From sequence record KY555144.1: DNA of 64,000 nucleotides. One strand, given 5' to 3'. Positions 1 through 64,000 of this stretch are shown piece after piece. The position numbers and the translations under genes were made by a program. Under the pieces are notes generated by a model. That model saw only the letters and a list, made by a program, of their open reading frames with translations. It was not told where the DNA came from and did not search any database. The stretch's first letter is position 1. Each line of letters starts with the position of its first letter.

Positions 1-426
1 CTGGAGGCGCGACTTGCCGGCTTGCCGGGGCGCGACGAGGAGGTCTCCCAGGCCCAGGGTGGTGTCCTCGATGATCTTGAGGTCGTTCCAGGACGTCGCG
101 TGCGTGGTGACGCTCCCCACCGGCGAGGCGGGGTCGACCCCGAGGATCATCTTGCCGATCTTGTGGTCGAACGCCGCCACGATCTGCTCGATCTTCGAGA
201 GCGGCGCGGTGTCGTCGAGCGGATAGGCCACGTCGAGCGTGCTCGACGGCAGCGGCGGCTTGGCGTAGGCTTCCCGCAGCTTCATGAGCGCGTCGGCCGC
301 CTTGCCGGTTGGGGCGATGACCTGGGCGATCGCCGTTTCCGGCGGACGGGCGGTCTTGCCGCCCAGGCCCAGATTGCTCAGGAAGGCCGGCTCAGGCGGA
401 ACGGAGGGGGACGACAGGCTGATCAC
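1..426 (-). CDS. hypothetical protein, runs off the left edge
   Basis: Open frame from GTG at 426 to base 1 with phage-typical codons (VISLSSPSVPPEPAFLSNLG...); absent from the ORF track because it has no stop in the window. Confidence 0.65.
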   Translation of the reverse strand, partial: MISLSSPSVPPEPAFLSNLGLGGKTARPPETAIAQVIAPTGKAADALMKLREAYAKPPLPSSTLDVAYPLDDTAPLSKIEQIVAAFDHKIGKMILGVDPASPVGSVTTHATSWNDLKIIEDTTLGLGDLLVAPRQAGKSRLQ

Positions 427-1030
427 CTCGGAGATAGAGGGGATGGCGCGGGTGGCCGTCCTTGGACTTCCCGAGGCACTTGACCTCGACCCCGGTGATT
501 TCCGCCTGTTGGACCGCGCCATAATCCTGATCCTTGAACTCTCCATGCACGCCCCAGGCGGCGATCACGTCGGCGCCGGCGGTCATGGCATATTCGAACA
601 CGTGCTGGAGGACGCGGGCGTTCATCGGCCCGATCGGGTCCTCGGCGGCCTTCATCTCCGCCGGCGAGGGCGAGCGGAAGGCGAAGAGATTGGCGACGAT
701 GATCCCGCCATAGTCGTCCCGACGCGCGAAGCCCATGCAGCGGCGGATCGTCGGATCGTCCAGCCGCGCCGTCGCGGTCGACGGGTTCAGCATCAGGAAG
801 ATCAGCAGCGGCTTGCCAGGGTCCCAGACCCGCATGAGGAGATAGCGGAAGGTCTCGCACCGCGACAGCAGGGCGGCCTTGATCACGCCATCCTCCACCA
901 CCGCGTCGCCGTAGACATCGGTCAGGTCGGGATCGAACACGGCCTCCAGCGAGGTTCCGTCCAGGACCTGGAGCAGGCCCTTCCAGGTGGCTTCCACCGC
1001 CTCGGCGGTGATCTGGGGTGCTGTCGTCAT
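392..1030 (-). CDS. DUF1643 family protein
   Basis: RYLLMRVWD, LNPSTA, DDPTIRRC, NLFAFRS, HPRHPLY motifs; start moved to ATG 1030 because the track's TTG 1066 is the -35 box. Confidence 0.88.
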   Translation of the reverse strand: MTTAPQITAEAVEATWKGLLQVLDGTSLEAVFDPDLTDVYGDAVVEDGVIKAALLSRCETFRYLLMRVWDPGKPLLIFLMLNPSTATARLDDPTIRRCMGFARRDDYGGIIVANLFAFRSPSPAEMKAAEDPIGPMNARVLQHVFEYAMTAGADVIAAWGVHGEFKDQDYGAVQQAEITGVEVKCLGKSKDGHPRHPLYLRGDQPVVPLRSA

Positions 1031-1069
1031 TCCTGACATTTGCCTTGAAACGCCGGGGCCTGTCAACGC
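1031..1069 (-). promoter_or_regulatory. sigma70-like promoter, probably leaderless, for DUF1643
   Basis: GCG-TTGACA (1066-1061), weak -10 (CAAATG), then ATG-ACG-ACA-GC, which contains the family leader motif GACGACAGC. Confidence 0.5.
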
Positions 1070-1077
1070 TTGAAATC

Positions 1078-1107
1078 AAAAGGGCCGCCCCAGCGGGACG
1101 GCCCTTT
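1078..1107 (-). terminator. intrinsic terminator
   Basis: Minus strand AAAGGGCCGTCCCGCTGGGGCGGCCCTTTT: GC stem followed by a U tract. Confidence 0.8.
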
Positions 1108-1296
1108 CTCGATCTTGTCGAACTTCGCCGATCCGAAACCGGGGCTTCCCGGCGACCGCCTCGGAGTTCGACCTTGTAGCGCCTCTAACGCTTGCCCCGC
1201 GTCGCGGCTTGGGAGCACCGAGCCTTGACGCTGATCTAGTGGGCGGCAGGTGATCGCGGCGGTCATTGCCTCCTTCAAGGGCGAGGCCCTCTCATG
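1078..1296 (-). ncRNA. candidate structured ncRNA (~215 nt)
   Basis: Bounded by a TTGACG-17-TAAGCT promoter and an intrinsic terminator; several helices can be drawn (GACCGCC/GGCGGUC, GCCGGG-AAGC-CCCGGU, AGCGU/GCGCU); no credible ORF ends before the terminator. Confidence 0.45.
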
Positions 1297-1332
1297 CCCG
1301 CGCAGCTTAGGCGGCGGCGCGGATCACGTCAA
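1296..1332 (-). promoter_or_regulatory. sigma70-like promoter upstream of the candidate ncRNA
   Basis: TTGACG (1332-1327), 17 nt, TAAGCT (1309-1304). Confidence 0.6.
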
Positions 1333-1712
1333 TCCCCCGGATAGCTGGCGCAGACCTCGCGCAGGATAGAGCGCAGCGGCTCGCCCGGCACCGCCAGGGG
1401 CTTGAGCTTGCGGCTCTCGTCCCAGGCCATGGCGTTGGCGTGCAGAAGCCAGAGCACGAAGGCGCGCAGGTCCTTGACCCCGTCGGGCAGCGGGATGCCG
1501 CGCGCGGTGGGGACGTGGAAGACCCGCCCATCATCCGTGTACGCGAGAACCTCGTCGAGCACCGTGGCCCGCTTCTTAGCTTCGGCGAGGACAGCGACAC
1601 CCTTCTGGAACTCACTGACCTGGATGAGCGCCCGGCGCTCCTTAGGGAAGTGGGTCTTGGTCCACCAGGAGGGCTTGCTGTTTGAGGACACGGTTACGCT
1701 CCAGGAGGGCAC
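1329..1712 (-). CDS. hypothetical protein (start uncertain)
   Basis: 127-aa ORF co-directional with the operon; its TGA lies inside the next -35 box. Confidence 0.6.
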   Translation of the reverse strand: MPSWSVTVSSNSKPSWWTKTHFPKERRALIQVSEFQKGVAVLAEAKKRATVLDEVLAYTDDGRVFHVPTARGIPLPDGVKDLRAFVLWLLHANAMAWDESRKLKPLAVPGEPLRSILREVCASYPGD

Positions 1713-1905
1713 GCAGCGAGGGGATGTCGCCGTCCGCCATCTGGTAGAGGCGGACGAACTCGTCGTAGTCGTACTCGTTGATGAGGTCCCGCATCGCCTG
1801 CGGGAGCTTGTCGATGGTCTTGAAGAGCCGGCGCCTATAGCGCTGGGCCTCCATGCGCCGGCGGATGGCGGCGTGGCGCGTCTTGGCCGCCCGAACGCGC
1901 CGCAT
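1642..1905 (-). CDS. hypothetical basic protein
   Basis: MRRVRAAKTRH...; ATG overlaps the upstream stop. Confidence 0.7.
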   Translation of the reverse strand: MRRVRAAKTRHAAIRRRMEAQRYRRRLFKTIDKLPQAMRDLINEYDYDEFVRLYQMADGDIPSLRALLERNRVLKQQALLVDQDPLP

Positions 1906-2414
1906 CAGGCCGCCGGGGCGATCCAGTCCTCGCGGTCGTCGGCGTAGAGCACCGCCGCCAGCTTCCCCGTGCCGATGTCGCACTTGGCCGCCGCCTCGAC
2001 CGCCTGGGGCGCGGTGGCCCCCATGTGGAGCGCGCCCAAGGCCGACCACGTGCCCGAGCCGAAGGCGTAGAACGGCGCGCGCATGGTGTAGGCCGGCGCG
2101 CCGCTCTCGAACCGCAGGCAGAGACCGTCGGGCAGGATGATGTAGCCGTTGGTCTCCTTGTCCGGCTTCTCGGGGCGCCCCATGTCGCAGTAGGCGTCGC
2201 GCCCGCCGCTGGCCAGCCACTCGTCGAAGGCCGGCGAGCGCACCCAGTCGTTGAAGATTTGGACGTAGGCCGATTCGCCCGCCGCGCCGAACAGCAGCGT
2301 GCCGCCGGGACCCTTGCGCTTGCCGATCTTCTGGACATTCCCGCAGGGCGTCCAGAGGTCGAGAACCCGAGCATCGGCGGCCAGCACGCCGTCGCGATAG
2401 ACGATACACGTCAT
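1905..2414 (-). CDS. Ntn-hydrolase (HslV/proteasome-beta-like) protein
   Basis: N-terminal M-T-C-I-V...LAAD, K in GNVQKI, and GSG..ALGAL..GA...AV..A..D pattern typical of Thr-nucleophile Ntn hydrolases. Confidence 0.72.
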   Translation of the reverse strand: MTCIVYRDGVLAADARVLDLWTPCGNVQKIGKRKGPGGTLLFGAAGESAYVQIFNDWVRSPAFDEWLASGGRDAYCDMGRPEKPDKETNGYIILPDGLCLRFESGAPAYTMRAPFYAFGSGTWSALGALHMGATAPQAVEAAAKCDIGTGKLAAVLYADDREDWIAPAA

Positions 2415-2444
2415 ACGTCCAAACTCCTCAAAAGCAACTTCAGA

Positions 2445-3137
2445 TCAGCGCGGGGCTTGCGGCAGGCGCTTGGCCGCCGGGTTCCGGGCCGAGCCCGTGG
2501 TCGGACCCGCCAGACGCCCGACCTTCTCGGCCTTGAAGCCCTCGGGGCGCAGGGGCGTGCGAGACTTGCCCGACGCGGCGGACCGCTCCTTGACGAGGTC
2601 ATCGCCGCCCTGGGTCTGGGGCGTGGCGTCCTTGAGCACGCCGCCCTTGCGGTCGACGTTCGGGGCGTTGACCGACTGGACCTGCCCGTTGGCGCCGGCC
2701 GCGATCTGACGCGTCGTCAGATCGACCAGGGCGTCGGCGAAGGCCGACAGCAGGGCCAGGGCGGAGTCCTCGACCGGCTTGGCCGAAACGCCGGTGAAGC
2801 CGGTGTCTTCGTGCTTGGCCTTGCCGCTGATCCGCACCGAGATCAGCCGGGTCTTCTTGTTTCGGAACAGGCCCGAGACCTGCTCGCGGGTCGAGACGTC
2901 GACGCGGGCGCCGGGCGCGACCGTTTCCAGAAGGCCCAGGGTGGCGTAGTAGCTGTTGACGAAATTGAGGGCCGAGCCCTTGGGATGGCCGGCGGCGGCG
3001 GCGATCTTGGCGAAGCCGTTGTCGATCACGGTGCTCGCGAGGTTGGTCGGATAGGACTCGCTCAGCAGGGTGTTGACCTGGGTCTTCAGGGTCTTCAGTT
3101 GGTTGATGTCCAGGGTGAGGGCGCGCTTGGCGACCAT
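2445..3137 (-). CDS. hypothetical protein
   Basis: 230-aa ORF, SD GGAG, strong codon bias, basic low-complexity C-terminus. Confidence 0.85.
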   Translation of the reverse strand: MVAKRALTLDINQLKTLKTQVNTLLSESYPTNLASTVIDNGFAKIAAAAGHPKGSALNFVNSYYATLGLLETVAPGARVDVSTREQVSGLFRNKKTRLISVRISGKAKHEDTGFTGVSAKPVEDSALALLSAFADALVDLTTRQIAAGANGQVQSVNAPNVDRKGGVLKDATPQTQGGDDLVKERSAASGKSRTPLRPEGFKAEKVGRLAGPTTGSARNPAAKRLPQAPR

Positions 3138-3147
3138 GGTCTTTCTC

Positions 3148-3684
3148 CTAGTCCTGCTCGTCGATCTGGCGAGCGCGTTGAGTGTTACCGTGGCGATAAT
3201 CGTTCCAGTGGTCCATCTTGACGAACTTCCCGCCCACCGTGCGTTGGACGAAAATCCCGTCCGGGGAGACCAGCCCGTATTTCTCGTCCGCCTCGTTGAT
3301 CATGCGGAAGAACTCCGCCTGCCAGGGGATCGGCATCTCCTGGAGCGACACGCGTGGCAGGCAGAGCCAGGAGGCGTAGGAGAGCCCGAAGAAGTAGCTC
3401 GACGGGGTGTCATGCAGCGGCACGTCGCCGGCGTAGTGCGTCACGTGTCCGGTCTTAGGATCGCGCGCCGAATGGCTCCAGGCGGCCCAGAGATCGCGGC
3501 GGCTGGCCTCGGCGTCGGCCTGACCCCGGATGATCGCCTGGACGTCCGGAGTATAGCCCGAGAAGGCGGTGGTGTCGTTCTCGTCCAGGCAGTCAGCCAG
3601 GGCCGCGCGCAGGGCCGATCGCAGCTTGTCCTCGGTCAAGGTCGCGTCGTCGGCGATCTGGGCGATACGGTCGCGGAAGGTCAT
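3148..3684 (-). CDS. hypothetical protein
   Basis: MTFRDRIAQ...; ATG overlaps the upstream stop. Confidence 0.8.
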   Translation of the reverse strand: MTFRDRIAQIADDATLTEDKLRSALRAALADCLDENDTTAFSGYTPDVQAIIRGQADAEASRRDLWAAWSHSARDPKTGHVTHYAGDVPLHDTPSSYFFGLSYASWLCLPRVSLQEMPIPWQAEFFRMINEADEKYGLVSPDGIFVQRTVGGKFVKMDHWNDYRHGNTQRARQIDEQD

Positions 3685-4109
3685 TGGCAGACGTCCTTGG
3701 CGTCGCGCGCGGTCACGGGCGACATGTAGGTGTCGGGGTCCCAGGCGCCGGGCGTGCTGCCGCCATAGATATAATCGCCCGGCGCGGGCGGCGTCATCGA
3801 CCCGCCGTTGCTGGCGACCTTGCCCGGATTGGCGTAGGCCGAGAGCCACAGACGCCCGTCGCTGCCCCGCAAGACGAATTGGCCGTTCTGGCGGCAGACG
3901 CGGGCGATGGTCATGCGCCATGCGTAGTTGAGCTTGGCCTTCTTGGCGGCCTCGTCCCGCAACCACTGTTCATGCCCCAGGCGCGCCCAGCGCGCCTTCT
4001 TGGCCACGAGGTCCTTGTGCTCCTGCGACCAGAGAGGGTGGTTGTACTCGTCGCACGCCGAAAGGCTGATCCCGGCGATGACAAGCAGGAGGAGAGCGCC
4101 GCGCCGCAT
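3681..4109 (-). CDS. putative lipoprotein
   Basis: MRRGALLLLVIAGISLSA-C: basic N-terminus, hydrophobic stretch, lipobox LSAC. Confidence 0.72.
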   Translation of the reverse strand: MRRGALLLLVIAGISLSACDEYNHPLWSQEHKDLVAKKARWARLGHEQWLRDEAAKKAKLNYAWRMTIARVCRQNGQFVLRGSDGRLWLSAYANPGKVASNGGSMTPPAPGDYIYGGSTPGAWDPDTYMSPVTARDAKDVCQ

Positions 4110-5539
4110 CAGGCGATCTCGTAGCCGGCCGCGACCCGTTCGCGGATTTGGTCCAGGGTCGCCGGCTCCAGCACCTTGCCGGTGTTGAAGACCTCGTCCA
4201 GCAGGTCGTGCTCGACCACATCGCCCTCGTGGACCGTGATGGTCTCGAAGCGGCCGTCCTCGGTCGTCACCAGGGCCAGCTTGCCCTTCTTGGAGACCTT
4301 GCCCGGATCGGTGATCGGGTCCTTGTAGATTTCGACCCACTCGCCGTTGATCTCCTGGGCCGAGGACTTCATCGCCCACTTGTTGGTGTCGCGGTCCAGG
4401 TCGCCCGTCGCCAGACCGCCGCCGGCGGCCGTGATGATGCTGTCGGGCGCGACGCCGATGTTGCGGGCCAGGATGAACGGGTCCATGTGGGTGTTCTCGT
4501 TCATGCCGTCGCCCTGGAGGACCTTGGCACCCAGGTTCAGCACGTCCAGGCCGTGGCTGTTCTTCTGGGTCCCGAAACCGGCGGCCAGGGTCTGGACGAC
4601 CGGCGGGATGACCTTGAAGAGGTCGCCCGAATCCGGGCGGCAGACCGGGGTCAGGTTCTTGTTGGCGATCAGTTCCTTGCGCTCGGTCAGCTTGCCGGCG
4701 AAGCGGAAGATGTCCCAGGTGTCACCGACCAGCGAGACGATCGAGCCGGGAGGCGCCTTGTTCAGGCAGTGGTCGATATAGTCATCGTCGTTGTCGCGCC
4801 CGAACGCGCACGAGATCGAGTGCTCCGAGGCCAGGACCGAATAGCCCGACATCTCGCTGAAGTAGTTGATATTCGCCGCCCGCACGGCGGGGACGTTGTC
4901 CGAGCCCTGGAAGTGGAAGAGGTGGGCGATGCCGGCCAGGACCGAGTGATCATAGCCCATGGTCCCGCGCGAGGAGAAGTCGAGGAAGGCGAACGGCGAC
5001 ATCGGGGTGTCGCTGTTGGCTTCCCAGAAGCTCTTGATCCGCGTGGCGATGCCGTTGACGCGCGCGGCGATCGTCGAGGCCGTCCAGACGTCGCGCAGGA
5101 TCATGGTCTCGAAGTAGGAGGTCAGCCAGGGCAGGCGCGGGTCGAGGTTCTCGACCGAGATCAGCGCGTTGCGGATCGGGATCATCACGCCCTCGGGCGC
5201 GGCCTTGATCCGCAGCGGGAGATAGCCGCCGTACTCGTTCAGGATGATCTCCCAGCCGTCGCGGTTGAACGGCAGGCCGTGGGCCGGCACGAACGCGGCC
5301 ATCTCCTCGACGTTGGCGCGGGTGACCGGCTTGCCGAGCTTCTGGAAGAGCAGGCGCTGGAACGCCGCCAGCATCACCTTGGGATAGCGCCCGCCCCGGC
5401 TCTCGATGTAGCTGTAGACGGTGGTGCAGCCGTCGCGATAGAGCACCCAGTGCCCCAGCTTGTAGCTGTCGGTGTCGGCGATCAGATTGTAGGTCTCGAC
5501 GGGCGGCGTGCCGTCCCAGTTGGCGAGGTCAAAGGCCAT
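4109..5539 (-). CDS. nadV: nicotinamide phosphoribosyltransferase (NAMPT)
   Basis: DSYK..H, YSYIESRGG, DFSSRG, ASEHS, RPDSGD, QGDG, RDT..WAMK, KDPITDPGKVSKKG motifs. Confidence 0.95.
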   Translation of the reverse strand: MAFDLANWDGTPPVETYNLIADTDSYKLGHWVLYRDGCTTVYSYIESRGGRYPKVMLAAFQRLLFQKLGKPVTRANVEEMAAFVPAHGLPFNRDGWEIILNEYGGYLPLRIKAAPEGVMIPIRNALISVENLDPRLPWLTSYFETMILRDVWTASTIAARVNGIATRIKSFWEANSDTPMSPFAFLDFSSRGTMGYDHSVLAGIAHLFHFQGSDNVPAVRAANINYFSEMSGYSVLASEHSISCAFGRDNDDDYIDHCLNKAPPGSIVSLVGDTWDIFRFAGKLTERKELIANKNLTPVCRPDSGDLFKVIPPVVQTLAAGFGTQKNSHGLDVLNLGAKVLQGDGMNENTHMDPFILARNIGVAPDSIITAAGGGLATGDLDRDTNKWAMKSSAQEINGEWVEIYKDPITDPGKVSKKGKLALVTTEDGRFETITVHEGDVVEHDLLDEVFNTGKVLEPATLDQIRERVAAGYEIA

Positions 5540-5553
5540 GATGAGGTCCCCCT

Positions 5554-6795
5554 TTAAGCGTTGAGGCTGAGCATGCGGTCCACGATGAAGGCGTGGTCCT
5601 CGAAGGTGTCGCCGGGGTCGATCTCCGAGATCGGGTCCCAGTCGGCGGCGGCGGCGTCGTCATGGCCCTGCACGTGCGGCAGACCCAGGCCCAGAGGCGG
5701 GGGCGGCAGGACGAAGTGATAGGCCGTGGAGATGATGTGGGCGCGCCGCGAGCGGTGCGGGTCGTCGAACACCTGCGGATCGCCGATCTGATAGCGGCGC
5801 AGCAGGTGCATCGCCTTCAGCACGCAGTCGGGCGCCGGCGGGGCGGCGGACTTGGTCTTCTCGGCCGCCTTGCTCGCTTTCAGCCACGCGCGGTACTCCG
5901 GAAGGTGGGCGGGCGGGAGGAACAGCGCCGTCTCCTCGATCACCTCGCGCAGGCAGTTGTCCATCAGCGAGCGACCGGCGTTGACGAAGCCGCCCGGCAG
6001 GGCCTTCATCCCAAAGCCCTCGGGGCCGCCGCGCCGGATGCGCAGGATGTGACCGGCGCACTCGACGACCGCGTCCACCGCCAGGAAGGGGCCAGCGCCC
6101 CAGCGTTCGCGATAGGCGTCCTCGGCCTTCTTCTGCGACATCAGATAGGCGTATTCCGGGCGGTCCCGGAACCGCTCCAGGAAATCGATCGTGCTCGGGT
6201 AGAGGAGATCGGTCCAGGCGTAGCCGTTGTCGCTCCACGAGGTGTCGCGGAAGTTGACGGCGCCGGCGAAATAGGCCTTGCGCAGGGCGGTGGCGTTGAC
6301 CCCGTTGTCCTCGACCGGGGTGTAGGGCCATTGCGGGAACCACGTCAGATACTCGCTGGTGGCGTCGCGGATGTTGCCGATCAGGGTGACGCGCGGACGC
6401 AGGACCTTGGAGGCGTTCTTGACGTGCTGCTGGACCTGGGCGATCCACTCGTTCTTCCCGTAGGGGCCGGTGTCATTGAGCGCGATCACCTCGGTGCGGC
6501 TCAGGAGATCAAGCACGAGGGCGGCGTGATCGCCCACTCGGCTCTCGACGGTCTCGGCCTCGCGGCCGGCGTCGGCCTCTTCCTGGGCCAGATCGCTGAG
6601 CCCGTTCAGGATCATCTCCTGGCGCTCGCGGAAGGTGAAGGGGTTGCGGGTGTCGCGGGCGAGATTGGCCGAACCGACGAACCACAGGACCTTGCGGGCC
6701 TTGCGGCGCGCGGCCTGGAAGAGGCGGAAGTGACCCATCTTGGTCACCAACTGTCCCCGCGTGATCAGCACCGCGATGTCGTATTCGAAGTCCAC
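5554..6795 (-). CDS. nadM: bifunctional NMN adenylyltransferase / Nudix hydrolase (NadM-Nudix-like)
   Basis: N-terminal nucleotidyltransferase (VGSAN, RNPFTFRER, ATALRKAYF) plus Nudix box (LPGGF...REVIEET) and FEDH end; adjacent to NAMPT. Confidence 0.9.
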   Translation of the reverse strand: MDFEYDIAVLITRGQLVTKMGHFRLFQAARRKARKVLWFVGSANLARDTRNPFTFRERQEMILNGLSDLAQEEADAGREAETVESRVGDHAALVLDLLSRTEVIALNDTGPYGKNEWIAQVQQHVKNASKVLRPRVTLIGNIRDATSEYLTWFPQWPYTPVEDNGVNATALRKAYFAGAVNFRDTSWSDNGYAWTDLLYPSTIDFLERFRDRPEYAYLMSQKKAEDAYRERWGAGPFLAVDAVVECAGHILRIRRGGPEGFGMKALPGGFVNAGRSLMDNCLREVIEETALFLPPAHLPEYRAWLKASKAAEKTKSAAPPAPDCVLKAMHLLRRYQIGDPQVFDDPHRSRRAHIISTAYHFVLPPPPLGLGLPHVQGHDDAAAADWDPISEIDPGDTFEDHAFIVDRMLSLNA

Positions 6796-7223
6796 TATCG
6801 CTTACCCCTCATTCTGAAGCCGGGCCGGATGCGCCGGATCGGCTTGTTCTCGTCCAGGGAGCGACCCCCATAGCCGCTCAACTCGCTGAAACCGTTCATG
6901 CGCACCGCGAACCGGCGCGTCTTGACGGTCAACTGGTCGCGCTCGAAACCGCGCTCGACCAGCGTCAGGTCGACGACGTCGCCGAACACCTCCCCGTGGA
7001 AGATGCGCCGCCGCGCCCAGGCGATCGCCGCCCCGAGGTGCGGAAATTCCCGGCGCCGCTCGGCATCCCGGATCGAGACGCCGTCGGCATAGCTGGCGTC
7101 GACCCAGTCCAGTTTGACCTCGCGGCGCGGCGCGGTCACCTTCTTGAACTCGATCGGCGGCGACGGTTGGCCCAGGCCACCCGTCTCGATGTCAAAAACC
7201 GTGTAGGTGATTGTCTCCGTCAT
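6795..7223 (-). CDS. hypothetical protein, probably leaderless
   Basis: ATG 8 nt after a -10 box; stop overlaps the nadM start. Confidence 0.75.
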   Translation of the reverse strand: MTETITYTVFDIETGGLGQPSPPIEFKKVTAPRREVKLDWVDASYADGVSIRDAERRREFPHLGAAIAWARRRIFHGEVFGDVVDLTLVERGFERDQLTVKTRRFAVRMNGFSELSGYGGRSLDENKPIRRIRPGFRMRGKR

Positions 7224-7264
7224 GCCTCGCGACACTACGCTTTGGGTTCTTGTATTGTCAACAC
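7224..7264 (-). promoter_or_regulatory. family promoter, leaderless type (drives the NAD operon)
   Basis: GTG-TTGACA (7261-7256), 18 nt, TAGTGT, 8 nt, ATG. Confidence 0.7.
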
Positions 7265-7265
7265 A

Positions 7266-7739
7266 TCACTTCAGGAGCTTGAGGGCCGGGGCGTGATATT
7301 TGAACCCCGCCTCGCTGATCGGCCCCACGCCCACGAAGGTGATGGTCGGCTTGCCGAACACCGTGCGGCCCGCGTCGAGGACGAGGGTCGCGCCGGCATG
7401 GTCGCGGAACCGCTCATAGAGGGCTTCCAACTCGGCGCTGGTCCCGGTGTGGAGCGCGATCTTCACGGCCGACTGCGAGTAGCGGTATTGCCGCGCGATC
7501 CTGGGGAACCGCTCCATGGCGTCCCACCACGCATGGAGGTAGGCGTGGCCGGCCTGAGCCGCGAGCTTGCCCAGGTTTAGGGATTTCTCGTCCGGCTTGC
7601 GGCGGTTCTTGGCCACGGTCATCGCGTCGAGCGCTTCCTGGCTCACGACGGCGTAGAGGCGCAATTCGGCCTTAGGCTTGCCGGCGAAGACCGCCAGCAG
7701 CGAGTCCCAGGCATTGCGCCAAGCGTCGATCACGTTCAT
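7266..7739 (-). CDS. peptidyl-tRNA hydrolase, PTH2 family
   Basis: GKLAAQAGHA, KIAL, LVLDAGRTVF, T.VGVGP motifs. Confidence 0.85.
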   Translation of the reverse strand: MNVIDAWRNAWDSLLAVFAGKPKAELRLYAVVSQEALDAMTVAKNRRKPDEKSLNLGKLAAQAGHAYLHAWWDAMERFPRIARQYRYSQSAVKIALHTGTSAELEALYERFRDHAGATLVLDAGRTVFGKPTITFVGVGPISEAGFKYHAPALKLLK

Positions 7740-8179
7740 GAAAAGCGGCTTTCGTAGGAGGCCTCCAGGGCGATCGCCGCGTCGAAGGCGACGTCGATGA
7801 GGTCCTCGTGCATGAGAACATCGAAGGAGCGGTCGACCCGGAGGGCGAACTGGGCTTCCATCGAGCGGTTGAAGGCCAGGAGGTCCTTGTGGAGCCCTGC
7901 CATGCGGTCCAGGAGCTTGATCGCATAGACGTCCGGCCCGAAGGTCCCTCGCGTCTGATGCAGGCGCTTCTTGACGTCGTTGATCGTCTCCCAGGACTTG
8001 ACTTTCAAGTCCTCCATGAGGTCGGCCTGCTGCTCGACCCGGATCAGGTGGCGCAGCAGGCGCCGGAGCCGGGCCTGGATTTGATCAGGCGGGGCCGACG
8101 GCGGAGGAGCGCGACACTCCTCCGCCTCGGTGGCGATCATCTGCCGCGCCCGGTTGACGCAGTCGAGGATCGAAGCCAT
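7736..8179 (-). CDS. hypothetical helical protein
   Basis: 147-aa ORF coupled to both neighbours. Confidence 0.75.
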   Translation of the reverse strand: MASILDCVNRARQMIATEAEECRAPPPSAPPDQIQARLRRLLRHLIRVEQQADLMEDLKVKSWETINDVKKRLHQTRGTFGPDVYAIKLLDRMAGLHKDLLAFNRSMEAQFALRVDRSFDVLMHEDLIDVAFDAAIALEASYESRFS

Positions 8180-8604
8180 CAGCCCTCGGCGGCCGGCGCT
8201 TCCGGCTCAGCGGTGGTCTTGCCCTTGCCCCTGCTCGCCGGCGCGGCCTGGGCTTCTTCCGCCGCCGGCTCGGCGATGGGCGCGGGGGCTTCCACCACCG
8301 GTTCGGCGTCCGCAGCCGCCTCGACCGGCGTGTAGTCGGCCTCGAACGCGGCCGGCTTCAGGATGGCGATCTCGTAGGTGTCCTCGCCGCGCGGGATGCG
8401 GACGATGTAGTCGTCCTGGGTCGCCGAGGCGATCTGGCCGTTGATCGGGACCAGGAGCTTGCCGACGGCGTCCTTGCCGACGTGCATGGTCCCCATGGCG
8501 GTGTAGCCCGAGTGCTGGGTCAGCCACGCCGGCAGGTCTTCCAGGCGCTGGAAGCTGTACTGGACGGCGTCCACGGTCACCGGTTGGCGGATATACTGGG
8601 TCAT
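8179..8604 (-). CDS. hypothetical phage protein with Ala/Pro/Glu-rich tail
   Basis: PVTVDAVQY...A..DDYIV...KP..FE..Y pattern common in phage proteins. Confidence 0.8.
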   Translation of the reverse strand: MTQYIRQPVTVDAVQYSFQRLEDLPAWLTQHSGYTAMGTMHVGKDAVGKLLVPINGQIASATQDDYIVRIPRGEDTYEIAILKPAAFEADYTPVEAAADAEPVVEAPAPIAEPAAEEAQAAPASRGKGKTTAEPEAPAAEG

Positions 8605-9203
8605 GCGGTCTCCTGCTGGAGGTTAGCCGGCGCCGGGATGGCGTCGGAAAGGGCTTGCTCGACCAGGACCAGGATGTCCATGACGAGCTTGGGATTGAGG
8701 TCGGGCTCGGTGAGCGCGGCGGCCAGGGCGTTGATCCGGAACCACGTCGGGTCGGCGTGCGGGATCAGATTGAGATTGTGCAGGTGCAGCAGCGTCGAGC
8801 CGTGGGAGGCGGTCCGCTCCGAAAGCTCGCGCAGCACGCGGGCGCCGGCGAGTTGGTCGGCCAGGACCTTGATCACGCTGCCCGAGGGAGCCAGGAGCAG
8901 GCGCATCCAGTCGCCGTTCGGATCGTCGGCTTGGCGCAGGTCCGGATGGTCCAGCGTCTTGCCCCAGATCACCTCATGCGCCTTGGCGGCCAGCGAACGG
9001 CGGCGGCGGGCGAGGTCTTCGGCGTCCTTGGCGGCGCGCAGGCTGGAAAGCGTCGTGGCGATCAACACCGAGGGAAAGAGCGCGACGACGAAGAACGCGG
9101 CGCGCTCAAGCGGCGAGGCGTGCGAAGCCACGATATTCATGGCCGTGCCGATCAGCACCGTCGGATAGATCAAGCCGCCGTGGCGCTGGATGAACGAGAT
9201 CAT
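8601..9203 (-). CDS. hypothetical protein with two N-terminal hydrophobic segments
   Basis: First gene after the 9204-9277 promoter cassette; SD GGAGG. Confidence 0.78.
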   Translation of the reverse strand: MISFIQRHGGLIYPTVLIGTAMNIVASHASPLERAAFFVVALFPSVLIATTLSSLRAAKDAEDLARRRRSLAAKAHEVIWGKTLDHPDLRQADDPNGDWMRLLLAPSGSVIKVLADQLAGARVLRELSERTASHGSTLLHLHNLNLIPHADPTWFRINALAAALTEPDLNPKLVMDILVLVEQALSDAIPAPANLQQETA

Positions 9204-9277
9204 GAAAAGGGCCTCCGGCGTTGTCGTCGAAGGCCCTTCTAGCGAGTCGGTGTCAGGCTGTCAACACATGTCAGCCA
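9204..9277 (-). promoter_or_regulatory. family promoter cassette with SD-occluding hairpin
   Basis: TGGCT-N5-GTG-TTGACA-17-TAGAAG-GGCCTTC-GACGACAAC-GCC-GGAGGCCCTTTT-CATG. Confidence 0.88.
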
Positions 9278-9280
9278 AGA

Positions 9281-9892
9281 TCAGGCGGCGTTCGTCACCA
9301 GGGTTTCCAGGCGATCAAAGCCCAGGTCGAGGCGGCCCCACATCGACGAGGGCGTATGCGGCTTGACCACCTCGGTGAACCGCGCGCGCTCCTTCAGATA
9401 CATGCGGGCCATGGGGATGTTCGGCTGGCCGGTCGCCGGGTCCTTGATCGAGGCCTCGACATTGGCGATCCGGTCGGCGAGCTTGAGGATGCAGGCCTTG
9501 GGGTGCTCGCCCAGCTTGCGATAGATGTCCTCGTTGCGGGCCTTGCGGTTGGGGCCGATGCCCGAGACCGCCCAGACTAGCGCCGCGACGTCCTCGCCGA
9601 ACTTTTCCTTGAGCATCTCCAGCCGCTGCTCGGGCGTCATGTCGAGATGGGTGTCCTCGATCACGTCGTGCAGCTTGGCGGCGGCCGTCCAGGTAAAGCC
9701 CAGGAAGCCGTAGTCATCGAGGATGCGCTCGACCTTCTGGAGATGGTAGAGATAGGGCTGGCCGGCGTACTGCTGGTCCCCGTGAGCGGCGATGGCGAAC
9801 TCCGTCGGGTCTTCCTGGCGCAGCGGCGCGCCCGGCGCCGTCGGGAGGCCGGTCAGGATGGAGGCGAGTTGGTCGAGCGAGGCGTCAGACAT
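9281..9892 (-). CDS. HD-domain hydrolase, small alarmone hydrolase/Mesh1-like
   Basis: AH..Q...G.PY..H, LHDVIEDT, FG..VA.LV, LKLADRIAN motifs; no synthetase domain. Confidence 0.85.
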   Translation of the reverse strand: MSDASLDQLASILTGLPTAPGAPLRQEDPTEFAIAAHGDQQYAGQPYLYHLQKVERILDDYGFLGFTWTAAAKLHDVIEDTHLDMTPEQRLEMLKEKFGEDVAALVWAVSGIGPNRKARNEDIYRKLGEHPKACILKLADRIANVEASIKDPATGQPNIPMARMYLKERARFTEVVKPHTPSSMWGRLDLGFDRLETLVTNAA

Positions 9893-10298
9893 GGGGCTTC
9901 TCGGAGATCGGGGTGAAGACTTCCAGGCCGTCGACGATCTGCATCAGATGCGTCGGCGGGTGGGCGGGATTGTAGCGGATGTAGCCGGCGAGGCCGCCGT
10001 CGATCATCGCCCCGCCCCGCTCCTTGTAGTCGTGCCGGAAGCGCGAGACCAGGAACGAACCGTCGGGCATCTCGATCGCCGAGAACTGGGCCTGTCGGAT
10101 CGAGGCCGCCGAGGTGATGTAGAGCCCGCCGCCCAGCGGATGGGTGAAGAGCCCGAAGTAGTTATCGTGGCCTTTCTCGCGGTCCGGCGTCTCGGTGTAG
10201 AAGACGTGGAACGGCCCCTCACGATCGGGGAGGTCGTAATAGCCGACGTACTTGGCGTTGTAGTGCTTTTCGGCCCCGGAGATGTTGATGCTGCTCAT
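9885..10298 (-). CDS. conserved phage hypothetical protein
   Basis: SRFRHDY...MIDGG motif; ATG 10298 overlaps the HNH stop. Confidence 0.8.
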   Translation of the reverse strand: MSSINISGAEKHYNAKYVGYYDLPDREGPFHVFYTETPDREKGHDNYFGLFTHPLGGGLYITSAASIRQAQFSAIEMPDGSFLVSRFRHDYKERGGAMIDGGLAGYIRYNPAHPPTHLMQIVDGLEVFTPISEKPHV

Positions 10299-10798
10299 GC
10301 GACCCTCAGGAATTCTCCCCAGGCGGGGAGGGCGTGCTTCAGATAGGCGGCGTGCGCCTCGTCCGGCGTCGTGTAGCACCCGAGATAGCGGTACACCCCG
10401 TTGATCGTGACCTGGGCCTGGAACGGCTTCGTCTTGCTCCGGCTCTTGGTCACACCCTTGGGAAGCGCGCCGACGTTCGGGCGGTTCACGAGGTTCTGGG
10501 ACCGCGTCGCCTTCCGGAGGTTCTTGATCCGATTGTTGCGCCGGTTCAAGTCCTTGTGGTCGACGTCGTGATCGGGCATCACCCCGTGATGGATCGCCCA
10601 GGCCACCTTGTGGGCGGCGATTTGAATTCGCCGGCCGCCATAGGAGACCTTCATCACTCGATAGCCGTCCTTGGTCACCGAGCCGCAGCGCTTGCGGGAC
10701 TTGGAGCCCCGCACGGTGATGGCGCCGGTGGCGGGATCGTACTTGTAGCGCGCCCGGAGGAAGTCGACCGGGATCGAAAACTCTGCATCCCCCGACAT
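10295..10798 (-). CDS. HNH homing endonuclease with AP2-like C-terminus
   Basis: AHKVAW...VDHKDLNRRNNRIKNLR..T..QN; FQAQV..NG..RYLG.Y.T..EAH.AY. Confidence 0.9.
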   Translation of the reverse strand: MSGDAEFSIPVDFLRARYKYDPATGAITVRGSKSRKRCGSVTKDGYRVMKVSYGGRRIQIAAHKVAWAIHHGVMPDHDVDHKDLNRRNNRIKNLRKATRSQNLVNRPNVGALPKGVTKSRSKTKPFQAQVTINGVYRYLGCYTTPDEAHAAYLKHALPAWGEFLRVA

Positions 10799-10802
10799 AG
10801 GA

Positions 10803-11042
10803 TTAGTCCTTCTGGGCGTGCCGCTTGAAGAGGAGGTAGAAGCCGTAGGCGACGAGCACCGGAATCCAGAGCAGGATCAGGGCCACGGTCTGACCGAGGG
10901 TCATGAAGAAGAACGCGGTCTTCCAGTCGTTGTTGTACCGGTTGTCGCGCACCGCATGGACTTTCGGATAGTCGATCGCATAGCGGTAGCCGGCGCGCGC
11001 GAGGCCCAGAAGCAGGCCGATGATGAAGTAGAGATCGGTCAT
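10803..11042 (-). CDS. small membrane protein
   Basis: Two hydrophobic segments. Confidence 0.75.
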   Translation of the reverse strand: MTDLYFIIGLLLGLARAGYRYAIDYPKVHAVRDNRYNNDWKTAFFFMTLGQTVALILLWIPVLVAYGFYLLFKRHAQKD

Positions 11043-11045
11043 GGC

Positions 11046-11312
11046 TTACTTCTCCGAGGCCTCGATCATCTTCTGGGCGCCGGCGTTCAGCTTCTTGCGC
11101 AGGAGCCAGAAGACCGGAATCCAGAACAGGGCGAACAGGCTGGCGGGCCAGAGGGCGCCGAGGGCCAGACCGGTGATGAAGACGAACCAGCCGTAGATGC
11201 CGAATTCGTCGAGGGTCCTGACCCCCATCTCGCGGACGAAGGTCGGGACGATGGTCGCGCCGGCGACCCACCATCCGATGGCCAGGAAAAGGCCGACGAG
11301 CCAGTAGAACAT
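11046..11312 (-). CDS. small membrane protein
   Basis: Two to three hydrophobic, Trp/Phe-rich segments. Confidence 0.75.
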   Translation of the reverse strand: MFYWLVGLFLAIGWWVAGATIVPTFVREMGVRTLDEFGIYGWFVFITGLALGALWPASLFALFWIPVFWLLRKKLNAGAQKMIEASEK

Positions 11313-11614
11313 CAGGGTTGTTCCTTCTCAAGACCCACGTCGGGGTCGTATTTCAGGATGACGCCGTCCTCGTTCCGGTGCTCCATCAGCGGGAACCCCG
11401 AGACGAACTGCGGCACGAAGAGGTCGCGGCGCGGCTGCTGGAGCCAGATCAGGCCGGTCTCGGCGACCACCGCGCGCTCGGCCGGGGTAAGCTCCCAGCA
11501 GGAGATCACGCCCTCGGGGCCGGTGTAGGTGTGGAGCGGCGCGACCGTGTCCTCGTTCCCCGGAGCGGGGTTCCAGACCTTGTTGGCGCCGGCGAAGTTA
11601 CGAGGGACGGCCAT
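11312..11614 (-). CDS. hypothetical protein
   Basis: L.TY...VISCWELTP.ER...TG.IWL motif; coupled stop/start. Confidence 0.8.
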   Translation of the reverse strand: MAVPRNFAGANKVWNPAPGNEDTVAPLHTYTGPEGVISCWELTPAERAVVAETGLIWLQQPRRDLFVPQFVSGFPLMEHRNEDGVILKYDPDVGLEKEQP

Positions 11615-11849
11615 CGGCGTTCTTGCCCTTGTTGACGAAATACCAGATCGCCAGGGCGATCAGGAAGCCGGGGACGCCCAGCGGCCATGCGATGGCCATG
11701 CCCAGCGCGGTGAAGAAGCCCAGCGCCACCGCGCCCGCCGCGTCGGCGAGCTTCAGGACCCCGGTGCGGCTTTCGTGCTTGATCGTCCAGATGGTCGCGA
11801 TAAGGCCGCTGACCACGCCCAGGATGATCGAGAAGATGATGTAATTCAA
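11598..11849 (-). CDS. small membrane protein
   Basis: TTG start overlapping the upstream TGA; strongly hydrophobic. Confidence 0.7.
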   Translation of the reverse strand: MNYIIFSIILGVVSGLIATIWTIKHESRTGVLKLADAAGAVALGFFTALGMAIAWPLGVPGFLIALAIWYFVNKGKNADGRPS

Positions 11850-12229
11850 AGCAGACCCGCCGCCTGCTTGGCGGCCTCCTTGGCGCGGACCTTGTCGGGA
11901 GACAGGCTCTTCACGCGGTTGATCTCGTCGGCCTCGCAGCCGTCGGCGCTGATGCCGAGATTTTCGCAGAGGGTGTAGAGCGACAGCAGCAGGCCGCCGA
12001 CCTCTTCCTTGACTTCGCCGACCGGGCGGCTGTAGGTCCAGTGCGCCTGCCGGATCACGTCCTCCAGGCTCAGGCCCTGGGTCTGGACGAGTTCCATGCA
12101 CTCCTCCAGGGTGCGGAAGGCCTGGATGCGTCGGTTGAAGACGCGGCCCGTCAGGACCTCCTCGACCCACTTCCAGCACCACGTCTGGCGCTTTGCCCGG
12201 TGCTCATGACAGGCGTCGACCTCGGTCAC
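11846..12229 (-). CDS. MazG-like NTP pyrophosphohydrolase domain protein
   Basis: R.LEE..ELVQ and EEVGGLLLSL..LC acidic helices; GTG start overlapping the upstream TGA. Confidence 0.65.
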   Translation of the reverse strand: MTEVDACHEHRAKRQTWCWKWVEEVLTGRVFNRRIQAFRTLEECMELVQTQGLSLEDVIRQAHWTYSRPVGEVKEEVGGLLLSLYTLCENLGISADGCEADEINRVKSLSPDKVRAKEAAKQAAGLL

Positions 12230-12372
12230 GATTTTCTCCAGTCGAACAGCGCCCAGAAGGCTTGGCGGGTGTCCCTGGTCCAGGACCAGGGACGGATCGC
12301 CAGGATGGAAAGGACGAGGGCGGCGGCGAGATAGATCAGCGCCGCCCGCGCCACGATGTCGAGGAATCCCAT
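12226..12372 (-). CDS. small membrane protein (48 aa, not in ORF track)
   Basis: MGFLDIVARAALIYLAAALVLSILAIRPWSWTRDTRQAFWALFDWRKS fills the gap exactly. Confidence 0.7.
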   Translation of the reverse strand: MGFLDIVARAALIYLAAALVLSILAIRPWSWTRDTRQAFWALFDWRKS

Positions 12373-12375
12373 GGC

Positions 12376-13608
12376 CTAGCCCTTCACGCAGAGGACTTGC
12401 TTGAGGGTGTGGACGATGTCCACGAGGTCCTTCTGGGCCTCCATGACCGCGTCGATGTCCTTGTAGGCCATCGGGATTTCGTCGATCACGCCAGCGTCCT
12501 TGCGGCACTCCACGCCCTCGGTGGCCTTGATCTGGTCCTCCAGGGTGAAGGTCGCCTTGGCCTGGGTCCGCGACATCGTCCGGCCCGCGCCGTGCGAGCA
12601 CGAGCAGAACGAGTCCGCATTGCCCTTGCCGCGCACGATGTAGGACTTGGCCCCCATCGAGCCGGGGATGATCCCGAACTGGTCCTTCTGCGCCGACACC
12701 GCGCCCTTGCGGGTCACGAAGACCCACTCGTCGAAGTGGAACTCCTTCTGGACGTAGTTGTGGTGGCAGTTCACCGCTTCCTTGTCCGTCTTGAACGGCG
12801 GCAGGCCCGACGCCCGCATGGCCTCCAGGACCCGGACCATCATCATCTCGCGGTTGATCCGCGCGAAGTCCTGGCCCCAGGCGACGGCTTCCACGTAGTC
12901 GTGGAACTCCGGCTCGCCTTCGCAGAGCCAAGCAAGGTCCTTGTCCAGCGGCTTGCGCCCGTCACGGCGCAGCATCATCTCCTTGGCCTTCTCGATGAAG
13001 ATGCGGCCGATGGTGTTGCCGACGCCGCGCGAGCCCGAGTGGAGCATCACCCAGACGCGCTGATCCTCGTCGAGGCAGACCTCGATGAAGTGGTTGCCGC
13101 CGCCCAGGGTGCCCAGTTGGACCACGCTGTTGGCGTTCTTCAGCGCCGGGTACTTCTCGCAGAGCTTGTCGAACCGCGCCTCCAGGCCCGAATCGACCCA
13201 CTTGCGCAGGATCGAGTTGGGGATGCCGCTGCGCCCGTTCCAGCCGCCCGACGGACCCGGCCCGCCGTGCGGGACGGCGTGCTCGATCAGCGAGCGAAGC
13301 TTGGACAGGCTGTCGGGGAGGTCCGACGCGGTCAGGCTGGTGCGGACCGCCATCATGCCGCAGCCGATGTCGACGCCGACGGCGGCCGGGATGATCGCGC
13401 CCTTGGTCGGGATCACCGAGCCCACGGTCGAGCCGATGCCCATGTGGACATCCGGCATCAGGGCGACATGCGAGTGAATGAAGGGCAGGGCCGCGAGGTT
13501 GTGGGCCTGGACCTGAGCCGGTTGCTCGAAGTTCACGCCGCGAACCCAGGCCTTGATCACGCCGCCATTCCAGCCGTTGATCTCTTCGTAATGGGTCTCG
13601 GCGGACAC
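12376..13608 (-). CDS. rtcB: RtcB RNA ligase
   Basis: MPDVH.G.G..VG, GVDIGCGM, QLGTLGGGNHFIE, HSGSRG, HHNY, RKGA, PGSMG, SCSHGAGR, DE.P.AYKDI. Confidence 0.97.
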   Translation of the reverse strand: MSAETHYEEINGWNGGVIKAWVRGVNFEQPAQVQAHNLAALPFIHSHVALMPDVHMGIGSTVGSVIPTKGAIIPAAVGVDIGCGMMAVRTSLTASDLPDSLSKLRSLIEHAVPHGGPGPSGGWNGRSGIPNSILRKWVDSGLEARFDKLCEKYPALKNANSVVQLGTLGGGNHFIEVCLDEDQRVWVMLHSGSRGVGNTIGRIFIEKAKEMMLRRDGRKPLDKDLAWLCEGEPEFHDYVEAVAWGQDFARINREMMMVRVLEAMRASGLPPFKTDKEAVNCHHNYVQKEFHFDEWVFVTRKGAVSAQKDQFGIIPGSMGAKSYIVRGKGNADSFCSCSHGAGRTMSRTQAKATFTLEDQIKATEGVECRKDAGVIDEIPMAYKDIDAVMEAQKDLVDIVHTLKQVLCVKG

Positions 13609-13674
13609 GGCGGGCTCCTTCTGTGGTGTCGTGATTTACGACTTTTGACCATGCTCCTCGGACGGTGTCAACAC
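13609..13674 (-). promoter_or_regulatory. family promoter cassette (rtcB)
   Basis: GTG-TTGACA (13671-13666), 18 nt, CAAAAG, then ACGACAC and GAAGGAG SD. Confidence 0.65.
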
Positions 13675-13851
13675 TTCTTCAACGGCGGTGATCTGAATTT
13701 GCAGCAGACTGGCCGCCGGGTGGCTGGGCGGAAGAAGGGCCTCGGCCTGTTTCATGGCGTCCAGGGTGTCTTCCAGCGCGGCGCGGAAGGTGTTGCGCTG
13801 CTCGGTGGTGGCGCGGACGGCGGAGGGAAATTCGAAGATCATGGGGATCAC
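13636..13851 (-). CDS. hypothetical protein
   Basis: Fills the gap between a terminator and the rtcB promoter and reads through that promoter; no clear SD. Confidence 0.45.
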   Translation of the reverse strand: MIPMIFEFPSAVRATTEQRNTFRAALEDTLDAMKQAEALLPPSHPAASLLQIQITAVEEVLTPSEEHGQKS

Positions 13852-13867
13852 CTTGAAGGGGTACGCT

Positions 13868-13906
13868 AAAACGAAAAACGCCGGCGAGGATGGCTCGCCG
13901 GCGTTT
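13868..13906 (-). terminator. intrinsic terminator after the SPFH gene
   Basis: 13-bp stem AAACGCCGGCGAG/CTCGCCGGCGTTT followed by TTCGTTTT on the minus strand. Confidence 0.88.
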
Positions 13907-13937
13907 CCTAGTCCAGGGCGGGGCTAGAGCCGCCGCC

Positions 13938-14768
13938 TTACTTCACGTTGATGAACGGGATCGCGCCGCCGGTGGTGTTCGGCAGGTGGCCATCCCACTT
14001 CTCGATCGCCTTGAGTTCGACGATCTGCGGCGAGGCCGAGATCGACGCGGCCAGCAGACGGTTCGATTCGGCTTGACCACGGGCCTGCTCGATCGCGGCG
14101 TTGGCTTCGGCCTTGGCGACCTCGACGCGGGCGGTGGCCGCCACGGTGTCGGCGTCGGCCTTGGTCTTGGCCTGGATCGAATCGAGGATCACCTGCGGGT
14201 AGCGGATGTTGCCGATCCAGTCGAGTTGACTGATCGTCACCCCGTCCCTGGCCCACTTCTTCTGCACGCCGGCGAGCGCCCGCTGGATCACCTGCTGGCG
14301 TCCGCCCTTGTACAGGAACTCGACCGACACCAGTTCGGTCTCGCGGGCGATCGCCGAGCGGACGTCGTTGCGGATCGGACCTTCGAACAGTTGGTCGAAC
14401 GACAGCCGGTACTTCTTGTAGAGCGCCGGCGCCGCCGCCGGGTCGACACGCATGACGAGTTGGACGTCGGCGGTCATCGGCAGGGCGTTGTTGTCCGAGA
14501 ACGTGACTTCCTCGTTCTCGGCGCCGCGCTCGTCGGCGTCGCGGGTGTAGGTGTAGGTGCGCTGGATCGCCGGGTAGTCGACGATCTTCTCGCCCAGGCC
14601 GTTGAAGTGCATGCCCGAGGCCAGCGGCGTCGGATCGACGCCCGAGCCGCCCATGGTGCGAATCTTCACGCCGACATTGCCCGGCTCGACGGTATGGAAA
14701 CCGCAGGCCGACATGGTCGCCGCCATGCCCATCAGGGCGACGGCGGTCAGGAAGGACTTAATCTTCAA
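13938..14768 (-). CDS. SPFH/band 7 (prohibitin-like) lipoprotein
   Basis: Lipobox MSAC; VEPGNVGV, F.D...L....DV, coiled coil AKAEANAAIE.A.G.AE, AIEKWDG.LP. Confidence 0.9.
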   Translation of the reverse strand: MKIKSFLTAVALMGMAATMSACGFHTVEPGNVGVKIRTMGGSGVDPTPLASGMHFNGLGEKIVDYPAIQRTYTYTRDADERGAENEEVTFSDNNALPMTADVQLVMRVDPAAAPALYKKYRLSFDQLFEGPIRNDVRSAIARETELVSVEFLYKGGRQQVIQRALAGVQKKWARDGVTISQLDWIGNIRYPQVILDSIQAKTKADADTVAATARVEVAKAEANAAIEQARGQAESNRLLAASISASPQIVELKAIEKWDGHLPNTTGGAIPFINVK

Positions 14769-15108
14769 GGGGTTGCTCCTTGCTTTGTTTCGGGGATTTG
14801 TGGAACGCTTTTGCGATGTCGCCAGCCAGCTTCATCGCGAACATCACGACCGTTGGCAGGCCCACGAACAGGACCGCGAAGGCCGCGAACGAGGCGCCGA
14901 GGAAGTGGGCTTCGGTGAGGGTCCAGGCAAAGCCCATGATGACCAGCGCGCCGGCCATGATCACGAGCATCGGATAGACCGAGAGGCGGTAGAAGAGCCC
15001 CGGAAGGCGCTTGTCCTTGAGGGCCGCGCCGGGACCGCCCAAGGCGTTCACCAGGAAGAAGACCATCAGGATCAGATAGATCGGGAAGAGCGGAAGGAAG
15101 AGCCTCAT
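14758..15108 (-). CDS. membrane protein
   Basis: Three to four hydrophobic segments; coupled to the SPFH gene. Confidence 0.8.
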   Translation of the reverse strand: MRLFLPLFPIYLILMVFFLVNALGGPGAALKDKRLPGLFYRLSVYPMLVIMAGALVIMGFAWTLTEAHFLGASFAAFAVLFVGLPTVVMFAMKLAGDIAKAFHKSPKQSKEQPLED

Positions 15109-15848
15109 TGATCACGTCCTTTCAGGAGCTTTTTGGCTCGGCCCAGCAGGTCGGCCATGAACTCCTCGCCCAGGTCGGGACTGACCTGCTGGTGGAGGCG
15201 TTGATCGACCGTCCGCAGGGCGGCGTAGAGTTCGCGCAGCATGGCCGTCTTTTGCTCGGTCGCGATGGCGGTCTGTTCCTCGATCGCCTCGACGATCGCG
15301 GTGACGAGAACTTCCTGGCGCACGCGCCAGCAGCCGTCGTCGCCGGCGTAGAACCAAGTCGAGATGATGTTGTCGGCGCGGCTGTTGTCGGCGATCTTGC
15401 GGGCGGCGTGGTCGGGGCCGTCATCGCGGCCGAGCACCGTGCCCAGGGCCAGGGCCGCCTCGATGTCCCTGAACCGGTTGGCGACCATGGGGAACCACGA
15501 CTCGCGGTCCTTGAAGTCGTCGCGGGCGTTCTGGATGATCTGGAGGATCAGGGCCACGCGCTTGTCCGAGATCGGCCGGTCCTCGACCAGCCGGCGGGAC
15601 GCCCACTTGACGCGTTCGAGTGGCGTGACCACCACCGGCGCGCCGGCGTTGAGCAGCAGCTTGGCGACCTCGTTCTCGTAGGACTCGTACTCGCGGCAGC
15701 GCGCTTCGAGGCGGCGGATCGTGGCGCGGTCCTCGATCGCCTGCTTGGTCATGTCGTCCATGGCCTCGGCGGCTTCCCGAAGTTGCTCCTCCAGGGCCGC
15801 CACGCGCTGAACGACGCCGAGCGCCAGAGTTTCGGTCGCGTCAGGCAT
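15105..15848 (-). CDS. hypothetical coiled-coil protein
   Basis: MPDATETL...; ATG overlaps the upstream TGA. Confidence 0.8.
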   Translation of the reverse strand: MPDATETLALGVVQRVAALEEQLREAAEAMDDMTKQAIEDRATIRRLEARCREYESYENEVAKLLLNAGAPVVVTPLERVKWASRRLVEDRPISDKRVALILQIIQNARDDFKDRESWFPMVANRFRDIEAALALGTVLGRDDGPDHAARKIADNSRADNIISTWFYAGDDGCWRVRQEVLVTAIVEAIEEQTAIATEQKTAMLRELYAALRTVDQRLHQQVSPDLGEEFMADLLGRAKKLLKGRDQ

Positions 15849-16135
15849 CAGGTCGCGAGCCCGCGCTGCTTCAAGGCGACGATCTGCTCGATCTCCTTGA
15901 GGATGTGGTCCGACAGGCGGTCGGTCCGTTCCTTGATGCCGGCCGGGACGCCGATCTTGCACTGACCGATCTCGTGCAGGCGGTCGGAGACGGCCTTCAG
16001 GTCGATCAGGGTGTCGCTGATCAGCACCTCGGCGAGGCCCACGGCCTCGGTCTGGATGGCGGCGATCCGCTGGGCGGTGGTCTGCGCCGATTGGCCAGCG
16101 ACGAGGGCCAGGGCGGCGGTGTTCTTCTGGGTCAT
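15848..16135 (-). CDS. hypothetical helical protein
   Basis: First gene after a promoter cassette; SD AAGGAG. Confidence 0.85.
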   Translation of the reverse strand: MTQKNTAALALVAGQSAQTTAQRIAAIQTEAVGLAEVLISDTLIDLKAVSDRLHEIGQCKIGVPAGIKERTDRLSDHILKEIEQIVALKQRGLAT

Positions 16136-16196
16136 GGGGTCTCCTTCGTTGTCGTCGGGCGTGACTTCTAGTTGGGTTCCTGGAGGCTGTCAACAC
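16136..16196 (-). promoter_or_regulatory. family promoter cassette
   Basis: GTG-TTGACA (16193-16188), 17 nt, TAGAAG, 8 nt, GACGACAAC-GAAGGAG. Confidence 0.88.
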
Positions 16197-16458
16197 TTTC
16201 GCTCACCGGCGCGGCGCCGTAGTGCGCGACCAGGACAAGCCGGGCGCCGCAGGCGACCAGCGCGCCGCGCGCGTCGTAGATCAGCCGCCCGGCCTCCTCG
16301 CCGTTCTTGTCCAGGATGATGGCCTCCCTGACGTAGGTCGGCTTGCCGCTCTTGCCCCGCTGGATGCGGATCGGGGGATCATCCGTGCCGCGCTTGGTGT
16401 TGCGATCGATGACCTGTCGGTTGATGTTGAGGACGCAGGTCGTGCGGGTGATCTTCAT
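16168..16458 (-). CDS. conserved phage hypothetical protein
   Basis: NINRQVI..N.K.G..DPPI...ACGARL motif; its stop is the TAG of the downstream -10 box. Confidence 0.8.
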   Translation of the reverse strand: MKITRTTCVLNINRQVIDRNTKRGTDDPPIRIQRGKSGKPTYVREAIILDKNGEEAGRLIYDARGALVACGARLVLVAHYGAAPVSESVDSLQEPN

Positions 16459-16763
16459 TTGGCGGCGGCCTCCATCCTGAGGGTGATGATTATCTGGCGC
16501 AGGCGCTCATTCTCGCTCCGCAGCCGTTCGAGAGGATCGGTGATCGCCCGGCCGCGCGCGTCGATCAGGGCCTTCTCCTCGGGCGAGCGCCACTGGTAGC
16601 CGTGATAGAGGGCGCTCAGCAGGTTGACCTTGCCGCTGCCGGCGACGATCTTGCCCCGCGCCTTGAGCCATTCCGCCGCCGCCGCCTCATGCAGGAGCCA
16701 GGGCGTGGGATGCAGGGGAAGCAGGCGCGCCGGGATCGGCGCGCCATGGTGGTCCAGGATCAA
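16455..16763 (-). CDS. hypothetical protein
   Basis: Coupled ORF, 102 aa. Confidence 0.72.
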   Translation of the reverse strand: MILDHHGAPIPARLLPLHPTPWLLHEAAAAEWLKARGKIVAGSGKVNLLSALYHGYQWRSPEEKALIDARGRAITDPLERLRSENERLRQIIITLRMEAAAK

Positions 16764-18181
16764 ATCAGCGCTCCTTGGCTCGGATCGGCCGGCGCGTAGA
16801 CGGCGCGGTTGATGGTGGTCTCCGGCTCGCCCGAGCGCTTGTTGGCGCCGTGACGCTTGATCGTGGCCCGGATGGCGTAGCGCTTGCCGGCCTCGGGGCG
16901 GTTCTTGCCGGTGTGGAAGTTCACCACCGCCGAGCCGTCGTCGCAGCGGATGGCCACGATGCAGGTCGTCTCGCCGAAGTCGTTGGTGTAGAGGGAGGTC
17001 CGCACGACCTCGCCCACGAAATCCACGCGCTGACCCTCGGCGGCGTCGAGGTGCTTGGCGGCCGGGCGCTGGGGAGCGTCGGCCTTCTTGCGGGCGTCCT
17101 CCTCGCGCTCCAGGGCGCGACCGACCGACAGGCCGACAGCGGCGACGATCACACCCATGCGCTTGACCAGGACAAAGTCCTCCTGAGCGAGCACCATCTT
17201 GATGTTCTCGTGGAACGGATTGCCCGGCTTCAGCGAGCGAATGTAGGCGGTGAAGCCCTCGCGGTCGAACTCCGGCTCGAAGCCCTTGTAGGAGTCGATG
17301 ATCTCCTGATTGCGCTTGCGCTCGTAGTCCGACAGACCATAGCCCCGGTTGCCGAACATCAGCAGGCCGACATGCTTGCGCGATTCCTCCTTGCTGTAGC
17401 CGCCGAACCGGCGAGCCACGCGGTAGGAGGTGCGCAGGAGTTCGCCCAGGTCGACGTACTCCTCGCCTCTGCGCCAGCCGCCCGGATCGCCCTTGAAGTT
17501 GTTCAGGTCATCCCAGAACGACAGCATGCGGACCGGGTCGGCGCCCAGGTAGGTCTTCAGGCACGAGGCCCCGATCATCTTGATCCCGTCGGCGGTCTCG
17601 CAGACGAAGGTATGCTTGCGCCGCTGGGCGACGCCGCAGTGGGCGCACTCGCCGGCGTGTACACGCATGGCTTCCACGACGTCGTTGGCGGTCTTGTCGA
17701 CCAGCTTGAGGTAGTGGCCCGTCTTTTCGGCGGCCTCGTAGATGCCCAGCACGCGGCCCTTCTCGCCGACCATCGGCGGGACCGACAGGGTGATCTCGAC
17801 GCGGCGGATCACCATGGCGTCCTCGCTCATATAGGGCGAGGGGAAGTCGACCACCTTGCGCTCCAGGACCGTCAGGGTCTGGCCAGCGTGGGCGGCGCGC
17901 TTTTGCAGCCGTCCCAGCAGGCGCATGAAGCGCTCCTCGACGGCGAACCCCATCATGAAGGTCAGGGTGGCTTGGCCCTCGCGCACGCCTTCCTGGGCGG
18001 CCCACATGGCGGCGCGGTGAGCTTCACGCTCCTTGTCGTCCTCGAAGATCGAGGCACCCTTGGCGGTCACGACCTCGACGCCGTCGACCATCACGCTGGC
18101 CTGATCGGCGACCGTCTGCGGACGCTCGCCGTAGGTTTCCAGCATGTAGTCCTGGTAGCTGCCTTCGAATTCGCCAAACAT
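16760..18181 (-). CDS. putative Zn-binding, OB-fold nucleic-acid-binding protein
   Basis: CAHCG...IGASC Cys cluster; C-terminal QRVDF.GEV...G.T..V..D.G.AVV.F...G..Y.I.ATIK.H OB-like pattern. Confidence 0.6.
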   Translation of the reverse strand: MFGEFEGSYQDYMLETYGERPQTVADQASVMVDGVEVVTAKGASIFEDDKEREAHRAAMWAAQEGVREGQATLTFMMGFAVEERFMRLLGRLQKRAAHAGQTLTVLERKVVDFPSPYMSEDAMVIRRVEITLSVPPMVGEKGRVLGIYEAAEKTGHYLKLVDKTANDVVEAMRVHAGECAHCGVAQRRKHTFVCETADGIKMIGASCLKTYLGADPVRMLSFWDDLNNFKGDPGGWRRGEEYVDLGELLRTSYRVARRFGGYSKEESRKHVGLLMFGNRGYGLSDYERKRNQEIIDSYKGFEPEFDREGFTAYIRSLKPGNPFHENIKMVLAQEDFVLVKRMGVIVAAVGLSVGRALEREEDARKKADAPQRPAAKHLDAAEGQRVDFVGEVVRTSLYTNDFGETTCIVAIRCDDGSAVVNFHTGKNRPEAGKRYAIRATIKRHGANKRSGEPETTINRAVYAPADPSQGALI

Positions 18182-18252
18182 GATCGGCTCCTCTCGCTGT
18201 CGTGAGGGAGCTTGTACGGGCTCACGCCGATGCTGTCAACACTCTAACGCCA
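18182..18252 (-). promoter_or_regulatory. family promoter cassette with SD-occluding hairpin
   Basis: TGGCG-N5-GTG-TTGACA-17-TACAAG; GCTCCCTC-ACGACAGC-GAG-A-GGAGC. Confidence 0.85.
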
Positions 18253-18263
18253 ACAAAGAATCG

Positions 18264-18584
18264 CTAGGCCGCGTCCTCGGGCGCCGCTTCGAGCGTCAGG
18301 GTGTACATGTCGCTGACGCCGATCGCCGGCTCGATCCCGACGATCACGCAGGTCCTGATCTTGCCGCTCTGGGCCTCGTAGATCACCGTGTCGCCCAGGC
18401 GCGGACCTTGGCAGTGAACCATCACGCTGACGCGGTCGATCAGCAGGGGCTTCCTGAACCATCCGCGCTTGACCTTGCGCGGCGGCGCGATCTTGAATGT
18501 GCTGGCGTGGAGCGCGTGTCCCCAGCCCTGCTTGGTGGGCCGGAAGTCGAAGGTGCGCGGGGCTTTATCGAGGCGCAGGAGCAT
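18264..18584 (-). CDS. hypothetical protein
   Basis: Co-directional 106-aa ORF. Confidence 0.75.
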   Translation of the reverse strand: MLLRLDKAPRTFDFRPTKQGWGHALHASTFKIAPPRKVKRGWFRKPLLIDRVSVMVHCQGPRLGDTVIYEAQSGKIRTCVIVGIEPAIGVSDMYTLTLEAAPEDAA

Positions 18585-18792
18585 GGCGGTCCTTTTCCAG
18601 AGTGCGGCGCTCCAGGCGCCGGTGGCCGATGAAGGTGATCATGTCCTTGGCCTGGACGCGCGTGGGCATATAGCCTCCAAACCGGCGATGGAGCGGGATG
18701 CGCCGGTACTTGGCGTCGAACTTCCAGCGCCAGCGCCACGCATCGGGGTTCTGCCGCGAGAGGAGGGCGAAGACGAAGGAGGGTGGGATCAT
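18565..18792 (-). CDS. hypothetical basic protein
   Basis: Coupled 75-aa ORF. Confidence 0.65.
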   Translation of the reverse strand: MIPPSFVFALLSRQNPDAWRWRWKFDAKYRRIPLHRRFGGYMPTRVQAKDMITFIGHRRLERRTLEKDRHAPAPR

Positions 18793-19034
18793 GGGTTGTC
18801 TCCCGAGAGGACCGAGAAGGTCGCCACCGGCGTCTTGCCGTCCAGCGGATGACCCAGGACCAGTTCGGGGTCCTCGTCGCCCTCGCGGTCCTTCCAGACC
18901 ACCTTGCCATGATAGGTCATGACGCCGGCCGGGAGGTTCTGGCTGACCAGCCGCAGGGTCTCGGCATAGACATGGGTCCAGTCGAACGGGTTCACCTGGG
19001 CCGGATTGTTGGTCACGCTGACGATCAAGGGCAT
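18789..19034 (-). CDS. hypothetical protein
   Basis: MPLIVSVTNN...; SD GGAG; ATG overlaps the upstream stop. Confidence 0.75.
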   Translation of the reverse strand: MPLIVSVTNNPAQVNPFDWTHVYAETLRLVSQNLPAGVMTYHGKVVWKDREGDEDPELVLGHPLDGKTPVATFSVLSGDNP

Positions 19035-19555
19035 CAGGAGGTCGAGCCTTTCAGATGGGTGTGGCCGCGATGGAACATAGTGGCGGCCTGCTTTTCGGTC
19101 CGGCACGGCCCAAACCACAGGCTGTCGCCCTGACGGCGGGCGGCGATCCCGTATTCCCGCCGGGGTTCTTCGAGATAGGGAAGCGTCGTCAGGGCGCTCA
19201 GGACCTCGTAGGGCGTCTCGTCCGGCTCGATCTGGTCGTCGGCCACGGCGATGTAGAAATAGAGGTCGCGATCGGCCAGACCCAGCGGCGACTTGGCCCG
19301 GAACGAGCGGTAGCTCGACCAGAACCAGCCTCGCCGCATCTCCAGGCCCCGGCGGACGCCGAGCAAGCCCTCCTGGGTCTCGCCCTCGGGCCAGCACCCG
19401 AGGATCGAGGCGCTATAGGTTGCGCCCTCGGGCTCGCCGAGGTCGGCGCGGACAGCCGTCATGGCGATCGCCTTGGCCTCTTCCTCGTCGGCCGCCGCGA
19501 TCTCGATCTCGGTGACCAGGGACTGGGAGACCTTGACCAGGAACCGCTCAGTCAC
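19034..19555 (-). CDS. hypothetical protein, N-terminal DpnD/PcfM-like pattern
   Basis: FLVKV...EIEIAAADEEEAKAIA. Confidence 0.75.
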   Translation of the reverse strand: MTERFLVKVSQSLVTEIEIAAADEEEAKAIAMTAVRADLGEPEGATYSASILGCWPEGETQEGLLGVRRGLEMRRGWFWSSYRSFRAKSPLGLADRDLYFYIAVADDQIEPDETPYEVLSALTTLPYLEEPRREYGIAARRQGDSLWFGPCRTEKQAATMFHRGHTHLKGSTS

Positions 19556-20240
19556 GGAGACCTGCGAGTTGGAACGCCGTGGCGCCGACGGCCGCCGACA
19601 GTTCTTGCTTCAGGTGCTCGACGTCCTCCTTCAACTCCTTGAAGTAGGGCGTGTCGGCGAGCAGGTCCTGCATCTTCCAGGCGATCGTATAGGCCCGATG
19701 GACATAGCTCGTCGGGTCGTCCTCGACGACCTTGACGACGTCGGTCGTCTTCAGTTCGATCAGGCCCTCGGGACCTTGGATGAACACCACGTCATGCGGT
19801 TCGATGATCCGCACGCCACCCGAGGCGAGATTCTTCAGCACCCGCTCGCGGTGTTCGCAGTGGTCGACTAGGGCGATTTCGCCCCGGCCGGCGTGCGGCG
19901 GGTTGTGGGTCACCAGGACGACCCGATCGCCGGGCTGGAATTCCCAGCGGACCTCGGGATCGTCGAAATGCTCGTCGACCATCTGGCGAATCGTCGCCAG
20001 GGAAGTGTGGCCGTAGCAGTCGCCGTGGAGGACGTAGTGGATGATCTTCCACTCCTTCTCGGTCGGCATCGGGACTTCCTTCCCGTCGCCGTCGCGGCCG
20101 TGATAGTAGGCCGCCGTGCCCAGGCGATGGATGAGTTCGAAGGGCTCGCCCTCGTCGGTGACCTCCGGATGCTCGTCGAGCAGCGCGATCATCTTGGCGA
20201 GGCTGTAGGTGAGCGGTCGGGTGGCGGGGCGCTGGGTCAC
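19548..20240 (-). CDS. hypothetical protein
   Basis: Coupled 230-aa ORF. Confidence 0.82.
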   Translation of the reverse strand: MTQRPATRPLTYSLAKMIALLDEHPEVTDEGEPFELIHRLGTAAYYHGRDGDGKEVPMPTEKEWKIIHYVLHGDCYGHTSLATIRQMVDEHFDDPEVRWEFQPGDRVVLVTHNPPHAGRGEIALVDHCEHRERVLKNLASGGVRIIEPHDVVFIQGPEGLIELKTTDVVKVVEDDPTSYVHRAYTIAWKMQDLLADTPYFKELKEDVEHLKQELSAAVGATAFQLAGLRD

Positions 20241-21121
20241 AGGTGCTTCTCCAGGCCCAGATCATTGATCACCGCCTGGGCGATCGCTTCCAGATCGAAA
20301 TGGCCGTCGATGATCGTGTCCTGCGCATCGTCGGCGTCGACATAGTTGGACCGCGTCGGCGCCGGGGCTTCCAGGATCGCACGCTTCAGGGCGTCGGCCA
20401 GGATGACCGCCGGGGTCCGCTTGACCTTGGCCTTCTTGACCTTCCAGTTGAGGTCCTGGAGGCGCACGACGCGGCGGTCGCCATCGACGATCTCCTTGAA
20501 GGCGCCGGCCTTGATCAGCCGCTCGACCGTGTCGTCGCTGAAATGCGGGTTGGCCTCGTCGACCGGGAAGGTCGTCCAGCAGTCCTGGCCCAGTTGGGTC
20601 AGGGTGCGCGAGGCGTTGTTCGCCGCGACGATGGCGTGGTACTCGTCGGCGAGCATGAACTGCTCGTAGCCAGGGCCGCAGAGCGTGCCCCGATCGTTCA
20701 GGACCTCGACATAGCAGTTCTCGCCGTTCCAAGAATCGGAGAGGTAGCACTTGACCAGGGTGTAGGTCTTGCCGACGGTGTAGTTCTCGTCACCGCCGAC
20801 ATAGACCGCCTGGGCGTTCTGCGGGAATGGCCAGCGATACTGTTCGTGGTCGGGATCGAACGCCTCCAGGACCTTCAGGATCGAGTCCAGGCTCACCTCG
20901 TCGGGGGTGAAGCGCTTGTACTTGCCGTCGGCGTCGCGGCCGTGGAAGAGGTCCTGGCACTCGCGCACGATGTCGTACTCGAACGGCCAGATCGCGCCGC
21001 CGCGATAGTCCGAGAGGACCTTATCGAACTCGGCGACCGAGGCGCCCGACGCGGCCATGCCAAGCAGCGTCTGGAGGATTTCGGCCGGAGGGCGGGCGTA
21101 GGCGTGGGGCTGGCGGATCAT
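20237..21121 (-). CDS. hypothetical multidomain protein
   Basis: Coupled 294-aa ORF. Confidence 0.85.
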   Translation of the reverse strand: MIRQPHAYARPPAEILQTLLGMAASGASVAEFDKVLSDYRGGAIWPFEYDIVRECQDLFHGRDADGKYKRFTPDEVSLDSILKVLEAFDPDHEQYRWPFPQNAQAVYVGGDENYTVGKTYTLVKCYLSDSWNGENCYVEVLNDRGTLCGPGYEQFMLADEYHAIVAANNASRTLTQLGQDCWTTFPVDEANPHFSDDTVERLIKAGAFKEIVDGDRRVVRLQDLNWKVKKAKVKRTPAVILADALKRAILEAPAPTRSNYVDADDAQDTIIDGHFDLEAIAQAVINDLGLEKHL

Positions 21122-21480
21122 TGGTCCGACACCTTCGCCAGTTGCTTTTCCAGTTCGGCGCGCAGTTCAGCGTCGCTCAGGCCCAGGCGCGCCTTCATGA
21201 AGGCTACCGCCTCGGCGGCGGTCTCGAAGGAGCGGGTCTCGGCATCGGTGCTGTCGCGCAGGCCGAGGATTTCGATCACGCCCCAGAAAGTCGCCCAGGC
21301 GGAGGCGATCAAGGCCGCCACCGTGATGGCGAAGCCGAAGTTGAACTGGCGCGCGGCGCTCAGTTCCACCGCCTCGGCCGCCGTCCAGGCTACCGCGACC
21401 ATGCTCACCGAGGCGAGATGGAGCAGGGCGGCTCTGCGGGTGTGGGTCGGGCGGACTTCCAGGGTCATCTTGTCTTGCAC
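21118..21480 (-). CDS. membrane protein
   Basis: GTG after cassette SD GAGGAG; two hydrophobic segments. Confidence 0.75.
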   Translation of the reverse strand: MQDKMTLEVRPTHTRRAALLHLASVSMVAVAWTAAEAVELSAARQFNFGFAITVAALIASAWATFWGVIEILGLRDSTDAETRSFETAAEAVAFMKARLGLSDAELRAELEKQLAKVSDQ

Positions 21481-21553
21481 GAGGGTCTCCTCTGCGGTTG
21501 TCGTCACCCGCCTCTTAGGACAAGGCCGAAGCCTTGTCAACACATTCAAGCCA
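21481..21553 (-). promoter_or_regulatory. family promoter cassette
   Basis: TGGCT-N5-GTG-TTGACA-17-TAAGAG-6-GACGACAAC; spacer forms a GACAAGGC-TTCG-GCCTTGTC hairpin. Confidence 0.88.
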
Positions 21554-22685
21554 GCGTGACGCCGAGCGTCGCGGCCATCTTCTGGAGCGCCGCGCGCTGG
21601 GTCTTGATCTGCTCGTCGAACTTGTCGAAGGCGGTCAGGACGTCGGTCTCCAGCTTGCCGAGCGCTTCCCACTGCTTCTTGAGTTCGGCGCCGGCCAGTT
21701 CCGCCGCCTCGTTGCGTTCCGGACCGTAGACGCGCTCGCGCATCTCGGCGACCCAGGCCCAGGGAAGGCCCAGGTCCTCGGCGACCTTCTTGTCGGTCCA
21801 GGTCCCGGTATAGCGCTGCTGGATCGTGTTGTAGTGGACGTCGAGGGCCTCGATGATCCGGCGGTTCTCGGCCGGTGTCGCCGTGCGCGGCGGCGTGGCG
21901 GAGGTCGACGGGGTGGCGATGGCGATGGCGGCTGCGGACACGGGAGCGATCTCCGGAATAGGGGAAGGAACAGGCGCGTCGGGGGCAAGCTTGCCCTGAC
22001 GGATCAGGCGGGTGCGGGCGGCGTTCTTCTGCCGCTGGGAGCGTTCCTCGGGGGTCATCGTCTCCCAGTAACGGCGGGAGGCCTCGCCTTGCTTGGCGGC
22101 GGTCTCGGCCTTCTTGGCGGCGGCGCGGGCGCGGCGGGTCTCATGACCCTTGGCGGTGGCGGCCGAGCGCTGCTCGGGCGTCATGGAGGCCTGGACGCGC
22201 CTCAGGCGATCGCCATCCCCGCGCCCCGGCTTGGTCTTGAGACCGCTCTTGACCATCGCCGCTTCCACAAGGGCGGCGCCGACGGCGGTTGGGGCGTTGG
22301 CGGGGCTGGGCTTGGCTTCCACGATGGCTTCCTCTGGAATGATTTCGAACTTCGCCAGGGCGTTCGAGACGGTGTAAACGGCCGCGTCGAGTAGGAGACC
22401 GTGCTGGTTCTCGGGCGGCTGGGATGCGGCCTTGGCCAGCCCATGGCAGGCAGGGCAAACGTCCTTGGCGCGCGAGCCTCCGACCGACCAGCCCCGTTTG
22501 CGGAACATCTTGGCGGCGAATTCCGACGGGATGTGGGGTGAGCGGGTGGTGATGGGGATGGCGTCCTCGGCCGGGCATTTGCGGCAGGTGATGACGACAT
22601 GGTTTTGGCGCTTGGACGGATCACCCTTCAGGGATCGCATCTCGACCCGGAACGAGTCGCGTGTCGCGAGTTTGGTGGTGCTCAT
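21546..22685 (-). CDS. Zn-finger, basic low-complexity DNA-binding-like protein
   Basis: CRKC...CPAC, Ala/Lys/Arg-rich centre, C-terminal HTH-like DKKVAEDLGLPWAWVAEMRE and coiled coil. Confidence 0.8.
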   Translation of the reverse strand: MSTTKLATRDSFRVEMRSLKGDPSKRQNHVVITCRKCPAEDAIPITTRSPHIPSEFAAKMFRKRGWSVGGSRAKDVCPACHGLAKAASQPPENQHGLLLDAAVYTVSNALAKFEIIPEEAIVEAKPSPANAPTAVGAALVEAAMVKSGLKTKPGRGDGDRLRRVQASMTPEQRSAATAKGHETRRARAAAKKAETAAKQGEASRRYWETMTPEERSQRQKNAARTRLIRQGKLAPDAPVPSPIPEIAPVSAAAIAIATPSTSATPPRTATPAENRRIIEALDVHYNTIQQRYTGTWTDKKVAEDLGLPWAWVAEMRERVYGPERNEAAELAGAELKKQWEALGKLETDVLTAFDKFDEQIKTQRAALQKMAATLGVTLA

Positions 22686-22694
22686 GCTATGCGC

Positions 22695-22934
22695 TCACCG
22701 GCATGACAGGCAGACCTCGTCTTGCAGTTCAGAAGGGTCGCACCAGTGGTCGCAGACCTCGCACTTCCAGACCTTGCGGTCGAGGAAGGTGAAGAACGCA
22801 TCCGGCGCGTCGAAATAGCCGAACGGGAAGCCCGCGTTGTCCACGGCGTCCTGGACGTCAATCGTGGTGCCGAGCATCTTGGGGGCCAGACGCAGCGCCA
22901 TGGCCATCAGTTCGGGGCCGCCGGGCTCAGCCAT
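22695..22934 (-). CDS. small Zn-finger protein
   Basis: WKCEVCDHW...VCLSC. Confidence 0.75.
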   Translation of the reverse strand: MAEPGGPELMAMALRLAPKMLGTTIDVQDAVDNAGFPFGYFDAPDAFFTFLDRKVWKCEVCDHWCDPSELQDEVCLSCR

Positions 22935-23265
22935 GGGCCTTCGCCTTTCTCGGGCGGTTCTCGTCCCACCAGACATGCCACTCGGCCTTGGTCATCCAAC
23001 GCTGCCGACGCTGGGCGTTATAGACCTCCAGGCCCTTCTCGGAGACTCGGTACTCCTTGGAGCCCCGCGACATCGCCGCCGAGCGCTGCATGGCCTCGGC
23101 AAGCCCGCGCTTGACCAGTTTGGCTAGGGTGGCGGAATGATGCGAACCGTTGGAGCCGCCGACGTCCATGGGGCGCAGCCAGCGGATCGGTTCATCCCTG
23201 AAGCAAGGAATGAGGCAGCCCAGAACCTCCCAATCCCGATCGGTGAGTGGCTTTTCACGGCTCAT
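22927..23265 (-). CDS. winged-helix-like protein
   Basis: LTDRDWEVL...ATLAKLVKRGLAE...YRVSEKG. Confidence 0.72.
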   Translation of the reverse strand: MSREKPLTDRDWEVLGCLIPCFRDEPIRWLRPMDVGGSNGSHHSATLAKLVKRGLAEAMQRSAAMSRGSKEYRVSEKGLEVYNAQRRQRWMTKAEWHVWWDENRPRKAKAHG

Positions 23266-23435
23266 CGCAGTAGTTCTCCGTCGGCGATCCGGATGTCGCT
23301 CAGGGGATAGTCCTGGAAGAAGGCGCGCAGCCGCTGGCGCAGCATCCCCTCGACAGCCTCGGCGTTGTTCAGGGCCTCGGCGAGGTCTTCGAACATCTGG
23401 CGCTCATGGGCGCGTAATGGGCGGGTCTTCGGCAT
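23262..23435 (-). CDS. hypothetical protein (57 aa, not in ORF track)
   Basis: MPKTRPLRAHERQMFEDLAEAL...; follows cassette SD GGAGG; stop overlaps the next ATG. Confidence 0.8.
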   Translation of the reverse strand: MPKTRPLRAHERQMFEDLAEALNNAEAVEGMLRQRLRAFFQDYPLSDIRIADGELLR

Positions 23436-23503
23436 GGGACCTCCTGGTTGTCGTCGTGCGGCTTTTAGCCCCGATAGGTCAGGCTGTCAACACAGTGCAG
23501 CCA
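23436..23503 (-). promoter_or_regulatory. family promoter cassette
   Basis: TGGCT-N5-GTG-TTGACA-17-TAAAAG-6-GACGACAAC-CAGGAGG. Confidence 0.88.
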
Positions 23504-23723
23504 GCCGGGCGATATAGTCCCGCATCCGCTCGCTCGACGCATAGCGCCACGTCCAGGGGACCTGTTCGGGGCGCGCGCCGTTGAACTGGCAAAGCCATAG
23601 GAAGGCCTCCTCCGAGTGAGGCCAGTTCTCGGCGTCGGCCGAGAAACCGGTCATGCGGAAGCACGCCGCGACCTCGGCCGGCGTCAGGTTCGGGTCGCGC
23701 ACGGCCTTGAGCTTGACCTTCAC
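23487..23723 (-). CDS. hypothetical protein (start may be CTG 23816)
   Basis: Frame is open upstream to 23816; stop is the TGA of the next -35 box. Confidence 0.7.
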   Translation of the reverse strand: MKVKLKAVRDPNLTPAEVAACFRMTGFSADAENWPHSEEAFLWLCQFNGARPEQVPWTWRYASSERMRDYIARLAALC

Positions 23724-23799
23724 CTCCTCGGACGGCGCGGGTGGCGGGGGCTCGACCTCGTAGCCAGCCTTGCGCAGGAGCTTGATCGCGGCGGCGATC

Positions 23800-24048
23800 T
23801 CAGGACTCGGTTTCAGGTTTCCACTCCCCGCACCAGGAATTCATGTGGACCAGCGGGAATTCCGCCCAGCCGATCTGGTCGGGCGGGTTGTCCCCGTGGA
23901 AGCTGCCGCCCGTTCGCGCGGGGTGGTAGCGCGACGGGCCGACCTTGATCGAGGGCGGGAAGCGCCGGCAGTCGCCGTGCATCTGGACCGCGCCCGTCTC
24001 AAGGAAGAACCGGCAGGTCTTGCAGGATTGGCCTTCGGGCTGTCTCAT
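23800..24048 (-). CDS. small Cys-rich phage protein
   Basis: CKTCRFF...CRRFPP...WCGEW. Confidence 0.8.
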   Translation of the reverse strand: MRQPEGQSCKTCRFFLETGAVQMHGDCRRFPPSIKVGPSRYHPARTGGSFHGDNPPDQIGWAEFPLVHMNSWCGEWKPETES

Positions 24049-24311
24049 GCGGGAACCCTGCCCGCGCTGACGGCCGCGCGCCACGCGGCGACGTCGCCCA
24101 AGAGCGCGCCGCCCAGGAAGCGGTCCTCATGGATCGGCACGTCGCCGTCGGCCAGCGCCAGCAGATCGAGTTGGGCGTCGATCCACTGCTGCTCGCTCAT
24201 ATAGGGCTGGTGGCGCGCCGTGGCGCGGATGCCGTATTGTAGGCGCTTGTCGTAGAGGGTGAGGCGCAGGCCGGCATGGTCGCGCTCGATCCAGATGTCA
24301 GGCCGCTGCAT
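24045..24311 (-). CDS. hypothetical protein
   Basis: Coupled 88-aa ORF. Confidence 0.7.
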   Translation of the reverse strand: MQRPDIWIERDHAGLRLTLYDKRLQYGIRATARHQPYMSEQQWIDAQLDLLALADGDVPIHEDRFLGGALLGDVAAWRAAVSAGRVPA

Positions 24312-25329
24312 CGGCGACCTCCTCGGCCTCTTCCTCGCTCGGGGCGATCGTCGAGCCCGAATATTCCTGGAGGTGGTCGACTGCCTTCTGGGCCAGTGAC
24401 GCGGCGGTGAAGATGAAGCGCTTGTCGCCCTTCAGGACCTTCAGCCAGGAGGCGACATAGGAGGCGTGATCCTCACGGACTTCCGGGGTCAGCCCGAGAA
24501 TGGCGCAGAGGAAGGCCGAACCCAGTTCGGCGACCAGTTCCTCGGCGGCGTAGGCCTCGTCACCGAAGCGCTTGCCGAACTCGCGGTTCAGGCGGTCCTC
24601 GCGACCGGTCCAGTGGACGAACTCGTGGCCGAGGGTGGCGTAGTAGCTCTCCTCGTCGCGGAAGGCGTCGAACTGGGGCATCTGGATGAAGTCCAGGTGC
24701 GGCGAGAAGAAAGCGCGGTGACCGCCGTGACGCACCTCGGCGCCCGTGGCGGCGAAGAACTTCTCGACCGCCGCGTTGCGCTCCAGGACCCGCTTGGCTT
24801 CCTCGGCGGGCGTCGCCGGCGCCGGGGCGGGCTTCTGGTAGAAGCGCTCGGGCAGGCCGTCGATCTGCTCGACGTTGAACACCAGATAGGACTTCAGGAA
24901 CGGGATCATCCGCTCGACGTCCTTGCCGTTGGAGTCCTTCTCGGTCTTCTTGAACTTCGAGGCGTAGACGATCAGTTCGGACTTCTCGCCCTTGCGGACC
25001 TGACCACCCAGGTCCCTAGCTTGGTTGTAGGTCATCCAGGTCGGGTTGGAGTAGCCACGCTCCTGGGCGGCGGCCCACAGGAGGACCACGTTGATCCCGG
25101 TGTAGCGCTGGCCGGTCACCCGGCGGGGATAGATCGCCATGCCGGCCGACGCGCCGCCGGGAGCCGACCACGGCTTCAACCAGGGACGCACGCCAGCGTC
25201 GAGGGCGGCGATGATCTTGTCGGTGATCTTCTGATAGAGGTCGACCTTGACGGTTTCGGTCGAGGCCTTGCCGGTCTCCTTGGTGGAGCGCTTGGCGGGC
25301 TTCTTCTTGGCGGCGGTGGTCTTGGTCAT
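24298..25329 (-). CDS. ardC: ArdC-like ssDNA-binding antirestriction protein
   Basis: YQKITDKII..L..G..PW.KPW, Y.GIN..LLW, WMTYNQA..LGGQVRKGEK, VFNVEQIDG, YYATL.HE..HWTG...RL.R, YA.EELVAELGSAFL, ASYVASWL..LK.D. Confidence 0.92.
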   Translation of the reverse strand: MTKTTAAKKKPAKRSTKETGKASTETVKVDLYQKITDKIIAALDAGVRPWLKPWSAPGGASAGMAIYPRRVTGQRYTGINVVLLWAAAQERGYSNPTWMTYNQARDLGGQVRKGEKSELIVYASKFKKTEKDSNGKDVERMIPFLKSYLVFNVEQIDGLPERFYQKPAPAPATPAEEAKRVLERNAAVEKFFAATGAEVRHGGHRAFFSPHLDFIQMPQFDAFRDEESYYATLGHEFVHWTGREDRLNREFGKRFGDEAYAAEELVAELGSAFLCAILGLTPEVREDHASYVASWLKVLKGDKRFIFTAASLAQKAVDHLQEYSGSTIAPSEEEAEEVADAAA

Positions 25330-25388
25330 CAGGGCCTCCTCGTTGTCGTCGGAGGCCCTTCTATGCTGGCGTGAGAGTGTTGTCAACA
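25330..25388 (-). promoter_or_regulatory. family promoter cassette (near-identical subfamily)
   Basis: TTGACAACACTCTCACGCCAGCATAGAAGGGCCTCC-GACGACAACGA-GGAGGCCC-TGATG. Confidence 0.9.
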
Positions 25389-25392
25389 GGCG

Positions 25393-25647
25393 TCAGACGC
25401 CTGCGGCGCAGACCATGATCACCAGAATCACAAGACCCACCGTCAGAGCCGCCACGATCGGGGCGACGATCAGTGACATGAGGAAGGTCAGGGTCGGATG
25501 TTCGAACAGGAAGTAGTCGAGGTACGGCGGCGGATGGGGCCGATCGTAGAGATAGCCCGCGAGGAAGCCCAGGATCACGACCCCCACGACGTAGGCGGCG
25601 GCGTACCAGCCGGCTCCCACGAGGCAGCTTTTGACGTTGTCGTTCAT
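25393..25647 (-). CDS. membrane protein
   Basis: Two hydrophobic segments. Confidence 0.75.
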   Translation of the reverse strand: MNDNVKSCLVGAGWYAAAYVVGVVILGFLAGYLYDRPHPPPYLDYFLFEHPTLTFLMSLIVAPIVAALTVGLVILVIMVCAAGV

Positions 25648-25964
25648 CGGCGGTCGTTCTCCAGGTCCCAGATGCGGTTGCGAAGGTGACGAATGGTCTC
25701 TTCCAGGTCGCGGACCTTGCGATAATGCTGGTCCTCGGTTTCCTGGGTGTTGCGCCTGTAGCGGCGCTCGCGCTCGTCCATTTCCGTCCGAAGCGGATTG
25801 GGGATCACGTCATGACCGTGGGCCATGCCGTAGTTCTCGAACGAGCCCTCGATCCCTTCGGCGATGCTTTGACGCTTTTCCAGCGGGATGCCGTTCCAGA
25901 GGTCAAAGAGGCCTTCGCCGTCGAACGCGGCGTCCAGGCTTTCGAGCCAGTAATCAGTCGCCAT
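25644..25964 (-). CDS. hypothetical protein with coiled-coil C-terminus
   Basis: Coupled 106-aa ORF. Confidence 0.78.
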   Translation of the reverse strand: MATDYWLESLDAAFDGEGLFDLWNGIPLEKRQSIAEGIEGSFENYGMAHGHDVIPNPLRTEMDERERRYRRNTQETEDQHYRKVRDLEETIRHLRNRIWDLENDRR

Positions 25965-26337
25965 GATGGATGCCCTCCCCGGCCCGGACGCATTGGATCG
26001 GGCCGCCGTCGCCCTCTTCGGTGTAGCGCACGAGATTGCCGGCCTTGATCAGCATCTGGACGGTCTCGTCGCTCACCGTGACCTCGCGTCCCGGCGGGCT
26101 CCAGGAGCGACCGTCCTCCATCAGGATCAGGCCTTCGCGGCGGATCGCCAGCGACATCGCCTGGGCCGCGCGCTGGGCGGCGCTGGTCGCGCCCTCGACC
26201 AGGACCTTGAGGTCCTCGATCGGGAAGCACTCCAGGAACCGGGCGCGGACCTCCAGCCGCTCGGCCGGCGGCAGGCGCATGATGTCGCCCACCAGGATGT
26301 CGGCGTACTCCTCGGCAGTCTTGGGGGCGTCGGTCAT
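25954..26337 (-). CDS. hypothetical protein
   Basis: MTDAPKTA...; ATG overlaps the upstream TGA. Confidence 0.78.
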   Translation of the reverse strand: MTDAPKTAEEYADILVGDIMRLPPAERLEVRARFLECFPIEDLKVLVEGATSAAQRAAQAMSLAIRREGLILMEDGRSWSPPGREVTVSDETVQMLIKAGNLVRYTEEGDGGPIQCVRAGEGIHHGD

Positions 26338-26459
26338 GACTTGAGGCTCTGGCAGGCGAACGTGACCTCGTCCATATCGTCGAGGGTGTACGACCGGTCG
26401 GTGATCGCATGGGCGTAGTCGAAGGTCGCCGCCTTGATCTCGTCGCGCGTGAAGGTCAC
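26334..26459 (-). CDS. small hypothetical protein (41 aa, not in ORF track)
   Basis: GTG after cassette SD GGGGAG; VTFTRDEIKAATFDYAHAITDRSYTLDDMDEVTFACQSLKS. Confidence 0.68.
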   Translation of the reverse strand: MTFTRDEIKAATFDYAHAITDRSYTLDDMDEVTFACQSLKS

Positions 26460-27190
26460 GGCTCTCCCCCTGGTGTCGTTTCAGCGCTTCTAGCCCTGCC
26501 AAGCAGAGCCGTCAACACATCAGCGCCACGCCAGACCCAGGATAGGCTCAGAACGAGGTCGCGGTCCTCATAGGCGGCGCTGCGCCCGGTGATCACCTTG
26601 ATCGCCGAGAGCGGGCCAAACCGCCAGAAGACGACCGTGCGCGAGTCGTTACGGCCCGGCAGATGCTCCAGCAGCACGCGGCGCTTGATCGCCAAATGTC
26701 GCTGCTCCCTGTGGAGGACGAGCGCGACCTTGCGCGTCGGGTCAGACCCGAACCACCGGCGCCAGTAGCCCGGATTGTCGATGTTCTCGAACAGCCGGCC
26801 GATCCGCTTGCTGACGGGGCGAAGCCCAGGCTCGCGCCGGCGCACGCTCAGCGGTGGGAAGGTGCAAGGCGGCCACTCCGGAAGCAGGCGCAGGCGCAGC
26901 CTCCGGAATTCCCACGCCGGCATGGCGTTGTCCTTGGTGTTGTTGCACGCCACGCAGGCCGCCGCCAGATTGCTCTCGTGGTTCGATCCGCCCTCGGCCC
27001 TAGCCTCCAGGTGCTCGATCGTCACCTCGTCGGGCTCCAGCTTGCCACCGCCCCGGCCGATCCGCCGGCGATAGGCCATCTGCCCTGTGCAATAGGTGCA
27101 GAGGCCACCCGCCTCCAGGAAGAGGCGGTGGCGGCGGTTCGGCGCGGCGGGCGGGAGCGGGTCCTGGACCAGCACCTCAGATGAGGACAT
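26456..27190 (-). CDS. HNH endonuclease
   Basis: CTYC...TIEHL.AR.EGGSN..SNL..AC..CNN.K. Confidence 0.85.
   Translation of the reverse strand: MSSSEVLVQDPLPPAAPNRRHRLFLEAGGLCTYCTGQMAYRRRIGRGGGKLEPDEVTIEHLEARAEGGSNHESNLAAACVACNNTKDNAMPAWEFRRLRLRLLPEWPPCTFPPLSVRRREPGLRPVSKRIGRLFENIDNPGYWRRWFGSDPTRKVALVLHREQRHLAIKRRVLLEHLPGRNDSRTVVFWRFGPLSAIKVITGRSAAYEDRDLVLSLSWVWRGADVLTALLGRARSAETTPGGEP
26460..26528 (-). promoter_or_regulatory. family promoter cassette (inside the 3' end of the HNH gene)
   Basis: TGGCG-N5-GTG-TTGACG-17-TAGAAG-7-ACGACAC. Confidence 0.8.
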
Positions 27191-27623
27191 AGCCGTCCTT
27201 GCCGTTGTCGAAGATCAGATCGGAGAAGCGCAGCGTCTCCAGGGCGGTGTTGAAGGCCGCCTCGGAGCCACCCACCCGCGCCCAGACCGTGCGTCCGCCC
27301 ATGACGACATGGAAGAGGTCCGGCGCCGTCTGGGAGCGCACCACCGAGGCGGCGTTGTCGACCAGCACCCGATAGGCCGCGCCGGCGACCGTCAGGCGGT
27401 CGCGCGTGTCGAGCAGGCCCAGACCCCGCAGGTCGGCGAGATAGTCACTCAGCCCCTGCACCGTGACGCCGGCCGCCAGGGCAAGCGTGGTCGGGTTGTT
27501 GTTGGCGCCCAAGGCCTTAAGGACCTCGACCCGGCGCAGGATCGCCTCCTCGCGGGTTTCGACCTCGATCTGATCGTCGGTCTTCTGGGCGCCCTGAATG
27601 GTCTTGCGCAGCGGTTGCAGCAT
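27177..27623 (-). CDS. winged-helix protein
   Basis: VLKAL...PTTLALAAGVTVQGLSDYLADLRGLGLL...LT.AG. Confidence 0.72.
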   Translation of the reverse strand: MLQPLRKTIQGAQKTDDQIEVETREEAILRRVEVLKALGANNNPTTLALAAGVTVQGLSDYLADLRGLGLLDTRDRLTVAGAAYRVLVDNAASVVRSQTAPDLFHVVMGGRTVWARVGGSEAAFNTALETLRFSDLIFDNGKDGYVLI

Positions 27624-27632
27624 GGTCGATCC

Positions 27633-28016
27633 TTAACGAATGAGGCTCCAGGCCTCTTGGGTTTTGCCGTAGGGTTCGGGGAAGATATAGCCCCGGTGGT
27701 GGAGGTCGGCCAAGATCGCCTCGGTGTGCGGAAGGTAGGCCTCTTCGCTCCCGGTATAGGGCGTCTCCTGGTTCCTGGCTCGCCAGAAGAGGCGGTGGTT
27801 CAGCCGCAGAGCCGTGCGCTCGAACGCTCGGCGCGGATTGATCTCGCAGGCCAGGATGTGGCAAATCCAGCCCGCCTCGGTGTGGCGCACCCGCCCGCCC
27901 TGCAAGGCGAAGAAGCCCTCGTCCTTAAGCGCCATGAACTCCGCCTGGAGTTCCGGCAGGAAGCGCACGAGGCGCCCGAACGCGTCATGGAAGACGACGA
28001 CGCGGCGATCATACAT
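27633..28016 (-). CDS. hypothetical protein
   Basis: Co-directional 127-aa ORF. Confidence 0.72.
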   Translation of the reverse strand: MYDRRVVVFHDAFGRLVRFLPELQAEFMALKDEGFFALQGGRVRHTEAGWICHILACEINPRRAFERTALRLNHRLFWRARNQETPYTGSEEAYLPHTEAILADLHHRGYIFPEPYGKTQEAWSLIR

Positions 28017-28368
28017 CGGCTTGATAGCCCAGGAACGGGCGCAGAAAGCCCATCAGGTCCTTGTCGATGCGGATCGCCTTGAGTTCCGAGCAGCGGGCGT
28101 TCTCGGCGACGGTGCGCAGCCACTTCGCCCGCTCGTAATAGGTCGGGGCATGATCCCACCAGCGATAGCTGCTCTGGCGGATAGCCTCGGCTTCCTTCTC
28201 GGTCGGCGGGCGTCGCTTGAAACGCCACCACGGCCCGTCCTGGACGGTGTCCACCGTCATGATCTTGGCCAGGGTCTCGTTGCGGGTCGCATCACCCAAG
28301 GCCTGCGCTTCCTCGGCCGCCTTGAGGGCGGCTTCGAGCAGGGCGAGGCGATCGACTTCGGCGGACAT
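28009..28368 (-). CDS. hypothetical protein
   Basis: MSAEVDRL...; follows the upstream stop. Confidence 0.75.
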   Translation of the reverse strand: MSAEVDRLALLEAALKAAEEAQALGDATRNETLAKIMTVDTVQDGPWWRFKRRPPTEKEAEAIRQSSYRWWDHAPTYYERAKWLRTVAENARCSELKAIRIDKDLMGFLRPFLGYQADV

Positions 28369-28370
28369 AC

Positions 28371-28640
28371 TCACTTCAGCTTCTCCCCGATATAGACGTC
28401 CAGGAATCGCGCCTGCGCATCCTGGTCCTGGAACATCCAGATCGCGTACTTGGTGCGCGGGAACGGCTGGCGGAAGAACTCCACCGGACCGAGGATGTCC
28501 TTGGCGCCGTGCGGCGTCGGCGCGACCAGCGGCGTCTTGACCACGAACGGGAAGCGTTCGAGGCGCTTGATCACCGCCATCGAACAGTCGCGCTCGCGCG
28601 TCGTCTTTTCGGGCAGGTCGCGGGTCCAGGTCGTGGTCAT
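28371..28640 (-). CDS. hypothetical protein
   Basis: Coupled 89-aa ORF. Confidence 0.75.
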   Translation of the reverse strand: MTTTWTRDLPEKTTRERDCSMAVIKRLERFPFVVKTPLVAPTPHGAKDILGPVEFFRQPFPRTKYAIWMFQDQDAQARFLDVYIGEKLK

Positions 28641-28939
28641 CAGGCTTGCACCTCGAAGGCGTTGATCTTGTGGGCGTCATACCACCAGCGCCGGCCCTGG
28701 CAGGCCTTGCAGGTGACGTCGTCCCAGCCCTCGGCGAAGGCGAGGGGCTTGAGGGTGTGGGCCGGCACCGTCTTGATCGTCGAACGCACCCCGCCGCTCT
28801 TCAGGTAGGCGGTGCGGCCATGAACCGTCTCGGGCACGGCGATCGTCTTGTCCGGCGACCAGCGATTGCAGACCGTGTAGCGCCCTTCGCCGCCGTTGCG
28901 GAACGGGCGCGGGGCATGGGCGGTGGCGGACTTAGGCAC
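28640..28939 (-). CDS. hypothetical protein with His/Cys motif
   Basis: TAH...VCN...VTCKAC. Confidence 0.72.
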   Translation of the reverse strand: MPKSATAHAPRPFRNGGEGRYTVCNRWSPDKTIAVPETVHGRTAYLKSGGVRSTIKTVPAHTLKPLAFAEGWDDVTCKACQGRRWWYDAHKINAFEVQA

Positions 28940-29090
28940 GGGCCTTCTCCGAGGTCCGGATGATCAGGGCGACCAGCAGGATCGCGATGATCACCGCCGT
29001 CGTCATCGGGGGCTGGCGATTGTAGCCGTCGATGAAGCCAAGCACGGTCCCCGCCAGCATCGCCGCCCCATAGGCGCTCCAGAACTTCAA
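28932..29090 (-). CDS. small membrane protein
   Basis: TTG start overlapping the upstream TGA; two hydrophobic segments. Confidence 0.65.
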   Translation of the reverse strand: MKFWSAYGAAMLAGTVLGFIDGYNRQPPMTTAVIIAILLVALIIRTSEKARA

Positions 29091-29674
29091 GCCTCGATCT
29101 CCTCGAACCGTCCATCCATGAATTCGGCCTCGCGTCGACCCCACATCTGGCCCTCGGCGTCGAGGTAGGTCAGCAGGGTCTCGTCATCGAGCACCGGGGT
29201 CTCGCACTGGATGCGGATCGTCCCGACCAGGGCGTAGTCGCCGCCGCGCTTCTTGTGGCGGAAGCGGCGCATACCGCGCGGAAGCTCCGCCAGGAAGGCC
29301 TTCAGGGCGTCCGCCACCTTGGCCACGCCATGCGGGAAGTGCGAGCCCGGCCCGCGCACCCATTGATAGATTGTCGCCAGGGCGAAGCGCCCGGCGGCGA
29401 TCTCGCCCGTGGGGTCCTTGCGGATCATGTCCGGCGCGTAGTCTTCGAGGTAGTTCGTCCCGAGGATCGCCATGCAGCGGGCCTCCTCCACCGAGGTCGG
29501 CAGGCGCAGGTGATCGCGATCCAGGCGGTCGGCCTCGGCGAGCGACTTAATCACCCCGACCAGGATCGCCGCCTTCTCGGCGTGCCATTGCCGGCCGCCG
29601 GGCTCAGGGGCGCGCTCGGCGTGGTAGAGGTGGTAGTCCAGTATCTCGTGGACGTCTTCGCTCTGTCGGGACAT
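29087..29674 (-). CDS. hypothetical protein with C-terminal DUF1653-like domain
   Basis: FRHKKRGGDY...LLTY....G..W.R...EF.DGRF. Confidence 0.75.
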   Translation of the reverse strand: MSRQSEDVHEILDYHLYHAERAPEPGGRQWHAEKAAILVGVIKSLAEADRLDRDHLRLPTSVEEARCMAILGTNYLEDYAPDMIRKDPTGEIAAGRFALATIYQWVRGPGSHFPHGVAKVADALKAFLAELPRGMRRFRHKKRGGDYALVGTIRIQCETPVLDDETLLTYLDAEGQMWGRREAEFMDGRFEEIEA

Positions 29675-29735
29675 AGGGTTCCTTCCGTTGTCGTCACCCG
29701 CGACACTAGATGGTCGCGGGTGCGCGTGTCAACAC
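29675..29735 (-). promoter_or_regulatory. family promoter cassette
   Basis: GTG-TTGACA-18-TAGTGT-7-GACGACAAC-GGAAGGA. Confidence 0.82.
29695..29722. repeat. perfect 10-bp inverted repeat enclosing the -10 box
   Basis: CACCCGCGAC-N8-GTCGCGGGTG. Confidence 0.9.
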
Positions 29736-29736
29736 T

Positions 29737-30252
29737 TCACGTCAGAGCTAGACGGCGACGATAGAACAGGCGCCGGCCGTTGAAGAACAGACGGATGCGG
29801 AATTCCTCGTCGAGGGTCCCGATGTCGAGGCTAAAGCCCAGGAGGCCCAGGCTGACATAGGCGTGGCGTCCGAAGCTCCCCGGAAGGGCGTCCATGCCGC
29901 CGGCGACGAACCGGATGAGCCAGAGCCAGCCCAGGTCGAATCGCTTGAAGCCCTGCCATTCCACCGAGCGCCAGGAGAAGCCGCCGCCCAGCAGGGTGAT
30001 GTCGATGTCCAGGTTCCAGCCCTCGGCCAGCGGATCGAGGCGGTGGTGGTAGCGCAGGCGGCAGAAGTCGCCATCGAGGTCGAAGTTCGGGATCGCGGCC
30101 AGGACCCGGCGGCGCAGCCGTTCCAGAACGTAGCCGATCGGGAAGATCACCAGGGCGTAGAGCGTCAGGAGGAAGACCAGGACCACGGCGCACCACAGGC
30201 CATGCCAGAAGAACCCGAGCATCATCCCAAGCTTTGGCGAATGGTCGGTCAT
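29737..30252 (-). CDS. membrane-anchored hypothetical protein
   Basis: N-terminal hydrophobic segment; beta-rich remainder. Confidence 0.7.
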   Translation of the reverse strand: MTDHSPKLGMMLGFFWHGLWCAVVLVFLLTLYALVIFPIGYVLERLRRRVLAAIPNFDLDGDFCRLRYHHRLDPLAEGWNLDIDITLLGGGFSWRSVEWQGFKRFDLGWLWLIRFVAGGMDALPGSFGRHAYVSLGLLGFSLDIGTLDEEFRIRLFFNGRRLFYRRRLALT

Positions 30253-30254
30253 GC

Positions 30255-30893
30255 TCAGGTTCCCTTGGCGAAGTCACCGGCCCGGCCGATGACATGGAAA
30301 TAGGCGTAGGCCTCGCCGGGCGTATGCCGGTCGCGATTATCGACGACCGGGAGGTCCTCGGCGTAGCGAGCAAACCACGCGGCCTTGCGCGCCGCCCAGG
30401 CGGCGGGGTCCTCGTCGTGGTCCCAGCCGAACAGTCCACGTCCATTTTCCCGACCCTTGCGCAGGTGGGCCACCGGTTGGTTGGTCCCGATGTAACGGGT
30501 GTAGGCCTCGGGCGCTTCGCCGTGCTGGGTCGGTCGGCCGTCGCCATGATGGTCGACGAAGGCCAGATCGTTTTTGGAGAGGTCCTGGGCGATCCAGCCG
30601 CGATGGTCCTTGATGAAGGGATCGACCAGGATGGTGATCTCGCGGTAGATGTTCGCGCCGACGATCATCGCCCAGGCCTCGTCATCGGCGCGTTCCTTGC
30701 CGCCATCGCGCAGGGAGATCAGGTAAGCGCAGCCATCCTGGATGGACTTGCCCTCCAGGAGGGCCGCCCAGTTCATGCAGATGTCGCCCCACTTCTTGGC
30801 GGCCAGGACGTCCCAGGCGGTGCGCTGCTTGGCGTCGCGCTCGTAATAGACCCTGGCGGCGTCGCGCAGGTGATCGGAGAAGGTCTGGATCAT
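30255..30893 (-). CDS. hypothetical protein
   Basis: Coupled 212-aa ORF. Confidence 0.82.
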   Translation of the reverse strand: MIQTFSDHLRDAARVYYERDAKQRTAWDVLAAKKWGDICMNWAALLEGKSIQDGCAYLISLRDGGKERADDEAWAMIVGANIYREITILVDPFIKDHRGWIAQDLSKNDLAFVDHHGDGRPTQHGEAPEAYTRYIGTNQPVAHLRKGRENGRGLFGWDHDEDPAAWAARKAAWFARYAEDLPVVDNRDRHTPGEAYAYFHVIGRAGDFAKGT

Positions 30894-31186
30894 CAGTCGA
30901 CCTTCGGTTCGCGCTTGAAGCGGCCGTTCTCGTCGTAGCGGTCCGGGTTGGCGCCGGGGGCGTGGAAGCCCGCCATCGAGCCGATCTCCATGGCCGCGCG
31001 CTGCGCCGGCGTGACGCCCATGCGCTGGTTCATGGCGGTGACGGCGGCCTCGCCCTGGACCCCGTAGTCGGTCGCGTAGTAGCCGGTCTCATCCTTCTTC
31101 AGGATGACCGTCTCGCCCGTCTCGATGTTGATCGAGTAGCAGAGGTCGGGCAGGGCCGCGAGATTGATCTGGCGTTGGGTCAGCAT
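30893..31186 (-). CDS. conserved hypothetical protein
   Basis: LP..CYS...TGE.VILK..E.GYY...N..MGVT.AQ..AM..GSM.GF..PGA.P motif; first gene after a cassette. Confidence 0.85.
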   Translation of the reverse strand: MLTQRQINLAALPDLCYSINIETGETVILKKDETGYYATDYGVQGEAAVTAMNQRMGVTPAQRAAMEIGSMAGFHAPGANPDRYDENGRFKREPKVD

Positions 31187-31257
31187 GGAGGCCTCCTTGT
31201 TGTCGTCGAGGATGGCTTCTAGCCGGCCCAGGTCAGGTTGTCAACACTCGACAGCCA
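31187..31257 (-). promoter_or_regulatory. family promoter cassette
   Basis: TGGCT-N5-GTG-TTGACA-17-TAGAAG-8-GACGACAAC-AAGGAGG. Confidence 0.9.
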
Positions 31258-31561
31258 AGTAGACGTTGCGGCGCGGCTCATAGGGGAGATCGTTGGCGAT
31301 CGCCATCAGCCAGCCGGCGTGGCAGCGCTTGGGAGCGCAGTGACAGACGAGATGAAAGCCCCTGTAGTTGGCCTTGACCCAGGCGACGAACGCCTCATCC
31401 TTGGACCTCAGGGCGATGTACTTGTCGATCACCGTGTCGCGATCGCCATCCTGACCGATGCGGAACTCATTGCCCGCCGGGGTCCCCCGGCCGACGTACT
31501 TGGACATCGGCGGGAGATGGCCTGGGAACTCGCTTCGGCTGAGAACGCGCAGTTCGATCAT
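31241..31561 (-). CDS. DUF4326 family protein
   Basis: YVGRGT..GN.F.IG.DGDR..VI.KY...L.CHC.PK.CH. Confidence 0.88.
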   Translation of the reverse strand: MIELRVLSRSEFPGHLPPMSKYVGRGTPAGNEFRIGQDGDRDTVIDKYIALRSKDEAFVAWVKANYRGFHLVCHCAPKRCHAGWLMAIANDLPYEPRRNVYLAVEC

Positions 31562-32202
31562 GCCGCCCGGCTCTCCACGTAGTCGGCGAGGATCGCCAGG
31601 GTGTCCTCGGCCGAGGTATGGAGGATCGAGAAGCCCCCAGCCCGATTCCAGGCCACGCAGTTGGCGACGCGGTCGTCGATCAGGATTTGGTGGTCGGAGT
31701 GCTTGCGGTGCATGAACTCCTGCTTCTTGGCCGAGGTCGTGCAGATGAAGCGGTGGTCCTCGATCCGGATGCGATCGGGCACCATGCCGGCCACGGCCTC
31801 GTCCCCAGAGAACATCTCGGCGAACGCCTGGGGCAGAAGCGTCTCCTCGATCCAGCGCCGCTTGCCATAGGCCGCGCCCAGCCAGTAGGGATGGATCAGG
31901 AAGTCCTCGTCCGTCGCCCCGAACTTGGGCGAGGCGGTCAGGATGATTGGATCGGCCTCGAACACCGCCGTGTAGAGGTCCACCGCGCCCGGCATGAACG
32001 GCAGGGTCTCGAAGAAGTTCGTGCCCTCGATCTTGCGATACATCCCCTGCTTCCAGAGGTTGGCTTCGTCGTCCATCGCGTGGCTCGACTTGTTGTACTC
32101 GGGATCAGGCTCGAACCCGAGCCGGCGGATGCCCTCGTCGAAATCGGCCAGGACGCCGTCCATGTCGAGATAGATGGCGAAGTTCTTCAGGTTCATGGTC
32201 AC
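31558..32202 (-). CDS. HAD-superfamily 5'(3')-deoxyribonucleotidase-like protein
   Basis: IYLDMDGVLADF, FF.TL..MPGA, ILTA, K..W, ILIDD. Confidence 0.85.
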   Translation of the reverse strand: MTMNLKNFAIYLDMDGVLADFDEGIRRLGFEPDPEYNKSSHAMDDEANLWKQGMYRKIEGTNFFETLPFMPGAVDLYTAVFEADPIILTASPKFGATDEDFLIHPYWLGAAYGKRRWIEETLLPQAFAEMFSGDEAVAGMVPDRIRIEDHRFICTTSAKKQEFMHRKHSDHQILIDDRVANCVAWNRAGGFSILHTSAEDTLAILADYVESRAA

Positions 32203-32399
32203 TCCGGGAATTGCGCGTGCAGCCCCATGGCGATGCGCGCCAGTTCGTAGGCGGTCTTGGTCTCCAACTCGCGGGTCGGCGTGCGCTCTATCTTGAGTTG
32301 GTCGCTCATCATGTGGATGGCGTGGATGATGTCGCTCTTGCGCCTCTTCTCGTAGTAGCGGTGCGACGCGGTGGCGCGGATTTCGACGATCGCCATCAC
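32199..32399 (-). CDS. hypothetical protein
   Basis: Coupled 66-aa ORF. Confidence 0.68.
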   Translation of the reverse strand: MMAIVEIRATASHRYYEKRRKSDIIHAIHMMSDQLKIERTPTRELETKTAYELARIAMGLHAQFPE

Positions 32400-32764
32400 A
32401 GGGCTCCCGCGCAGGCCAGGGCCATCGCCCAGCCGCGCTCGGTCGGCTCGAAGCGGGCGATCGGCCCCTTGACGTTCGGATCGTCGGAGAAATGCGGGTC
32501 GAGCCAGCCCTTGTTGGCGTGGATCACCTCGTCGAGCGAGCGCGCCTCGTAGACCAGGATTTTGCGGCCCTCGTAGTTGAGGGCGTCGGGGTACATGATC
32601 TCGACCACCGTGCAGCGGCCGACCTCCTGGCCCCGGATGAGCTTCCAGCGCGCCGGGTCGGGATCGCCCGGCGTCAGCGTCACGGGAGACTGCCCGCCGG
32701 AGAAAAGCCGCATCTTGCTGGGTTCGCGCGCCGAACGGCCGGTCGAGAACAATCGCATCCCCAC
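32396..32764 (-). CDS. conserved phage hypothetical protein
   Basis: PDP...YP...NYEGRKILVY...LDPHF...PIARFEPT..GW.MA. Confidence 0.82.
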   Translation of the reverse strand: MGMRLFSTGRSAREPSKMRLFSGGQSPVTLTPGDPDPARWKLIRGQEVGRCTVVEIMYPDALNYEGRKILVYEARSLDEVIHANKGWLDPHFSDDPNVKGPIARFEPTERGWAMALACAGAL

Positions 32765-32765
32765 C

Positions 32766-33152
32766 CTAGTCTCCCAGGCCCTGCATGGCGTTGTCGCGGC
32801 TGTCCTCGGCGTCGGGCCGGGACGCCAGGGCCGCCAGAAGGTCGACCGAGAGGTGGCGGTTGTAGATCGCCACGCCCTTATACTTGAAAAGCTCGCTGGC
32901 TTCGTGGATCAGAGCCCGCTCGACCGCCGCCCAGGCCGTCTGGACGATCTCGGTGTCGGTGGCGTAGTAGGAGAGCTTCCACTTGCGCCCCTTCCACATC
33001 TCCGGCTCGCCGGTGACGGTGTTAATCCCATCCTTACAGACGATCTGGAGCCAGACCTCGGTGCGGCCGGTCTCAAGCCGGAACTCGAAACCAGGATAGC
33101 TCAGACGGTCGACGATGGTGCGGATCGATTGGGCGCTGCGACGATTCGCCAT
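32766..33152 (-). CDS. conserved phage hypothetical protein
   Basis: GRKW.LS......EIVQTAW.AV..A..HE..E.FKY. Confidence 0.82.
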   Translation of the reverse strand: MANRRSAQSIRTIVDRLSYPGFEFRLETGRTEVWLQIVCKDGINTVTGEPEMWKGRKWKLSYYATDTEIVQTAWAAVERALIHEASELFKYKGVAIYNRHLSVDLLAALASRPDAEDSRDNAMQGLGD

Positions 33153-33154
33153 GC

Positions 33155-33616
33155 TCAGGGCCTCGACTTGATCAGCTTCTTCTTGCGCCGGGCCGGGCGC
33201 GGCGCGAGCGGGAAGCCGTGATCCGCGTACACGGGTTCGGGCGGCGGGGCAGGCAGGTCCGTCGGACGCTCCAGGCTAAAGGCGTCCGCGTCGAGGTCGT
33301 AGATCGACACCCGGTCGCTGTAGCCGTAGCGGTTGTCGTGGTAGGTGATCCCGACATCGCCCAGGCTGGAGACCATGATCACCCGACAGGCCTTGCCCTT
33401 GTAGCGGCCGTAGAGCTTCGGCATGAAGCCGGCCTCCTCGATCGCCAGGGTCTCGGTGGCGTTGCCGGCGTTCAGCGCCAGGAAGCCCCGCACGATGGCC
33501 GGCAGCTTGTAGTCGCAGATCGCGCGGCTGTTGCTGACTTCGTAGGGCATGCCGATCTTGCCCTCCATCAGGGCGCCCAGGACCTCGGCGTCGCTCAGGG
33601 TTTCAGTCTCGGCCAT
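33155..33616 (-). CDS. hypothetical protein
   Basis: MAETETL...; co-directional. Confidence 0.75.
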   Translation of the reverse strand: MAETETLSDAEVLGALMEGKIGMPYEVSNSRAICDYKLPAIVRGFLALNAGNATETLAIEEAGFMPKLYGRYKGKACRVIMVSSLGDVGITYHDNRYGYSDRVSIYDLDADAFSLERPTDLPAPPPEPVYADHGFPLAPRPARRKKKLIKSRP

Positions 33617-33872
33617 AGGTGATCCTATACGGGAGCCCGCCGACGCAGATTTTCCCGCGTCGGCCGTCGGCGGTGGTGAAGCGGAAGCCCTGGCGGCTCT
33701 TGGCGCCGGCGCAGGACCACCATGCGCGGTGAAAGCTGACGACCTCGGCGCCGGTGTCACGCTCGACCAGATGTCGAGCGTGACGCCCCTCCCAGGTGTA
33801 GGCCCAGACCCCGATGGCGAAGAAGACCAGAGTCAGGGAGCCATAGACGGCCCCTTTGACATAGTCCTCCAT
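33603..33872 (-). CDS. membrane-anchored small protein
   Basis: N-terminal TM segment; W.C...GF.F...G..G..C. Confidence 0.72.
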   Translation of the reverse strand: MEDYVKGAVYGSLTLVFFAIGVWAYTWEGRHARHLVERDTGAEVVSFHRAWWSCAGAKSRQGFRFTTADGRRGKICVGGLPYRITYGRD

Positions 33873-34249
33873 CAGGCCGCCACGAGCCCGGTGATCACGT
33901 CGGTGACGATGCGACGCTTCTCGGCCGGCATGCCCGCCAGCGCCAGGATCGTCTTGGCGCCGATCTCGGCGACGGCGGTCTCGACGTCGGCCCGGCCGTC
34001 GGTCAGGAACGCCGGATCGTCGACCGGAGGATAGAAGTGCCCGATGTCCTTCTTCAGGAACTGGGCCGCCTCATAGAGCTTCGAGGACGAGATGCGGTTG
34101 TGCCCGCGCTCGTACTTCTGGACCTGCTGGAAGGTCACGCCGATCGCCTCGGCGAGTTGGCCTTGCGAGAAGCCGGCCGTCTTGCGGGTGTCGCGCAGCT
34201 TGCGTCCCACATAGACGTCGACGGGGTGCGGGGTCTTGTCGTCAGCCAT
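33872..34249 (-). CDS. XRE-family HTH transcriptional regulator
   Basis: HPVDVYVGRKLR..RK..G.SQ.QLAEAIGVTFQQVQKYERG.NRIS.SKL (alphaproteobacterial XRE signature). Confidence 0.92.
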   Translation of the reverse strand: MADDKTPHPVDVYVGRKLRDTRKTAGFSQGQLAEAIGVTFQQVQKYERGHNRISSSKLYEAAQFLKKDIGHFYPPVDDPAFLTDGRADVETAVAEIGAKTILALAGMPAEKRRIVTDVITGLVAA

Positions 34250-35228
34250 GAGCGGCTTCCTCCTTCTGCTTCTTGGACCGCAGGTCGCGGCGGTGCTTAA
34301 AGGCCGCACGCAGGGCCTGGGTGGTGTCGTCGTGCATGCCCAGGTCCGCCCCATCGGGCGCGACCACGCTGTTTCGGAGACCGAACCGATAGCCCTCGGC
34401 CGTCAGTTCATAGACCGCCTGCTCCTCGTGCATCTGGGCGAGGTGGCGATAATATTCGGCCAGCGCCAGTTCGTAGTCGCCCAGGAAGAGGCGCGCGTTG
34501 CGCTCGACGCCGGCGACCTCGGCGCGGAAGGTCAGCAGGAACCGCCCAGGCCCGACATGCGTCAGCTTGTAGCCGTGTTCGGCCAGCACCTCGTCGACGG
34601 TCTTGGTGACCGTGTAGATGTGGAAGGTGTAGACGGCTTCGATGTGGGTGTCGTCGTAGAGATACTCGGACCGGTTTTGATGCTCGCCGATGTAGGGACC
34701 CCACTTGTGGTAGCGCCAGCCGCCGGACGCGGGCTGGTGCTCACGCCGGACTTCCACCATCGAGATGAAATAGGGCGTGTCCGGATCGTCGATCAGGTCG
34801 GGGATGCAGGCGAGAAGCTGCTCGGGGCTGTCGCAGACGCCGTAGCTTTCGACCAGATAGGGGATGCGCCTATAGCCCTCGGGGACCGGCGGAACCTCGT
34901 CCAGGTACTCGGTGTCGAGCACCTCGATCTTGTACTTGTCGTGGAGCAGGTTGATCCGCGCCCAGCGGCGGTCGCCGTCGGCCTTGATCCAGGCCCGGAC
35001 CGCAGCGCTGCGCTCCTCCTCGGTCTGGCCGCGTTCGTGGGGCGGACCCCACTTGCTGTCGCGGTCCTCGATCTTTTCGACGATCTCGTACTCGGGATTC
35101 CAGGAGCCCATCGAGTAGACGCCCTGGTGGAGGCGAATGGGCTTGCGGGCGCGGTTGTTCATTTCCGCGATCATCTTGGCGATCGGGTCGACTTCCGAAG
35201 CCGGGCGTAGGGTGATGTCGTAGAGCAT
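34242..35228 (-). CDS. conserved phage hypothetical protein
   Basis: YGVCDSPEQ...QP..GGWRYHKWGPYIG...EYLYD motif. Confidence 0.82.
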   Translation of the reverse strand: MLYDITLRPASEVDPIAKMIAEMNNRARKPIRLHQGVYSMGSWNPEYEIVEKIEDRDSKWGPPHERGQTEEERSAAVRAWIKADGDRRWARINLLHDKYKIEVLDTEYLDEVPPVPEGYRRIPYLVESYGVCDSPEQLLACIPDLIDDPDTPYFISMVEVRREHQPASGGWRYHKWGPYIGEHQNRSEYLYDDTHIEAVYTFHIYTVTKTVDEVLAEHGYKLTHVGPGRFLLTFRAEVAGVERNARLFLGDYELALAEYYRHLAQMHEEQAVYELTAEGYRFGLRNSVVAPDGADLGMHDDTTQALRAAFKHRRDLRSKKQKEEAAHG

Positions 35229-35509
35229 CAGGCGACGCCCTGGGCGATTTCGTAGGTGATCTTCGAGACGCCAATATCGACCACGAACCGGTCGGGCGAG
35301 CCGTCGAACACGTAGTTGGCCTGACACCCGATCGGCATCATCTTGCCGTTGTCCATCCAGATCGCGTCCGGCGTGGCCTCGACCACGCCGCGCACCTGCG
35401 CCTGGGCCGGGGAAGGTTGCATCTCCACGCCGCCCACGGTGATCGCCACGGCCGCGAGACGCGCGCCCGGCTGGTTCAACTTGGCGATCAGGTCCTGGAT
35501 CGAGTTCAC
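35228..35509 (-). CDS. hypothetical protein
   Basis: GTG after cassette SD AAGGAGG. Confidence 0.78.
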   Translation of the reverse strand: MNSIQDLIAKLNQPGARLAAVAITVGGVEMQPSPAQAQVRGVVEATPDAIWMDNGKMMPIGCQANYVFDGSPDRFVVDIGVSKITYEIAQGVA

Positions 35510-35582
35510 GCGGCCTCCTTCTGTCGTTGTGTCGACATAAGCTCTAGCCGTGGTTTTCCGGCCTGTCAACACACAACCGCCA
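35510..35582 (-). promoter_or_regulatory. family promoter cassette
   Basis: TGGCG-N5-GTG-TTGACA-17-TAGAGC-7-GACACAACGACA-GAAGGAGG. Confidence 0.85.
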
Positions 35583-35588
35583 AGGGTC

Positions 35589-35620
35589 AAAAGAAAACCG
35601 CCGCCCCGAAGGACGGCGGT
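35589..35620 (-). terminator. intrinsic terminator
   Basis: Minus strand ACCGCCGTCC-TTCG-GGGCGGCGGT-TTTCTTTT. Confidence 0.88.
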
Positions 35621-35646
35621 CATGACAGAGCATGTCAGGAGGGACG

Positions 35647-37770
35647 TCAGACGTCCAGAGCGAAGGCCGGCGGGGAGACGTCCGGCTTCTGAATGATGAA
35701 TCCCCGATCCAAGAGGGGTGGGAAGACCTGCTTGAGCACGCCAGCCGCGACTCCAGCTTCCCCAGCGATTTCGGCGAACGTGAAGGCCTCGCGCTGGCCG
35801 GCGCTGGCGACGAACAGATCGTTGAGCGCCAGGATGACTGCGCCCGCCGGGCTGATCTCGTAAGCCATGTCGAAATTCGGGTCTTCCGACAGCCGTAGCA
35901 GGCCCTCGGCCTCCAGGTTCGCAATGAGCGCCTTGAGTTGGTCGACCTTGACCGCGCCGAGATGGGTTTGGATTTCCCAGGGCGCCGCCGGCTCCTCGGC
36001 GCGGACGGCTTGCAGCGTCGCGATCAAGGCGATCGCCGGCATAGCCCGCACGATCATTTCGTCGCCGTCCGTCAGGTCCGGGGCGTTGACCAGCAGATCG
36101 TTGATCACCGCGTCACCGTGGGTCTCGACATAGGTCCGCAGCCGCTTGAGGGCGACCAGGAAGTCGTCCTTGGTGATCGGCTCGATGCGGAAGGTCAGGA
36201 GCGGGTCGGTCGGAATCTCCGAGAAGTAGGCCCGACCCCGGTGGCTCCAGCCCTCGACCACATGCAGGAAGAGATCGATCGGCATGGCGACGGCGCCAAA
36301 GCCCAGTCGCGCATCGTCCGTCGCCTCCTCGACCTGCGCCAGGGCGTTATCGATCGCTTCGAGCGTGAAGCCCCCGACAAGGCCGTTTTCCGCCGCGTCC
36401 AGCACGTTGGCCGCTTCTTCGGTGCCGAGCCCCTCGACGACCATTTCCGAGGCCTCCTGAGCCGTTTCCTGCGGCAGGGCGTCGGCGAGCTTGCTCATCG
36501 CCTCGGCGACGCCGCTCGTGTCGAGTTCCAGCTTCAGGGCCAGCTTCTCAGGACGCGCCGAGTAGGGCACGCCCTGGATCACCACGGCGCCCAGGTCGCC
36601 GACGACGCGCTTGGTCACTTCCAGATAGGCGTAGCGCGAGGCGGCGTTGAGCAGCGACAGCCGCTCGAAGACGATCTGCTGCTCCTGCTCGCGCGACATG
36701 ATGCCCGTCTCCAGAATGAACAGCGGCTCGGAGCCGTCCAGCGGCGGCTTGGCCTCGCCGTCGTCTTCCGGATGATCCTCGTCGAACTCGGCGCCGCTGA
36801 TCGGCTCGCTCTCCGGCGGGGTGAAGCGGATGCCCGGCTCGCGGGGCGGTTCGGCGGGAGTGGCGTCGTCAAGGGGCATGTCGGTCCTTTGAGGCTTGGA
36901 GGTGATGAAGAGCGTGGTGAGATCGACGTCCCAGACCCCAGACCCATCGGTGAAGAGCGCCATGAAGGTCCCCAGGCGCGCGTCCCAGCGGACGGTCTGG
37001 ATCACGCCGTTGATCTCGCCATAGACGGCGGTCGCCCCGGCGAGCATGGCGTTCAGGGTCTCCACATGGGCGTAGCACTCGCCGAGCGTCGCGGGGCGCA
37101 CGGCGTGGAACGGGTATTGCTGATAGGCGCCCGGCGGCGAGACGAGGCGGACATTGACGTAGAGCGGCCCCAGATGGGTGTGGGCGTCGCGCAGGAAGCC
37201 GACCACGGTCTCCCCGTCGTTCTGGGTCGCCACCACAGGCATGCCGGCGCAGTTGGCGGTCAGGACCGCCGGATAGTCCTGGGGATAGGCCACGGCGTAA
37301 AGGTGGAGATGATCACCCCGGCGCTGGGCCTTCCAGTCGGCGACACACCAAGCCGCCACGCGCGTGGCCCCGAACTCCGGCGTCTCCTCGATCAAGACGC
37401 CGCCGTCCGGAAGGTCCGCTTGCCCAATATAAGGAACGACCTCGCTATGGCTGACGCTCCAGGCGGGCTTGGGAAATTGCGGGGTGATCATGAGCTTCTC
37501 GGTGAAGGTGAGATTGATGGCGTCGGCGTAGTGGACATACGGGCCGACCGGGGTGGTCCATGGCGGATCACCCTTGCGGATGTCCGACAGCGGCACCGCG
37601 ACGTGCCTGCCGTTGGGCTGGACGATGTCGGCCAGGATGCGCGGCGGCTGGTGCATCAGGGTCACGACGTGCCCCTCGCCCGCCTCGAAGGTGCGACTCT
37701 TGGGCCACCAGACCTTGGACCCGGTCCAGTGGATCGACTGGATGACAAGGTCCTGTTCGGTCCCGATCAT
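35647..37770 (-). CDS. large multidomain hypothetical protein (707 aa)
   Basis: Long biased ORF; acidic/Pro linker near the middle; C-terminal winged-helix-like segments. Confidence 0.85.
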   Translation of the reverse strand: MIGTEQDLVIQSIHWTGSKVWWPKSRTFEAGEGHVVTLMHQPPRILADIVQPNGRHVAVPLSDIRKGDPPWTTPVGPYVHYADAINLTFTEKLMITPQFPKPAWSVSHSEVVPYIGQADLPDGGVLIEETPEFGATRVAAWCVADWKAQRRGDHLHLYAVAYPQDYPAVLTANCAGMPVVATQNDGETVVGFLRDAHTHLGPLYVNVRLVSPPGAYQQYPFHAVRPATLGECYAHVETLNAMLAGATAVYGEINGVIQTVRWDARLGTFMALFTDGSGVWDVDLTTLFITSKPQRTDMPLDDATPAEPPREPGIRFTPPESEPISGAEFDEDHPEDDGEAKPPLDGSEPLFILETGIMSREQEQQIVFERLSLLNAASRYAYLEVTKRVVGDLGAVVIQGVPYSARPEKLALKLELDTSGVAEAMSKLADALPQETAQEASEMVVEGLGTEEAANVLDAAENGLVGGFTLEAIDNALAQVEEATDDARLGFGAVAMPIDLFLHVVEGWSHRGRAYFSEIPTDPLLTFRIEPITKDDFLVALKRLRTYVETHGDAVINDLLVNAPDLTDGDEMIVRAMPAIALIATLQAVRAEEPAAPWEIQTHLGAVKVDQLKALIANLEAEGLLRLSEDPNFDMAYEISPAGAVILALNDLFVASAGQREAFTFAEIAGEAGVAAGVLKQVFPPLLDRGFIIQKPDVSPPAFALDV

Positions 37771-38192
37771 GCGGACGCCGCCGCGCCAGCCGGCGTCAAA
37801 CCGTAGATGGTGGGGCCTCGCGGCGACTTGCCGATCGCGACCACTTCCAGATAGCCCATATTGTTCAAAGCCTTTGCCGTTTCATGATCGGGATGGTCGG
37901 TGTAGACGTTGAGCCGCCCGCCCTCGCCCATCGCCTGGGCGGCGCGCAGAAGGCTCGCCTCGGCTTCGGTCAAGGTGACCAAGGCGACGTCCTCCAGCGC
38001 CACGTCGATCACGCAGGTCTGACCCTGGTGAACGAACTCGATAATCGCCAGCCGGCGATAGGTCCCCGGCAGGACCGCGAGGCAGACGCCTCGGACCTCG
38101 ACCTTCTGGCGGGCGGTGATCGGGAGATAGAGGCTCGTCTTGACGGCCTTGCCCTTGAGGGACAGATGCTCGTGCGTCGCCAGCGGGATCAT
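37767..38192 (-). CDS. hypothetical protein with C-terminal winged-helix-like segment
   Basis: LTEAEASLL...AKALNNMGYLE...YGLTPAG. Confidence 0.75.
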   Translation of the reverse strand: MIPLATHEHLSLKGKAVKTSLYLPITARQKVEVRGVCLAVLPGTYRRLAIIEFVHQGQTCVIDVALEDVALVTLTEAEASLLRAAQAMGEGGRLNVYTDHPDHETAKALNNMGYLEVVAIGKSPRGPTIYGLTPAGAAASA

Positions 38193-38434
38193 GGCTCGAC
38201 CTTCCGGACAGTGTAGGATAATTCGTCGTGGACGCGACCGTCGAAACTAGCCTCGTAGCCGGGGCCGAGTTCGGCCAGGATGCGCGCCTCGATCTCGGCG
38301 AAGTCGATTTTCGCCATCGCCTGTTCGGCCGCCCGCATCTGCTGGAGGAAGCCGTCCTTGATCTGGCGCCCCGCCTCGGTGCGGATCGGGATGTTCTGGA
38401 TCGGCGGCTCGGATTTCGACAGACGCTCGCCCAT
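38189..38434 (-). CDS. hypothetical protein
   Basis: Coupled ORF; DFAEIEARILA motif. Confidence 0.72.
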   Translation of the reverse strand: MGERLSKSEPPIQNIPIRTEAGRQIKDGFLQQMRAAEQAMAKIDFAEIEARILAELGPGYEASFDGRVHDELSYTVRKVEP

Positions 38435-38982
38435 CAGGCCCTCCGGCGATAGACCCGCACCGGGCGGGTGGGGAGGCGTTTCTCAGGCGGCTTGTAGGCG
38501 ACCAGGGCATGGCTGATGCAGTAGACGCCCGCCTCGGCGCGGCATCCGCAATGGCCAAAGTCCGGCGAGTTCGGGTCGCCATAGGGCCAGCGGCACATTC
38601 CGCGCTTGAGTTCGGCCGTCGCGAACAGCCGCGCCGGGCGCGGCGGGATGACCGCCGTCCCTTCAGGGACCAGGGCGAGCTTAGGCTTGGCCGGCGGAGC
38701 GGGCTTTTCGACCTTCTTGGGCTTACGCGCCGTGGCCTTCTTGACCTTGCGGACCTGGATGCCCAGGCCGCGCGTCTTCTTGCGGCGGGCGGTCGGAGGC
38801 GGAACCTTCTCGCCCAGTTCGCCGGCGGCCTTCAGTCGGTCGGCCTTGCCGCAGACGGCGCTCTTGGTGCGCGGCACGCTCAGGCGCTGACCGATCTCCT
38901 TGGTCCCGACCGGCTCCGCCCAGAGCTTCTTGAGCAGGGCGATGTCCTCGTCCGGCCAGTCGGAATTCCGCTTCTTCACCAC
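38434..38982 (-). CDS. gcrA: GcrA cell-cycle regulator homologue
   Basis: W.DEDI.LLKKLW.E.....EIG..L...TKSAV.GK.DRL; basic linker; EL..GMCRWPYGDP..PDF..CG.....YC..H..AY. Confidence 0.92.
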   Translation of the reverse strand: MVKKRNSDWPDEDIALLKKLWAEPVGTKEIGQRLSVPRTKSAVCGKADRLKAAGELGEKVPPPTARRKKTRGLGIQVRKVKKATARKPKKVEKPAPPAKPKLALVPEGTAVIPPRPARLFATAELKRGMCRWPYGDPNSPDFGHCGCRAEAGVYCISHALVAYKPPEKRLPTRPVRVYRRRA

Positions 38983-38989
38983 GCTTGCA

Positions 38990-39169
38990 CTACTCCTTGA
39001 TCTCGACGCTCTTGGGCGGATTGGGATGAGGAACGAAGACCAGGGCCACGTCCTGACCGCCGGTATAGCGCGTGCGCCGACTGTAGAGCCAGCCGCCTTC
39101 CACCGCCAACCGCTCGGTCACCTGACCATCGGCTTCGTCGATCTTTTCCCACTTGGACTTCTTAGCCAT
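38990..39169 (-). CDS. small hypothetical protein (59 aa, not in ORF track)
   Basis: MAKKSKWEKIDEADGQVTERLAVEGGWLYSRRTRYTGGQDVALVFVPHPNPPKSVEIKE; SD GAGGGG. Confidence 0.78.
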   Translation of the reverse strand: MAKKSKWEKIDEADGQVTERLAVEGGWLYSRRTRYTGGQDVALVFVPHPNPPKSVEIKE

Positions 39170-39219
39170 CTTCCCCTCGAATTTGGCGGCACCCTAGAGG
39201 AGCGTTCGAGTGTTGACAA
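39170..39219 (-). promoter_or_regulatory. leftward promoter at the strand switch
   Basis: TTGTCA (39219-39214), 17 nt, TAGGGT (39196-39191). Confidence 0.55.
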
Positions 39220-39253
39220 GCACCAATGTCGCTGGCTTTCGAGTGTTGACAAG
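39205..39253. repeat. 16-bp direct repeat, 33-bp period
   Basis: TTCGAGTGTTGACAAG at 39205-39220 and 39238-39253. Confidence 0.95.
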
Positions 39254-39304
39254 TCCGGTGCTCGTCTATAGGGGAGACCGGGACGACAACGAAAGGAGCC
39301 TGCC
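39233..39304 (+). promoter_or_regulatory. family promoter cassette (start of right arm)
   Basis: TGGCT-N5-GTG-TTGACA-17-TAGGGG-7-GACGACAAC-GAAAGGAG. Confidence 0.85.
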
Positions 39305-39613
39305 ATGCGCTATGTGCTCGACTATGCCGACGACCGGGACAAGCCGGTCTACACCGATTTCCAGGCCGGCGACCGCAAGGCGGCCATCGCCAAGGCCAAG
39401 CGCCTGCTCGCCAAGGCGATCAAGACCGTCGATTTCTCGCTCCACGGGGCCTACATCTTCGTCGATCCGACGGGCGTCGCCCGCGACGTCGACGACATGA
39501 TCCCGTTCGGGATGCTGAGCACGATGGCCTACGCCAGCATCATCACCCCGTCGATGATCTCGTTCGACGACCGCGACGCCAAGGCGGCGATCGCCGCGAG
39601 GCTCGTCCAATGA
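39305..39613 (+). CDS. hypothetical protein
   Basis: First gene of the right arm; SD AAGGAG. Confidence 0.85.
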   Translation: MRYVLDYADDRDKPVYTDFQAGDRKAAIAKAKRLLAKAIKTVDFSLHGAYIFVDPTGVARDVDDMIPFGMLSTMAYASIITPSMISFDDRDAKAAIAARLVQ

Positions 39614-39822
39614 TGGATCGTCAGGACGTTCAGCCCGGCTTCATCTATCGCGGTGGCAAGAACGGAACCCTCCGTCAGATCGTGAGCTATGGGGCGACCG
39701 AGGATTTCGTCTGCTGGGCCAATCCCCACGACCGCCTGCCCTACGGCGGCTTCATCTCCACCATCTGCACGTCCAGAACGTCGTTCGCCCGCTGGGCCGA
39801 CAAGATCGAGGAAGAGGTCTGA
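39610..39822 (+). CDS. hypothetical protein
   Basis: Coupled 70-aa ORF. Confidence 0.72.
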   Translation: MMDRQDVQPGFIYRGGKNGTLRQIVSYGATEDFVCWANPHDRLPYGGFISTICTSRTSFARWADKIEEEV

Positions 39823-40094
39823 TGAACACCTTCTTCCTCCGGCAGACCAAACGGGACGAGCAGGGTCGACGCTACTTCGAGTTCGTCGATCCTGACCTGA
39901 CCCAGCGCCTCTATGTCCGCAAGCCGCCGGACGACTGGTCCGAGGGCTTCCCGATCGTCCTGGAAGACTTCGTCGACGGCAAGCCCGCCGGCTCCATCAT
40001 CTGCCCGGCCGGGAAAAAGCGGGGGCACGGATTCGCGGCCTTCTTCAAGGCCAACCCCAAGGATTTCCGCAAGCTCAAGAAAGGTCGCCTATGA
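39822..40094 (+). CDS. hypothetical protein
   Basis: Coupled 90-aa ORF. Confidence 0.75.
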   Translation: MNTFFLRQTKRDEQGRRYFEFVDPDLTQRLYVRKPPDDWSEGFPIVLEDFVDGKPAGSIICPAGKKRGHGFAAFFKANPKDFRKLKKGRL

Positions 40095-40348
40095 GGATTC
40101 CCCAGCCCGTCGAATTCACCGTGGCCGACCTCATCGCCCACCTTGCGACCCTTCCCCAGGACGCCAAGGTCGGCGTGCGTGGCGGGTTCGGGGGCTTCCG
40201 GCCGCTCGACGAGATCGCCCCGATCGAACTCGTCACCTTCTACGGCGCGACCGACGTCGACCGCATGACGCTGGCGACCGCCGACCCCATCGCCATCAAC
40301 TGGAAGGGCAAGCGCGGCGAGCCCTTCACGGCCATCATTCTCGACTAG
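40091..40348 (+). CDS. hypothetical protein
   Basis: TVADLIAHL..LPQDAKV pattern common in phage proteins. Confidence 0.78.
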   Translation: MRIPQPVEFTVADLIAHLATLPQDAKVGVRGGFGGFRPLDEIAPIELVTFYGATDVDRMTLATADPIAINWKGKRGEPFTAIILD

Positions 40349-40356
40349 GAGGACCC

Positions 40357-40596
40357 ATGACCAACCATGTCTGGATTGAACTCGAACCGTCCGCGTCCGA
40401 GGGCCACGCCCGCGCCGCCGCCGCGTCGGCCATGCTGAAGCGCCTGGGTGTCGACGTCGGCGTCCACAAGCCGGTGTTCTGGCACGAGCGCAATGAGCGC
40501 TACTGCTTCACGCTCGACGCCTCGGGCGTCTACGTCGAGGCCGAGGACCACGGCCACTGGTACAACCTCGATTTCCTGGCGGGCGCCGATGTCTGA
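40357..40596 (+). CDS. hypothetical protein
   Basis: SD AGGAGG, MTNHVWIE... Confidence 0.8.
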   Translation: MTNHVWIELEPSASEGHARAAAASAMLKRLGVDVGVHKPVFWHERNERYCFTLDASGVYVEAEDHGHWYNLDFLAGADV

Positions 40597-40984
40597 GGTC
40601 TTCCCGCCGATCCGCCCCCGCGAGGCCAGGGACGAGGAAATCCACGGCTTCGTCGTCCGCTACGGCTGGTTCTGGAACGTGACCCTGCTGAACGGCACGA
40701 TCCTGGCCTTCGATCCCGACGATGTCGACCCCTGCCGCTACGGCGTGACGGGCAAGGACGACTTCCGCAACCTCGCCGGCGCGCCCGAGACGATCGCGGC
40801 CTACGAGTGCGTCCAGGGCTGGCACGCCAAGGCCAAGCACCTCTCGGGCTGGACCGAACGTCACGACGACCGGCTCGAAGCCCTGCGGACGGCTTATCGC
40901 CGCCTGGAGGAGCAGCGCGAGCGCAACAGCCGCGCCCTGGAGGAGCACGGCGGCATCTTCAAGTTTCTGGAAGGTCAGGACTGA
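40589..40984 (+). CDS. hypothetical protein
   Basis: MSEVFPP...; coupled. Confidence 0.78.
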   Translation: MSEVFPPIRPREARDEEIHGFVVRYGWFWNVTLLNGTILAFDPDDVDPCRYGVTGKDDFRNLAGAPETIAAYECVQGWHAKAKHLSGWTERHDDRLEALRTAYRRLEEQRERNSRALEEHGGIFKFLEGQD

Positions 40985-41226
40985 TGCAGAGGACCCTCCA
41001 TTCGACCGGCCAGGAACTTTCGGTCAAGTTCAAGTTCCCCAGTGAAAACCTGACCTTGACCGTGCATGCCGAACAGGACAGCCCGATGGCGTTCCTTTGG
41101 GTCGAAGGCCGCTCGGTCGACTATTTCGAGAAGCTCCTGAGCTTCGAGCCGGCCGATCTCGATCTCTTGATCGCCACCCTGTCCGAGGCGCGCAAGATGA
41201 TCCGCGAGCGCGAGCCGCAGGACTGA
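40984..41226 (+). CDS. hypothetical protein
   Basis: MQRTLHS...; TGATG overlap. Confidence 0.75.
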   Translation: MQRTLHSTGQELSVKFKFPSENLTLTVHAEQDSPMAFLWVEGRSVDYFEKLLSFEPADLDLLIATLSEARKMIREREPQD

Positions 41227-41227
41227 C

Positions 41228-41482
41228 ATGCTGACCAAGGACGAGATCACCTTCGCGGGCCTGATCAAGGCCATGGAGGACGCCCGACGCACCGCCAAGG
41301 CGGCGGGCGATCTCGTCAGCACGGCCGAGATCGCCCGCTGGTTCAAGGAACACGCGCCGATCATCCGGGAGGTCCGCGACAAGGCCGAGGCTGACGAATT
41401 CGACGCTGGCGCGAGAGTGTTGACAACCTCTGAGGAAGGGGCTAAAGACACCCTCGACGACAGCGAAAGGAGCCTGCCTTGA
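41228..41482 (+). CDS. hypothetical protein
   Basis: 84-aa ORF whose last ~25 codons are a promoter cassette. Confidence 0.72.
   Translation: MLTKDEITFAGLIKAMEDARRTAKAAGDLVSTAEIARWFKEHAPIIREVRDKAEADEFDAGARVLTTSEEGAKDTLDDSERSLP
41407..41478 (+). promoter_or_regulatory. family promoter cassette
   Basis: TGGCG-N5-GTG-TTGACA-17-TAAAGA-7-GACGACAGC-GAAAGGAG-TTG. Confidence 0.85.
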
Positions 41483-42498
41483 CCGACTTCCCGATCATCC
41501 GCGCCGCCATCTCGCCCCGCCGGGCCGCCCAGTTCGACGCCGCCCTGGCGAACGTGAAGGCCTTCACCGAGGAAGGCGTCCTGATCAAGGCCGAGTGGAA
41601 CGACATCAAGGACACGTTCAGCCGCGCGATCGCCGAGACCTGGGACGCGTTCAAGGACAAGGAATACTACCCCCGCGCCCGCCAGGGCGAGCACGAGAAC
41701 GTTGGCAAGCTCTACTGGGAGCTTCTGAGCCCCTACCCCCATGTGCTGGCCGGCTATCTGAAGAAGGTCCAGAACGCCAAGAACATCGAGCCGGCGATCC
41801 TGCGCGATTTCCCGATCGCCTTCTTCACCGAGGCCCTGCCGCTCAACGACATGCTGGTCGCCCTGAAGCCGCTGATCGGCAAGCGCGCGCCCAAGAAGAC
41901 CAAGGTCCAGATCGAGCGCGAGGGCAAGGAGCGGACCTGTCAGGTCTGCGGTCGCGGCATCCTGGCCGAGAACGGCCGGATCGCCCACCACGGCTATCAG
42001 CGCCCCGGCATGGGCTATCAGACCCCCTCGTGCAGCGGCGCCCTGGAACTGCCCTTCGAGATCAGCCGCGACGCCCTGGGCGTCGACATCGAGAACCTGA
42101 AGGCCTACCGCGCCCGCCGGCAGACCTATCGCTCCGACGTCAACCTGGAACTGGTCAGCCTGCCGGTCAAGTATCAGGTCTCCGAGCAGGACCCGCGCCG
42201 CGCGCCGGGCTTCAAGCATGTGGTCGACAAGATGATCCACGTCACCCGCGCCGACTGGGACGCCCAGAAGGCCGAAATCCCCGAGGCCTTCGCCGGCAAG
42301 TACGGGCCGCGCAAGCCCAACTACACCTACGAGCCCTTCACCTTCGACGCCCTGAAGACCCAGGTCCTGGGCATGGTCGACGGCGAGATCGAGTTCATCA
42401 CCGGCACGATCCGGGCGCAGCAGAAGCGCTATGACGACTGGAAGCAGACGATGGAGTTCGTCGACGGCCAGTACCGGACGCTGGAGGTCGCGGCTTGA
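41479..42498 (+). CDS. hypothetical Zn-binding protein
   Basis: CQVCGR...IAHHGYQRPG.G.QT.SC.G motif. Confidence 0.85.
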   Translation: MTDFPIIRAAISPRRAAQFDAALANVKAFTEEGVLIKAEWNDIKDTFSRAIAETWDAFKDKEYYPRARQGEHENVGKLYWELLSPYPHVLAGYLKKVQNAKNIEPAILRDFPIAFFTEALPLNDMLVALKPLIGKRAPKKTKVQIEREGKERTCQVCGRGILAENGRIAHHGYQRPGMGYQTPSCSGALELPFEISRDALGVDIENLKAYRARRQTYRSDVNLELVSLPVKYQVSEQDPRRAPGFKHVVDKMIHVTRADWDAQKAEIPEAFAGKYGPRKPNYTYEPFTFDALKTQVLGMVDGEIEFITGTIRAQQKRYDDWKQTMEFVDGQYRTLEVAA

Positions 42499-42683
42499 CT
42501 ATCACTGCCCACGCAGAATCCGTCCTGGCGCTCCAGGCGCAGGCCGCCGACACCCTCAATCGGGTGATCGGAGAGCGCAACGCCGCCACGGGCGCGAAGA
42601 AAACGCGCCTGCGCCGCCTGACCCTGATCCTTGAAGACGTGATGGGCGCCTGCAACGACGCCGTGGAGGAGATGCGCCGGTGA
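42495..42683 (+). CDS. hypothetical protein
   Basis: TTG start overlapping the upstream TGA. Confidence 0.65.
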   Translation: MTITAHAESVLALQAQAADTLNRVIGERNAATGAKKTRLRRLTLILEDVMGACNDAVEEMRR

Positions 42684-43075
42684 TCTTCAGTTCCAAAACC
42701 CAGCCCCACTGCCGCTGCTGCGCCAAGCCGATCAAGAAGCACACTCGCCGCCACTATTTCGGCTCCAGGGAAGCCAAGGACAACGGCTGGTCGCTCGACC
42801 GGATCGAGACCCCGATGTCGGAGGACGAACTGCGCCGGCTGGTGAACGGTCATATCGTCTCGTTCGCCTGGAGCCACGACGTCACCTACGACGCCAACTA
42901 CAAGGCCGTGCGGAAGAAGACCCACATCGCCTGGGCCAACGTCTGGGACGGCGAGACCTACGAGGACGGCTATTTCTGCACCCTGCGATGCGCCGCCGCG
43001 TTCGGGAGCATGGTGGCCGAGCACTATCCCGATATCCACACCCAGGCCTACGCCGACTTCAAGGGCAAGCGATGA
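42680..43075 (+). CDS. hypothetical Cys-motif protein
   Basis: CRCC...YFCTLRCA. Confidence 0.78.
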   Translation: MIFSSKTQPHCRCCAKPIKKHTRRHYFGSREAKDNGWSLDRIETPMSEDELRRLVNGHIVSFAWSHDVTYDANYKAVRKKTHIAWANVWDGETYEDGYFCTLRCAAAFGSMVAEHYPDIHTQAYADFKGKR

Positions 43076-43794
43076 ACGACGAGATCAAGAGAACCCACGA
43101 GGCCTACGGGACCATCGGCTATAGCCACACCCAGGGCGACACCGATCTGGTCGGCGTCGACTACGCCCAGGGCCATTATGTGACCCTGACGATCAAGACG
43201 GCCATCGCCCATGAGGGCGAGACCCATGACCGCTTCCACGGCGACAAGTACATCTGCAAGGTGGCGATGAGCGAGGTCCAGTGGGCCGCCTTCATCGCCA
43301 ATCCGAACCGGGGCGACGGCGTGCCCTGCACCTTGCAGTTCTATCGCGATCCGCTGACCGGTGAGACCAAGCACCCGAAATATCATCGCGAGCAAATGAC
43401 CCGCGTCGAGCGCACCCGCGAGGCCGTCACCGCCCGCGCCAAGGCCCTGTCGACCAAGGTCAAGGAGGCCCAGGCCGAGCTTCAGCGGCTGATGGATGGC
43501 GGCCCGATCAAGAAAGGCGATCTGAAGACGCTCAAGGACCTGCTCTACTTCGCCAACCAGGACATGGAGTCGAACCTCGGCTACTTCGTCGAGCGGGTGG
43601 AGGAGACCATCGACAAGGCGGTGGTCGACGCCAAGGCCCAGGTCGACGCCCATCTCGACTTCGTGGTTCGCGAACTGGGGGTGCGGGCTCTGGGCGCGCG
43701 GCTCCAGGAGGCCATCGACGCGGGCCATGATCCCGGCGCCATGGGGCAGGCCCTGATCGGGCTCGTGGCGCCGCCGGAGGCAGACCCGACGTGA
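43072..43794 (+). CDS. conserved phage hypothetical protein
   Basis: H.AYG.I...V.MSE.QWA.FI..PN.G.GVPCT motif with helical C-terminus. Confidence 0.85.
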   Translation: MNDEIKRTHEAYGTIGYSHTQGDTDLVGVDYAQGHYVTLTIKTAIAHEGETHDRFHGDKYICKVAMSEVQWAAFIANPNRGDGVPCTLQFYRDPLTGETKHPKYHREQMTRVERTREAVTARAKALSTKVKEAQAELQRLMDGGPIKKGDLKTLKDLLYFANQDMESNLGYFVERVEETIDKAVVDAKAQVDAHLDFVVRELGVRALGARLQEAIDAGHDPGAMGQALIGLVAPPEADPT

Positions 43795-44036
43795 GCCGCC
43801 GGTTCCTCAACCGCTGGGCCGAGGCGGTCGACGGCTCGCCCCAGTCCAAGCCCTTCCGGACCAAGGGCCTGTCGTTCGCCCATGCCCGCAGGACGGCGCG
43901 GGAGACCCAAGGGGTCGTCGCCGTCGAACACCAAGAGCCCGTCAGCGACGCCTCGCCCAACTGGGCGGTGATCGAGCGCTGGGAATTCTATCCCGACGGC
44001 CGTGAGCGCCGCACCCTCAAGCTGGAGACCGTCTGA
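43791..44036 (+). CDS. hypothetical protein
   Basis: Coupled 81-aa ORF. Confidence 0.72.
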   Translation: MSRRFLNRWAEAVDGSPQSKPFRTKGLSFAHARRTARETQGVVAVEHQEPVSDASPNWAVIERWEFYPDGRERRTLKLETV

Positions 44037-44037
44037 C

Positions 44038-44532
44038 ATGACCCGCAGCACCGCCGACATCATCGCCCGCATCAAGGCCCTGGAGGAAGACCCCACCGAC
44101 TTCTTCGGCTTCCAGGCCAATGATCTGGTCTGCTACCTCCCGTTCGAGGCCGCCAAGCCCTGGCTGAATGAAAACGCCACGCCCGAGGTCTGGACGCCCA
44201 ACGTCAACACCCCCGAGGCGATCAAGCAGGTCATCCTCGACTACATGGAGTTCGCCTGGGACAAGGCCAACAACCGGCGCGGTCTGTCGGCTGGGCGCTC
44301 GCTAGACCACATGAAGGCGTGGCTCTGGATGCTGGACGAGGACGCGGCCTGGGTCGCGGCCTTGAAGCTCTCCGACTACACCCACTACGGCAAGCCGCAG
44401 CTTCGCGCGATCTGCAAGCGCTTCGGCTGGGACTGGACGCAGTGGGACGACGGGCGGTGGTCCAGCCGCGAGTTTGGCGATGATCACGCGCCCGAGGAAG
44501 TCGAGGAAGTTGGGCTCATCGAACCCGTCTGA
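44038..44532 (+). CDS. conserved phage hypothetical protein
   Basis: DFFGF...YM.FAW.KA...RGLSA.RS..H..AWLW...YGKP.L..IC. Confidence 0.82.
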   Translation: MTRSTADIIARIKALEEDPTDFFGFQANDLVCYLPFEAAKPWLNENATPEVWTPNVNTPEAIKQVILDYMEFAWDKANNRRGLSAGRSLDHMKAWLWMLDEDAAWVAALKLSDYTHYGKPQLRAICKRFGWDWTQWDDGRWSSREFGDDHAPEEVEEVGLIEPV

Positions 44533-44540
44533 GTCTTTCC

Positions 44541-44611
44541 TGGCGTGAAAGTGTTGACAGCCTGAAGGGACTCCTCTACACCCACGCTCGACGACAACGA
44601 GAGGAGTTCCC
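44541..44611 (+). promoter_or_regulatory. family promoter cassette
   Basis: TGGCG-N5-GTG-TTGACA-17-TACACC-7-GACGACAAC-GAGAGGAG. Confidence 0.85.
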
Positions 44612-46381
44612 ATGGCCGAGACCATGACCCTGAGTTTCCGGATCGAAGGCGCCGCCCTGGTGGAGCGGGCGCGCGATCGTGTCATCGAAGGTAACTGGGA
44701 GCACGGCCTGCGCATCCTGGTCGAGGGCCTGCACGGCATGTCCTACGAACTCGCGATCGACATCCTGCTCGGCAAGCACACCCTGGGCGGCTGGTCCTCG
44801 GACCCCGAAGGCGTCTATCTCACCGACCAGGACCCGGAGGACGAGACTTTCAAGCGTTACAAGAAAACCCTCGACTACCAGTTCGCCGGCGTCTTCAAGC
44901 TGGAGGATGGCCGGATCATGCGTCCCTACGCCGTGGTCGACAGCTTCTCCAAGATCGACTTCGACTCCAGGGTCCGCTTCCTGCGGCTGGCCCAGGGCTC
45001 GGACCCGGTGTTCTCGCGCCCCAAGCGCTATCACGACACCCGCGCCGAGATCAACGGCGAGGAGATCGACTGGGCCTATCGCGCCCTGCACTACGCCGAC
45101 GAGCCGACCCAGGACATCGTCCGTCTGGTCCGTATGGAGGGCTTCCATCCCACGATCCGAGCGGCGGTCCTGTTCAAGGAAGTCCGCGACTATCCCAAGC
45201 TCCTACTTCCGAAGGTCGAGACCGACGCCCAGAAGGCCGTCGATGTGGCGATCAAGGCCCAGCGCGGCCTCTCCAAGCGCGGGCACGTCTACGAGTACGG
45301 CGCTGGTCAGGACTTCGACAAGGAGCACTACAAGACCACCATGGGGATCGATCAGGTCCCCACCGCCTGGACCGTGCGCAACCCGAAATACGTCGAGCCG
45401 AGCGTCGAGATCGCCCTGGCCGAGGCCAACAAGGTCTCCGCCGTCAAGGCGATCGAAGCCGCTGGCGGTTCGATGGATCATGCCGGCGCCATGAACCGGA
45501 TGGTCAAGGACGAGATGGACGGTGGCATGGACATCAGCACGGCCGTCGCCATGACCCAGGCCAAGATGGCGCTGCTGGGCGGCATGGCCGAGGACCCCGA
45601 GCAGCGCCTGCGGGCGATCAACGACGCCTACGCCGCCAAGTACGAGAAGGCCGAGGGCCGCAGCGTCGAGGAGTACCGCAAGGCCATCATCGCCCAAGCT
45701 GGCGATGACTTCTTCGATCTCGCGTACACGGATGTGGACGGCAAGGAGGTCGTCCTGAAGGTCCCGACCGCGCCGTTCGAGCAATGGGCTCTGTGGCGCA
45801 CCGCCGGCGCCCACCTCGCCAAGCCCTGGAAGCGGGTGACCTACACCGGCTTCAAGACGTTCGGCGATGATCCCTATCACACCGACTGGGTGCTGGGCGC
45901 GGGGCTCAACCCCGAGGACTGGCCGATCATCGAGGCCGACAACCCGCCGCTCCACAAGGCCGCCTGGGAAAAGCGCTTCCGGCTGGCCGAGGAGAAGCTG
46001 GGCGGCAACATGCGCGTCCTGCTCGGCAAGGGTTACGTGACCGGCAAGATCGTGATGCTCAAGCCGGGCGAGGCCCTGTCTCCGGGCGAGATCGGCGTGA
46101 TCCGCAACGCCGGCCCTGACTATGTCCAGGCCGCCCAGAGCGCCATCGAGCACAACTCCGCCTTGATCTGCGAGAACGGCGGCAGCGTCGCCCACCTCGT
46201 GGTCGAGTATCTGGACAAGCCCCTGCGTCTGGCGCGGATCGAGAACGCCCGCAAGATTTTCAAGGACGGCATGACCGTCTACCTCGACTTCGACAAGTCC
46301 ACGCGCGAGATCGGCAAGGGAAGCCTTGGCCCGAGCCCGGCGGACCTTGGACTCGACACGCAATGGGAGATTTTCGAATGA
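44612..46381 (+). CDS. protein with C-terminal PEP-utilising-enzyme phosphohistidine (swivel) domain
   Basis: G.VTGKI...GEI.VI....PDY...A....ALICENGGSVAHL.V........ENA.KIFKDGMTV.LD, matching the GG.T.H swivel-domain pattern; N-terminal ~465 aa unrecognised. Confidence 0.7.
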   Translation: MAETMTLSFRIEGAALVERARDRVIEGNWEHGLRILVEGLHGMSYELAIDILLGKHTLGGWSSDPEGVYLTDQDPEDETFKRYKKTLDYQFAGVFKLEDGRIMRPYAVVDSFSKIDFDSRVRFLRLAQGSDPVFSRPKRYHDTRAEINGEEIDWAYRALHYADEPTQDIVRLVRMEGFHPTIRAAVLFKEVRDYPKLLLPKVETDAQKAVDVAIKAQRGLSKRGHVYEYGAGQDFDKEHYKTTMGIDQVPTAWTVRNPKYVEPSVEIALAEANKVSAVKAIEAAGGSMDHAGAMNRMVKDEMDGGMDISTAVAMTQAKMALLGGMAEDPEQRLRAINDAYAAKYEKAEGRSVEEYRKAIIAQAGDDFFDLAYTDVDGKEVVLKVPTAPFEQWALWRTAGAHLAKPWKRVTYTGFKTFGDDPYHTDWVLGAGLNPEDWPIIEADNPPLHKAAWEKRFRLAEEKLGGNMRVLLGKGYVTGKIVMLKPGEALSPGEIGVIRNAGPDYVQAAQSAIEHNSALICENGGSVAHLVVEYLDKPLRLARIENARKIFKDGMTVYLDFDKSTREIGKGSLGPSPADLGLDTQWEIFE

Positions 46382-46674
46382 GCGAGAAGTGGCAATCGGT
46401 TGAGGAAGCCGCCAATAACCTCTCCGGCTGGAACGTGCGCTCGGCCCAGATGGCGGTCGCCGGCGGGACCCTCTACCGGACGATCGTCTCGCGCGACAGC
46501 CAAGGCGCGGCGCCGGCGGTGACCACGACCTTCGTCCCGGACGCCCCGCCGCAGTTCACCGTCCAGGTCACCGACGAGGACCTCCGCAGTCTCGCCGAGT
46601 GCAAGGACGTCGCCAGGGCGCGCAGTCTGTTCCGGGGCATCCTGAAGGCTCACGGCCTGGAGATCATCGCCTGA
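46378..46674 (+). CDS. hypothetical protein (paralog of 38990-39169)
   Basis: W..V...AQMAVAGGTLYR...TFVP. Confidence 0.78.
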   Translation: MSEKWQSVEEAANNLSGWNVRSAQMAVAGGTLYRTIVSRDSQGAAPAVTTTFVPDAPPQFTVQVTDEDLRSLAECKDVARARSLFRGILKAHGLEIIA

Positions 46675-46868
46675 TGCCGCTGTTCGAGCTTTCCGTCACC
46701 GCGATCCATCGCGACACCGTCACGGTGGAGGCCGACAGCGAGGCGCAGGCACGCGCCCGCATCCTTGAGGGAGGCTATTCCGACGGGGGCGACGTCAAGT
46801 CGGTCGTCCACGACATCGAGCCCGAGATCGAGATCGTCGATGTCACCCTGATCGAAGAGGAGGACTGA
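46674..46868 (+). CDS. small DpnD/PcfM-like protein
   Basis: FELSV.....TVTVEADSEAQAR.RI. Confidence 0.75.
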   Translation: MPLFELSVTAIHRDTVTVEADSEAQARARILEGGYSDGGDVKSVVHDIEPEIEIVDVTLIEEED

Positions 46869-46871
46869 CCT

Positions 46872-47030
46872 TTGGCAACAGACGACGCCCAGGCTAAGCG
46901 TGCCGCCGAGATTATGGATGCCCGCTACGGTGAGGCATGGCGACATCGGCCCATGCTGAGAAGCCCCGAATGGGCGCAGGCTTGGGAAGAAGCCGGCCGT
47001 GCGCCTCCAGAAGACCTGAAGGAAGACTGA
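46872..47030 (+). CDS. small hypothetical protein (52 aa, not in ORF track)
   Basis: TTG after GGAGGA; MATDDAQAKRAAEIMDARYGEAWRHRPMLRSPEWAQAWEEAGRAPPEDLKED fills the gap exactly. Confidence 0.62.
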   Translation: MATDDAQAKRAAEIMDARYGEAWRHRPMLRSPEWAQAWEEAGRAPPEDLKED

Positions 47031-47031
47031 C

Positions 47032-47538
47032 ATGGCCGACTTCAGCCGCGCCCGCCGGTCCATGGAGACCGCCGACCTGATCGAGCGCCTCAAGGCTCTC
47101 CATGACCTGGAGGACGCGCGCGACATCCCGGACGAGGAGACCAAGGCCGCCTTGAAGGAGGCGGTGGTCCAGTTGGGTATGCTGACCGAGCAGGTCGAAC
47201 TCAGCGAGACCCTCCAGAAGTCCTATCTGAACCTCGTCAACTTCTACAAGACCGACGCCCTGGCCTCCTCCCAGGAACCTGATTTCAAGCGCGCCGCCAA
47301 AGAGCTTCACCTGATCGAGACCTACCCGCCCAGGCTGCGGCTCGCGGTCGCCGGCTTCCGCAAGGCCATGGACGAGCAAGGCTTCCTGACCGGCGAGGCC
47401 GGAAGGGCGATCAGCCGGCTGATCAGCAAGCATCTCGACCACGATCTGGCGGGCCTGCTGGGGTCCGAAATCAATTATTACACGCGTAAGGCCATCGCCG
47501 CCTTGCGGGGGCTGGCCCCCGAGGAGCCCAAAGCATGA
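47032..47538 (+). CDS. hypothetical helical protein
   Basis: 168-aa ORF. Confidence 0.8.
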   Translation: MADFSRARRSMETADLIERLKALHDLEDARDIPDEETKAALKEAVVQLGMLTEQVELSETLQKSYLNLVNFYKTDALASSQEPDFKRAAKELHLIETYPPRLRLAVAGFRKAMDEQGFLTGEAGRAISRLISKHLDHDLAGLLGSEINYYTRKAIAALRGLAPEEPKA

Positions 47539-48107
47539 TCGATCCGAAAGCCAAACTCGCTGACCAAGTCGCCGGCCTCGGCCGTGACGGCGCTCGCCTC
47601 TGCGCCGAGGTGCAGGAACGCTGTACCAACAACATCGCCGACGCCGTGCTGGAATTCGTTGCCGACGCCGAGACGATCATCGAGCGCCAGCAAAAGCGCG
47701 TCGATGAACTCCAGGTCTCGACGGCGCGGCGGATGCACGTCGAGCGGGCCTATCTGCGGGTGATCCAGGAGTTCATCGCCGCCAAGCGCCTGCCGAGCCT
47801 GACGGCGTTCCATGATGCGGTCGGCATGCTCCAGGCCCAGACCGAGCAGATGAACGGCGACATCGAGCGGCTCGCGACCTATCTGCGCGGACTGGACCGG
47901 CGCGCCATGGACCCTAAGCTGAAGGACCTCGTGGAGCACCTGGACTTCTACATCTTCCACGAGTTGATGCGAAAGATACACTACATCGAGCATTTCGTCC
48001 TGCGAGACGCCCGCCTCGCCCTGGTCAGCCTGACCGAGGCCGACTTCGGGCGGATGGGGCTGGGCGAGCGGCCCGAGCCCCCGGTCAGCCAGGACATGCC
48101 GTCGTGA
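47535..48107 (+). CDS. hypothetical coiled-coil protein
   Basis: Coupled 190-aa ORF. Confidence 0.8.
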   Translation: MIDPKAKLADQVAGLGRDGARLCAEVQERCTNNIADAVLEFVADAETIIERQQKRVDELQVSTARRMHVERAYLRVIQEFIAAKRLPSLTAFHDAVGMLQAQTEQMNGDIERLATYLRGLDRRAMDPKLKDLVEHLDFYIFHELMRKIHYIEHFVLRDARLALVSLTEADFGRMGLGERPEPPVSQDMPS

Positions 48108-48337
48108 TCGAGCATGTCTATCGTCGCGATCCGCGCGGGCGCGATTACGGGCTCCAATGCCTGGACCTCGACGAGGCGCTGAAGATCGTCGCGGCCGAGA
48201 AGCAGGACTTCCTTCTGCGCTTGGTCGCGGTCCTGCACGAGAACAACCTTCTGCGCGACGCCGACGTCATGGAACTGCTCGGCAGGGGCTGGGCGCTTGA
48301 ACCCTATGATCTCCACTACAGCGACGCCGACGATTAG
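48104..48337 (+). CDS. hypothetical protein
   Basis: Coupled 77-aa ORF. Confidence 0.72.
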   Translation: MIEHVYRRDPRGRDYGLQCLDLDEALKIVAAEKQDFLLRLVAVLHENNLLRDADVMELLGRGWALEPYDLHYSDADD

Positions 48338-48338
48338 G

Positions 48339-48397
48339 CGTTGACAACACTCTCGCGCCAACATAGAAGGGTCCTCGACGACAACGAGGAGGCTTCG
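48339..48397 (+). promoter_or_regulatory. family promoter cassette (near-identical subfamily)
   Basis: TTGACAACACTCTCGCGCCAACATAGAAGGGTCCTC-GACGACAAC-GAGGAGGCTTCG-ATG. Confidence 0.9.
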
Positions 48398-48781
48398 ATG
48401 AAGCTCGCGACCCAAGACCGCACCGACCCGCGCCTGAACGCGCGCTACCGTCTCGCCAAGGCGGTGTTCTACTATGGCGGCCCGCACGAGTACCCGATCC
48501 ACCTGAACGACTGGTGGAACGAGGTGACGCCGGCCGACGTCGAGGACCGCATCTCCGAACTCTGCCGCGAACTGTCCAAGCTGTCGGGCCAGACCCTGGC
48601 GCCGGCGACCTTCTACGAACGGATGAAGCTGGGCTTCGTCGACCTCCCGGAAGTGAAGGACGAGGACTTCGCCGCCCTGTCGGAGACGACCCGCAACAAC
48701 CTGCTCGCCATGCAGGACCGCTTCTCGGTCCACGGGAGCGGCTTCATGCTCTACTGGAACATCGTCAAAGAGGAGGCCTGA
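48398..48781 (+). CDS. hypothetical protein
   Basis: First gene after a cassette. Confidence 0.82.
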   Translation: MKLATQDRTDPRLNARYRLAKAVFYYGGPHEYPIHLNDWWNEVTPADVEDRISELCRELSKLSGQTLAPATFYERMKLGFVDLPEVKDEDFAALSETTRNNLLAMQDRFSVHGSGFMLYWNIVKEEA

Positions 48782-48784
48782 GCC

Positions 48785-49144
48785 TTGGACCACAACGACC
48801 CCGCCAAGCCCCTGTGCAAGATCGCCGTCCTGGCCGGCCCCCTGTGGGAGGTCGACACCGACAACTGCGAGACCCTGCTGGTCCCGGTCAAGGATGTTCC
48901 GCACCCCTGCGCCGAGAACTTCCAAGACGAGATCGACATGGCTCTCAACATGAGCGGCGAGGCCATGGACTGGCGCCGCGTCGAGGGCTTCGCCGCCGTC
49001 CTGCGCGACCCGCGCGGCTCGGACATGTCGCCCGTCGAGGGTCCGTTCGCCAGCGCCCAGGAGGCCTTCGACTACGTCAAGGACCAGTGGAGCGACCGCA
49101 TCCCCGGATCGATGGGGCTGGCGCCCTACGAGGCCCCGCAGTGA
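48785..49144 (+). CDS. hypothetical protein
   Basis: TTG start with SD GAGGAGG. Confidence 0.78.
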   Translation: MDHNDPAKPLCKIAVLAGPLWEVDTDNCETLLVPVKDVPHPCAENFQDEIDMALNMSGEAMDWRRVEGFAAVLRDPRGSDMSPVEGPFASAQEAFDYVKDQWSDRIPGSMGLAPYEAPQ

Positions 49145-49410
49145 TCAAGATCACGCGCCGCATGACCTGGGCTGACGCCGGCCGCTGCTCGAAGACCGAC
49201 TGGACCGCGTGGCTCATCCCCGCCGGCCCGCTGATCGCGGCGCTGCCGTTCGCCGCTCTGACCGGCGCGTGCCTGTCGATCAAGGACCCGACGCACACCA
49301 ATCTGGCCATCGCCTTGCTGCCCGGCGCGGCGATGCTCTTCAACGGCTGGATGGCGACGTTCGCCTTCGACCAGTTCCTGCGCGGGCGGGCCGGCGAGGA
49401 GGTGCGCTGA
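49141..49410 (+). CDS. small membrane protein
   Basis: GTG overlapping the upstream TGA; two hydrophobic segments. Confidence 0.72.
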   Translation: MIKITRRMTWADAGRCSKTDWTAWLIPAGPLIAALPFAALTGACLSIKDPTHTNLAIALLPGAAMLFNGWMATFAFDQFLRGRAGEEVR

Positions 49411-49411
49411 C

Positions 49412-49840
49412 ATGAAGCTCTTCATCATCATCCTGGCGGCGATCCTGTGGCTGGGCGACACCGCCCGCGCCCAGTCCCTGCCGTTCCGCCTGACCCAGCC
49501 GCTGAACTACGGCAGTGATCTCCACTACACCGAGACGCGCGACGCGTCCGCCTCGCGCGAGCCGCTCAAGCGGGTGATCGTCGACCTGTCGCGCTCGTCC
49601 ACGGTGGTCATCGAGCGGGCCTGGACCTATGCCGAACTCGCCGGCGCCCAGACGACCTGCGGCGAGATCGTCCTCAACGGCCGCCGGCAGAGGTTCGTCC
49701 TCCAGGAAGGCCCCAAGACCGCCGTGATCGGCCCGGCGGTGCCCGCCTACTTCTGGTCGCTCGACGTGCCGGACTACCAGTTCCGCAACGCCGGGTGCCT
49801 GCGCGACCGCGCCGCCCTGATCATCCCGCCGAGGTTCTGA
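49412..49840 (+). CDS. putative Sec-exported protein
   Basis: MKLFIIILAAILWLGDTARA/QS signal peptide with AxA site. Confidence 0.75.
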   Translation: MKLFIIILAAILWLGDTARAQSLPFRLTQPLNYGSDLHYTETRDASASREPLKRVIVDLSRSSTVVIERAWTYAELAGAQTTCGEIVLNGRRQRFVLQEGPKTAVIGPAVPAYFWSLDVPDYQFRNAGCLRDRAALIIPPRF

Positions 49841-49843
49841 TCC

Positions 49844-49911
49844 TGGCGTTCTTGTGTTGACAAGGCCGGCGGCGCTGGCCTAGAACGTCGTGGACGACAA
49901 CAGGAGGGACC
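49844..49911 (+). promoter_or_regulatory. family promoter cassette
   Basis: TGGCG-N5-GTG-TTGACA-18-TAGAAC-6-GACGACAAC-AGGGAGG. Confidence 0.87.
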
Positions 49912-50268
49912 ATGCCGCTCTACGACTTTCCGACCGGACCGACCACGATGGAGGACATCGAGGCGTTCGTCGCCGGCGCCCAGGCGGTGGTGACCGCCCA
50001 ACTGGCCAAGGCCTTTCCCGGCGTGTCCGCGCCGGTCCTGGAGATCGCGCCGGTTCACCCGAGCAGCCAGTTCGCCAAGATCGTCGCGGTCGACGCCAGT
50101 CAGCGCTCGGCCTGGGCGTTCGTCCGGCTGGAGAACGGTCTGATCTACAAGCCCTCGTCGTGGAAGGTGCCGGCCAAGCATGCGCGCGGCACGATCCACA
50201 CCGCCGCGCACGGCGCCGAGTACGTCGACTGGACCGGCCCGCGCTACGTCAAGGACCTGCGTCGATGA
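49912..50268 (+). CDS. conserved phage hypothetical protein
   Basis: S..AFV...G.IYKP.SWK.PAKHARG.I motif. Confidence 0.85.
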   Translation: MPLYDFPTGPTTMEDIEAFVAGAQAVVTAQLAKAFPGVSAPVLEIAPVHPSSQFAKIVAVDASQRSAWAFVRLENGLIYKPSSWKVPAKHARGTIHTAAHGAEYVDWTGPRYVKDLRR

Positions 50269-50531
50269 GGAACTTCTCCGTTCTCCTGTCGCTTCATGAC
50301 GAGCGACGCCTCTACGTGGTCGAGGCGTCGGACCCTGGCAAGGCGGTGGCCTTCGCCAAGCGCGTGGCGGCGGCGCATGACACCGTCGGCTCTGACTGGG
50401 AGATGGAAGTCGTCTTCCACGGCGCTTCCTACCTCGCCATGAAGGGCGCTTCCGTCAAGGTCATCGACCTGCGGCCCAGCGCGCAGGAACAGGAGCCGGT
50501 GCCGCACGCTCAGCGTGGGGGTGGCTGCTGA
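50265..50531 (+). CDS. small protein, DpnD/PcfM-like pattern
   Basis: FSVLL.....YVVEASDPGKAVAFA. Confidence 0.72.
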   Translation: MRNFSVLLSLHDERRLYVVEASDPGKAVAFAKRVAAAHDTVGSDWEMEVVFHGASYLAMKGASVKVIDLRPSAQEQEPVPHAQRGGGC

Positions 50532-50944
50532 TGCGCGTCGAGGACGGAAAGGCCATCGTCGATGACGTCTGGGCGGTGGTCAAGGGCCACCTGCCCGGCG
50601 CCATCCATTTCGTGCGCCTCAACTGGGTCGGCCGGCTGCTGCACGGCGGCGACATGCTCCATTACTGGGGCATCCAACAGCCGACCCAGATTCCCGGCGT
50701 CGCCTATGTCTGGGACGACGAGACCAACGATGGCCCGCTCGGCGGCTGGATGGGTCCGGAGACCAAGATCATCGCCCGCTTCGCCGACCAGCGCCAGGGC
50801 CTGGACGTCCTGCGCGCGGCGATGGAGACCAAGGCGCGCTTCGACGCCCTGGTCCGCCAGGGCGAGGACCTGCTGCTCGCCCTCAAGGTCCAGCGTGATC
50901 AAGCCCTGTTCGCGGCCCTGACCCAGGGGGTTTCCGAGGCATGA
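50531..50944 (+). CDS. hypothetical protein
   Basis: Coupled 137-aa ORF. Confidence 0.78.
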   Translation: MRVEDGKAIVDDVWAVVKGHLPGAIHFVRLNWVGRLLHGGDMLHYWGIQQPTQIPGVAYVWDDETNDGPLGGWMGPETKIIARFADQRQGLDVLRAAMETKARFDALVRQGEDLLLALKVQRDQALFAALTQGVSEA

Positions 50945-51351
50945 GCTTTGCGATCCGCTACTTCCCCGGCCCGCGCCTGGGCTATGGCAAGGTCGTTTCC
51001 CGGCACGGGATGCACGTCCTCTTTCAGGCCTATGCCGGGAATGAACCCCAGCCGGGGACTCTGCCCGAGGTCGTTCACTGGGACGACATCATCGAAGGTC
51101 GCTTTGCCTCGCCCGCCAAGGTCATCCTGGCGATCGACGAATCCATGCGCTGGTTCAAGGCCCTGGAAGCCGAGCGCGGCGCCGAGCAGTCCGCCGAGGT
51201 CCTCATGACGCATCTGCGGCGCTATGAGCGCGACGACTGCGAGGTCTGCCATGGCGCGCGCGGCGGCGTGCGAGGCAATGAGAACATCGTCGATGGCAAG
51301 GTGGTCTGTGACTACTGCACGATCGACATTCTCGACGCGAGGAAAAGCTGA
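50941..51351 (+). CDS. hypothetical protein with C-terminal Zn finger
   Basis: CEVCHGARGGVRGNEN..DGKVVCDYC. Confidence 0.8.
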   Translation: MSFAIRYFPGPRLGYGKVVSRHGMHVLFQAYAGNEPQPGTLPEVVHWDDIIEGRFASPAKVILAIDESMRWFKALEAERGAEQSAEVLMTHLRRYERDDCEVCHGARGGVRGNENIVDGKVVCDYCTIDILDARKS

Positions 51352-51560
51352 TGGGGGCCTACGCCTACTGCCCCCACTGCGGCGCGCCTCAAGATCGCCC
51401 GACGGCCCGCGAGGTCGTGGAGCGTGAGAGCCGCTGCTACGCCTGCGGCAAGGACGTCCCGGTCTATGACGACTTGGCCGACGTCCTGGAGCGGATGGAG
51501 AGCCGGATCGACGATCTGGAAGCCGAGGTCAAAGCCCTGAAGGAAGGCGGAACCGAATGA
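51351..51560 (+). CDS. small Zn-ribbon protein
   Basis: CPHCG...CYACG plus coiled coil. Confidence 0.75.
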   Translation: MGAYAYCPHCGAPQDRPTAREVVERESRCYACGKDVPVYDDLADVLERMESRIDDLEAEVKALKEGGTE

Positions 51561-51955
51561 CCGCGACTCGCCAGGAAATCAAGGACGTCCTCGACCGCGT
51601 GGCGAACCTGCGCGAGCCCGACCGTGAAGTCGAGCTTGCTGTCTGGAACATCGTCAGCACCCAGGGGCGCTGGGCGTGGCACACCCACCACGAGACGATC
51701 CACCAGATCGCCAGCGATGGGCGGTACGGCTATGGCATCTGCTCGCTGGAGCGCCTGACCTCGTCGATCAACGACGTGCTGTCGTTCGCCCACTACGCCG
51801 ATCTCCATTCTCTCGAACTCCTGGAGAAGGGGCTGGCGCGGGTCAAGTTGCTTCCGCGCCACCTCTACGACCAGGACTATGACGTCCAATTCTTCCTCTG
51901 CCGCGACATGCTCAGGGTGATCCTGGAGCATTGTCTTGAGAAAGCCCGCACATGA
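51557..51955 (+). CDS. hypothetical protein
   Basis: EPDREVE.AV...LTSSI.D pattern. Confidence 0.78.
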   Translation: MTATRQEIKDVLDRVANLREPDREVELAVWNIVSTQGRWAWHTHHETIHQIASDGRYGYGICSLERLTSSINDVLSFAHYADLHSLELLEKGLARVKLLPRHLYDQDYDVQFFLCRDMLRVILEHCLEKART

Positions 51956-52341
51956 GCTTCGTCTATCTTGCGATCCCCTATACCTCCCAACTGGAGGACG
52001 AGGCCGAAGCCAGGGCCGAGCGCGACGCCCGGATGGTCGAATTCTGGAAGGCCGCCGCCTTCCTGATCGAACGGGGCGATCACGTCGTCTCGCCCATGAC
52101 CCTGGAGCCGGCCCTGGTCGCCGTGCCCGACATGCCCTACCGCTGGGAGCACTGGAAGGAATACTCGATCAAGATGATCGGGATTTCGTCGAAGCTGGTG
52201 GTTCTGCAATTGCCCGGCTGGTCGACCAGCCGGGGTGTCATCGGCGAGATGCACGCGGCGGGACAAGCCGGCATCGAGATCGAGTTCCTGACCCTTCAGA
52301 CGGTCGCGACGTGGTTGAGCACCAGGGAGATTGAAGCGTGA
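51952..52341 (+). CDS. DUF1937 / nucleoside 2-deoxyribosyltransferase-like protein
   Basis: VYLAIPYT...SP.....W.......L.VL.LPGW..SRGV..E...A. Confidence 0.78.
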   Translation: MSFVYLAIPYTSQLEDEAEARAERDARMVEFWKAAAFLIERGDHVVSPMTLEPALVAVPDMPYRWEHWKEYSIKMIGISSKLVVLQLPGWSTSRGVIGEMHAAGQAGIEIEFLTLQTVATWLSTREIEA

Positions 52342-52793
52342 TCCAGTTCCTCAAGGACATCACGGGCGTCACCGCGCGCGCCGAAGCCCTGGAGCGCGCA
52401 AAAGCCAAGGCCCTGCATGCCAATCAGTTGGCTCAGGCGCGCAAGGTCGGGGAATTTCAGGTGGTGCAGGAAGACCGCAAACTCTTCCACTATCAACTGT
52501 TTCTCACCCCCTCCACGCTCGACGGGTCTTGGTTTTACCTGGGGAGCTACGGCCACATCTGTAGCCGGGTCAACGCCCACTACTTCTCGTCTCTGGAAGA
52601 GGCCAAGGTGGCGGGTGCGGCGGCGGGCGCTCAATGCCGCGAGCGCATCGCCGGCGAGATGGAGCGCCAGCAGCAGTTCCGCAATATCTACGCCCCGCCG
52701 GAGTTCCTGGCCAAATCCGTCAACGCCTTCAAGTCGAGTGAGGACCTGCTGATCGAGGTCGCGCGGACGGTGTCCCAGAGGTACCAGCGATGA
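52338..52793 (+). CDS. hypothetical protein
   Basis: Coupled 151-aa ORF with more A/T-ending codons than its neighbours. Confidence 0.72.
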   Translation: MIQFLKDITGVTARAEALERAKAKALHANQLAQARKVGEFQVVQEDRKLFHYQLFLTPSTLDGSWFYLGSYGHICSRVNAHYFSSLEEAKVAGAAAGAQCRERIAGEMERQQQFRNIYAPPEFLAKSVNAFKSSEDLLIEVARTVSQRYQR

Positions 52794-53056
52794 GCGCGGT
52801 CGCTCTGAAGTTCGACACGCTCGCCGACGCCGAGATGGCGGTCGCCCAGGCGCTCTACGAGCACTGGGTGCGGAGCGAGCGCGCGCGTCATGTCACCTGG
52901 AACCTCCCCGGCTGGGTCGAGCCGCCCGCCTGGGCGGACATGAACTGGACCGAGCGCACCCACTGGCTGGTCGAGGCCGGCCTCGTCGTCGACTGCCTGC
53001 TCGAATTCGTCAAGAACAACCCCGGCGCCTATGGAGAGAGCCATGAACCGTCGTGA
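52790..53056 (+). CDS. hypothetical Trp-rich protein
   Basis: Coupled 88-aa ORF. Confidence 0.75.
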   Translation: MSAVALKFDTLADAEMAVAQALYEHWVRSERARHVTWNLPGWVEPPAWADMNWTERTHWLVEAGLVVDCLLEFVKNNPGAYGESHEPS

Positions 53057-53663
53057 ACTGATCCTGGGCGCCGGCGCGGTCGTCGCGGCCTCGGCCCTGC
53101 CGACCGTGGTCGAGGCCGCGCGCATCAAGCCCATTCGACGCTTGCTCCTGGAGAGCGGCTTCGTCCAGCACGAGACCTTCGCCACCTCCTGGATGGCGAC
53201 CTGGACGGAAGACTCCCACGCCTCGCGGCATGCCGAGGTCGTGCGCGCCTGGATCGACGAGACGGTCCAGAGCGGCTATCTCAAGTGTGGCGGCGAGACC
53301 CCCATCCTCGACAAGCACGTGCGGCTTCCGCAGGTGGACTTCACGATCTCGCCGACCGACAAGGTCTGGTCGCACTGGTCGGGCTGGGTCGAGGAGGCGG
53401 GGCTGAAGGTCGTCGTGCGCGTGCTCGCGTCCGATCCCCAGGTCGATGCGACCTTCGATCCGGTCTATCTGATGAAGACCCGCTGGCAGGCCGACGGGAC
53501 CCAGGCTCCGGAGGAGACTCGCTACCTCGTCCGCCGGCCGCTCCTGCGCTACCACGAGGAGCGCGAGCTTCGCTACGCCCTCGGAGACACCGCCGGCTAC
53601 TCGCCGAACTCGTTGGTCGAGTTCGACAATAGCTGGCTTCTCACTATGGCGAAAAGCGCATGA
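53043..53663 (+). CDS. putative Tat-exported protein
   Basis: MNRRELILGAGAVVAASALPTVVEAA twin-arginine-type signal; SD GGAGAG. Confidence 0.68.
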   Translation: MNRRELILGAGAVVAASALPTVVEAARIKPIRRLLLESGFVQHETFATSWMATWTEDSHASRHAEVVRAWIDETVQSGYLKCGGETPILDKHVRLPQVDFTISPTDKVWSHWSGWVEEAGLKVVVRVLASDPQVDATFDPVYLMKTRWQADGTQAPEETRYLVRRPLLRYHEERELRYALGDTAGYSPNSLVEFDNSWLLTMAKSA

Positions 53664-54160
53664 TCCGCTCGCGTAACGAGCCGCCCGAGGTCACCGCCCG
53701 CAAGATGGCCGAGCGGTGGTCGGCCCAAAAGAACCTCATCAGCGGTTTCCTGGCGGGGCCGGCGGAGGCGCTGAACGCCAATTGGCAGTATGTGAGCGCG
53801 CTCCTCTGGGCGCACTGTGATCTGCGGGTCGTGGGGGATTGGCAGGACCGCCCGGTGCGAGGCTGGACGGCCGAGTCCATCAACGCGCCGTTCGACATCT
53901 GCATGATCGAGGACCGTGCCTCGGCGACGATCCAGAACGGCGATCTCGCCGTGACCATGCTCACCACGCTCCTGCCGCATGCGGAGATCACGATCACCAA
54001 GGCGTCCGGACGCAACTGGGATTGGGAAGTCCTGGTCGACACCCGTTTCGCCGCCCACGCCAAGTTCGAGGGCATGGTCTGGGGCTTTGGCCCCAGCATC
54101 GCCCTGGCGGCTTGGCGCGCCTATTTCAGCTACGTCAACAAGGAGCCCACCGATGTCTGA
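53660..54160 (+). CDS. hypothetical protein
   Basis: Coupled ORF; GPSIALAAWRAY end. Confidence 0.78.
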   Translation: MIRSRNEPPEVTARKMAERWSAQKNLISGFLAGPAEALNANWQYVSALLWAHCDLRVVGDWQDRPVRGWTAESINAPFDICMIEDRASATIQNGDLAVTMLTTLLPHAEITITKASGRNWDWEVLVDTRFAAHAKFEGMVWGFGPSIALAAWRAYFSYVNKEPTDV

Positions 54161-54371
54161 CGTCTTCGACGAGGTCGAGCGCCGCCTGAACCGCCGGCGT
54201 CCCGGCTTCTGGATTCACAAGGTCGCCATCGCGATCATCGTGGTGATCGGCCTGCTGGTCGTCGCCGGCGCCGCCGTCCAGGTCTTCAACCCGACCCTGG
54301 CGGTCCAGTGGCAGGCCAAGCAGGACGCGGCCTATGACCGCGCCTACGAAGAAGCCCGGCGGGCCGAGTGA
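54153..54371 (+). CDS. small single-pass membrane protein
   Basis: SD AAGGAG; one TM segment. Confidence 0.78.
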   Translation: MSDVFDEVERRLNRRRPGFWIHKVAIAIIVVIGLLVVAGAAVQVFNPTLAVQWQAKQDAAYDRAYEEARRAE

Positions 54372-54862
54372 TGGTCGTCTTCGCGCCTGAGTACACCTGG
54401 GAGGCGATTGACACTAGCGTGGCGGTCGGCCTGACCGAGGCGGTGATCCGGGGCGAGGCCGCGCCGGTCTGCGTCGGCTCATCCCTGCACGCCATGGAAT
54501 TCCACGTCATCTGGCGCGGCGATCTCTACCGGGCCTTCACCGGCATGGGGAGCGATCCCGACTGGACCTGCGCCGAGAAGGGCGTGCGGGTCCCCCATCC
54601 GCTGGACGGCAAGAAGATCGACGAGATCGAGAAGGACCGGCATCGCGAGGAGGAGCGCTACCGACGCGAGATCGAGACCATGCCCGGCCGGCACCTCTAC
54701 ATCTGCCGCAAGACCGATGACCTCCAGGACATCCTCGCCCGCATCCCGATGGACCTGCGGATGCGCCACGAGATGTCCAACATGATCACCCTGCTGGCCC
54801 GGATGATGCTGGTCCAGAACTCCACCCGCACGCTTTCCCGCTCCAAACTCGACCGGTTCTAA
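54368..54862 (+). CDS. hypothetical protein
   Basis: Coupled 164-aa ORF. Confidence 0.75.
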   Translation: MMVVFAPEYTWEAIDTSVAVGLTEAVIRGEAAPVCVGSSLHAMEFHVIWRGDLYRAFTGMGSDPDWTCAEKGVRVPHPLDGKKIDEIEKDRHREEERYRREIETMPGRHLYICRKTDDLQDILARIPMDLRMRHEMSNMITLLARMMLVQNSTRTLSRSKLDRF

Positions 54863-54863
54863 C

Positions 54864-55385
54864 ATGACCACCCAACGCCTCGATTTCTCCAGCGACGTCA
54901 ACTGGCCCCCGAAGGTCGACTTCGATCTCAAGAAGCTGCGCTACGATGTGGCGGTCGAAATCCTGGAGACCCTGTGGCCCAAGCACCGCCACGACAAACG
55001 CCACGACCTGTCGCTGCTAGGCTCGCTCTGCAAGGTCAAGTTTGGCGCGGCGGGCTTCAAGGCCGACGACATCAAGGAACAGACCTTGGCGGTCATGCGC
55101 ACGCTCGAAGCGGCCAACTTCGTGCGCAACGACGGCGGCGACTGGCACCTGACGGCGACTGGGGCGATCTGGGTCCTGGTGGCCCGGACTGCGCCCTCGG
55201 GCTGGGCGACCGAGAGCGCCTTGCTCCATCACATCGAACTGGCGACCTTCCCCGCCGCCGAGATCGCCTGGGCGGTCGAGTCCTGCCCCTATTTCCACAT
55301 CCGCAAGGGAAGCCTGTTCGACGACAAGGTCTTTGACCTCCAGGCCTACCAACAGCCGCTGGACGGGTGGAACGGATGGCGCTGA
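54864..55385 (+). CDS. winged-helix-like protein
   Basis: TLAVMRTLEAANFVRNDGGDWHLTATG. Confidence 0.72.
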   Translation: MTTQRLDFSSDVNWPPKVDFDLKKLRYDVAVEILETLWPKHRHDKRHDLSLLGSLCKVKFGAAGFKADDIKEQTLAVMRTLEAANFVRNDGGDWHLTATGAIWVLVARTAPSGWATESALLHHIELATFPAAEIAWAVESCPYFHIRKGSLFDDKVFDLQAYQQPLDGWNGWR

Positions 55386-55909
55386 CCCTTGAGGCCTGGG
55401 ACAGCCTGATCCTCGACCTGCGGACCGCCGCCGAGGACAAGGACCGCGAGGCCTGGGACGACGCGATCCAGGCCCTGGAAAGCGCCTTCGACGAGCATGT
55501 CGACGGCCCACTGGAGAGCCATCCCAATACCCTGGCCTGGAAGAAGAGCCTCGACGAGAAGACGCGGTTCCTGGCCGGCTGGCGCCACTGGGGCGGCGGG
55601 GCGCGTGACGTCCCCGACGCCTATCGGGGCGATCCGCACTTCAACCGGGGCCGGTCCGGCGCGGCGATCGCCCAGGACATGAGCGCCGTGAAGGACCTTG
55701 ACGCGTGTCACCATCCGGTCAAGCATCGGATCGCCGGCGGGGATAATCAGGTCCTGCCGCGCCACCCGGCCGTCTACGGCTCCTACGCGGTCGAAATCTG
55801 CCGCCTCTGTCGGGGGTGGACGCTCGTCCAGCACGGGACGCCCCGGTGGCGTCCTGGCCCCTATTACGACGCCTACGAGAAGGCCATGCGCGAGGAAGAG
55901 GAGCGCTGA
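55376..55909 (+). CDS. hypothetical protein with Cys/His motif
   Basis: ACHHP...EICRLCRGW. Confidence 0.78.
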   Translation: MALTLEAWDSLILDLRTAAEDKDREAWDDAIQALESAFDEHVDGPLESHPNTLAWKKSLDEKTRFLAGWRHWGGGARDVPDAYRGDPHFNRGRSGAAIAQDMSAVKDLDACHHPVKHRIAGGDNQVLPRHPAVYGSYAVEICRLCRGWTLVQHGTPRWRPGPYYDAYEKAMREEEER

Positions 55910-55911
55910 CG

Positions 55912-56607
55912 ATGCTCTATGTGTTCGGGGATATCCACGGCCGGCTCGACCTCCTGGAGAAGGCGCGGCACGAAATCCGTGTACGCGGCGACTGCACCCA
56001 GATGATCTTCCTCGGCGACTATGTCGATCGCGGCCCCGACAGCAAGGGCGTCGTCGAGGCGGTGATGGCGCTCCAGGACCAGGGCGAGATCGCCCTGATG
56101 GGCAACCATGAGGAAATGATGCTGACCGCCTGTCAGATCAAGTCCTACAACGCCATGTCCAAACTCTGGGTGTCGAACGGCGGCAAGCAGACCCTGAAGT
56201 CCTACGGGGCCGGCGACAATGCCTGGAACGCCAAATGGGACCTGATCCCCCAGGAGCATGTCGACTGGATGGCGCGCCTCAAGCCGATCCACGAGACGCC
56301 GGGACGGGTGTTCGTCCACGCGGGCCTCGCGCCGGGCGTGTCGATCAAAATGCAGGAGGAGGAACACCTGCTCTGGATCAGGGACAAGTTCCTGAACGCG
56401 CCGGCCGACAAGTTCGAGAAGCATATCGTCCACGGCCACACCCACACCCATGCGCGCAAGAAGATCGAAGAGCCCGAGCTTCTCGCCCACCGGACCAACC
56501 TCGACACCGGGGCCTTCTACACGGGCGTCCTGGCCGTCGGGGTGTTCGATCCGGACGGCTATGGCGGACCCGAGGAGGTGCTGTTGATCCGCGAGGACGA
56601 CGCATGA
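55912..56607 (+). CDS. calcineurin-like metallophosphoesterase (Ser/Thr phosphatase, lambda-PP-like)
   Basis: GDIHG, GDYVDRG, GNHE, FVHAG, VHGHT, NLDTGA motifs. Confidence 0.93.
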   Translation: MLYVFGDIHGRLDLLEKARHEIRVRGDCTQMIFLGDYVDRGPDSKGVVEAVMALQDQGEIALMGNHEEMMLTACQIKSYNAMSKLWVSNGGKQTLKSYGAGDNAWNAKWDLIPQEHVDWMARLKPIHETPGRVFVHAGLAPGVSIKMQEEEHLLWIRDKFLNAPADKFEKHIVHGHTHTHARKKIEEPELLAHRTNLDTGAFYTGVLAVGVFDPDGYGGPEEVLLIREDDA

Positions 56608-57179
56608 TCCCCGACTTCGTCCAGAAGGCGCGCAAACTCCTGCGGCTCTACGGGGACAAGCCGAAGGTCAAGCCGTTCGACCCGTCCGCTCCGCTCGGGG
56701 GAAGTGTGTCTTCGCCGCCCCTCCCGGCGGCGCCGTCTCTATCCTCCAACCACGGGTTCTGGGGCGGCCCTGGCGGCGGCTCGATCCACGTAGGCTCCGG
56801 CCATGCGACCGCCATGGGCTCGGGCGGGGGCGGTAGCACCCAAATCCTGGTCTACAACGGCGGGACGGTGGGCTGGGCGACCATGCCCCAGGCCGTGGTC
56901 ACGGAGGTCAAGACGGTCAGCAAGACGCGGCCCGGCCTGACGGCGGGAGAGGACGAGGTCATCACGACCATGGTTCGCTATGGCGATGTCGAACTGGTTC
57001 TGGAGCGCGATCGCAAGTTCGCTTTCGTGCGGCACAAGATGGAGCTTGCCTATCCCCGCGTCTCGGGCCGTATGCTCAAGTCCTTGATCAAGAAGGGCTA
57101 TCTGAAGGCTATCGAGCATGACGAGATGGGTGGCCCGCAGGTGGCGGTAGTCGTGGCGGGGAAGGTCGCGGTCTGCTGA
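56604..57179 (+). CDS. hypothetical protein with Gly/Ser/Pro-rich N-terminal half
   Basis: ATGA overlap; low-complexity region then a helical domain ending LKSLIKKGYL. Confidence 0.72.
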   Translation: MIPDFVQKARKLLRLYGDKPKVKPFDPSAPLGGSVSSPPLPAAPSLSSNHGFWGGPGGGSIHVGSGHATAMGSGGGGSTQILVYNGGTVGWATMPQAVVTEVKTVSKTRPGLTAGEDEVITTMVRYGDVELVLERDRKFAFVRHKMELAYPRVSGRMLKSLIKKGYLKAIEHDEMGGPQVAVVVAGKVAVC

Positions 57180-57186
57180 ATTTTGT

Positions 57187-57256
57187 TGGCGCGAGAACGT
57201 TGACAGCCTCGGCGTGGTGTCATAAAAGCCTCCTCGACGACAACGAGGAGGCCCCC
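57187..57256 (+). promoter_or_regulatory. family promoter cassette with perfect SD-occluding hairpin
   Basis: TGGCG-N5-ACG-TTGACA-17-TAAAAG; GCCTCCTC-GACGACAAC-GAGGAGGC. Confidence 0.9.
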
Positions 57257-57676
57257 ATGGCTTACGCAATTCCGGACCTGAGCACCTACACGTTCCACGA
57301 CCCCAAGGTCGAACGGTTCGCCAAGGCGATGATCTCGACGATCGAGACCGCCCAGACCATGCTCACGGCCTTCGCCAACGATCTCGCCGACAATCCTCTT
57401 CAGGCGTTCGAGCATAGCTACGGCGCCAAGATGGCCGCCGCCCACAGGGACGTCGCCAAGGGGCTGCTCAACGAGGTTCTCGACGCGCTGCTGCATGGTC
57501 AGGACAAGACCTGGGCCTACATCGGCCAGGACCTGCGCGAGCGGCTGATGTATCGCGTGATCTACGCGGCCTCGAACCCGCCGCGCTCGACCAACGCCGA
57601 GAGCAACGACATGGCCCGCTTCGTCCTGCGCGCCGAGGCCGACATGCTCGACCGCATGACCAAGAGCCGCTTCTGA
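57257..57676 (+). CDS. hypothetical helical protein
   Basis: First gene after a cassette. Confidence 0.85.
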   Translation: MAYAIPDLSTYTFHDPKVERFAKAMISTIETAQTMLTAFANDLADNPLQAFEHSYGAKMAAAHRDVAKGLLNEVLDALLHGQDKTWAYIGQDLRERLMYRVIYAASNPPRSTNAESNDMARFVLRAEADMLDRMTKSRF

Positions 57677-57990
57677 TGCGGATCGTCGACTTCGCGACGT
57701 TCGTGACGCTTCCGGCTGGGACCCTCTACCAGGAGATCGACCAGTACGGGAGCCCCATCAGCGCCCTGGCGATCCGCCACGACGTGCTGTTTGACGGCGA
57801 TCGCCCGTTCGACTTCATCTACGAGGAAATCCTCTACCAGACGGCCGACGGCTTCCTGGGCGACCCGCCGAAGCTGGCCGAGTTGGGGACCAAGCGCTGG
57901 GGGCTCTTCGATGACGAGACCCTGTTCATCGTCTACGAGACGCAGGACCGCGCCCGGCTGGCCAAGATCATCCTGGGAGACGCCGCATGA
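57676..57990 (+). CDS. conserved phage hypothetical protein
   Basis: MRIV...F..LP.GTLY...DF...F.VYE..D. Confidence 0.8.
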   Translation: MRIVDFATFVTLPAGTLYQEIDQYGSPISALAIRHDVLFDGDRPFDFIYEEILYQTADGFLGDPPKLAELGTKRWGLFDDETLFIVYETQDRARLAKIILGDAA

Positions 57991-58370
57991 AGCCGCTCGA
58001 CGAACGCATCCGCGACGCGATCGACACCCCGCGCCCGGCCTGGATCGAGCGCGTCGGGAGCCGCTATCAGGTGATCACCAAGGGCGTGCCGTTCCCGAAC
58101 ACGCGCAATCCGGTCGGCAAGACCTGGGCGCTGCGCTCCGGCGCCCTGACCTACGTTCGCCAGCAATACCTCACCCTGCTGGAGGGCGACTGCCCGCTGC
58201 CCGCCCCGACCCAGGAAGAGCGCGACGCCTATCAGAACGAAGGGCGCGAGCGCCGCGCCGCCGTCGAGCAACTGTCGATGGAACTGGACCGGCCCTATGC
58301 CGAGGTCTGGCGCGCGGTCCGCAACCTGGAGGCCAAGGGCCTGATCCGTTTCGAGGAGGCTCGCCCATGA
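57987..58370 (+). CDS. protein with C-terminal HTH
   Basis: EQLSMELDRPYAEVWRAVRNLEAKGLI. Confidence 0.75.
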   Translation: MKPLDERIRDAIDTPRPAWIERVGSRYQVITKGVPFPNTRNPVGKTWALRSGALTYVRQQYLTLLEGDCPLPAPTQEERDAYQNEGRERRAAVEQLSMELDRPYAEVWRAVRNLEAKGLIRFEEARP

Positions 58371-58588
58371 CGTCGCAGACCCAGAGAACCCTCATCCTGT
58401 CCGGCGTGGGCTTCTTCATCGGCTTCATGCTGGTGTTTGGCTTCATGAGCGTCTCGCAGGCCTCCTACAACCAAGGCTATCGAGACGCCAAGACCGACAC
58501 GCGTCGGGACGAGCCGGCGTGCTTTACCTCCCAGCGCTGCTACCTGGGCCAGGACGCCAACGGGCGGTGGTTCATCGAGCCGAAATAG
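58367..58588 (+). CDS. small membrane-anchored protein
   Basis: SD GAGGAGG; TM segment then YNQGYRDA. Confidence 0.75.
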   Translation: MTSQTQRTLILSGVGFFIGFMLVFGFMSVSQASYNQGYRDAKTDTRRDEPACFTSQRCYLGQDANGRWFIEPK

Positions 58589-58589
58589 T

Positions 58590-58657
58590 TGGCGTTTAAG
58601 TGTTGCCAAAGCCGAGGCACTCGGCTAGAACACGCCCGACGACAACGAGGAGGCCCC
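58590..58657 (+). promoter_or_regulatory. family promoter cassette (variant -35)
   Basis: TGGCG-N5-GTG-TTGCCA-17-TAGAAC-6-GACGACAAC-GAGGAGG. Confidence 0.85.
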
Positions 58658-58864
58658 ATGCCACACTTGAGCCAGCAGCCCTTCACCTTCGACTTCACCA
58701 GCGACGCCCTGCGCGCGGCGCTCGAAATCGAAAAGGGCGCCACCGAATCCTACCGCTACGAGACGATCTTCGTCTTCAACACCGAGCGCGAGATCATCGG
58801 GACCCAGGTCCGCGTCATGGACGAGGAGGGCTTTTTCGAGGCCTACGTGGCGGGGGAAGCCTGA
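58658..58864 (+). CDS. small acidic hypothetical protein
   Basis: First gene after a cassette. Confidence 0.8.
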   Translation: MPHLSQQPFTFDFTSDALRAALEIEKGATESYRYETIFVFNTEREIIGTQVRVMDEEGFFEAYVAGEA

Positions 58865-59232
58865 TGCAGCATCTTGACCCCCGCATCGGCTACCTGAACT
58901 CGGGCGTCTACTACGCCTTCGTCGACGGCTACGACAAGCCCGAGACGCGCGGCACGCTCGAAGAGGTCGAGATCGCCCTGGGCCTGCGCAAGGCTCCGCC
59001 GGCTCCGACCAAGCGCATCGTCGCCGCCCAGCCGGCCGTCAAGACCTACTCGGTCCACATGCGGTTCGAATATCCGGGCTGGAGCTACGTCGACGGCATC
59101 ACCTACGACGGTATGCTCGGCCGCACGAAGGCCGAAGCGATCCGCAACGCCCGCGCCGAGGCCTTTGCCGACGGTCACCTCGGCGTCGGCCAGGGTCGTG
59201 TGTGGTTCAAGGCCACGGAACAGGACGCCTAG
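58864..59232 (+). CDS. hypothetical protein
   Basis: TGATG overlap; GTLEEVE.ALGL, then Y.V...TKAEAIR.AR pattern. Confidence 0.78.
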   Translation: MQHLDPRIGYLNSGVYYAFVDGYDKPETRGTLEEVEIALGLRKAPPAPTKRIVAAQPAVKTYSVHMRFEYPGWSYVDGITYDGMLGRTKAEAIRNARAEAFADGHLGVGQGRVWFKATEQDA

Positions 59233-59466
59233 ATGAGCCGCATCCGTGTCATCGATCGCGACGGGTTCATGCAGGGCTGGGTCGACGCCCGCGTCGGCCT
59301 GCCGACCTATTCCGGCCCCGTCACCCGCTGGACCAAGAAGGGTTCGTTCTGGACCACCGGAGCCGATGGCGAAGAACGCCTGTGGAAGGCCGGCAACCAC
59401 CAGCCCTGCGTCTACAGGAGCAAGCTCCGCAAGAGCGATATCATCCACGAGCGACGGGAGGGCTGA
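59233..59466 (+). CDS. hypothetical protein
   Basis: Coupled 77-aa ORF. Confidence 0.72.
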   Translation: MSRIRVIDRDGFMQGWVDARVGLPTYSGPVTRWTKKGSFWTTGADGEERLWKAGNHQPCVYRSKLRKSDIIHERREG

Positions 59467-59467
59467 C

Positions 59468-59785
59468 ATGGGCCTGCTGAGCATCTATCTGACGGGCGCG
59501 GCGCTCACCGGCGTGGCGACGGGCGTCTACCTTTTCAAGTTCCGGGCGCCCGCGACGCATGAGACCTACACCACCACCTGGGGCTATGTCGAAACCGACG
59601 ACGTCAACGAGACAGGCAAGCACCTGGGGGCGATCCTCCTGATGGCGCTCTTCTGGTTCGTCATGGTCCCGATGGGGATCGTCATGGGCCTCTGGCATCT
59701 CCTGGTCCGCGCCGTCGACAAGGCTTGGCGACGGCGCACGACGCGCCGCGAGAAGACGCACGTCGGCACCCATCGCTATCTGTGA
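59468..59785 (+). CDS. membrane protein
   Basis: Two hydrophobic segments, basic tail. Confidence 0.75.
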   Translation: MGLLSIYLTGAALTGVATGVYLFKFRAPATHETYTTTWGYVETDDVNETGKHLGAILLMALFWFVMVPMGIVMGLWHLLVRAVDKAWRRRTTRREKTHVGTHRYL

Positions 59786-59801
59786 TCGTCGCCAGCCCGG
59801 C

Positions 59802-59860
59802 TGGCTTCAGTGTGTTGACGGCGCGTCGATCGCCCGCTAAGAAGGGCTGACGGTCACGCT
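59802..59860 (+). promoter_or_regulatory. family promoter, divergent leader
   Basis: TGGCT-N5-GTG-TTGACG-17-TAAGAA; leader ACGGTCAC; preceded by a GCCAGC-CCG-GCTGGC hairpin. Confidence 0.78.
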
Positions 59861-59901
59861 CTGGCTGCATGAATTTTCAATCCGAAAGGGGCCTTAAGTC
59901 C

Positions 59902-61932
59902 ATGGATTTCCACGTCTTTAAGACGGCCGTCGCCAAGCAGTGGGCCGCGATGACCAAGGATGACGCGACCCTGTTCCGCGTCGACGTCGACAAGGACCTC
60001 CTGTGGTCGACCTATCTGGGGGCGTTCCCGGCCGGAACCGACCCGATCTTCCGCGAGCGCTCCGAGCACGACTGCTCGTGCTGCCGCAACTTCATCCGCA
60101 ACGCCGGCGACGCCGTGGCGGTGGTGAACGGTCAGATCGTGACGATCTGGGATGGCAAGATCGAGGGCGAGCCGGCCTACCAGCAGGTCGCCGCCACCCT
60201 GGCGGCCCTGGTCCGCTCGCGCCCGGTGCGCGACATCTTCCTGCACGACCAGAAGACCATCGGGACCGACAAGAACGTCGAGACCATGCTGGGCGGCGAC
60301 GTCACCTGGAACCACTTCTTCGTCAATGTCCCCTCGCGCTTCGTCAAGAAGGGCAAGGACATCCCGACCGCGCTCCACATCCCGCGCACCGCGCAGGAGA
60401 CGCTCCTGCGCGCCGTGACCGAGATCACCGACGAGGCGATCGACACGGTGCTGGACCTGATCGCCCAGAACGCGCTCTATCGCGGGGCCGAACACAAGTC
60501 GGCGGTGGTGGCGTTCCAGAAGGCCAAGAAGACCTTCGAGGGCCTGTCGGCCGCCGACAAGGCGCTGAAGGCCTGGGTCAACGTCACCAATGGGGAAATC
60601 TGGGGCTCGGTCTCGGGCATCCGGAGCACGGTGATCGGCTCGCTGCTGGTCGACCTGTCGGCTGACGTCGACCTGGAGGACGCGGTCAAGAAGTTCGAGG
60701 CCAAGGTCGCGCCGCACAACTACAAGCGCACGACCGCCCTGGTGACCAAGAAGCAGATCGAAAACGCCAAGAAGACGATCTCCGACCTCGGCCTGACCTC
60801 GGCCCTGGAACGGCGCTACGCCGTCCTCAAGGACGTGTCGATCAACGACGTGCTGTTCGCCGACCGCGACGCCAAGTCGGTGATGAACGACGTCTTCGAC
60901 GATCTGGCCGCCGACGTCGCCGAGAAGACCAAGTCCTACGACAAGATCGAGGAGGTCTCGATCGACAAGTTCCTGTCCGACATTCTCCCGAGGGTGTCGA
61001 GCGTCGAGGCCCTGGTCGAGAACCGCCTGACGAGCAATTTCGTCAGCCTGATCGCGCCGGTCGATCCGACCGCCGGCTCCCTCTTCAAGTGGGGGAACAA
61101 CTTCTCCTGGTCCTATGCCGGGGAGGTGGCAGACTCGATCAAGGCCCGCGTCAAGGCGGCCGGCGGCAACGTCACCGGCGATCTCTGCTGCCGTCTGGCG
61201 TGGTTCAACTATGACGACCTCGACTTCCACATGAAGGAACCGGGCGGCAACCTGATCTACTTCCGCCAGAAGTCCTCGCCCTACACGGGCGGGCGCCTCG
61301 ACGTCGACATGAACGCCGGTGGGGGCCATACCCGCGAGCCGGTCGAGAACATCTTCTACGGCGACCGCCGGACGATGAAGGAAGGCGTCTACGAACTGAT
61401 GGTCCATCAGTACAGCAAGCGCGAGTCCAGCAACGTCGGCTTCGAGGTGGAGATCGACTACCTGGGCTCGGTCACCCGCTACGCCTACACCACGGCCCTG
61501 CGCCAGGAGCAGGTCGTCAAGGTGGCGCAGTTCAAGTACAGCCACGCGCGCGGCATCGAGTTCATCTCCTCGCTCCCGGCCTCGTCGGCGAGCAAGGACG
61601 TCTGGGGCGTGAAGACCGAGACCTTCCGCAGGGTCAACGTCATCATGCTCTCGCCCAACCACTGGGAAGGCGAGCCGGGCGTGGGGAACAAGCACTGGTT
61701 CTTCATGCTGGACGGAGGCGTCAACGAGGACGGCGCCCGTGGCTTCTACAACGAGTTCCTGAAGGATAGCCTCACGCCCCACCGTCGCGTCTTCGAGATG
61801 CTGGGGTCCAAGCTGAAGCCCGCGCCGGCGACTGAACAACTCTCCGGCCTGGGCTTCTCCTCGACCAAGCGCGACGAACTCGTCGTGCGCGTCAAGGGGG
61901 CCTTCACGCGTACCCTCAAGATCAAATTCTAA
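59902..61932 (+). CDS. large conserved phage protein (EHDCSCC N-terminus; C-terminal DUF2135/YfaP-like domain)
   Basis: HDCSCCRNFI; W...DDLD.H..EP.G..IY...GG.LDVD.N...PVENI; start moved to ATG 59902 after SD AAAGGGG. Confidence 0.8.
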   Translation: MDFHVFKTAVAKQWAAMTKDDATLFRVDVDKDLLWSTYLGAFPAGTDPIFRERSEHDCSCCRNFIRNAGDAVAVVNGQIVTIWDGKIEGEPAYQQVAATLAALVRSRPVRDIFLHDQKTIGTDKNVETMLGGDVTWNHFFVNVPSRFVKKGKDIPTALHIPRTAQETLLRAVTEITDEAIDTVLDLIAQNALYRGAEHKSAVVAFQKAKKTFEGLSAADKALKAWVNVTNGEIWGSVSGIRSTVIGSLLVDLSADVDLEDAVKKFEAKVAPHNYKRTTALVTKKQIENAKKTISDLGLTSALERRYAVLKDVSINDVLFADRDAKSVMNDVFDDLAADVAEKTKSYDKIEEVSIDKFLSDILPRVSSVEALVENRLTSNFVSLIAPVDPTAGSLFKWGNNFSWSYAGEVADSIKARVKAAGGNVTGDLCCRLAWFNYDDLDFHMKEPGGNLIYFRQKSSPYTGGRLDVDMNAGGGHTREPVENIFYGDRRTMKEGVYELMVHQYSKRESSNVGFEVEIDYLGSVTRYAYTTALRQEQVVKVAQFKYSHARGIEFISSLPASSASKDVWGVKTETFRRVNVIMLSPNHWEGEPGVGNKHWFFMLDGGVNEDGARGFYNEFLKDSLTPHRRVFEMLGSKLKPAPATEQLSGLGFSSTKRDELVVRVKGAFTRTLKIKF

Positions 61933-61951
61933 CGGAAGGACCTGAAAGACC

Positions 61952-62374
61952 ATGAGCACCGACCTCTTCGAGATCGCCGCGCGCGAGAAGTTCCGCTTCG
62001 AAAGCCCCAAGGGCCTCCTGGGCGTGGAAGAACTGTTCGACCTGCCGCTGACCAGCACCGTCGCCGGCAAGGCCAACCTGAACGATATCGCCGTCGACCT
62101 GTTCAAGCAGATCAAGGACCTCGACAACATCTCGTTCGTCACGCCCAAGAAGGTCGACCCCTCGATCGGCCAACGCCTGGACATCGTCAAGCGGGTGATC
62201 GAGATCAAGCAGGCCGAGAACGCGGCCAAGCTGAAGACCGCCCAGGACAAGGAGACCCTGCGCATCCTGGACGAGGCGATCGCCGCCAAGAAGTCCGAGA
62301 AGATCGCCGGCACCTCGCTGGAAGACCTCGAAGCCCAGCGCGCGGCCTTGCTCTCGGGCGGCGCCTCCGCCTAA
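61952..62374 (+). CDS. conserved phage hypothetical coiled-coil protein
   Basis: LFE.A.R.KFRF.S.KG.L.VE.LFDLPL...L.D.A; SD AAGGA. Confidence 0.85.
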   Translation: MSTDLFEIAAREKFRFESPKGLLGVEELFDLPLTSTVAGKANLNDIAVDLFKQIKDLDNISFVTPKKVDPSIGQRLDIVKRVIEIKQAENAAKLKTAQDKETLRILDEAIAAKKSEKIAGTSLEDLEAQRAALLSGGASA

Positions 62375-62400
62375 GCCTTCGGGCGGGCTGACATAGGCGC

Positions 62401-62461
62401 TTGACAACACTCTCGCGCCAACATAGAAGGGCCTCCGACGACAACGCCGGAGGCCCTTTTC
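62401..62461 (+). promoter_or_regulatory. family promoter cassette (near-identical subfamily; hairpin + U4)
   Basis: TTGACAACACTCTCGCGCCAACATAG-AAGGGCCTCC-GACGACAACGCC-GGAGGCCCTT-TTCATG. Confidence 0.9.
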
Positions 62462-62770
62462 ATGACCGAGATTAGCTGCACCACGCCGGTTCCGAATAAT
62501 CCGCGCTACGTGATTGTTACCGTCGATGGTCGGAAATATCGTTTCTCAGCGGCTGAGCGACGCCGACGCGGCGATGTCGTGATCAACTATGTGCTCGGAA
62601 GTCGAAAGGGCAAATGGGGCCAGTCGACCGATTGGGTCTCCCTGCCCCAAGGCCCCAAGCGCCGGACGGTGGTCTCCTCGGCCGCCGAGTTTCTCGCTTC
62701 GTCCCCAGACATTCCGGCTGAAGAACAGTCGGTCTGGGCCGGAGTCGCCTTTGCGAACCTCGCCCAATGA
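62462..62770 (+). CDS. hypothetical protein with atypical codon usage
   Basis: First gene after a cassette; many A/T-ending codons. Confidence 0.72.
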   Translation: MTEISCTTPVPNNPRYVIVTVDGRKYRFSAAERRRRGDVVINYVLGSRKGKWGQSTDWVSLPQGPKRRTVVSSAAEFLASSPDIPAEEQSVWAGVAFANLAQ

Positions 62771-63219
62771 CCTATCCCATCCAGATCGATCCCGCGATCC
62801 TCGCCCTGGGCGCCGCCTGGAAGGCGGCTGACATCCTGGAGCGCGACCTGCGCGCCAAATGGACCTACGACAGCCACGACCGCGTCACCTACGAGGCCTG
62901 GAAGCTCGCCGACGACGCGCGCAACGCCGCCTTCAAGGCGATGACCTACGCTATGCCCGATCCGGGCAAGCCGGTGTTCATCAGCCCAAGCGACTGGCTG
63001 GCCCAGCAGGACAACTGGCGCACCTACTATGCGCCGGTGAAGGCCTGGAACTCGGCGCCGCACTGGAACAACTGGTACCCGTGCCTGGGCCACTATGAGT
63101 TCAACGCCCACACCGGCGAGCACTTCTACCGTGGGGCCGAGATGTACGACCGCTGCATCGAGGAGGCCGTCCGGCGCAATGCCGAGTACGCGGCATACTA
63201 CGCCAAGAAGGCCGCCTGA
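62767..63219 (+). CDS. hypothetical aromatic-rich protein
   Basis: Coupled 150-aa ORF. Confidence 0.8.
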   Translation: MTYPIQIDPAILALGAAWKAADILERDLRAKWTYDSHDRVTYEAWKLADDARNAAFKAMTYAMPDPGKPVFISPSDWLAQQDNWRTYYAPVKAWNSAPHWNNWYPCLGHYEFNAHTGEHFYRGAEMYDRCIEEAVRRNAEYAAYYAKKAA

Positions 63220-63220
63220 C

Positions 63221-63469
63221 ATGACCAAGTCCGTCCAGGTCCAGCGCGGCAAGACCACCTACCACGTCACCTTCGACGAGGCTGGGCAGGTCTCGTCGAT
63301 CATCGGCGTCGCGGTGGTCGGCAAGGTCCCGCGCTACAAGGGCGGCACGCGCCGCGTCACCTATTCCGGCAGCGGCAACGGCTGGCACGCCAGCGCCGGC
63401 CGCCCCATCCCCATGCAGCTTCGCCCGATCGCGGACGAGGCGTTCCAGATCAAGGAGGCCCAGTCTTGA
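63221..63469 (+). CDS. hypothetical protein
   Basis: MTKSVQVQRG... Confidence 0.75.
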   Translation: MTKSVQVQRGKTTYHVTFDEAGQVSSIIGVAVVGKVPRYKGGTRRVTYSGSGNGWHASAGRPIPMQLRPIADEAFQIKEAQS

Positions 63470-64000
63470 GCGACTTCCAGCTTTCCGCCCAGCACCAGCG
63501 GATCGTCAACAACACGATCGACGCGCTGGACTATCTCTTTCGGCGCAATGGCGAGCCGTCCTCGGGCGGTGAGATGCCGTTCAACCGCCTCGATCTCGGG
63601 AGCATCGCCGACAACATCTCGGCCGTCCTGGCGGTGCTCCCCAGCCACGCCGACATCCTGACGAAGTACCTCTTCATCGCCCAGGGGCTGCTTCGCGAGA
63701 TCGCCAACTATCACGCGGCCAAGCCCGACGAACTGCGCCGGATGGCGCAGGCCCTGCGCCCCTACTACAAAACCCGCGCCGCCGGCGGCCTGTCGCCGGC
63801 CGCCCAGCAGACCCTTGACTTCATGGTCGAGGGCCTTCGCTTCCTGGCTGAAAACGACTGCGAGCCCCCGTCGGGCGGCGAGCAGATGTACAACCGTATC
63901 TCGCTCCTGAGCCGCACCGGCTCGGACGCCAAGCGCCTGCGCCAGGAGGCGCCCAACCTCGCCGTGGTGATCACCCAGGTCGAGGCCCTGTTCATCGACC
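63466..64000 (+). CDS. hypothetical protein with internal repeat, runs off the right edge
   Basis: TTG after AAGGAGG; open to base 64000; two copies of L.(Y/F)L...EP.SGGE..(F/Y)NR..L. Confidence 0.78.
   Translation, partial: MSDFQLSAQHQRIVNNTIDALDYLFRRNGEPSSGGEMPFNRLDLGSIADNISAVLAVLPSHADILTKYLFIAQGLLREIANYHAAKPDELRRMAQALRPYYKTRAAGGLSPAAQQTLDFMVEGLRFLAENDCEPPSGGEQMYNRISLLSRTGSDAKRLRQEAPNLAVVITQVEALFID

Follow-up and report, generated by a model that had tools for sequence, protein, structure and literature searches.

The window analysed here, a stretch of 64,000 nucleotides, comprises bases 124001-188000 of the genome of Caulobacter phage Ccr5 (KY555144), a phiCbK-like phage, which it matches at 100%. 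In phiCbK-like phages, this region holds more than 130 mostly unknown genes in operons which lie 60-80 bp apart. The gaps between the tightly packed operons are occupied by cassettes with the tag GACGACAACG. About 20 cassettes carry this tag, all of them co-oriented with the downstream genes, and their layout is TTGACA-N17-TA(G/A)AA(G/C)-6-8 nt-tag-AGGAGG-ATG. The original prediction had listed six inverted repeats with the tag in the loop and the Shine-Dalgarno sequence (SD) in the 3' arm, and all six were recovered at their positions. The cassettes and hairpin arms are as follows.

62401-62464, + strand: tag cassette before ORF 62462-62770; -35 TTGACA 62401-06, -10 TAGAAG 62424-29, tag 62437-46, ATG 62462; arms AAGGGCCTCC 62427-62436 and GGAGGCCCTT 62449-62458, the 3' arm containing the SD; T-run 62457-60
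9201-9264, - strand: tag cassette before gp162c; -35 9264-59, -10 9241-36, tag 9228-19, ATG 9203-01; arms AAGGGCCTTC 9238-9229 and GGAGGCCCTT 9216-9207 with one G.U pair; T-run 9208-05; same module as 62401
57200-57259, + strand: tag cassette before gp267 (57198); tag 57236-45, ATG 57257; inverted repeat (57187) with arms GCCTCCTC 57228-57235 and GAGGAGGC 57245-57252
25327-25386, - strand: tag cassette before the ArdC-like gp195c (25388; Pfam ArdcN and MPTase-PolyVal); tag 25350-41, ATG 25329; hairpin (25330) with arms (A)GGGCCTCC 25359-25351 and GGAGGCCC(T) 25339-25331, as AGGGCCTCC and GGAGGCCCT
18179-18239, - strand: cassette before gp180c (18241) with the variant tag CACGACAGCG; ATG 18181; inverted repeat (18182) with arms GCTCCCTC 18211-18204 and GAGaGGAGC 18195-18187
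48341-48400, + strand: tag cassette before gp246 (48339); weak stem GAAG..CCTC with GAGG..CTTC; arms GAAGGGTCCTC 48366-48376 and GAGGAGGCTTC 48386-48396 with a GG/GG internal mismatch
44554-44614, + strand: tag cassette before gp240 (44552), outside the original list; tag 44590-99, ATG 44612; arms GGGACTCCTCT 44567-77, in the promoter spacer, and AGAGGAGTTCCC 44600-11, from the SD up to the ATG
26457-26515, - strand: cassette before gp199c (26517) with a degenerate tag, also outside the original list; arms ACGGCTCT 26512-05, overlapping the -35 element, and AGAGCCGT 26465-58, from the SD to the GTG start
29672-29732, - strand: tag cassette before gp207c (29734); 10-bp hairpin with arms CACCCGCGAC 29722-13 and GTCGCGGGTG 29704-29695
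16133-16193, - strand: tag cassette before gp177c; no significant structure, an example of the open class
13606-13671, 23433-23490 and 35507-35569, - strand: other open cassettes
39246-39307, 49857-49914 and 58603-58660, + strand: other open cassettes
21478-21540 (- strand), 31184-31244 (- strand) and 41420-41481 (+ strand): intermediate cassettes; a GGC-UUCG-GCC tetraloop hairpin was observed at 21538-21519

The consensus of Caulobacter RpoD (sigma-73) promoters consists of a -35 element TTGaCgS and a -10 element GCtANAWC, 10-19 bp apart (PMC8144410, PMC13004042). The -35 and -10 elements of the cassettes fit this consensus, as exemplified by TTGACAG-N14-GCTAGAAG at 9264-9236, and exact matches to TTGAC-N15-18-CTANAW were observed six times against an expectation of 0.11. 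A scan of three cassettes with E. coli promoter rules returned no calls; it was judged uninformative because the tool demands a T at -10 position 6, where the Caulobacter consensus has a C. The distance from the -35 element to the tag is fixed at 29-31 nt, and the -35/-10 geometry places the predicted +1 at about the first G or A of the tag. In a tag-less cassette at 7263 the ATG occupies the usual tag start, and this copy looks like the promoter of a leaderless mRNA. A conserved TGGC element and tandem -35 modules were observed upstream of the cassettes. A sigma-54 reading of the TGGC element was rejected for its unsuitable spacing, as was an ECF-type reading with the tag as -10 element, given the -35-to-tag distance of 30 nt.

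With +1 predicted at the tag start, the 5' arms of the hairpins would be expected to be missing from locally initiated RNA. For the six hairpins listed originally, the proposed location of these arms between the -10 element and the predicted +1 was confirmed: they occupy the stretch of 6-8 nt that separates the -10 hexamer from the tag, and in two copies they also cover the final 3 nt of the -10 element. The position upstream of the predicted +1 is robust for gp240 and gp199c, whose 5' arms lie in the spacer or the -35 element. The stems at 57198, 18241 and 48339 would open only with a transcription start site (TSS) at most 2 nt from the tag G.

The Pfam matches of the downstream genes were limited to ArdC (gp195c) and DUF7717 (gp250), so the occluded cassettes described below have no functional theme. 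No Rfam family matched at the gathering score across the whole window, and a tRNA scan of it found nothing. A scan of IMG/VR with the cassette pattern returned mostly Karma, Rogue and CcrBL10, and the other matches were single, probably chance occurrences in unrelated contigs. Cassette, tag and hairpins are absent from the papers on the phiCbK genome (PMC3556154), on CtrA and phage (PMC9437464) and on XRE/TgrL (PMC10688885), and a full-text literature search with the tag sequence returned unrelated primers only.

Folding stability was expressed as the z-score of the minimum free energy (MFE) of the -35-to-ATG region against shuffled sequence, with a separate test in longer context; all cassette statistics on stability, accessibility and anti-SD content refer to 19 cassettes. 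Nine of these promoter-leader regions were matched in stability by at most 4% of the shuffles. Among the six hairpins listed originally, five were more stable than shuffles (z -5.8 for 62401, -3.7 for 9204, -3.7 for 25330, -2.8 for 57187 and -2.5 for 18182, the last not significant in longer context at z -0.94). The sixth, before gp246, was not, with z -1.05 and 15% of shuffles as stable. The six represent about three independent hairpins, since the promoter modules of the cassettes at 25388, 48339 and 62399 are nearly identical and those at 9266 and 62399 have a common hairpin; a single promoter/hairpin module, in paralogous copies, makes up three to four of the six. The stems at 57198, 18241, 26517 and 44552 are independent and differ in sequence.

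The proposed comparison of read-through with locally initiated leaders revealed a far more stable read-through form for five cassettes: 62401 (-31.9 kcal/mol, z -5.8, against -4.6, z +1.2, for the local leader), gp267 (-29.9, z -3.2, against -5.9), 9204 (-26.8, z -2.75, against -3.9), gp240 (-24.0, z -2.95, against -6.4) and gp195c (-20.7, z -2.8, against -3.7). Folds and partition-function accessibilities indicated a stable helix over the SD or start codon in the long RNA at 62401, 9204, 44552, 57198, 25388 and 26517, and a weak SD-occluding helix at 48339 and 18241. At gp199c (z -2.4) the accessibility of the ribosome-binding site (RBS) was 0.20 in read-through and 0.42 in local RNA. Altogether, for about 8-9 of the 19 cassettes the folds showed the RBS occluded only with the sequence upstream of +1 included. 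The remaining 10-11 were open in read-through context, some of them with hairpins that never touch the SD; for the open cassettes accessibility was 0.49-0.65 and MFE z above -1.7. The gp207c hairpin (z -2.6), for instance, encloses the -10 box, ends at the first tag base and leaves the SD untouched, with an open RBS (accessibility 0.62).

Removal of the upstream sequence increased RBS accessibility in 11/19 cassettes beyond the 90th percentile of an equivalent truncation of 116 internal genes (p=1.3e-4). Anti-SD pentamers between the -35 element and the tag were present in 7/19 cassettes against a background of 7.5% (p=3e-4), or in 5/17 with paralogues collapsed (p=0.007). As a class, the cassettes showed no reduced accessibility in read-through context relative to internal genes (p=0.33). 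Of two tests of cognate against non-cognate arms, both showed better cognate pairing in Ccr5, CbK and BL57 and one did so in Swift (p 0.001-0.05); neither was significant in Rogue (p 0.07 and 0.13). Frequently a CTC directly precedes the tag; since it pairs by default with GAG, short stems may be no more than a by-product.

The gp240 cassette is the best case. Its stem of 11-17 bp covers the SD and the AUG in ten phages of two genera, with two double changes from A-U to G-C/C-G as well as G.U/A-U and C-G/U.G variants (sense strand). Because the helix registers of the two clades are shifted by 1-2 nt in the MAFFT alignment, chimera energies were used: cognate arms folded with -28 kcal/mol and cross-clade chimeras with -19 kcal/mol, a penalty of 9 kcal/mol. 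The gp240 homologue of Brevundimonas phage Bajun lacks a cassette and overlaps the gene upstream of it.

The covariation expected among relatives was borne out by these compensatory changes in gp240, but not by the 14 orthologue groups as a whole: the chimera test of 5' and 3' arms was negative in 12/14 (overall p=0.67), and co-evolution of the two sides was confined to 1-2 of the 14. The occluded or open class of a cassette in BL57, BL10 and Rogue corresponded to that in Ccr5 (rho 0.81, n=35). The 9204 stem is kept in seven phages with C/U variation opposite G, and the gp267 stem persists with 7-8 bp in Rogue and BL10 despite a different promoter module. The long gp195c stem occurs only where the promoter module ACACTCTC..CATAGAAG is found, in Ccr5 and BL57, and is absent from CbK, Swift and Karma, which have another promoter and only CCTC/GAGG. 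For gp180c the arms are invariant in five phages and hence hold no co-variation information, and at gp199c arms and RBS accessibility are unchanged in relatives. The gp246 5' arm varies among phages (GGGTCCTC, CCGCCCTC, CCCTCCTC, GCCTTCTC) against a near-constant 3'-arm core GGAGGCTTC; its Rogue orthologue forms a 9 bp stem, and predicted RBS accessibility is low in all orthologues (0.12-0.30). Hairpins without an SD are also conserved, at 29734, 21542 and 58601, so a structure present only in read-through RNA need not concern translation. The spacer hairpins of the 58601 and 29734 groups co-vary; in the latter, that of gp207c, 96% of cells are paired, 9/500 shuffles are as good, and two pairs are changed on both sides (Rogue GCCGTGAC/GTCACGGC).

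With moderate confidence, we propose for about 8-9 of the 19 cassettes an occlusion of the RBS in read-through RNA only, similar to that in phage T4, with local RNA translatable and two copies also terminating. The gap modules combine a predicted host-RpoD promoter with a short conserved leader of tag and SD, and in these 8-9 cassettes a segment between -35 and the predicted +1 (discriminator, -10 flank or spacer) is complementary to the downstream SD, in gp240 to the AUG as well. Since most of the 60-80 bp gaps lack separate terminators, we infer that polymerases from the upstream operon read through. They would transcribe both arms, the RNA would fold into a hairpin of 7-17 bp with the tag in its loop, and binding of the 30S subunit to the long RNA would be blocked. 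At the two copies with UUUU, most read-through probably also ends at the hairpin, directly ahead of the ATG. Local transcripts, beginning at the tag or beside it, would lack the 5' arm and present an unusually unstructured, translatable leader. In this way, 60-80 bp could suffice to shield each such operon from the one upstream. The original claim that local RNA is open and read-through RNA silenced is partly supported, by the predicted accessibility gain, the anti-SD enrichment and gp240; it would apply to fewer than half of the cassettes.

A possible, though rather doubtful, alternative is that the hairpins mainly serve as terminators or insulators of the upstream operon, that their overlap with the SD is incidental, and that the local promoter starts inside the hairpin and escapes it. 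The original prediction had regarded the copies ending in CCCTTTT as possible terminators. The 62401 and 9204 copies have GC-rich stems followed by TTTT (9-13 bp), and TransTermHP-based annotation of relatives places predicted rho-independent terminators at the orthologues of 62401 (phiCbK, Swift) and 9204 (Swift). They are two of only about five sites with a hairpin and TTTT on the coding strand of the window, and the SD-free hairpins likewise lie just upstream of +1. A simple E. coli-style scan (loop 3-8, 5-of-8 U rule), on the other hand, gave no call at either copy. Their stems measure 10-13 bp, a 2-bp helix closes an ACAA tetraloop within the nominal 12-nt loop, and the 3' flank reads TTTT, C, ATG, that is four U (TTTTT in BL57). 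Only two of about nine stems possess such a U-tract, whereas those of gp240, 57198, 25388, 18241 and 26517 run into the start codon and GC-rich coding sequence. Where space allows, ordinary terminators with long U-tracts exist, at 1081, 13877 and 35594, and the gp240 stem specifically tracks SD and AUG. The 62401 copy is SD-occluding as well as terminator-like.

It appears improbable that the hairpins serve mRNA stability or processing between cistrons, as 3' stem-loops shielding upstream mRNA segments from exonucleases or as RNase cleavage sites, with no role in downstream translation. Stable hairpins, among them the tetraloop at 21538-21519, are found in several positions with respect to +1, those in question have no U-tract, and the co-varying spacer hairpins of the 58601 and 29734 groups would fit. 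Such a role would leave unexplained the anti-SD enrichment and the way in which the gp240 stem follows changes in the SD and AUG flank, and stems of 7-17 bp are shorter than typical RNase III substrates.

It is very unlikely that the true TSS or a second promoter lies upstream of the 5' arms, with the hairpin as a translational switch of the cassette's own mRNA and the tag as the site at which a protein, sRNA or RNase would open it. In its favour, the extremely conserved tag lies unpaired in the loop throughout, and the TGGC element and tandem -35 modules are located upstream. The tag is, however, equally conserved in hairpin-free cassettes, the -35/-10 geometry is fixed relative to it, the 5' arm of gp240 fills the spacer of the cassette promoter, and Rfam holds no match. 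We give hardly any credence to an origin without function, by module copying and chance complementarity, at a genomic GC content of 65%, between a C/T-rich discriminator and a purine-rich SD, which would suit the paralogous copies, the chance-level stem at 48339 and the mostly negative chimera test, but not the independent stems of differing sequence, the several controls with p between 1e-4 and 0.02, the compensatory changes in gp240 or the class conservation across genera.

A promoter nested in a hairpin which silences or halts incoming RNA would, if true, explain how neighbouring operons remain independent in so little space. The model predicts the TSS, namely the tag, and would correct two start-codon annotations; compact insulator parts for Caulobacter engineering are a conceivable use. 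A further extension strikes us as quite unlikely: the cassette would be a mobile self-insulating module, its upstream half selected as anti-SD or terminator arm wherever it landed, and the tag a recognition site for a factor. The tag would then be displayed both in the read-through loop and at the start of locally initiated RNA, and a tag-binding RNase, RNA-binding protein or sRNA of phage or host could give silenced read-through RNA this same translatable 5' end. Alternatively, such a factor might jointly regulate all cassette mRNAs.

The precedent originally invoked was accurately described: T4 hides the RBS of genes e, soc, 49 and I-TevI in hairpins which form only in longer, upstream-initiated transcripts (PMC3014915). 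Similar to T4, the SD and/or AUG of the occluded Ccr5 cassettes lies in a predicted helix whose 5' strand is located upstream of or overlaps the predicted proximal promoter and is expected to be missing from promoter-proximal transcripts, and the arrangement is kept in related phages. The proximal promoter of Ccr5 is of the host RpoD type, early/middle, whereas that of T4 is a gp55 late promoter, and a temporal rationale of early against late is not evident in Ccr5. The layout, as predicted from sequence statistics and co-variation, recurs in an alphaproteobacterial host at about eight operon heads in a standard cassette with a common 10-nt leader tag. The cassettes may plausibly be counted as a new case of the kind known from T4 e, soc, 49 and I-TevI, and would extend a mechanism documented to date in T4-type phages to an alphaproteobacterial phage with host RpoD-type promoters.

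With intrinsic terminators the 9204 and 62401 copies share GC-rich stems followed by UUUU. They differ in that the hairpin holds the SD of the next gene, the 4-nt U-tract abuts the ATG, the nominal 12-nt loop is closed by a 2-bp mini-helix and the predicted +1 of a nested promoter lies inside the hairpin; the remaining stems have no U-tract. In lambda sib, too, the fate of the longer of two overlapping transcripts is decided by a structure that the shorter one lacks, but sib is a 3' RNase III site controlling the decay of int mRNA and the Ccr5 element a 5' hairpin predicted to occlude the RBS. Rhodobacter puf intercistronic hairpins and the T7 RNase III sites near promoters are likewise stable stem-loops in short gaps between co-transcribed genes, often beside promoters. 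Every transcript that crosses one of these elements contains it, and their effect is on decay or processing, whereas in Ccr5 locally started RNA is predicted to lack the 5' arm, and the RBS itself forms the 3' arm.

The window matched Caulobacter phage Ccr5 (KY555144.1) at 100% (blastn, 8 kb), genome base 124001 being window base 1; in the same search the close relatives were phiCbK, Swift, Karma and Magneto (94-96% identity), BL57 (86%) and CcrBL10 and Rogue (77-79%). GC content is 65%, and the annotation places gp148c-gp225c on the minus and gp226-gp280 on the plus strand, in operon-like runs of mostly overlapping or abutting genes with gaps of ~60-80 bp between runs. The conserved leader tag GACGACAACG occurred 28 times in the window with at most one mismatch, against 6.5 expected matches, and strictly in the orientation of the genes. 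Flank alignment assigned ~17 of these matches, plus a few degenerate ones, to one cassette, (y)TGGC-N7-GTG-TTGACA-N17-TA(G/A)AA(G/C)-6 to 8 nt-GACGACAACG-(A)GGAGG-4 to 8 nt-ATG, with 29-31 nt from -35 box to tag in every copy. Both promoter boxes, as in TTGACAG-N14-GCTAGAAG, agree with the Caulobacter RpoD consensus (TTGaCgS and GCtANAWC, 10-19 bp between; PMC8144410, PMC13004042), and exact TTGAC-N15-18-CTANAW was matched 6 times versus 0.11 expected. Since the G or A opening the tag is the seventh to ninth base after the -10 hexamer TAGAAG and is usually preceded by a pyrimidine, the start of the tag is the predicted +1. One cassette carries neither tag nor leader:
7233-7263, minus strand: TTGACA-N18-TAGTGT-cgcgaggc-ATG (gp158c)
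Its ATG occupies the exact position where the tag begins in other cassettes; the arrangement suggests a leaderless gp158c mRNA and is consistent with a +1 at the tag start.

A further element, yTGGC(G/T)N-N5, is conserved directly 5' of TGTTGACA in 14 of ~20 cassettes, its TGGC beginning 11 nt before TGTTGACA. Examples directly before TGTTGACA, and a tandem arrangement in the divergent region between gp225c and gp226, are:
9280-9267, minus strand: yTGGC element
44537-44551, plus strand: yTGGC element
57183-57197, plus strand: yTGGC element
39211-39251, plus strand: tandem duplicated TGTTGACA modules with 33-bp spacing, heading the plus-strand arm
The element may act as a site for a regulator or as an UP-like site; a sigma-54 site was rejected on its spacing, which does not fit. 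Phage genes for a GcrA-like protein (38434-38982) and for an XRE/TgrL-like regulator (33872-34249) lie in the window, and GANTC (CcrM methylation) sites in the spacers of the gp162c (9244-9248, minus strand) and gp240 (44569-44573, plus strand) cassettes could be relevant as a link to the former. Cassette and SD indicate ATG 62462 for gp277 (62579 in KY555144; Swift annotates the longer form) and ATG 23435 for gp191c (23396 in KY555144); both starts are likely mis-annotated in that record. The cassette is confined to one genome region in Rogue, since 12 of 14 exact-pattern cassettes lie within 125-196 kb.

All six inverted repeats of the original prediction were found, at cassettes 62401 (also 62399), 9204 (9266; gp162c), 25330 (25388; gp195c), 57187 (57198; gp267), 18182 (18241; gp180c) and 48339 (gp246). 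In each the tag is the loop, the SD lies within the 3' arm and the 5' arm fills the discriminator, additionally reaching back over the final 3 nt of the -10 box in two copies. Folding of the segment from -35 to ATG+3 against shuffles gave z-scores of -5.8 (62401), -3.7 (9204), -3.7 (25330), -2.8 (57187) and -2.5 (18182), and at 48339 the stability of this segment was not separable from shuffles (z -1.05). A second, independent fold tool bore out the expected difference between read-through RNA, arriving from the upstream operon, and local RNA, started at the cassette's own promoter (62401, -31.9/-4.6; 9204, -26.8/-3.9; 25330, -20.7/-3.7; 57187, -29.9/-5.9 kcal/mol); by this tool local leaders had no excess of structure over shuffles and were often the less structured. 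The inverted repeats are thus real and most listed copies lie above chance, a property limited to a subset of cassettes. The copies are not independent and partly share descent, because 9204 and 62401 have the entire hairpin in common and three cassettes carry a near-identical promoter module, ACACTCTC(G/A)CGCCA(A/G)CATAGAAG:
25358-25386, minus strand: shared promoter module, cassette 25330
48341-48369, plus strand: shared promoter module, cassette 48339
62401-62429, plus strand: shared promoter module, cassette 62401
Promoter modules also move between genes, as the gp267 orthologue of Rogue and CcrBL10 has the ACACTCTC module as its promoter instead, and another promoter precedes the gp195c orthologue in phiCbK, Swift and Karma.

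The prediction that such hairpins would hide the SD at tag cassettes held for a subset and failed as a general property. By RNAduplex, the 12 nt immediately 5' of the tag paired strongly with the SD-ATG segment only in 62401, 25330, 9204 and 57187 and moderately in 31246, 18182 and 48339; in 11 of the 19 cassettes pairing was weak. Two cassettes absent from the original list have a 5' arm farther upstream:
44554-44614, plus strand: gp240 cassette, spacer arm GGGACTCCTCT pairing with AGAGGAGTTCCC
26457-26515, minus strand: gp199c cassette, ACGGCTCT overlapping the -35 box and pairing with AGAGCCGT, reaching the GTG start
Accessibility of positions -14 to +3 (partition function, 120 nt of upstream context, 116 internal genes as control) was bimodal in read-through context, with nine cassettes at 0.08-0.30, six of them below the 10th percentile of the internal genes, and seven open at 0.49-0.65; as a class, cassettes did not differ from internal genes in this context (p=0.33). 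The better controlled test removes all sequence upstream of the predicted +1. The gain in accessibility then exceeded the internal 90th percentile in 11 of 19 cassettes (Mann-Whitney p=1.3e-4), the mean gain of internal genes cut at equivalent distance being 0.045. Two further tests agree with this result. Anti-SD pentamers (CCTCC, CTCCT, TCCTC) lie between -35 and tag in 7 of 19 cassettes, versus 7.5% of sense-strand 30-mers (p=3e-4; 5 of 17, p=0.007, with the paralogous module collapsed). Pairing was stronger between cognate than between non-cognate arms in Ccr5 (p 0.03-0.05), phiCbK (0.02) and BL57 (0.001-0.004), in Swift with the whole -35-to-tag segment only (0.01; final 12 nt, 0.16), and not significantly in Rogue (0.07-0.13), these phages being related and not independent sets.

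When accessibility was computed as a function of the RNA 5' end, the RBS opened in RNAs starting from -6 (62401), -8 (9204), -6 (25330) and -13 (gp240) onward, and at 57187, 18182 and 48339 only from -2 onward. Because the gp240 arm fills the promoter spacer, it is absent from any transcript of its cassette promoter.

Homologous regions were compared in phiCbK, Swift, BL57 and Rogue, with Karma and CcrBL10 fragments by pattern scan and four small gp240 loci. The gp240 stem is UGGGAACUCCUCU/AGAGGAGUUCCCA in Swift and Magneto, and has one bulge in Ccr5, CbK and Karma and one or two mismatches in BL57 and Ccr29; in the other genus it is GUCGUCGGGGCCUCCUC/GAGGAGGCCCCGAUGAC in CcrBL10 (17 bp including the AUG), GUCAUUGGGG... 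in RBC63 and 10+4 bp in Rogue. The covariation anticipated by the original prediction was present here, two A-U pairs becoming G-C and C-G by two-sided changes between genera, and was missing by the chimera test in most other groups. Differences within the second genus (G.U/A-U and C-G/U.G) are tolerable only in sense-strand RNA, the spacer outside the stem is unrelated between genera, and cognate leaders averaged -28 kcal/mol versus -19 for cross-clade chimeras. At gp240 the sequence comparison is decisive evidence that a structure is under selection. Across 14 orthologue groups the chimera test was negative apart from gp240, with 49855 a possible second, and the long stem of gp195c orthologues occurs only together with the ACACTCTC module. 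Seven phages have the 9204 hairpin, in which the base opposite a G varies between C and U, and the 57187 stem retains 7-8 bp in Rogue and CcrBL10 despite a different promoter module. Orthologues in BL57, BL10 and Rogue keep the accessibility class predicted for Ccr5 (Spearman 0.81, n=35). Outside the analysed orthologue groups, one Rogue cassette has a similar spacer arm:
Rogue L010, plus strand: 'aggctgcgcggcctcctgtagaag...ggaggccctcatg', spacer anti-SD arm GGCCTCC / GGAGGCC

In four cassettes, 29734 (gp207c), 21542, 58601 and 49855, both hairpin arms lie upstream of +1 and the SD is free:
29695-29722, minus strand: 29734 hairpin, 10-bp stem around the -10 box, ending on the first tag base
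21519-21538, minus strand: 21542 hairpin, GACAAGGC-UUCG-GCCUUGUC, overlapping the -35 box, with a C-UUCG-G tetraloop
58610-58626, plus strand: 58601 hairpin, AGCCGAG/CUCGGCU in Ccr5, AGCUGAUC/GAUCAGCU in Swift, AAGCC/GGCUU in BL57
49863-49881, plus strand: 49855 hairpin, within the promoter, SD untouched
These hairpins sit wholly in the promoter (spacer, -10 or discriminator), and the 58601 palindromes of Swift and BL57 differ from that of Ccr5. The 29734 stem was paired in 96% of cells, with two pairs compensated in Rogue. Given these SD-free hairpins, and given that 9 of 19 promoter-leader regions were as stable as at most 4% of shuffles, the common denominator is a hairpin exclusive to read-through RNA. 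SD hiding is one version of it, and a terminator, insulator or stability role is therefore still in play.

A terminator role had been proposed for 9204 and 62401, whose CCCTTTT ends may stop the upstream operon. This is reasonable, because GenBank already annotates orthologues as predicted rho-independent terminators (62401 in phiCbK and Swift, 9204 in Swift). Their U-tracts are short (4 U; 5 in BL57), a simple terminator scan made no call on either hairpin, and the remaining SD-occluding stems are without a U-tract. Together with three classical terminators, the 9204 and 62401 hairpins make up the ~5 convincing hairpin+TTTT sites on the coding strand in the window scan:
~1072-1104, minus strand: classical intrinsic terminator
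~13868-13904, minus strand: classical intrinsic terminator
~35585-35619, minus strand: classical intrinsic terminator
The classical ones (9-11 bp GC stems, 3-5 nt loops, long T-tracts; ~1081, 13877, 35594) stand in larger gaps with a promoter after each, so the phage uses ordinary terminators where space allows.

Rfam gave no family match, and no description of cassette or hairpins was found in the searchable literature. The proposed silencing of read-through RNA by RBS occlusion is partly supported, the case in silico being strong for the unlisted gp240, reasonable for 62401, 9204, 25330 and 57187, and weak for 48339 and 18182. With moderate confidence, the arrangement is a probable case of read-through-specific occlusion of the T4 type, with a putative terminator function overlapping it in two copies. 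Phage T4 is indeed the nearest known system. Longer early transcripts of its genes e, soc, 49 and I-TevI sequester the SD and/or AUG in a helix; late promoters inside the region encoding the 5' strand of this helix yield late transcripts that are translated, with a ~100-fold difference for gene e (PMC3014915). The layout predicted for Ccr5 is the same in principle. Unlike T4, Ccr5 has a host RpoD-type promoter, repeats the arrangement at many operon heads in a standard cassette with a shared leader tag, and includes two copies that are also terminator-like.

Follow-up and report, generated by a model that had tools for sequence, protein, structure and literature searches.

The window analysed here, a 64,000-nucleotide stretch covering positions 124001-188000 of record KY555144.1, belongs to the phiCbK-like Caulobacter phage Ccr5. 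We interrogated a 13-base element in it that consists of TGGCG or TGGCT (TGGCK), five variable bases (N5) and GTG. Together with the -35 box that it directly adjoins, its full consensus reads TTGGCGCGAGAGTG-TTGACA. Since most early promoters in Ccr5 and its relatives carry it joined to their -35 box, the element is real and selected.

Forward, inverted and GTG-only promoters

In class I promoters the element lies directly upstream of the -35 box, which is TTGACA unless stated. On the minus strand these promoters are found at 9259..9277 (TGGCT-gacat-GTG, kept in the Karma, BL10, Rogue and phiCbK orthologues), 18234..18252 (TGGCG-ttaga-GTG), 21535..21553 (TGGCT-tgaat-GTG), 23485..23503 (TGGCT-gcact-GTG), 26510..26528 (TGGCG-ctgat-GTG, with TTGACG at 26515), 31239..31257 (TGGCT-gtcga-GTG, the 13-mer being identical in BL10 and Rogue, where the spacer has diverged) and 35564..35582 (TGGCG-gttgt-GTG). 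The last drives the operon that contains tgrL (33872-34249), an early gene (PMC10688885), and a terminator hairpin (35596-35621) lies directly upstream of it. On the plus strand, the first rightward promoter at the divergence point has TGGCT-ttcga-GTG (39233..39251), followed by 41407..41425 (TGGCG-cgaga-GTG, full consensus), 44541..44559 (TGGCG-tgaaa-GTG), 49844..49862 (TGGCG-ttctt-GTG, TGGCC in the Rogue orthologue), the variant at 57187..57205 (TGGCG-cgaga-ACG), 58590..58608 (TGGCG-tttaa-GTG, with TTGCCA at 58603) and 59802..59820 (TGGCT-tcagt-GTG, with TTGACG at 59815 and without the GACGACAAC leader). An earlier note on this DNA had listed these 14 sites, correctly in position and strand; only 13 match TGGCK-N5-GTG exactly, and the site at 57187 (plus strand) reads TGGCGCGAGAACG, with TGGCG present and ACG replacing GTG.

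The same note held that the near-identical promoter cassettes lack both TGGC and GTG. This is wrong: their spacer, ACACTCTCGCGCCAA, reads on the other strand as TGGCG(C/T)GAGAGTG, the best-consensus version of the element, placed at -28..-16 so as to mirror the class I arrangement about position -32. One cassette (25359..25386, minus strand; TTGACA, spacer, ATAGAA) is the promoter of an ArdC-like gene, and its spacer contains TGGCGTGAGAGTG in reverse complement (plus strand, 25367-25379). The others lie on the plus strand at 48341..48368, with element TGGCGCGAGAGTG on the minus strand (48348-48360), and at 62401..62428, with the element on the minus strand (62408-62420). The gp225c-GcrA operon promoter (39192..39219, minus strand; TTGTCA, spacer, CTAGGG) is also of the inverted type, its spacer containing GAGCG-ttcga-GTG in reverse complement (plus strand, 39200-39212); Rogue preserves GAGCG and GTG and differs at 4 of the 5 N5 bases. 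Four minus-strand promoters (7256..7264, 13666..13674, 16188..16196 and 29727..29735) share core and leader with class I and have GTG and TTGACA without TGGCK; GTGAG replaces TGGCK at 16188..16196 (conserved in Karma, BL10 and Rogue) and CTGAC replaces it at 29727..29735 (conserved in Rogue). With these four and the GAGCG inverted variant, the proposed division into two promoter classes proves too simple.

The core promoters are of a near-consensus sigma-73 type, with an exact TTGACA in 16/18, a spacer of 16-17 nt and CTAGAA-like -10 boxes that fit GCTANAWC; the weak or absent -35 box of class II activator targets is not seen at these promoters. RNAalifold gives no consensus structure and no conserved hairpin for the leader motif GACGACAAC across 19 leaders. 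Logan RNA-seq contigs show flat depth and break at the near-identical cassettes.

Phasing, conservation and distribution

TGGCKN5GTG occurs 25 times in the window compared with 5.5 +/- 2.2 times in shuffles, and 0 of 100 shuffles reach 25. The matches comprise 13 class I promoters, 3 cassettes (on the opposite strand) and 9 others, which, though about 1.6 sd over the shuffle mean, are compatible with chance because they remain below the largest shuffle (11). TGGCK stands 13 nt ahead of 13 of the 74 TTGACR sites (binomial P ~1e-17), and this single offset bears out the strict phasing to the -35 box that had been claimed; for TTGACA sites only, offset 13 occurs in 11 cases and all other offsets from 6 to 40 together once. 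Selecting promoters solely by their -35 box, -10 box and leader yields about 26, of which 16 carry TGGCK at -48 and a further 4 carry it in inverted form. The blocks occupy -48..-44 (TGGCK) and -38..-36 (GTG), in the zone of class II activator and alpha-CTD contacts, as the note had proposed, and the site adjoins the -35 box and is centred near -41.5, as class II activator sites are. It also overlaps the core promoter in the manner of a repressor operator, abutting the -35 box in class I and lying in the spacer in the inverted type. N5, the AT-rich centre at -43..-39, is 62% AT (genome, 34%), with position -39 always A or T; the region -60..-49 is 44% AT against the same genome value, and the invariant positions of the element hold G and C. 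In 18 paralogous promoters drawn from the whole genome, a set selected on the presence of TGGCK, T-48, G-47, G-46 and C-45 match the -35 hexamer in information content. Among paralogues N5 varies, whereas TGGC and GTG are invariant. TGGCK and GTG(TT) form no inverted repeat and no clear direct repeat, and the site has no dyad symmetry.

Between orthologous promoters of Ccr5 and Rogue/BL10 (n=14), conservation is 0.95 for TGGC, 0.86 for K, 0.77 for N5 and 1.0 for GTG, alongside 0.99 for the -35 box, 0.48 for the upstream flank and 0.58 for the spacer. Conservation stops abruptly at -48/-49, and the spacers show drift. The inverted, spacer-borne copies have likewise been kept among orthologues, and orthologous genes exchange the two arrangements: the ArdC-like gene promoter is inverted in Ccr5 and class I in the phiCbK and Karma orthologues, and the promoter near 57200, a class I variant in Ccr5, is of the inverted type in Rogue and BL10. 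Such swaps sit at the borders of exchanged blocks, as at the ArdC promoter, which lies at an indel border between Ccr5 and phiCbK/Karma.

Beyond these relatives, the Brevundimonas phage Bajun shares the consensus TTGGCGCGAGAGTG-TTGACA, although its DNA is otherwise almost unalignable with that of Ccr5, and its element is conserved without flanking similarity. Phages with the identical consensus have proteins that are only 30-50% identical, which speaks for a very conserved reader that could be the host RNA polymerase itself. In the parts examined, the element is absent from the sister genera Colossus and CcrSC, which have RAGAG and an A-tract, respectively, in its place; G at -36 and -38 is also found in Colossus promoters, which lack TGGC. 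Other Ccr5 promoter families have GTCGTGAATC adjoining TTGACA at this place or, in terminal-repeat promoters outside the window, CtrA boxes. Among 2.9 million viral contigs in IMG/VR the architecture recurs in phiCbK-like contigs only, and 185,579 bacterial genomes yield 55 scattered single matches, 0 in Caulobacter, with no recurrent use. A Caulobacterales rpmG promoter reads TGTG-TTGACA, and the host rpmG promoter shows no conservation of TGGC. The element is strictly phased, conserved amid drifting flanks and confined to the phiCbK-like lineage, and from these sequence comparisons YTGGCK-(YKARW)-GTG is probably a lineage-specific cis-regulatory element on the sigma-73-type early promoters of phiCbK-like phages.

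Known regulators and comparable systems

Several known regulators do not fit the element. Sigma-54 sites (-24 GG and -12 GC; TGGCAC-N5-TTGC with GG-N10-GC spacing) are rejected, as TGGCK-N5-GTGTTG lacks a GC at the spacing that sigma-54 needs and is followed by a complete sigma-73 -35/-10 pair. CtrA boxes (TTAA-N7-TTAA(C)) are absent from class I promoters, and the canonical GcrA box (YGAKTCG) is rejected as well, with 0.18 GANTC per 130-bp promoter region, the same as across the genome, while the element itself contains none; these direct tests agree with the note that the element is unlike CtrA boxes and GANTC. The XRE protein, which the note put forward as a reader and which is TgrL, drops out: the published ChIP-derived TgrL matrix (XRE group TgrL/RtrA/CdxA; CAAC core), applied in fixed register, scores -5 to +3.5 bits at the element versus 17.4 for its consensus, and 190 window positions (both strands) score above 6.

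The phage GcrA homologue, a further candidate of the note, has points for and against it. It is present in every element-bearing lineage (Shapirovirus, Poindextervirus and Bajun), absent from Colossus and CcrSC, in whose examined parts the element is missing, and retains the DNA-binding and the sigma-interacting domain, with two tandem DNA-binding repeats in Bajun. GcrA acts as a sigma-tethered monomer with a flexible linker and uses asymmetric sites on the polymerase-distal DNA face at -20 and -30; its known boxes lie at -20 +/- 1, -30 +/- 2 or +5..+30, and the lack of any upstream of -32 is put down to the length of the linker (PMC9976885). The inverted copies centre at -22, near this range, and the class I copies at -42, outside it. 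Co-occurrence with the element across lineages speaks for the homologue, whereas the missing GANTC, the class I position and a recognition helix whose residues differ between Ccr5/Rogue and Bajun despite an identical DNA consensus speak against it.

The element has partial counterparts elsewhere. Class II sites (CRP and FNR at -41.5; lambda CI at OR2 for PRM) likewise abut or overlap the -35 box with two blocks about one turn apart near -42; unlike them, the element has no dyad, accompanies consensus -35 boxes and occurs inverted in spacers. Lambda CI both activates from -42 and represses the neighbouring promoter. The UP element (alpha-CTD, proximal subsite -46..-38) shares the fixed position by the -35 box and the AT-rich central five bases, and the related CcrSC has its A-tract at the same place, but the invariant bases of TGGC and GTG are G and C, and we know of no instance in which alpha-CTD reads TGGC or GTG. 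GcrA boxes of Caulobacter (m6A-GANTC, YGAKTCG) resemble the element in being asymmetric and narrowly placed, spacer included, and in the co-occurring phage homologue, and differ in GANTC and in position, the class I element at -42 lying outside -20, -30 and +5..+30. T5 is a large lytic phage with long terminal repeats that uses host polymerase throughout, and Gentz and Bujard are said to have described in 1985 that its temporal promoter classes share hexamers and differ in surrounding conserved blocks, including one near -43; those blocks are AT-rich and thought to be polymerase-intrinsic, whereas the Ccr5 block is GC-rich and bipartite. The marbox of MarA, SoxS and Rob is asymmetric, about 20 bp long and read by a monomer in two adjacent major grooves, and its orientation depends on the distance to the -35 box, overlap included. 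Marboxes are not found between -35 and -10; the Ccr5 element has copies there, shows no sequence similarity to them, and no AraC-family protein was identified. Finally, the repeated promoter-leader modules at gene-block borders recall the promoter-early stem-loop (PeSL) cassettes of T4-type phages, repeated modules before gene blocks at which exchange takes place, as here; unlike PeSLs, the Ccr5 leader has no conserved hairpin, and PeSLs lack a distinct upstream element.

Candidate readers of the element

The element is most probably the binding site of a sequence-specific DNA-binding protein, which would contact two successive major grooves at TGGCK and GTG and span the AT-rich minor groove at -43..-39 between them. 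The bound protein would act on RNA polymerase at the -35 box and so place all early operons under joint control. We infer that this reader is a protein other than core RNA polymerase. Counted against a protein reader are the non-palindromic site, unlike the sites of most dimeric regulators, the identical consensus in phages with such diverged proteins, and the position of AT-rich N5 on the proximal alpha-CTD (UP) subsite together with the G-36/G-38 shared with Colossus. Given a trans-acting factor, the chances are about even that it is stimulatory, contacting sigma or the polymerase, or that it represses, or has a dual function, and serves to shut off or defer early expression. Absolute dependence on the element is unlikely because -35, spacing and -10 are already near consensus.

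A pure class II-type or sigma-tethered activator, a very early phage protein that binds at -42 and stimulates sigma-73 RNA polymerase, is possible but on balance doubtful. Its lead candidate would be the phage GcrA homologue, provided that its specificity has shifted and no longer requires methylation. The two blocks lie close to the CRP half-sites of a -41.5 site, whose positions are well established. Further in favour of activation are the co-occurrence of homologue and element, the two retained domains, the tandem repeats in Bajun, and the monomeric, linker-borne nature of GcrA with its asymmetric polymerase-distal sites (PMC9976885), whose -20/-30 series the centres at -22 and -42 would extend in roughly 10-bp steps. 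However, GANTC is missing from the element and not enriched in these promoters, GcrA boxes are not known upstream of -32 (PMC9976885), the recognition helix varies under one DNA consensus, the co-occurrence is phylogenetically near a single event, and classical class II contact cannot explain the inverted copies. The promoters are moreover consensus-grade, and one of them drives the early gene tgrL; being near consensus, they would need restraint rather than help. This would favour an operator, overlying or adjoining the -35 box in class I promoters and lying within the spacer in the inverted ones, for a repressor or dual-function regulator that shuts off or defers early operons, a reading we hold to be no less doubtful. 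Polymerase-contacted DNA is overlapped in both arrangements, and in phiCbK the expression of about 41% of the genes reaches its maximum by 15 min and falls afterwards (PMC10688885). The "lytic deferment" model, with CtrA-activated terminal-repeat genes of unknown function upstream in the cascade (PMC9437464), would agree with such a role, as would the CtrA boxes seen in the terminal repeat. Nevertheless, dyad symmetry is lacking, operators are seldom so strictly phased unless the -35 box belongs to the site, a spacer-bound protein need not repress (compare GcrA), and the terminal-repeat proteins match no Pfam DNA-binding family and gave no repressor candidate.

It is somewhat less likely still that the element extends the polymerase's own contacts, with alpha-CTD touching N5 while GTG and TGGC are read by sigma region 4 or a different surface, giving extra-strong promoters without an added factor. 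Fixed spacing would then be natural, and AT-rich N5 centred at -41, the A-tract of CcrSC early promoters, Colossus RAGAG with G at -36 and -38, the TGTG-TTGACA of rpmG and one consensus across phages of two host genera with diverged proteins would all fit. Against this, to our knowledge no polymerase surface reads GC-rich TGGC at -48..-45 base-specifically; the spacer-inverted copy cannot give the same contacts, Colossus and CcrSC share the host yet lack TGGC, the host rpmG promoter does not conserve it, and recurrent use is absent from the bacterial genomes searched. A more specific form of activation is improbable: the GcrA homologue or another sigma-73-tethered monomer may have swapped methyl-GANTC for an unmethylated asymmetric phage box on the polymerase-distal face, at -42 forward and -22 inverted. 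If so, the phage could raise early-operon expression in swarmer cells, which lack host GcrA, and on phage DNA without CcrM methylation. That the block has no function of its own and is inherited with a promoter cassette spreading by duplication and recombination is very improbable. Near-identical cassettes, the RNA-seq contig breaks at them and the swaps of promoter type at orthologous genes, along with gene insertions and deletions, would be expected from such spreading, but the footprint ends sharply at -48/-49 beside drifted spacers, TGGC and GTG stay invariant while paralogue N5 varies, and the element persists in Bajun without flanking similarity.

The element at class I promoters

The window matches Caulobacter phage Ccr5 (KY555144.1) at 100% identity over record positions 124001-188000; its genes point leftward as far as about 39170 and, from 39305 on, rightward, and their annotation is mostly hypothetical. 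The genome of Ccr5, a phiCbK-like Shapirovirus, measures 218.7 kb and has terminal repeats of 10.5 kb. In the Caulobacter cell-cycle model, phiCbK is the standard phage used and, to our knowledge, the only cis-logic described for its transcription programme is that of the CtrA boxes in the terminal repeat. We interrogated TGGCK-N5-GTG (K, G or T; N5, five variable bases), an element that abuts the -35 box of early promoters. All 14 sites at which the earlier note had placed it are present in the window, the one at 57187 with ACG in place of GTG. The fixed spacing claimed there is confirmed: of the 74 TTGACR sites, 13 have TGGCK at offset 13 (P about 1e-17), other offsets are virtually unused in the window, and TGGCK-N5-GTG is found 25 times where 5.5 +/- 2.2 would be expected.

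Class I promoters, which carry the element forward at -48..-36, are ordered Y-TGGCK-N5-GTG-TTGACA, followed by a spacer of 16-17 nt, a (G)CTAGAA-like -10 box and a leader containing GACGACAAC, the ribosome site GGAGG and the start codon. The -10 box fits the Caulobacter sigma-73 consensus GCTANAWC, which Malakooti et al. are said to have described in 1995. Because this Caulobacter box is without the final T, an E. coli-type promoter scan fails to detect the element-bearing promoters. The whole Ccr5 genome contains 18 class I promoters, 16 of them within 133-193 kb of the record and the others at 52 and 114 kb. When promoters are picked solely by their -35, -10 and leader, TGGCK is found at -48 in 16 of about 26. 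N5 has an AT content of 62% versus 34% for the genome, with A or T at position -39 in all and a purine at -40 in 16/18.

Several features adjoin these promoters. Promoter 35569 is preceded by a strong intrinsic terminator (35596-35621, minus strand; 11-bp stem and T-run), whose end lies 13 nt ahead of its TGGCG; the T-rich tracts just before several elements may therefore belong to terminator tails or to the context of stop codons (TGA and a T-run) and not to the element. The XRE regulator gene tgrL (33872-34249, minus strand), which is reported to be expressed early with a peak at 15 min (PMC10688885), sits in an operon downstream of this class I promoter. Short inverted repeats occur within the -35/-10 spacer of several class I promoters (21510-21534, 49863-49884 and 58609-58630), as in AAGGC-TTCG-GCCTT at 21540. 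The 3' end of the gene at 23487-23723 (minus strand) overlaps a class I element at 23491-23503; this gene and its surroundings (23504-23816) are 77-82% identical in DNA even in Colossus, CcrSC, CcrBL9 and CcrPW, and the rest of the 7-kb query around it has almost no match there.

In the window, at least 19 promoters, of every type, share a leader motif, (G)ACGACAAC, placed after the -10 box and before the ribosome-binding site, some 40-50 nt past the -35 box (for example 9213-9228, minus strand; 48377-48385 and 57236-57244, plus strand). The motif recurs in Rogue and Bajun (ACGACG/ACGACAAC) and, as GACGA(A/T)CAAC, in Colossus. Some copies lie within the loop of a hairpin with the GGAGG site as 3' arm; RNAalifold returned no consensus fold for the leader, and a conserved RNA structure there was rejected on that basis. 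In public RNA runs, taken as assembled contigs, depth is flat and the contigs break at the repeats formed by the three near-identical promoter cassettes at 25330, 48339 and 62401.

Inverted copies, promoter exchange and conservation

The earlier note had described these cassettes as lacking both TGGC and GTG, a claim that has to be withdrawn, as their spacer reads, on the opposite strand, TGGCG(C/T)GAGAGTG. The cassette sequence, TTGACA-ACACTCTCGCGCCAAC-ATAGAA, thus holds the best-consensus form of the element, inverted at -28..-16, in an arrangement that mirrors class I about -32. The same inverted design, with a GAGCG variant, is present at 39219 (minus strand), where the gp225c-GcrA operon has its promoter. 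In Rogue, the counterpart of this promoter keeps GAGCG and GTG though 4/5 central bases are changed, which shows that selection acts on the inverted copy as well. The opposite strand of the cassettes carries TGGCG..GTG-TTGTCA and a -10 box in no copy; an antisense or divergent promoter was therefore rejected. An 81-residue ORF (38189-38434, minus strand) adjoins the phage GcrA homologue gene (38434-38982, minus strand) and matches no more than a fragment of family A DNA polymerase (PF00476, profile positions 120-170).

The two promoter types replace each other at orthologous genes. The ArdC promoter is of the inverted type in Ccr5 and class I in phiCbK and Karma, and at the 57200 promoter the class I form of Ccr5 has an inverted-type counterpart in Rogue and BL10. 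These swaps, the first of which coincides with a known gene indel, point to the exchange of promoter-leader modules.

Per-position identity was determined over 14 orthologous promoter pairs between Ccr5 and Rogue or BL10, whose genomes are about 76% identical. The conservation footprint starts sharply at -48: identity is 0.48 upstream of -50, 0.95 in TGGC, 0.86 at K, 0.77 in N5, 1.0 in GTG, 0.99 in the -35 box, 0.58 in the spacer and 0.84 in the -10 box. Between Ccr5 and the Brevundimonas phage Bajun, DNA can be aligned over the ArdC gene only; Bajun has the identical consensus, TTGGCGCGAGAGTG-TTGACA, in the same architecture at at least 4 promoters, together with TGTCC and CGGCG variants. Four bases as invariant as the -35 box, a sharp footprint edge and a consensus kept without flanking similarity together imply that a protein reads the element base-specifically. 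The element is bipartite, its GC-rich blocks being separated by one helical turn around an AT-rich centre, a shape typical of a protein on two successive major grooves.

Distribution and other upstream sequences

We found no mention of the motif in the literature searched. Among the 2.9 million contigs of IMG/VR, the repeated architecture occurs only in Karma, Rogue and BL10; in an earlier scan with a 14-base pattern, chance matches had swamped the signal. A bacterial scan (one genome per species, 185,579 species) gave 55 scattered single matches and none in Caulobacter genomes. The sole Caulobacterales match precedes rpmG of a MAG, whose relatives retain TGTG-TTGACA and not TGGC. On these grounds, host use of the architecture was rejected.

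Other sequences occupy this position elsewhere. Promoters in the 100 kb of Colossus examined carry RAGAG-TTGACA with no TGGC block, and also have TTTCT-TTACAA in common around the -10 box. CcrSC has GCRAGAAAACKG-TTGACA, an A-tract resembling a proximal UP subsite, the conserved sequence directly before TTGACA at 165-190 kb being AGAAAAC(G/T)G. In Ccr5 itself, a second family has GTCGTGAATC directly abutting TTGACA at about 25 sites with 0-1 mismatch, none of them within the window. These promoters serve structural, lysis and replication genes (record 19-116 kb and 203 kb), contain GANTC (GAATC) at -40..-36 and often GTTAACC(AT) downstream, and are without a clear -10 box. Terminal-repeat genes (record 1-10508) have a CtrA box, TTAAC-N6-TTAAC, followed by CTAGGGT, in agreement with the CtrA control published for gp005 and gp018 of phiCbK; these boxes were already described with evidence for CtrA activation (PMC9437464). 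The terminal repeat also holds a GC-rich 22-bp unit in about 11 tandem copies (record 2204-2424). With different sequences before TTGACA in each promoter family and genus, the 13 bases upstream of the shared -35 box are class-specific within Ccr5 and genus-specific among its relatives. Together, the element, CtrA-box and GTCGTGAATC families suggest that temporal class is encoded in these 13 bases.

Candidate readers of the element

We lean towards a trans-acting factor, with stimulation on one side and repression or dual control on the other about equally probable. That the host polymerase itself reads the element is unlikely, and hitch-hiking of the element deserves little weight. An obligatory activator is disfavoured by the consensus grade of the core promoters, and a classical class II contact by the copies in spacers; these copies do not disfavour a GcrA-like tethered factor. 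With about 18 early promoters marked in each genome, the element offers a precise, mutable handle on the coordination of the early programme, as well as a concrete DNA target for the phage GcrA homologue, long without explanation, for terminal-repeat proteins and for host factors.

The CtrA box and GANTC are both absent from the element, as the earlier note had stated, and were rejected as its identity; a sigma-54 promoter was rejected for wrong spacing and the lack of GC. The XRE candidate, TgrL, was likewise rejected: scored with the TgrL ChIP matrix (S2 table of PMC10688885), the element reaches -5 to +3.5 bits versus 17.4 for the consensus of that matrix. Its low-information half happens to read TTGGCGTG, but neither the CAAC core, which is informative, nor the G at position 15 fits the element. 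TgrL homologues are also present in Colossus and CcrSC, both without TGGC. Pfam detected no DNA-binding family in 20 proteins (19 terminal-repeat genes and gp021 just beyond the repeat), and the proteins common to Ccr5 and Bajun include no DNA-binding candidate besides GcrA and XRE.

The phage GcrA homologue retains its DNA-binding and sigma-binding domains. Shapirovirus, Poindextervirus and Bajun have both this homologue and the element; Colossus lacks the homologue, and none was detected in CcrSC. In the host, GcrA is monomeric, with a flexible linker, and its boxes lie at -20 +/- 1, -30 +/- 2 or +5..+30, with none further upstream (PMC9976885). The inverted copies (centre -22) fit this geometry, and with the class I copies (centre -42) the 10-bp series continues past the known GcrA range. 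Two observations count against GcrA: its co-occurrence with the element amounts to roughly one phylogenetic event, and its recognition-helix residues in Ccr5 and Rogue differ from those in Bajun though the DNA consensus is the same. In the Bajun GcrA-like protein (35548-36255 of the examined Bajun locus), the N-terminal DNA-binding repeat is present twice in tandem, and in the Caulobacter phage and host proteins once.
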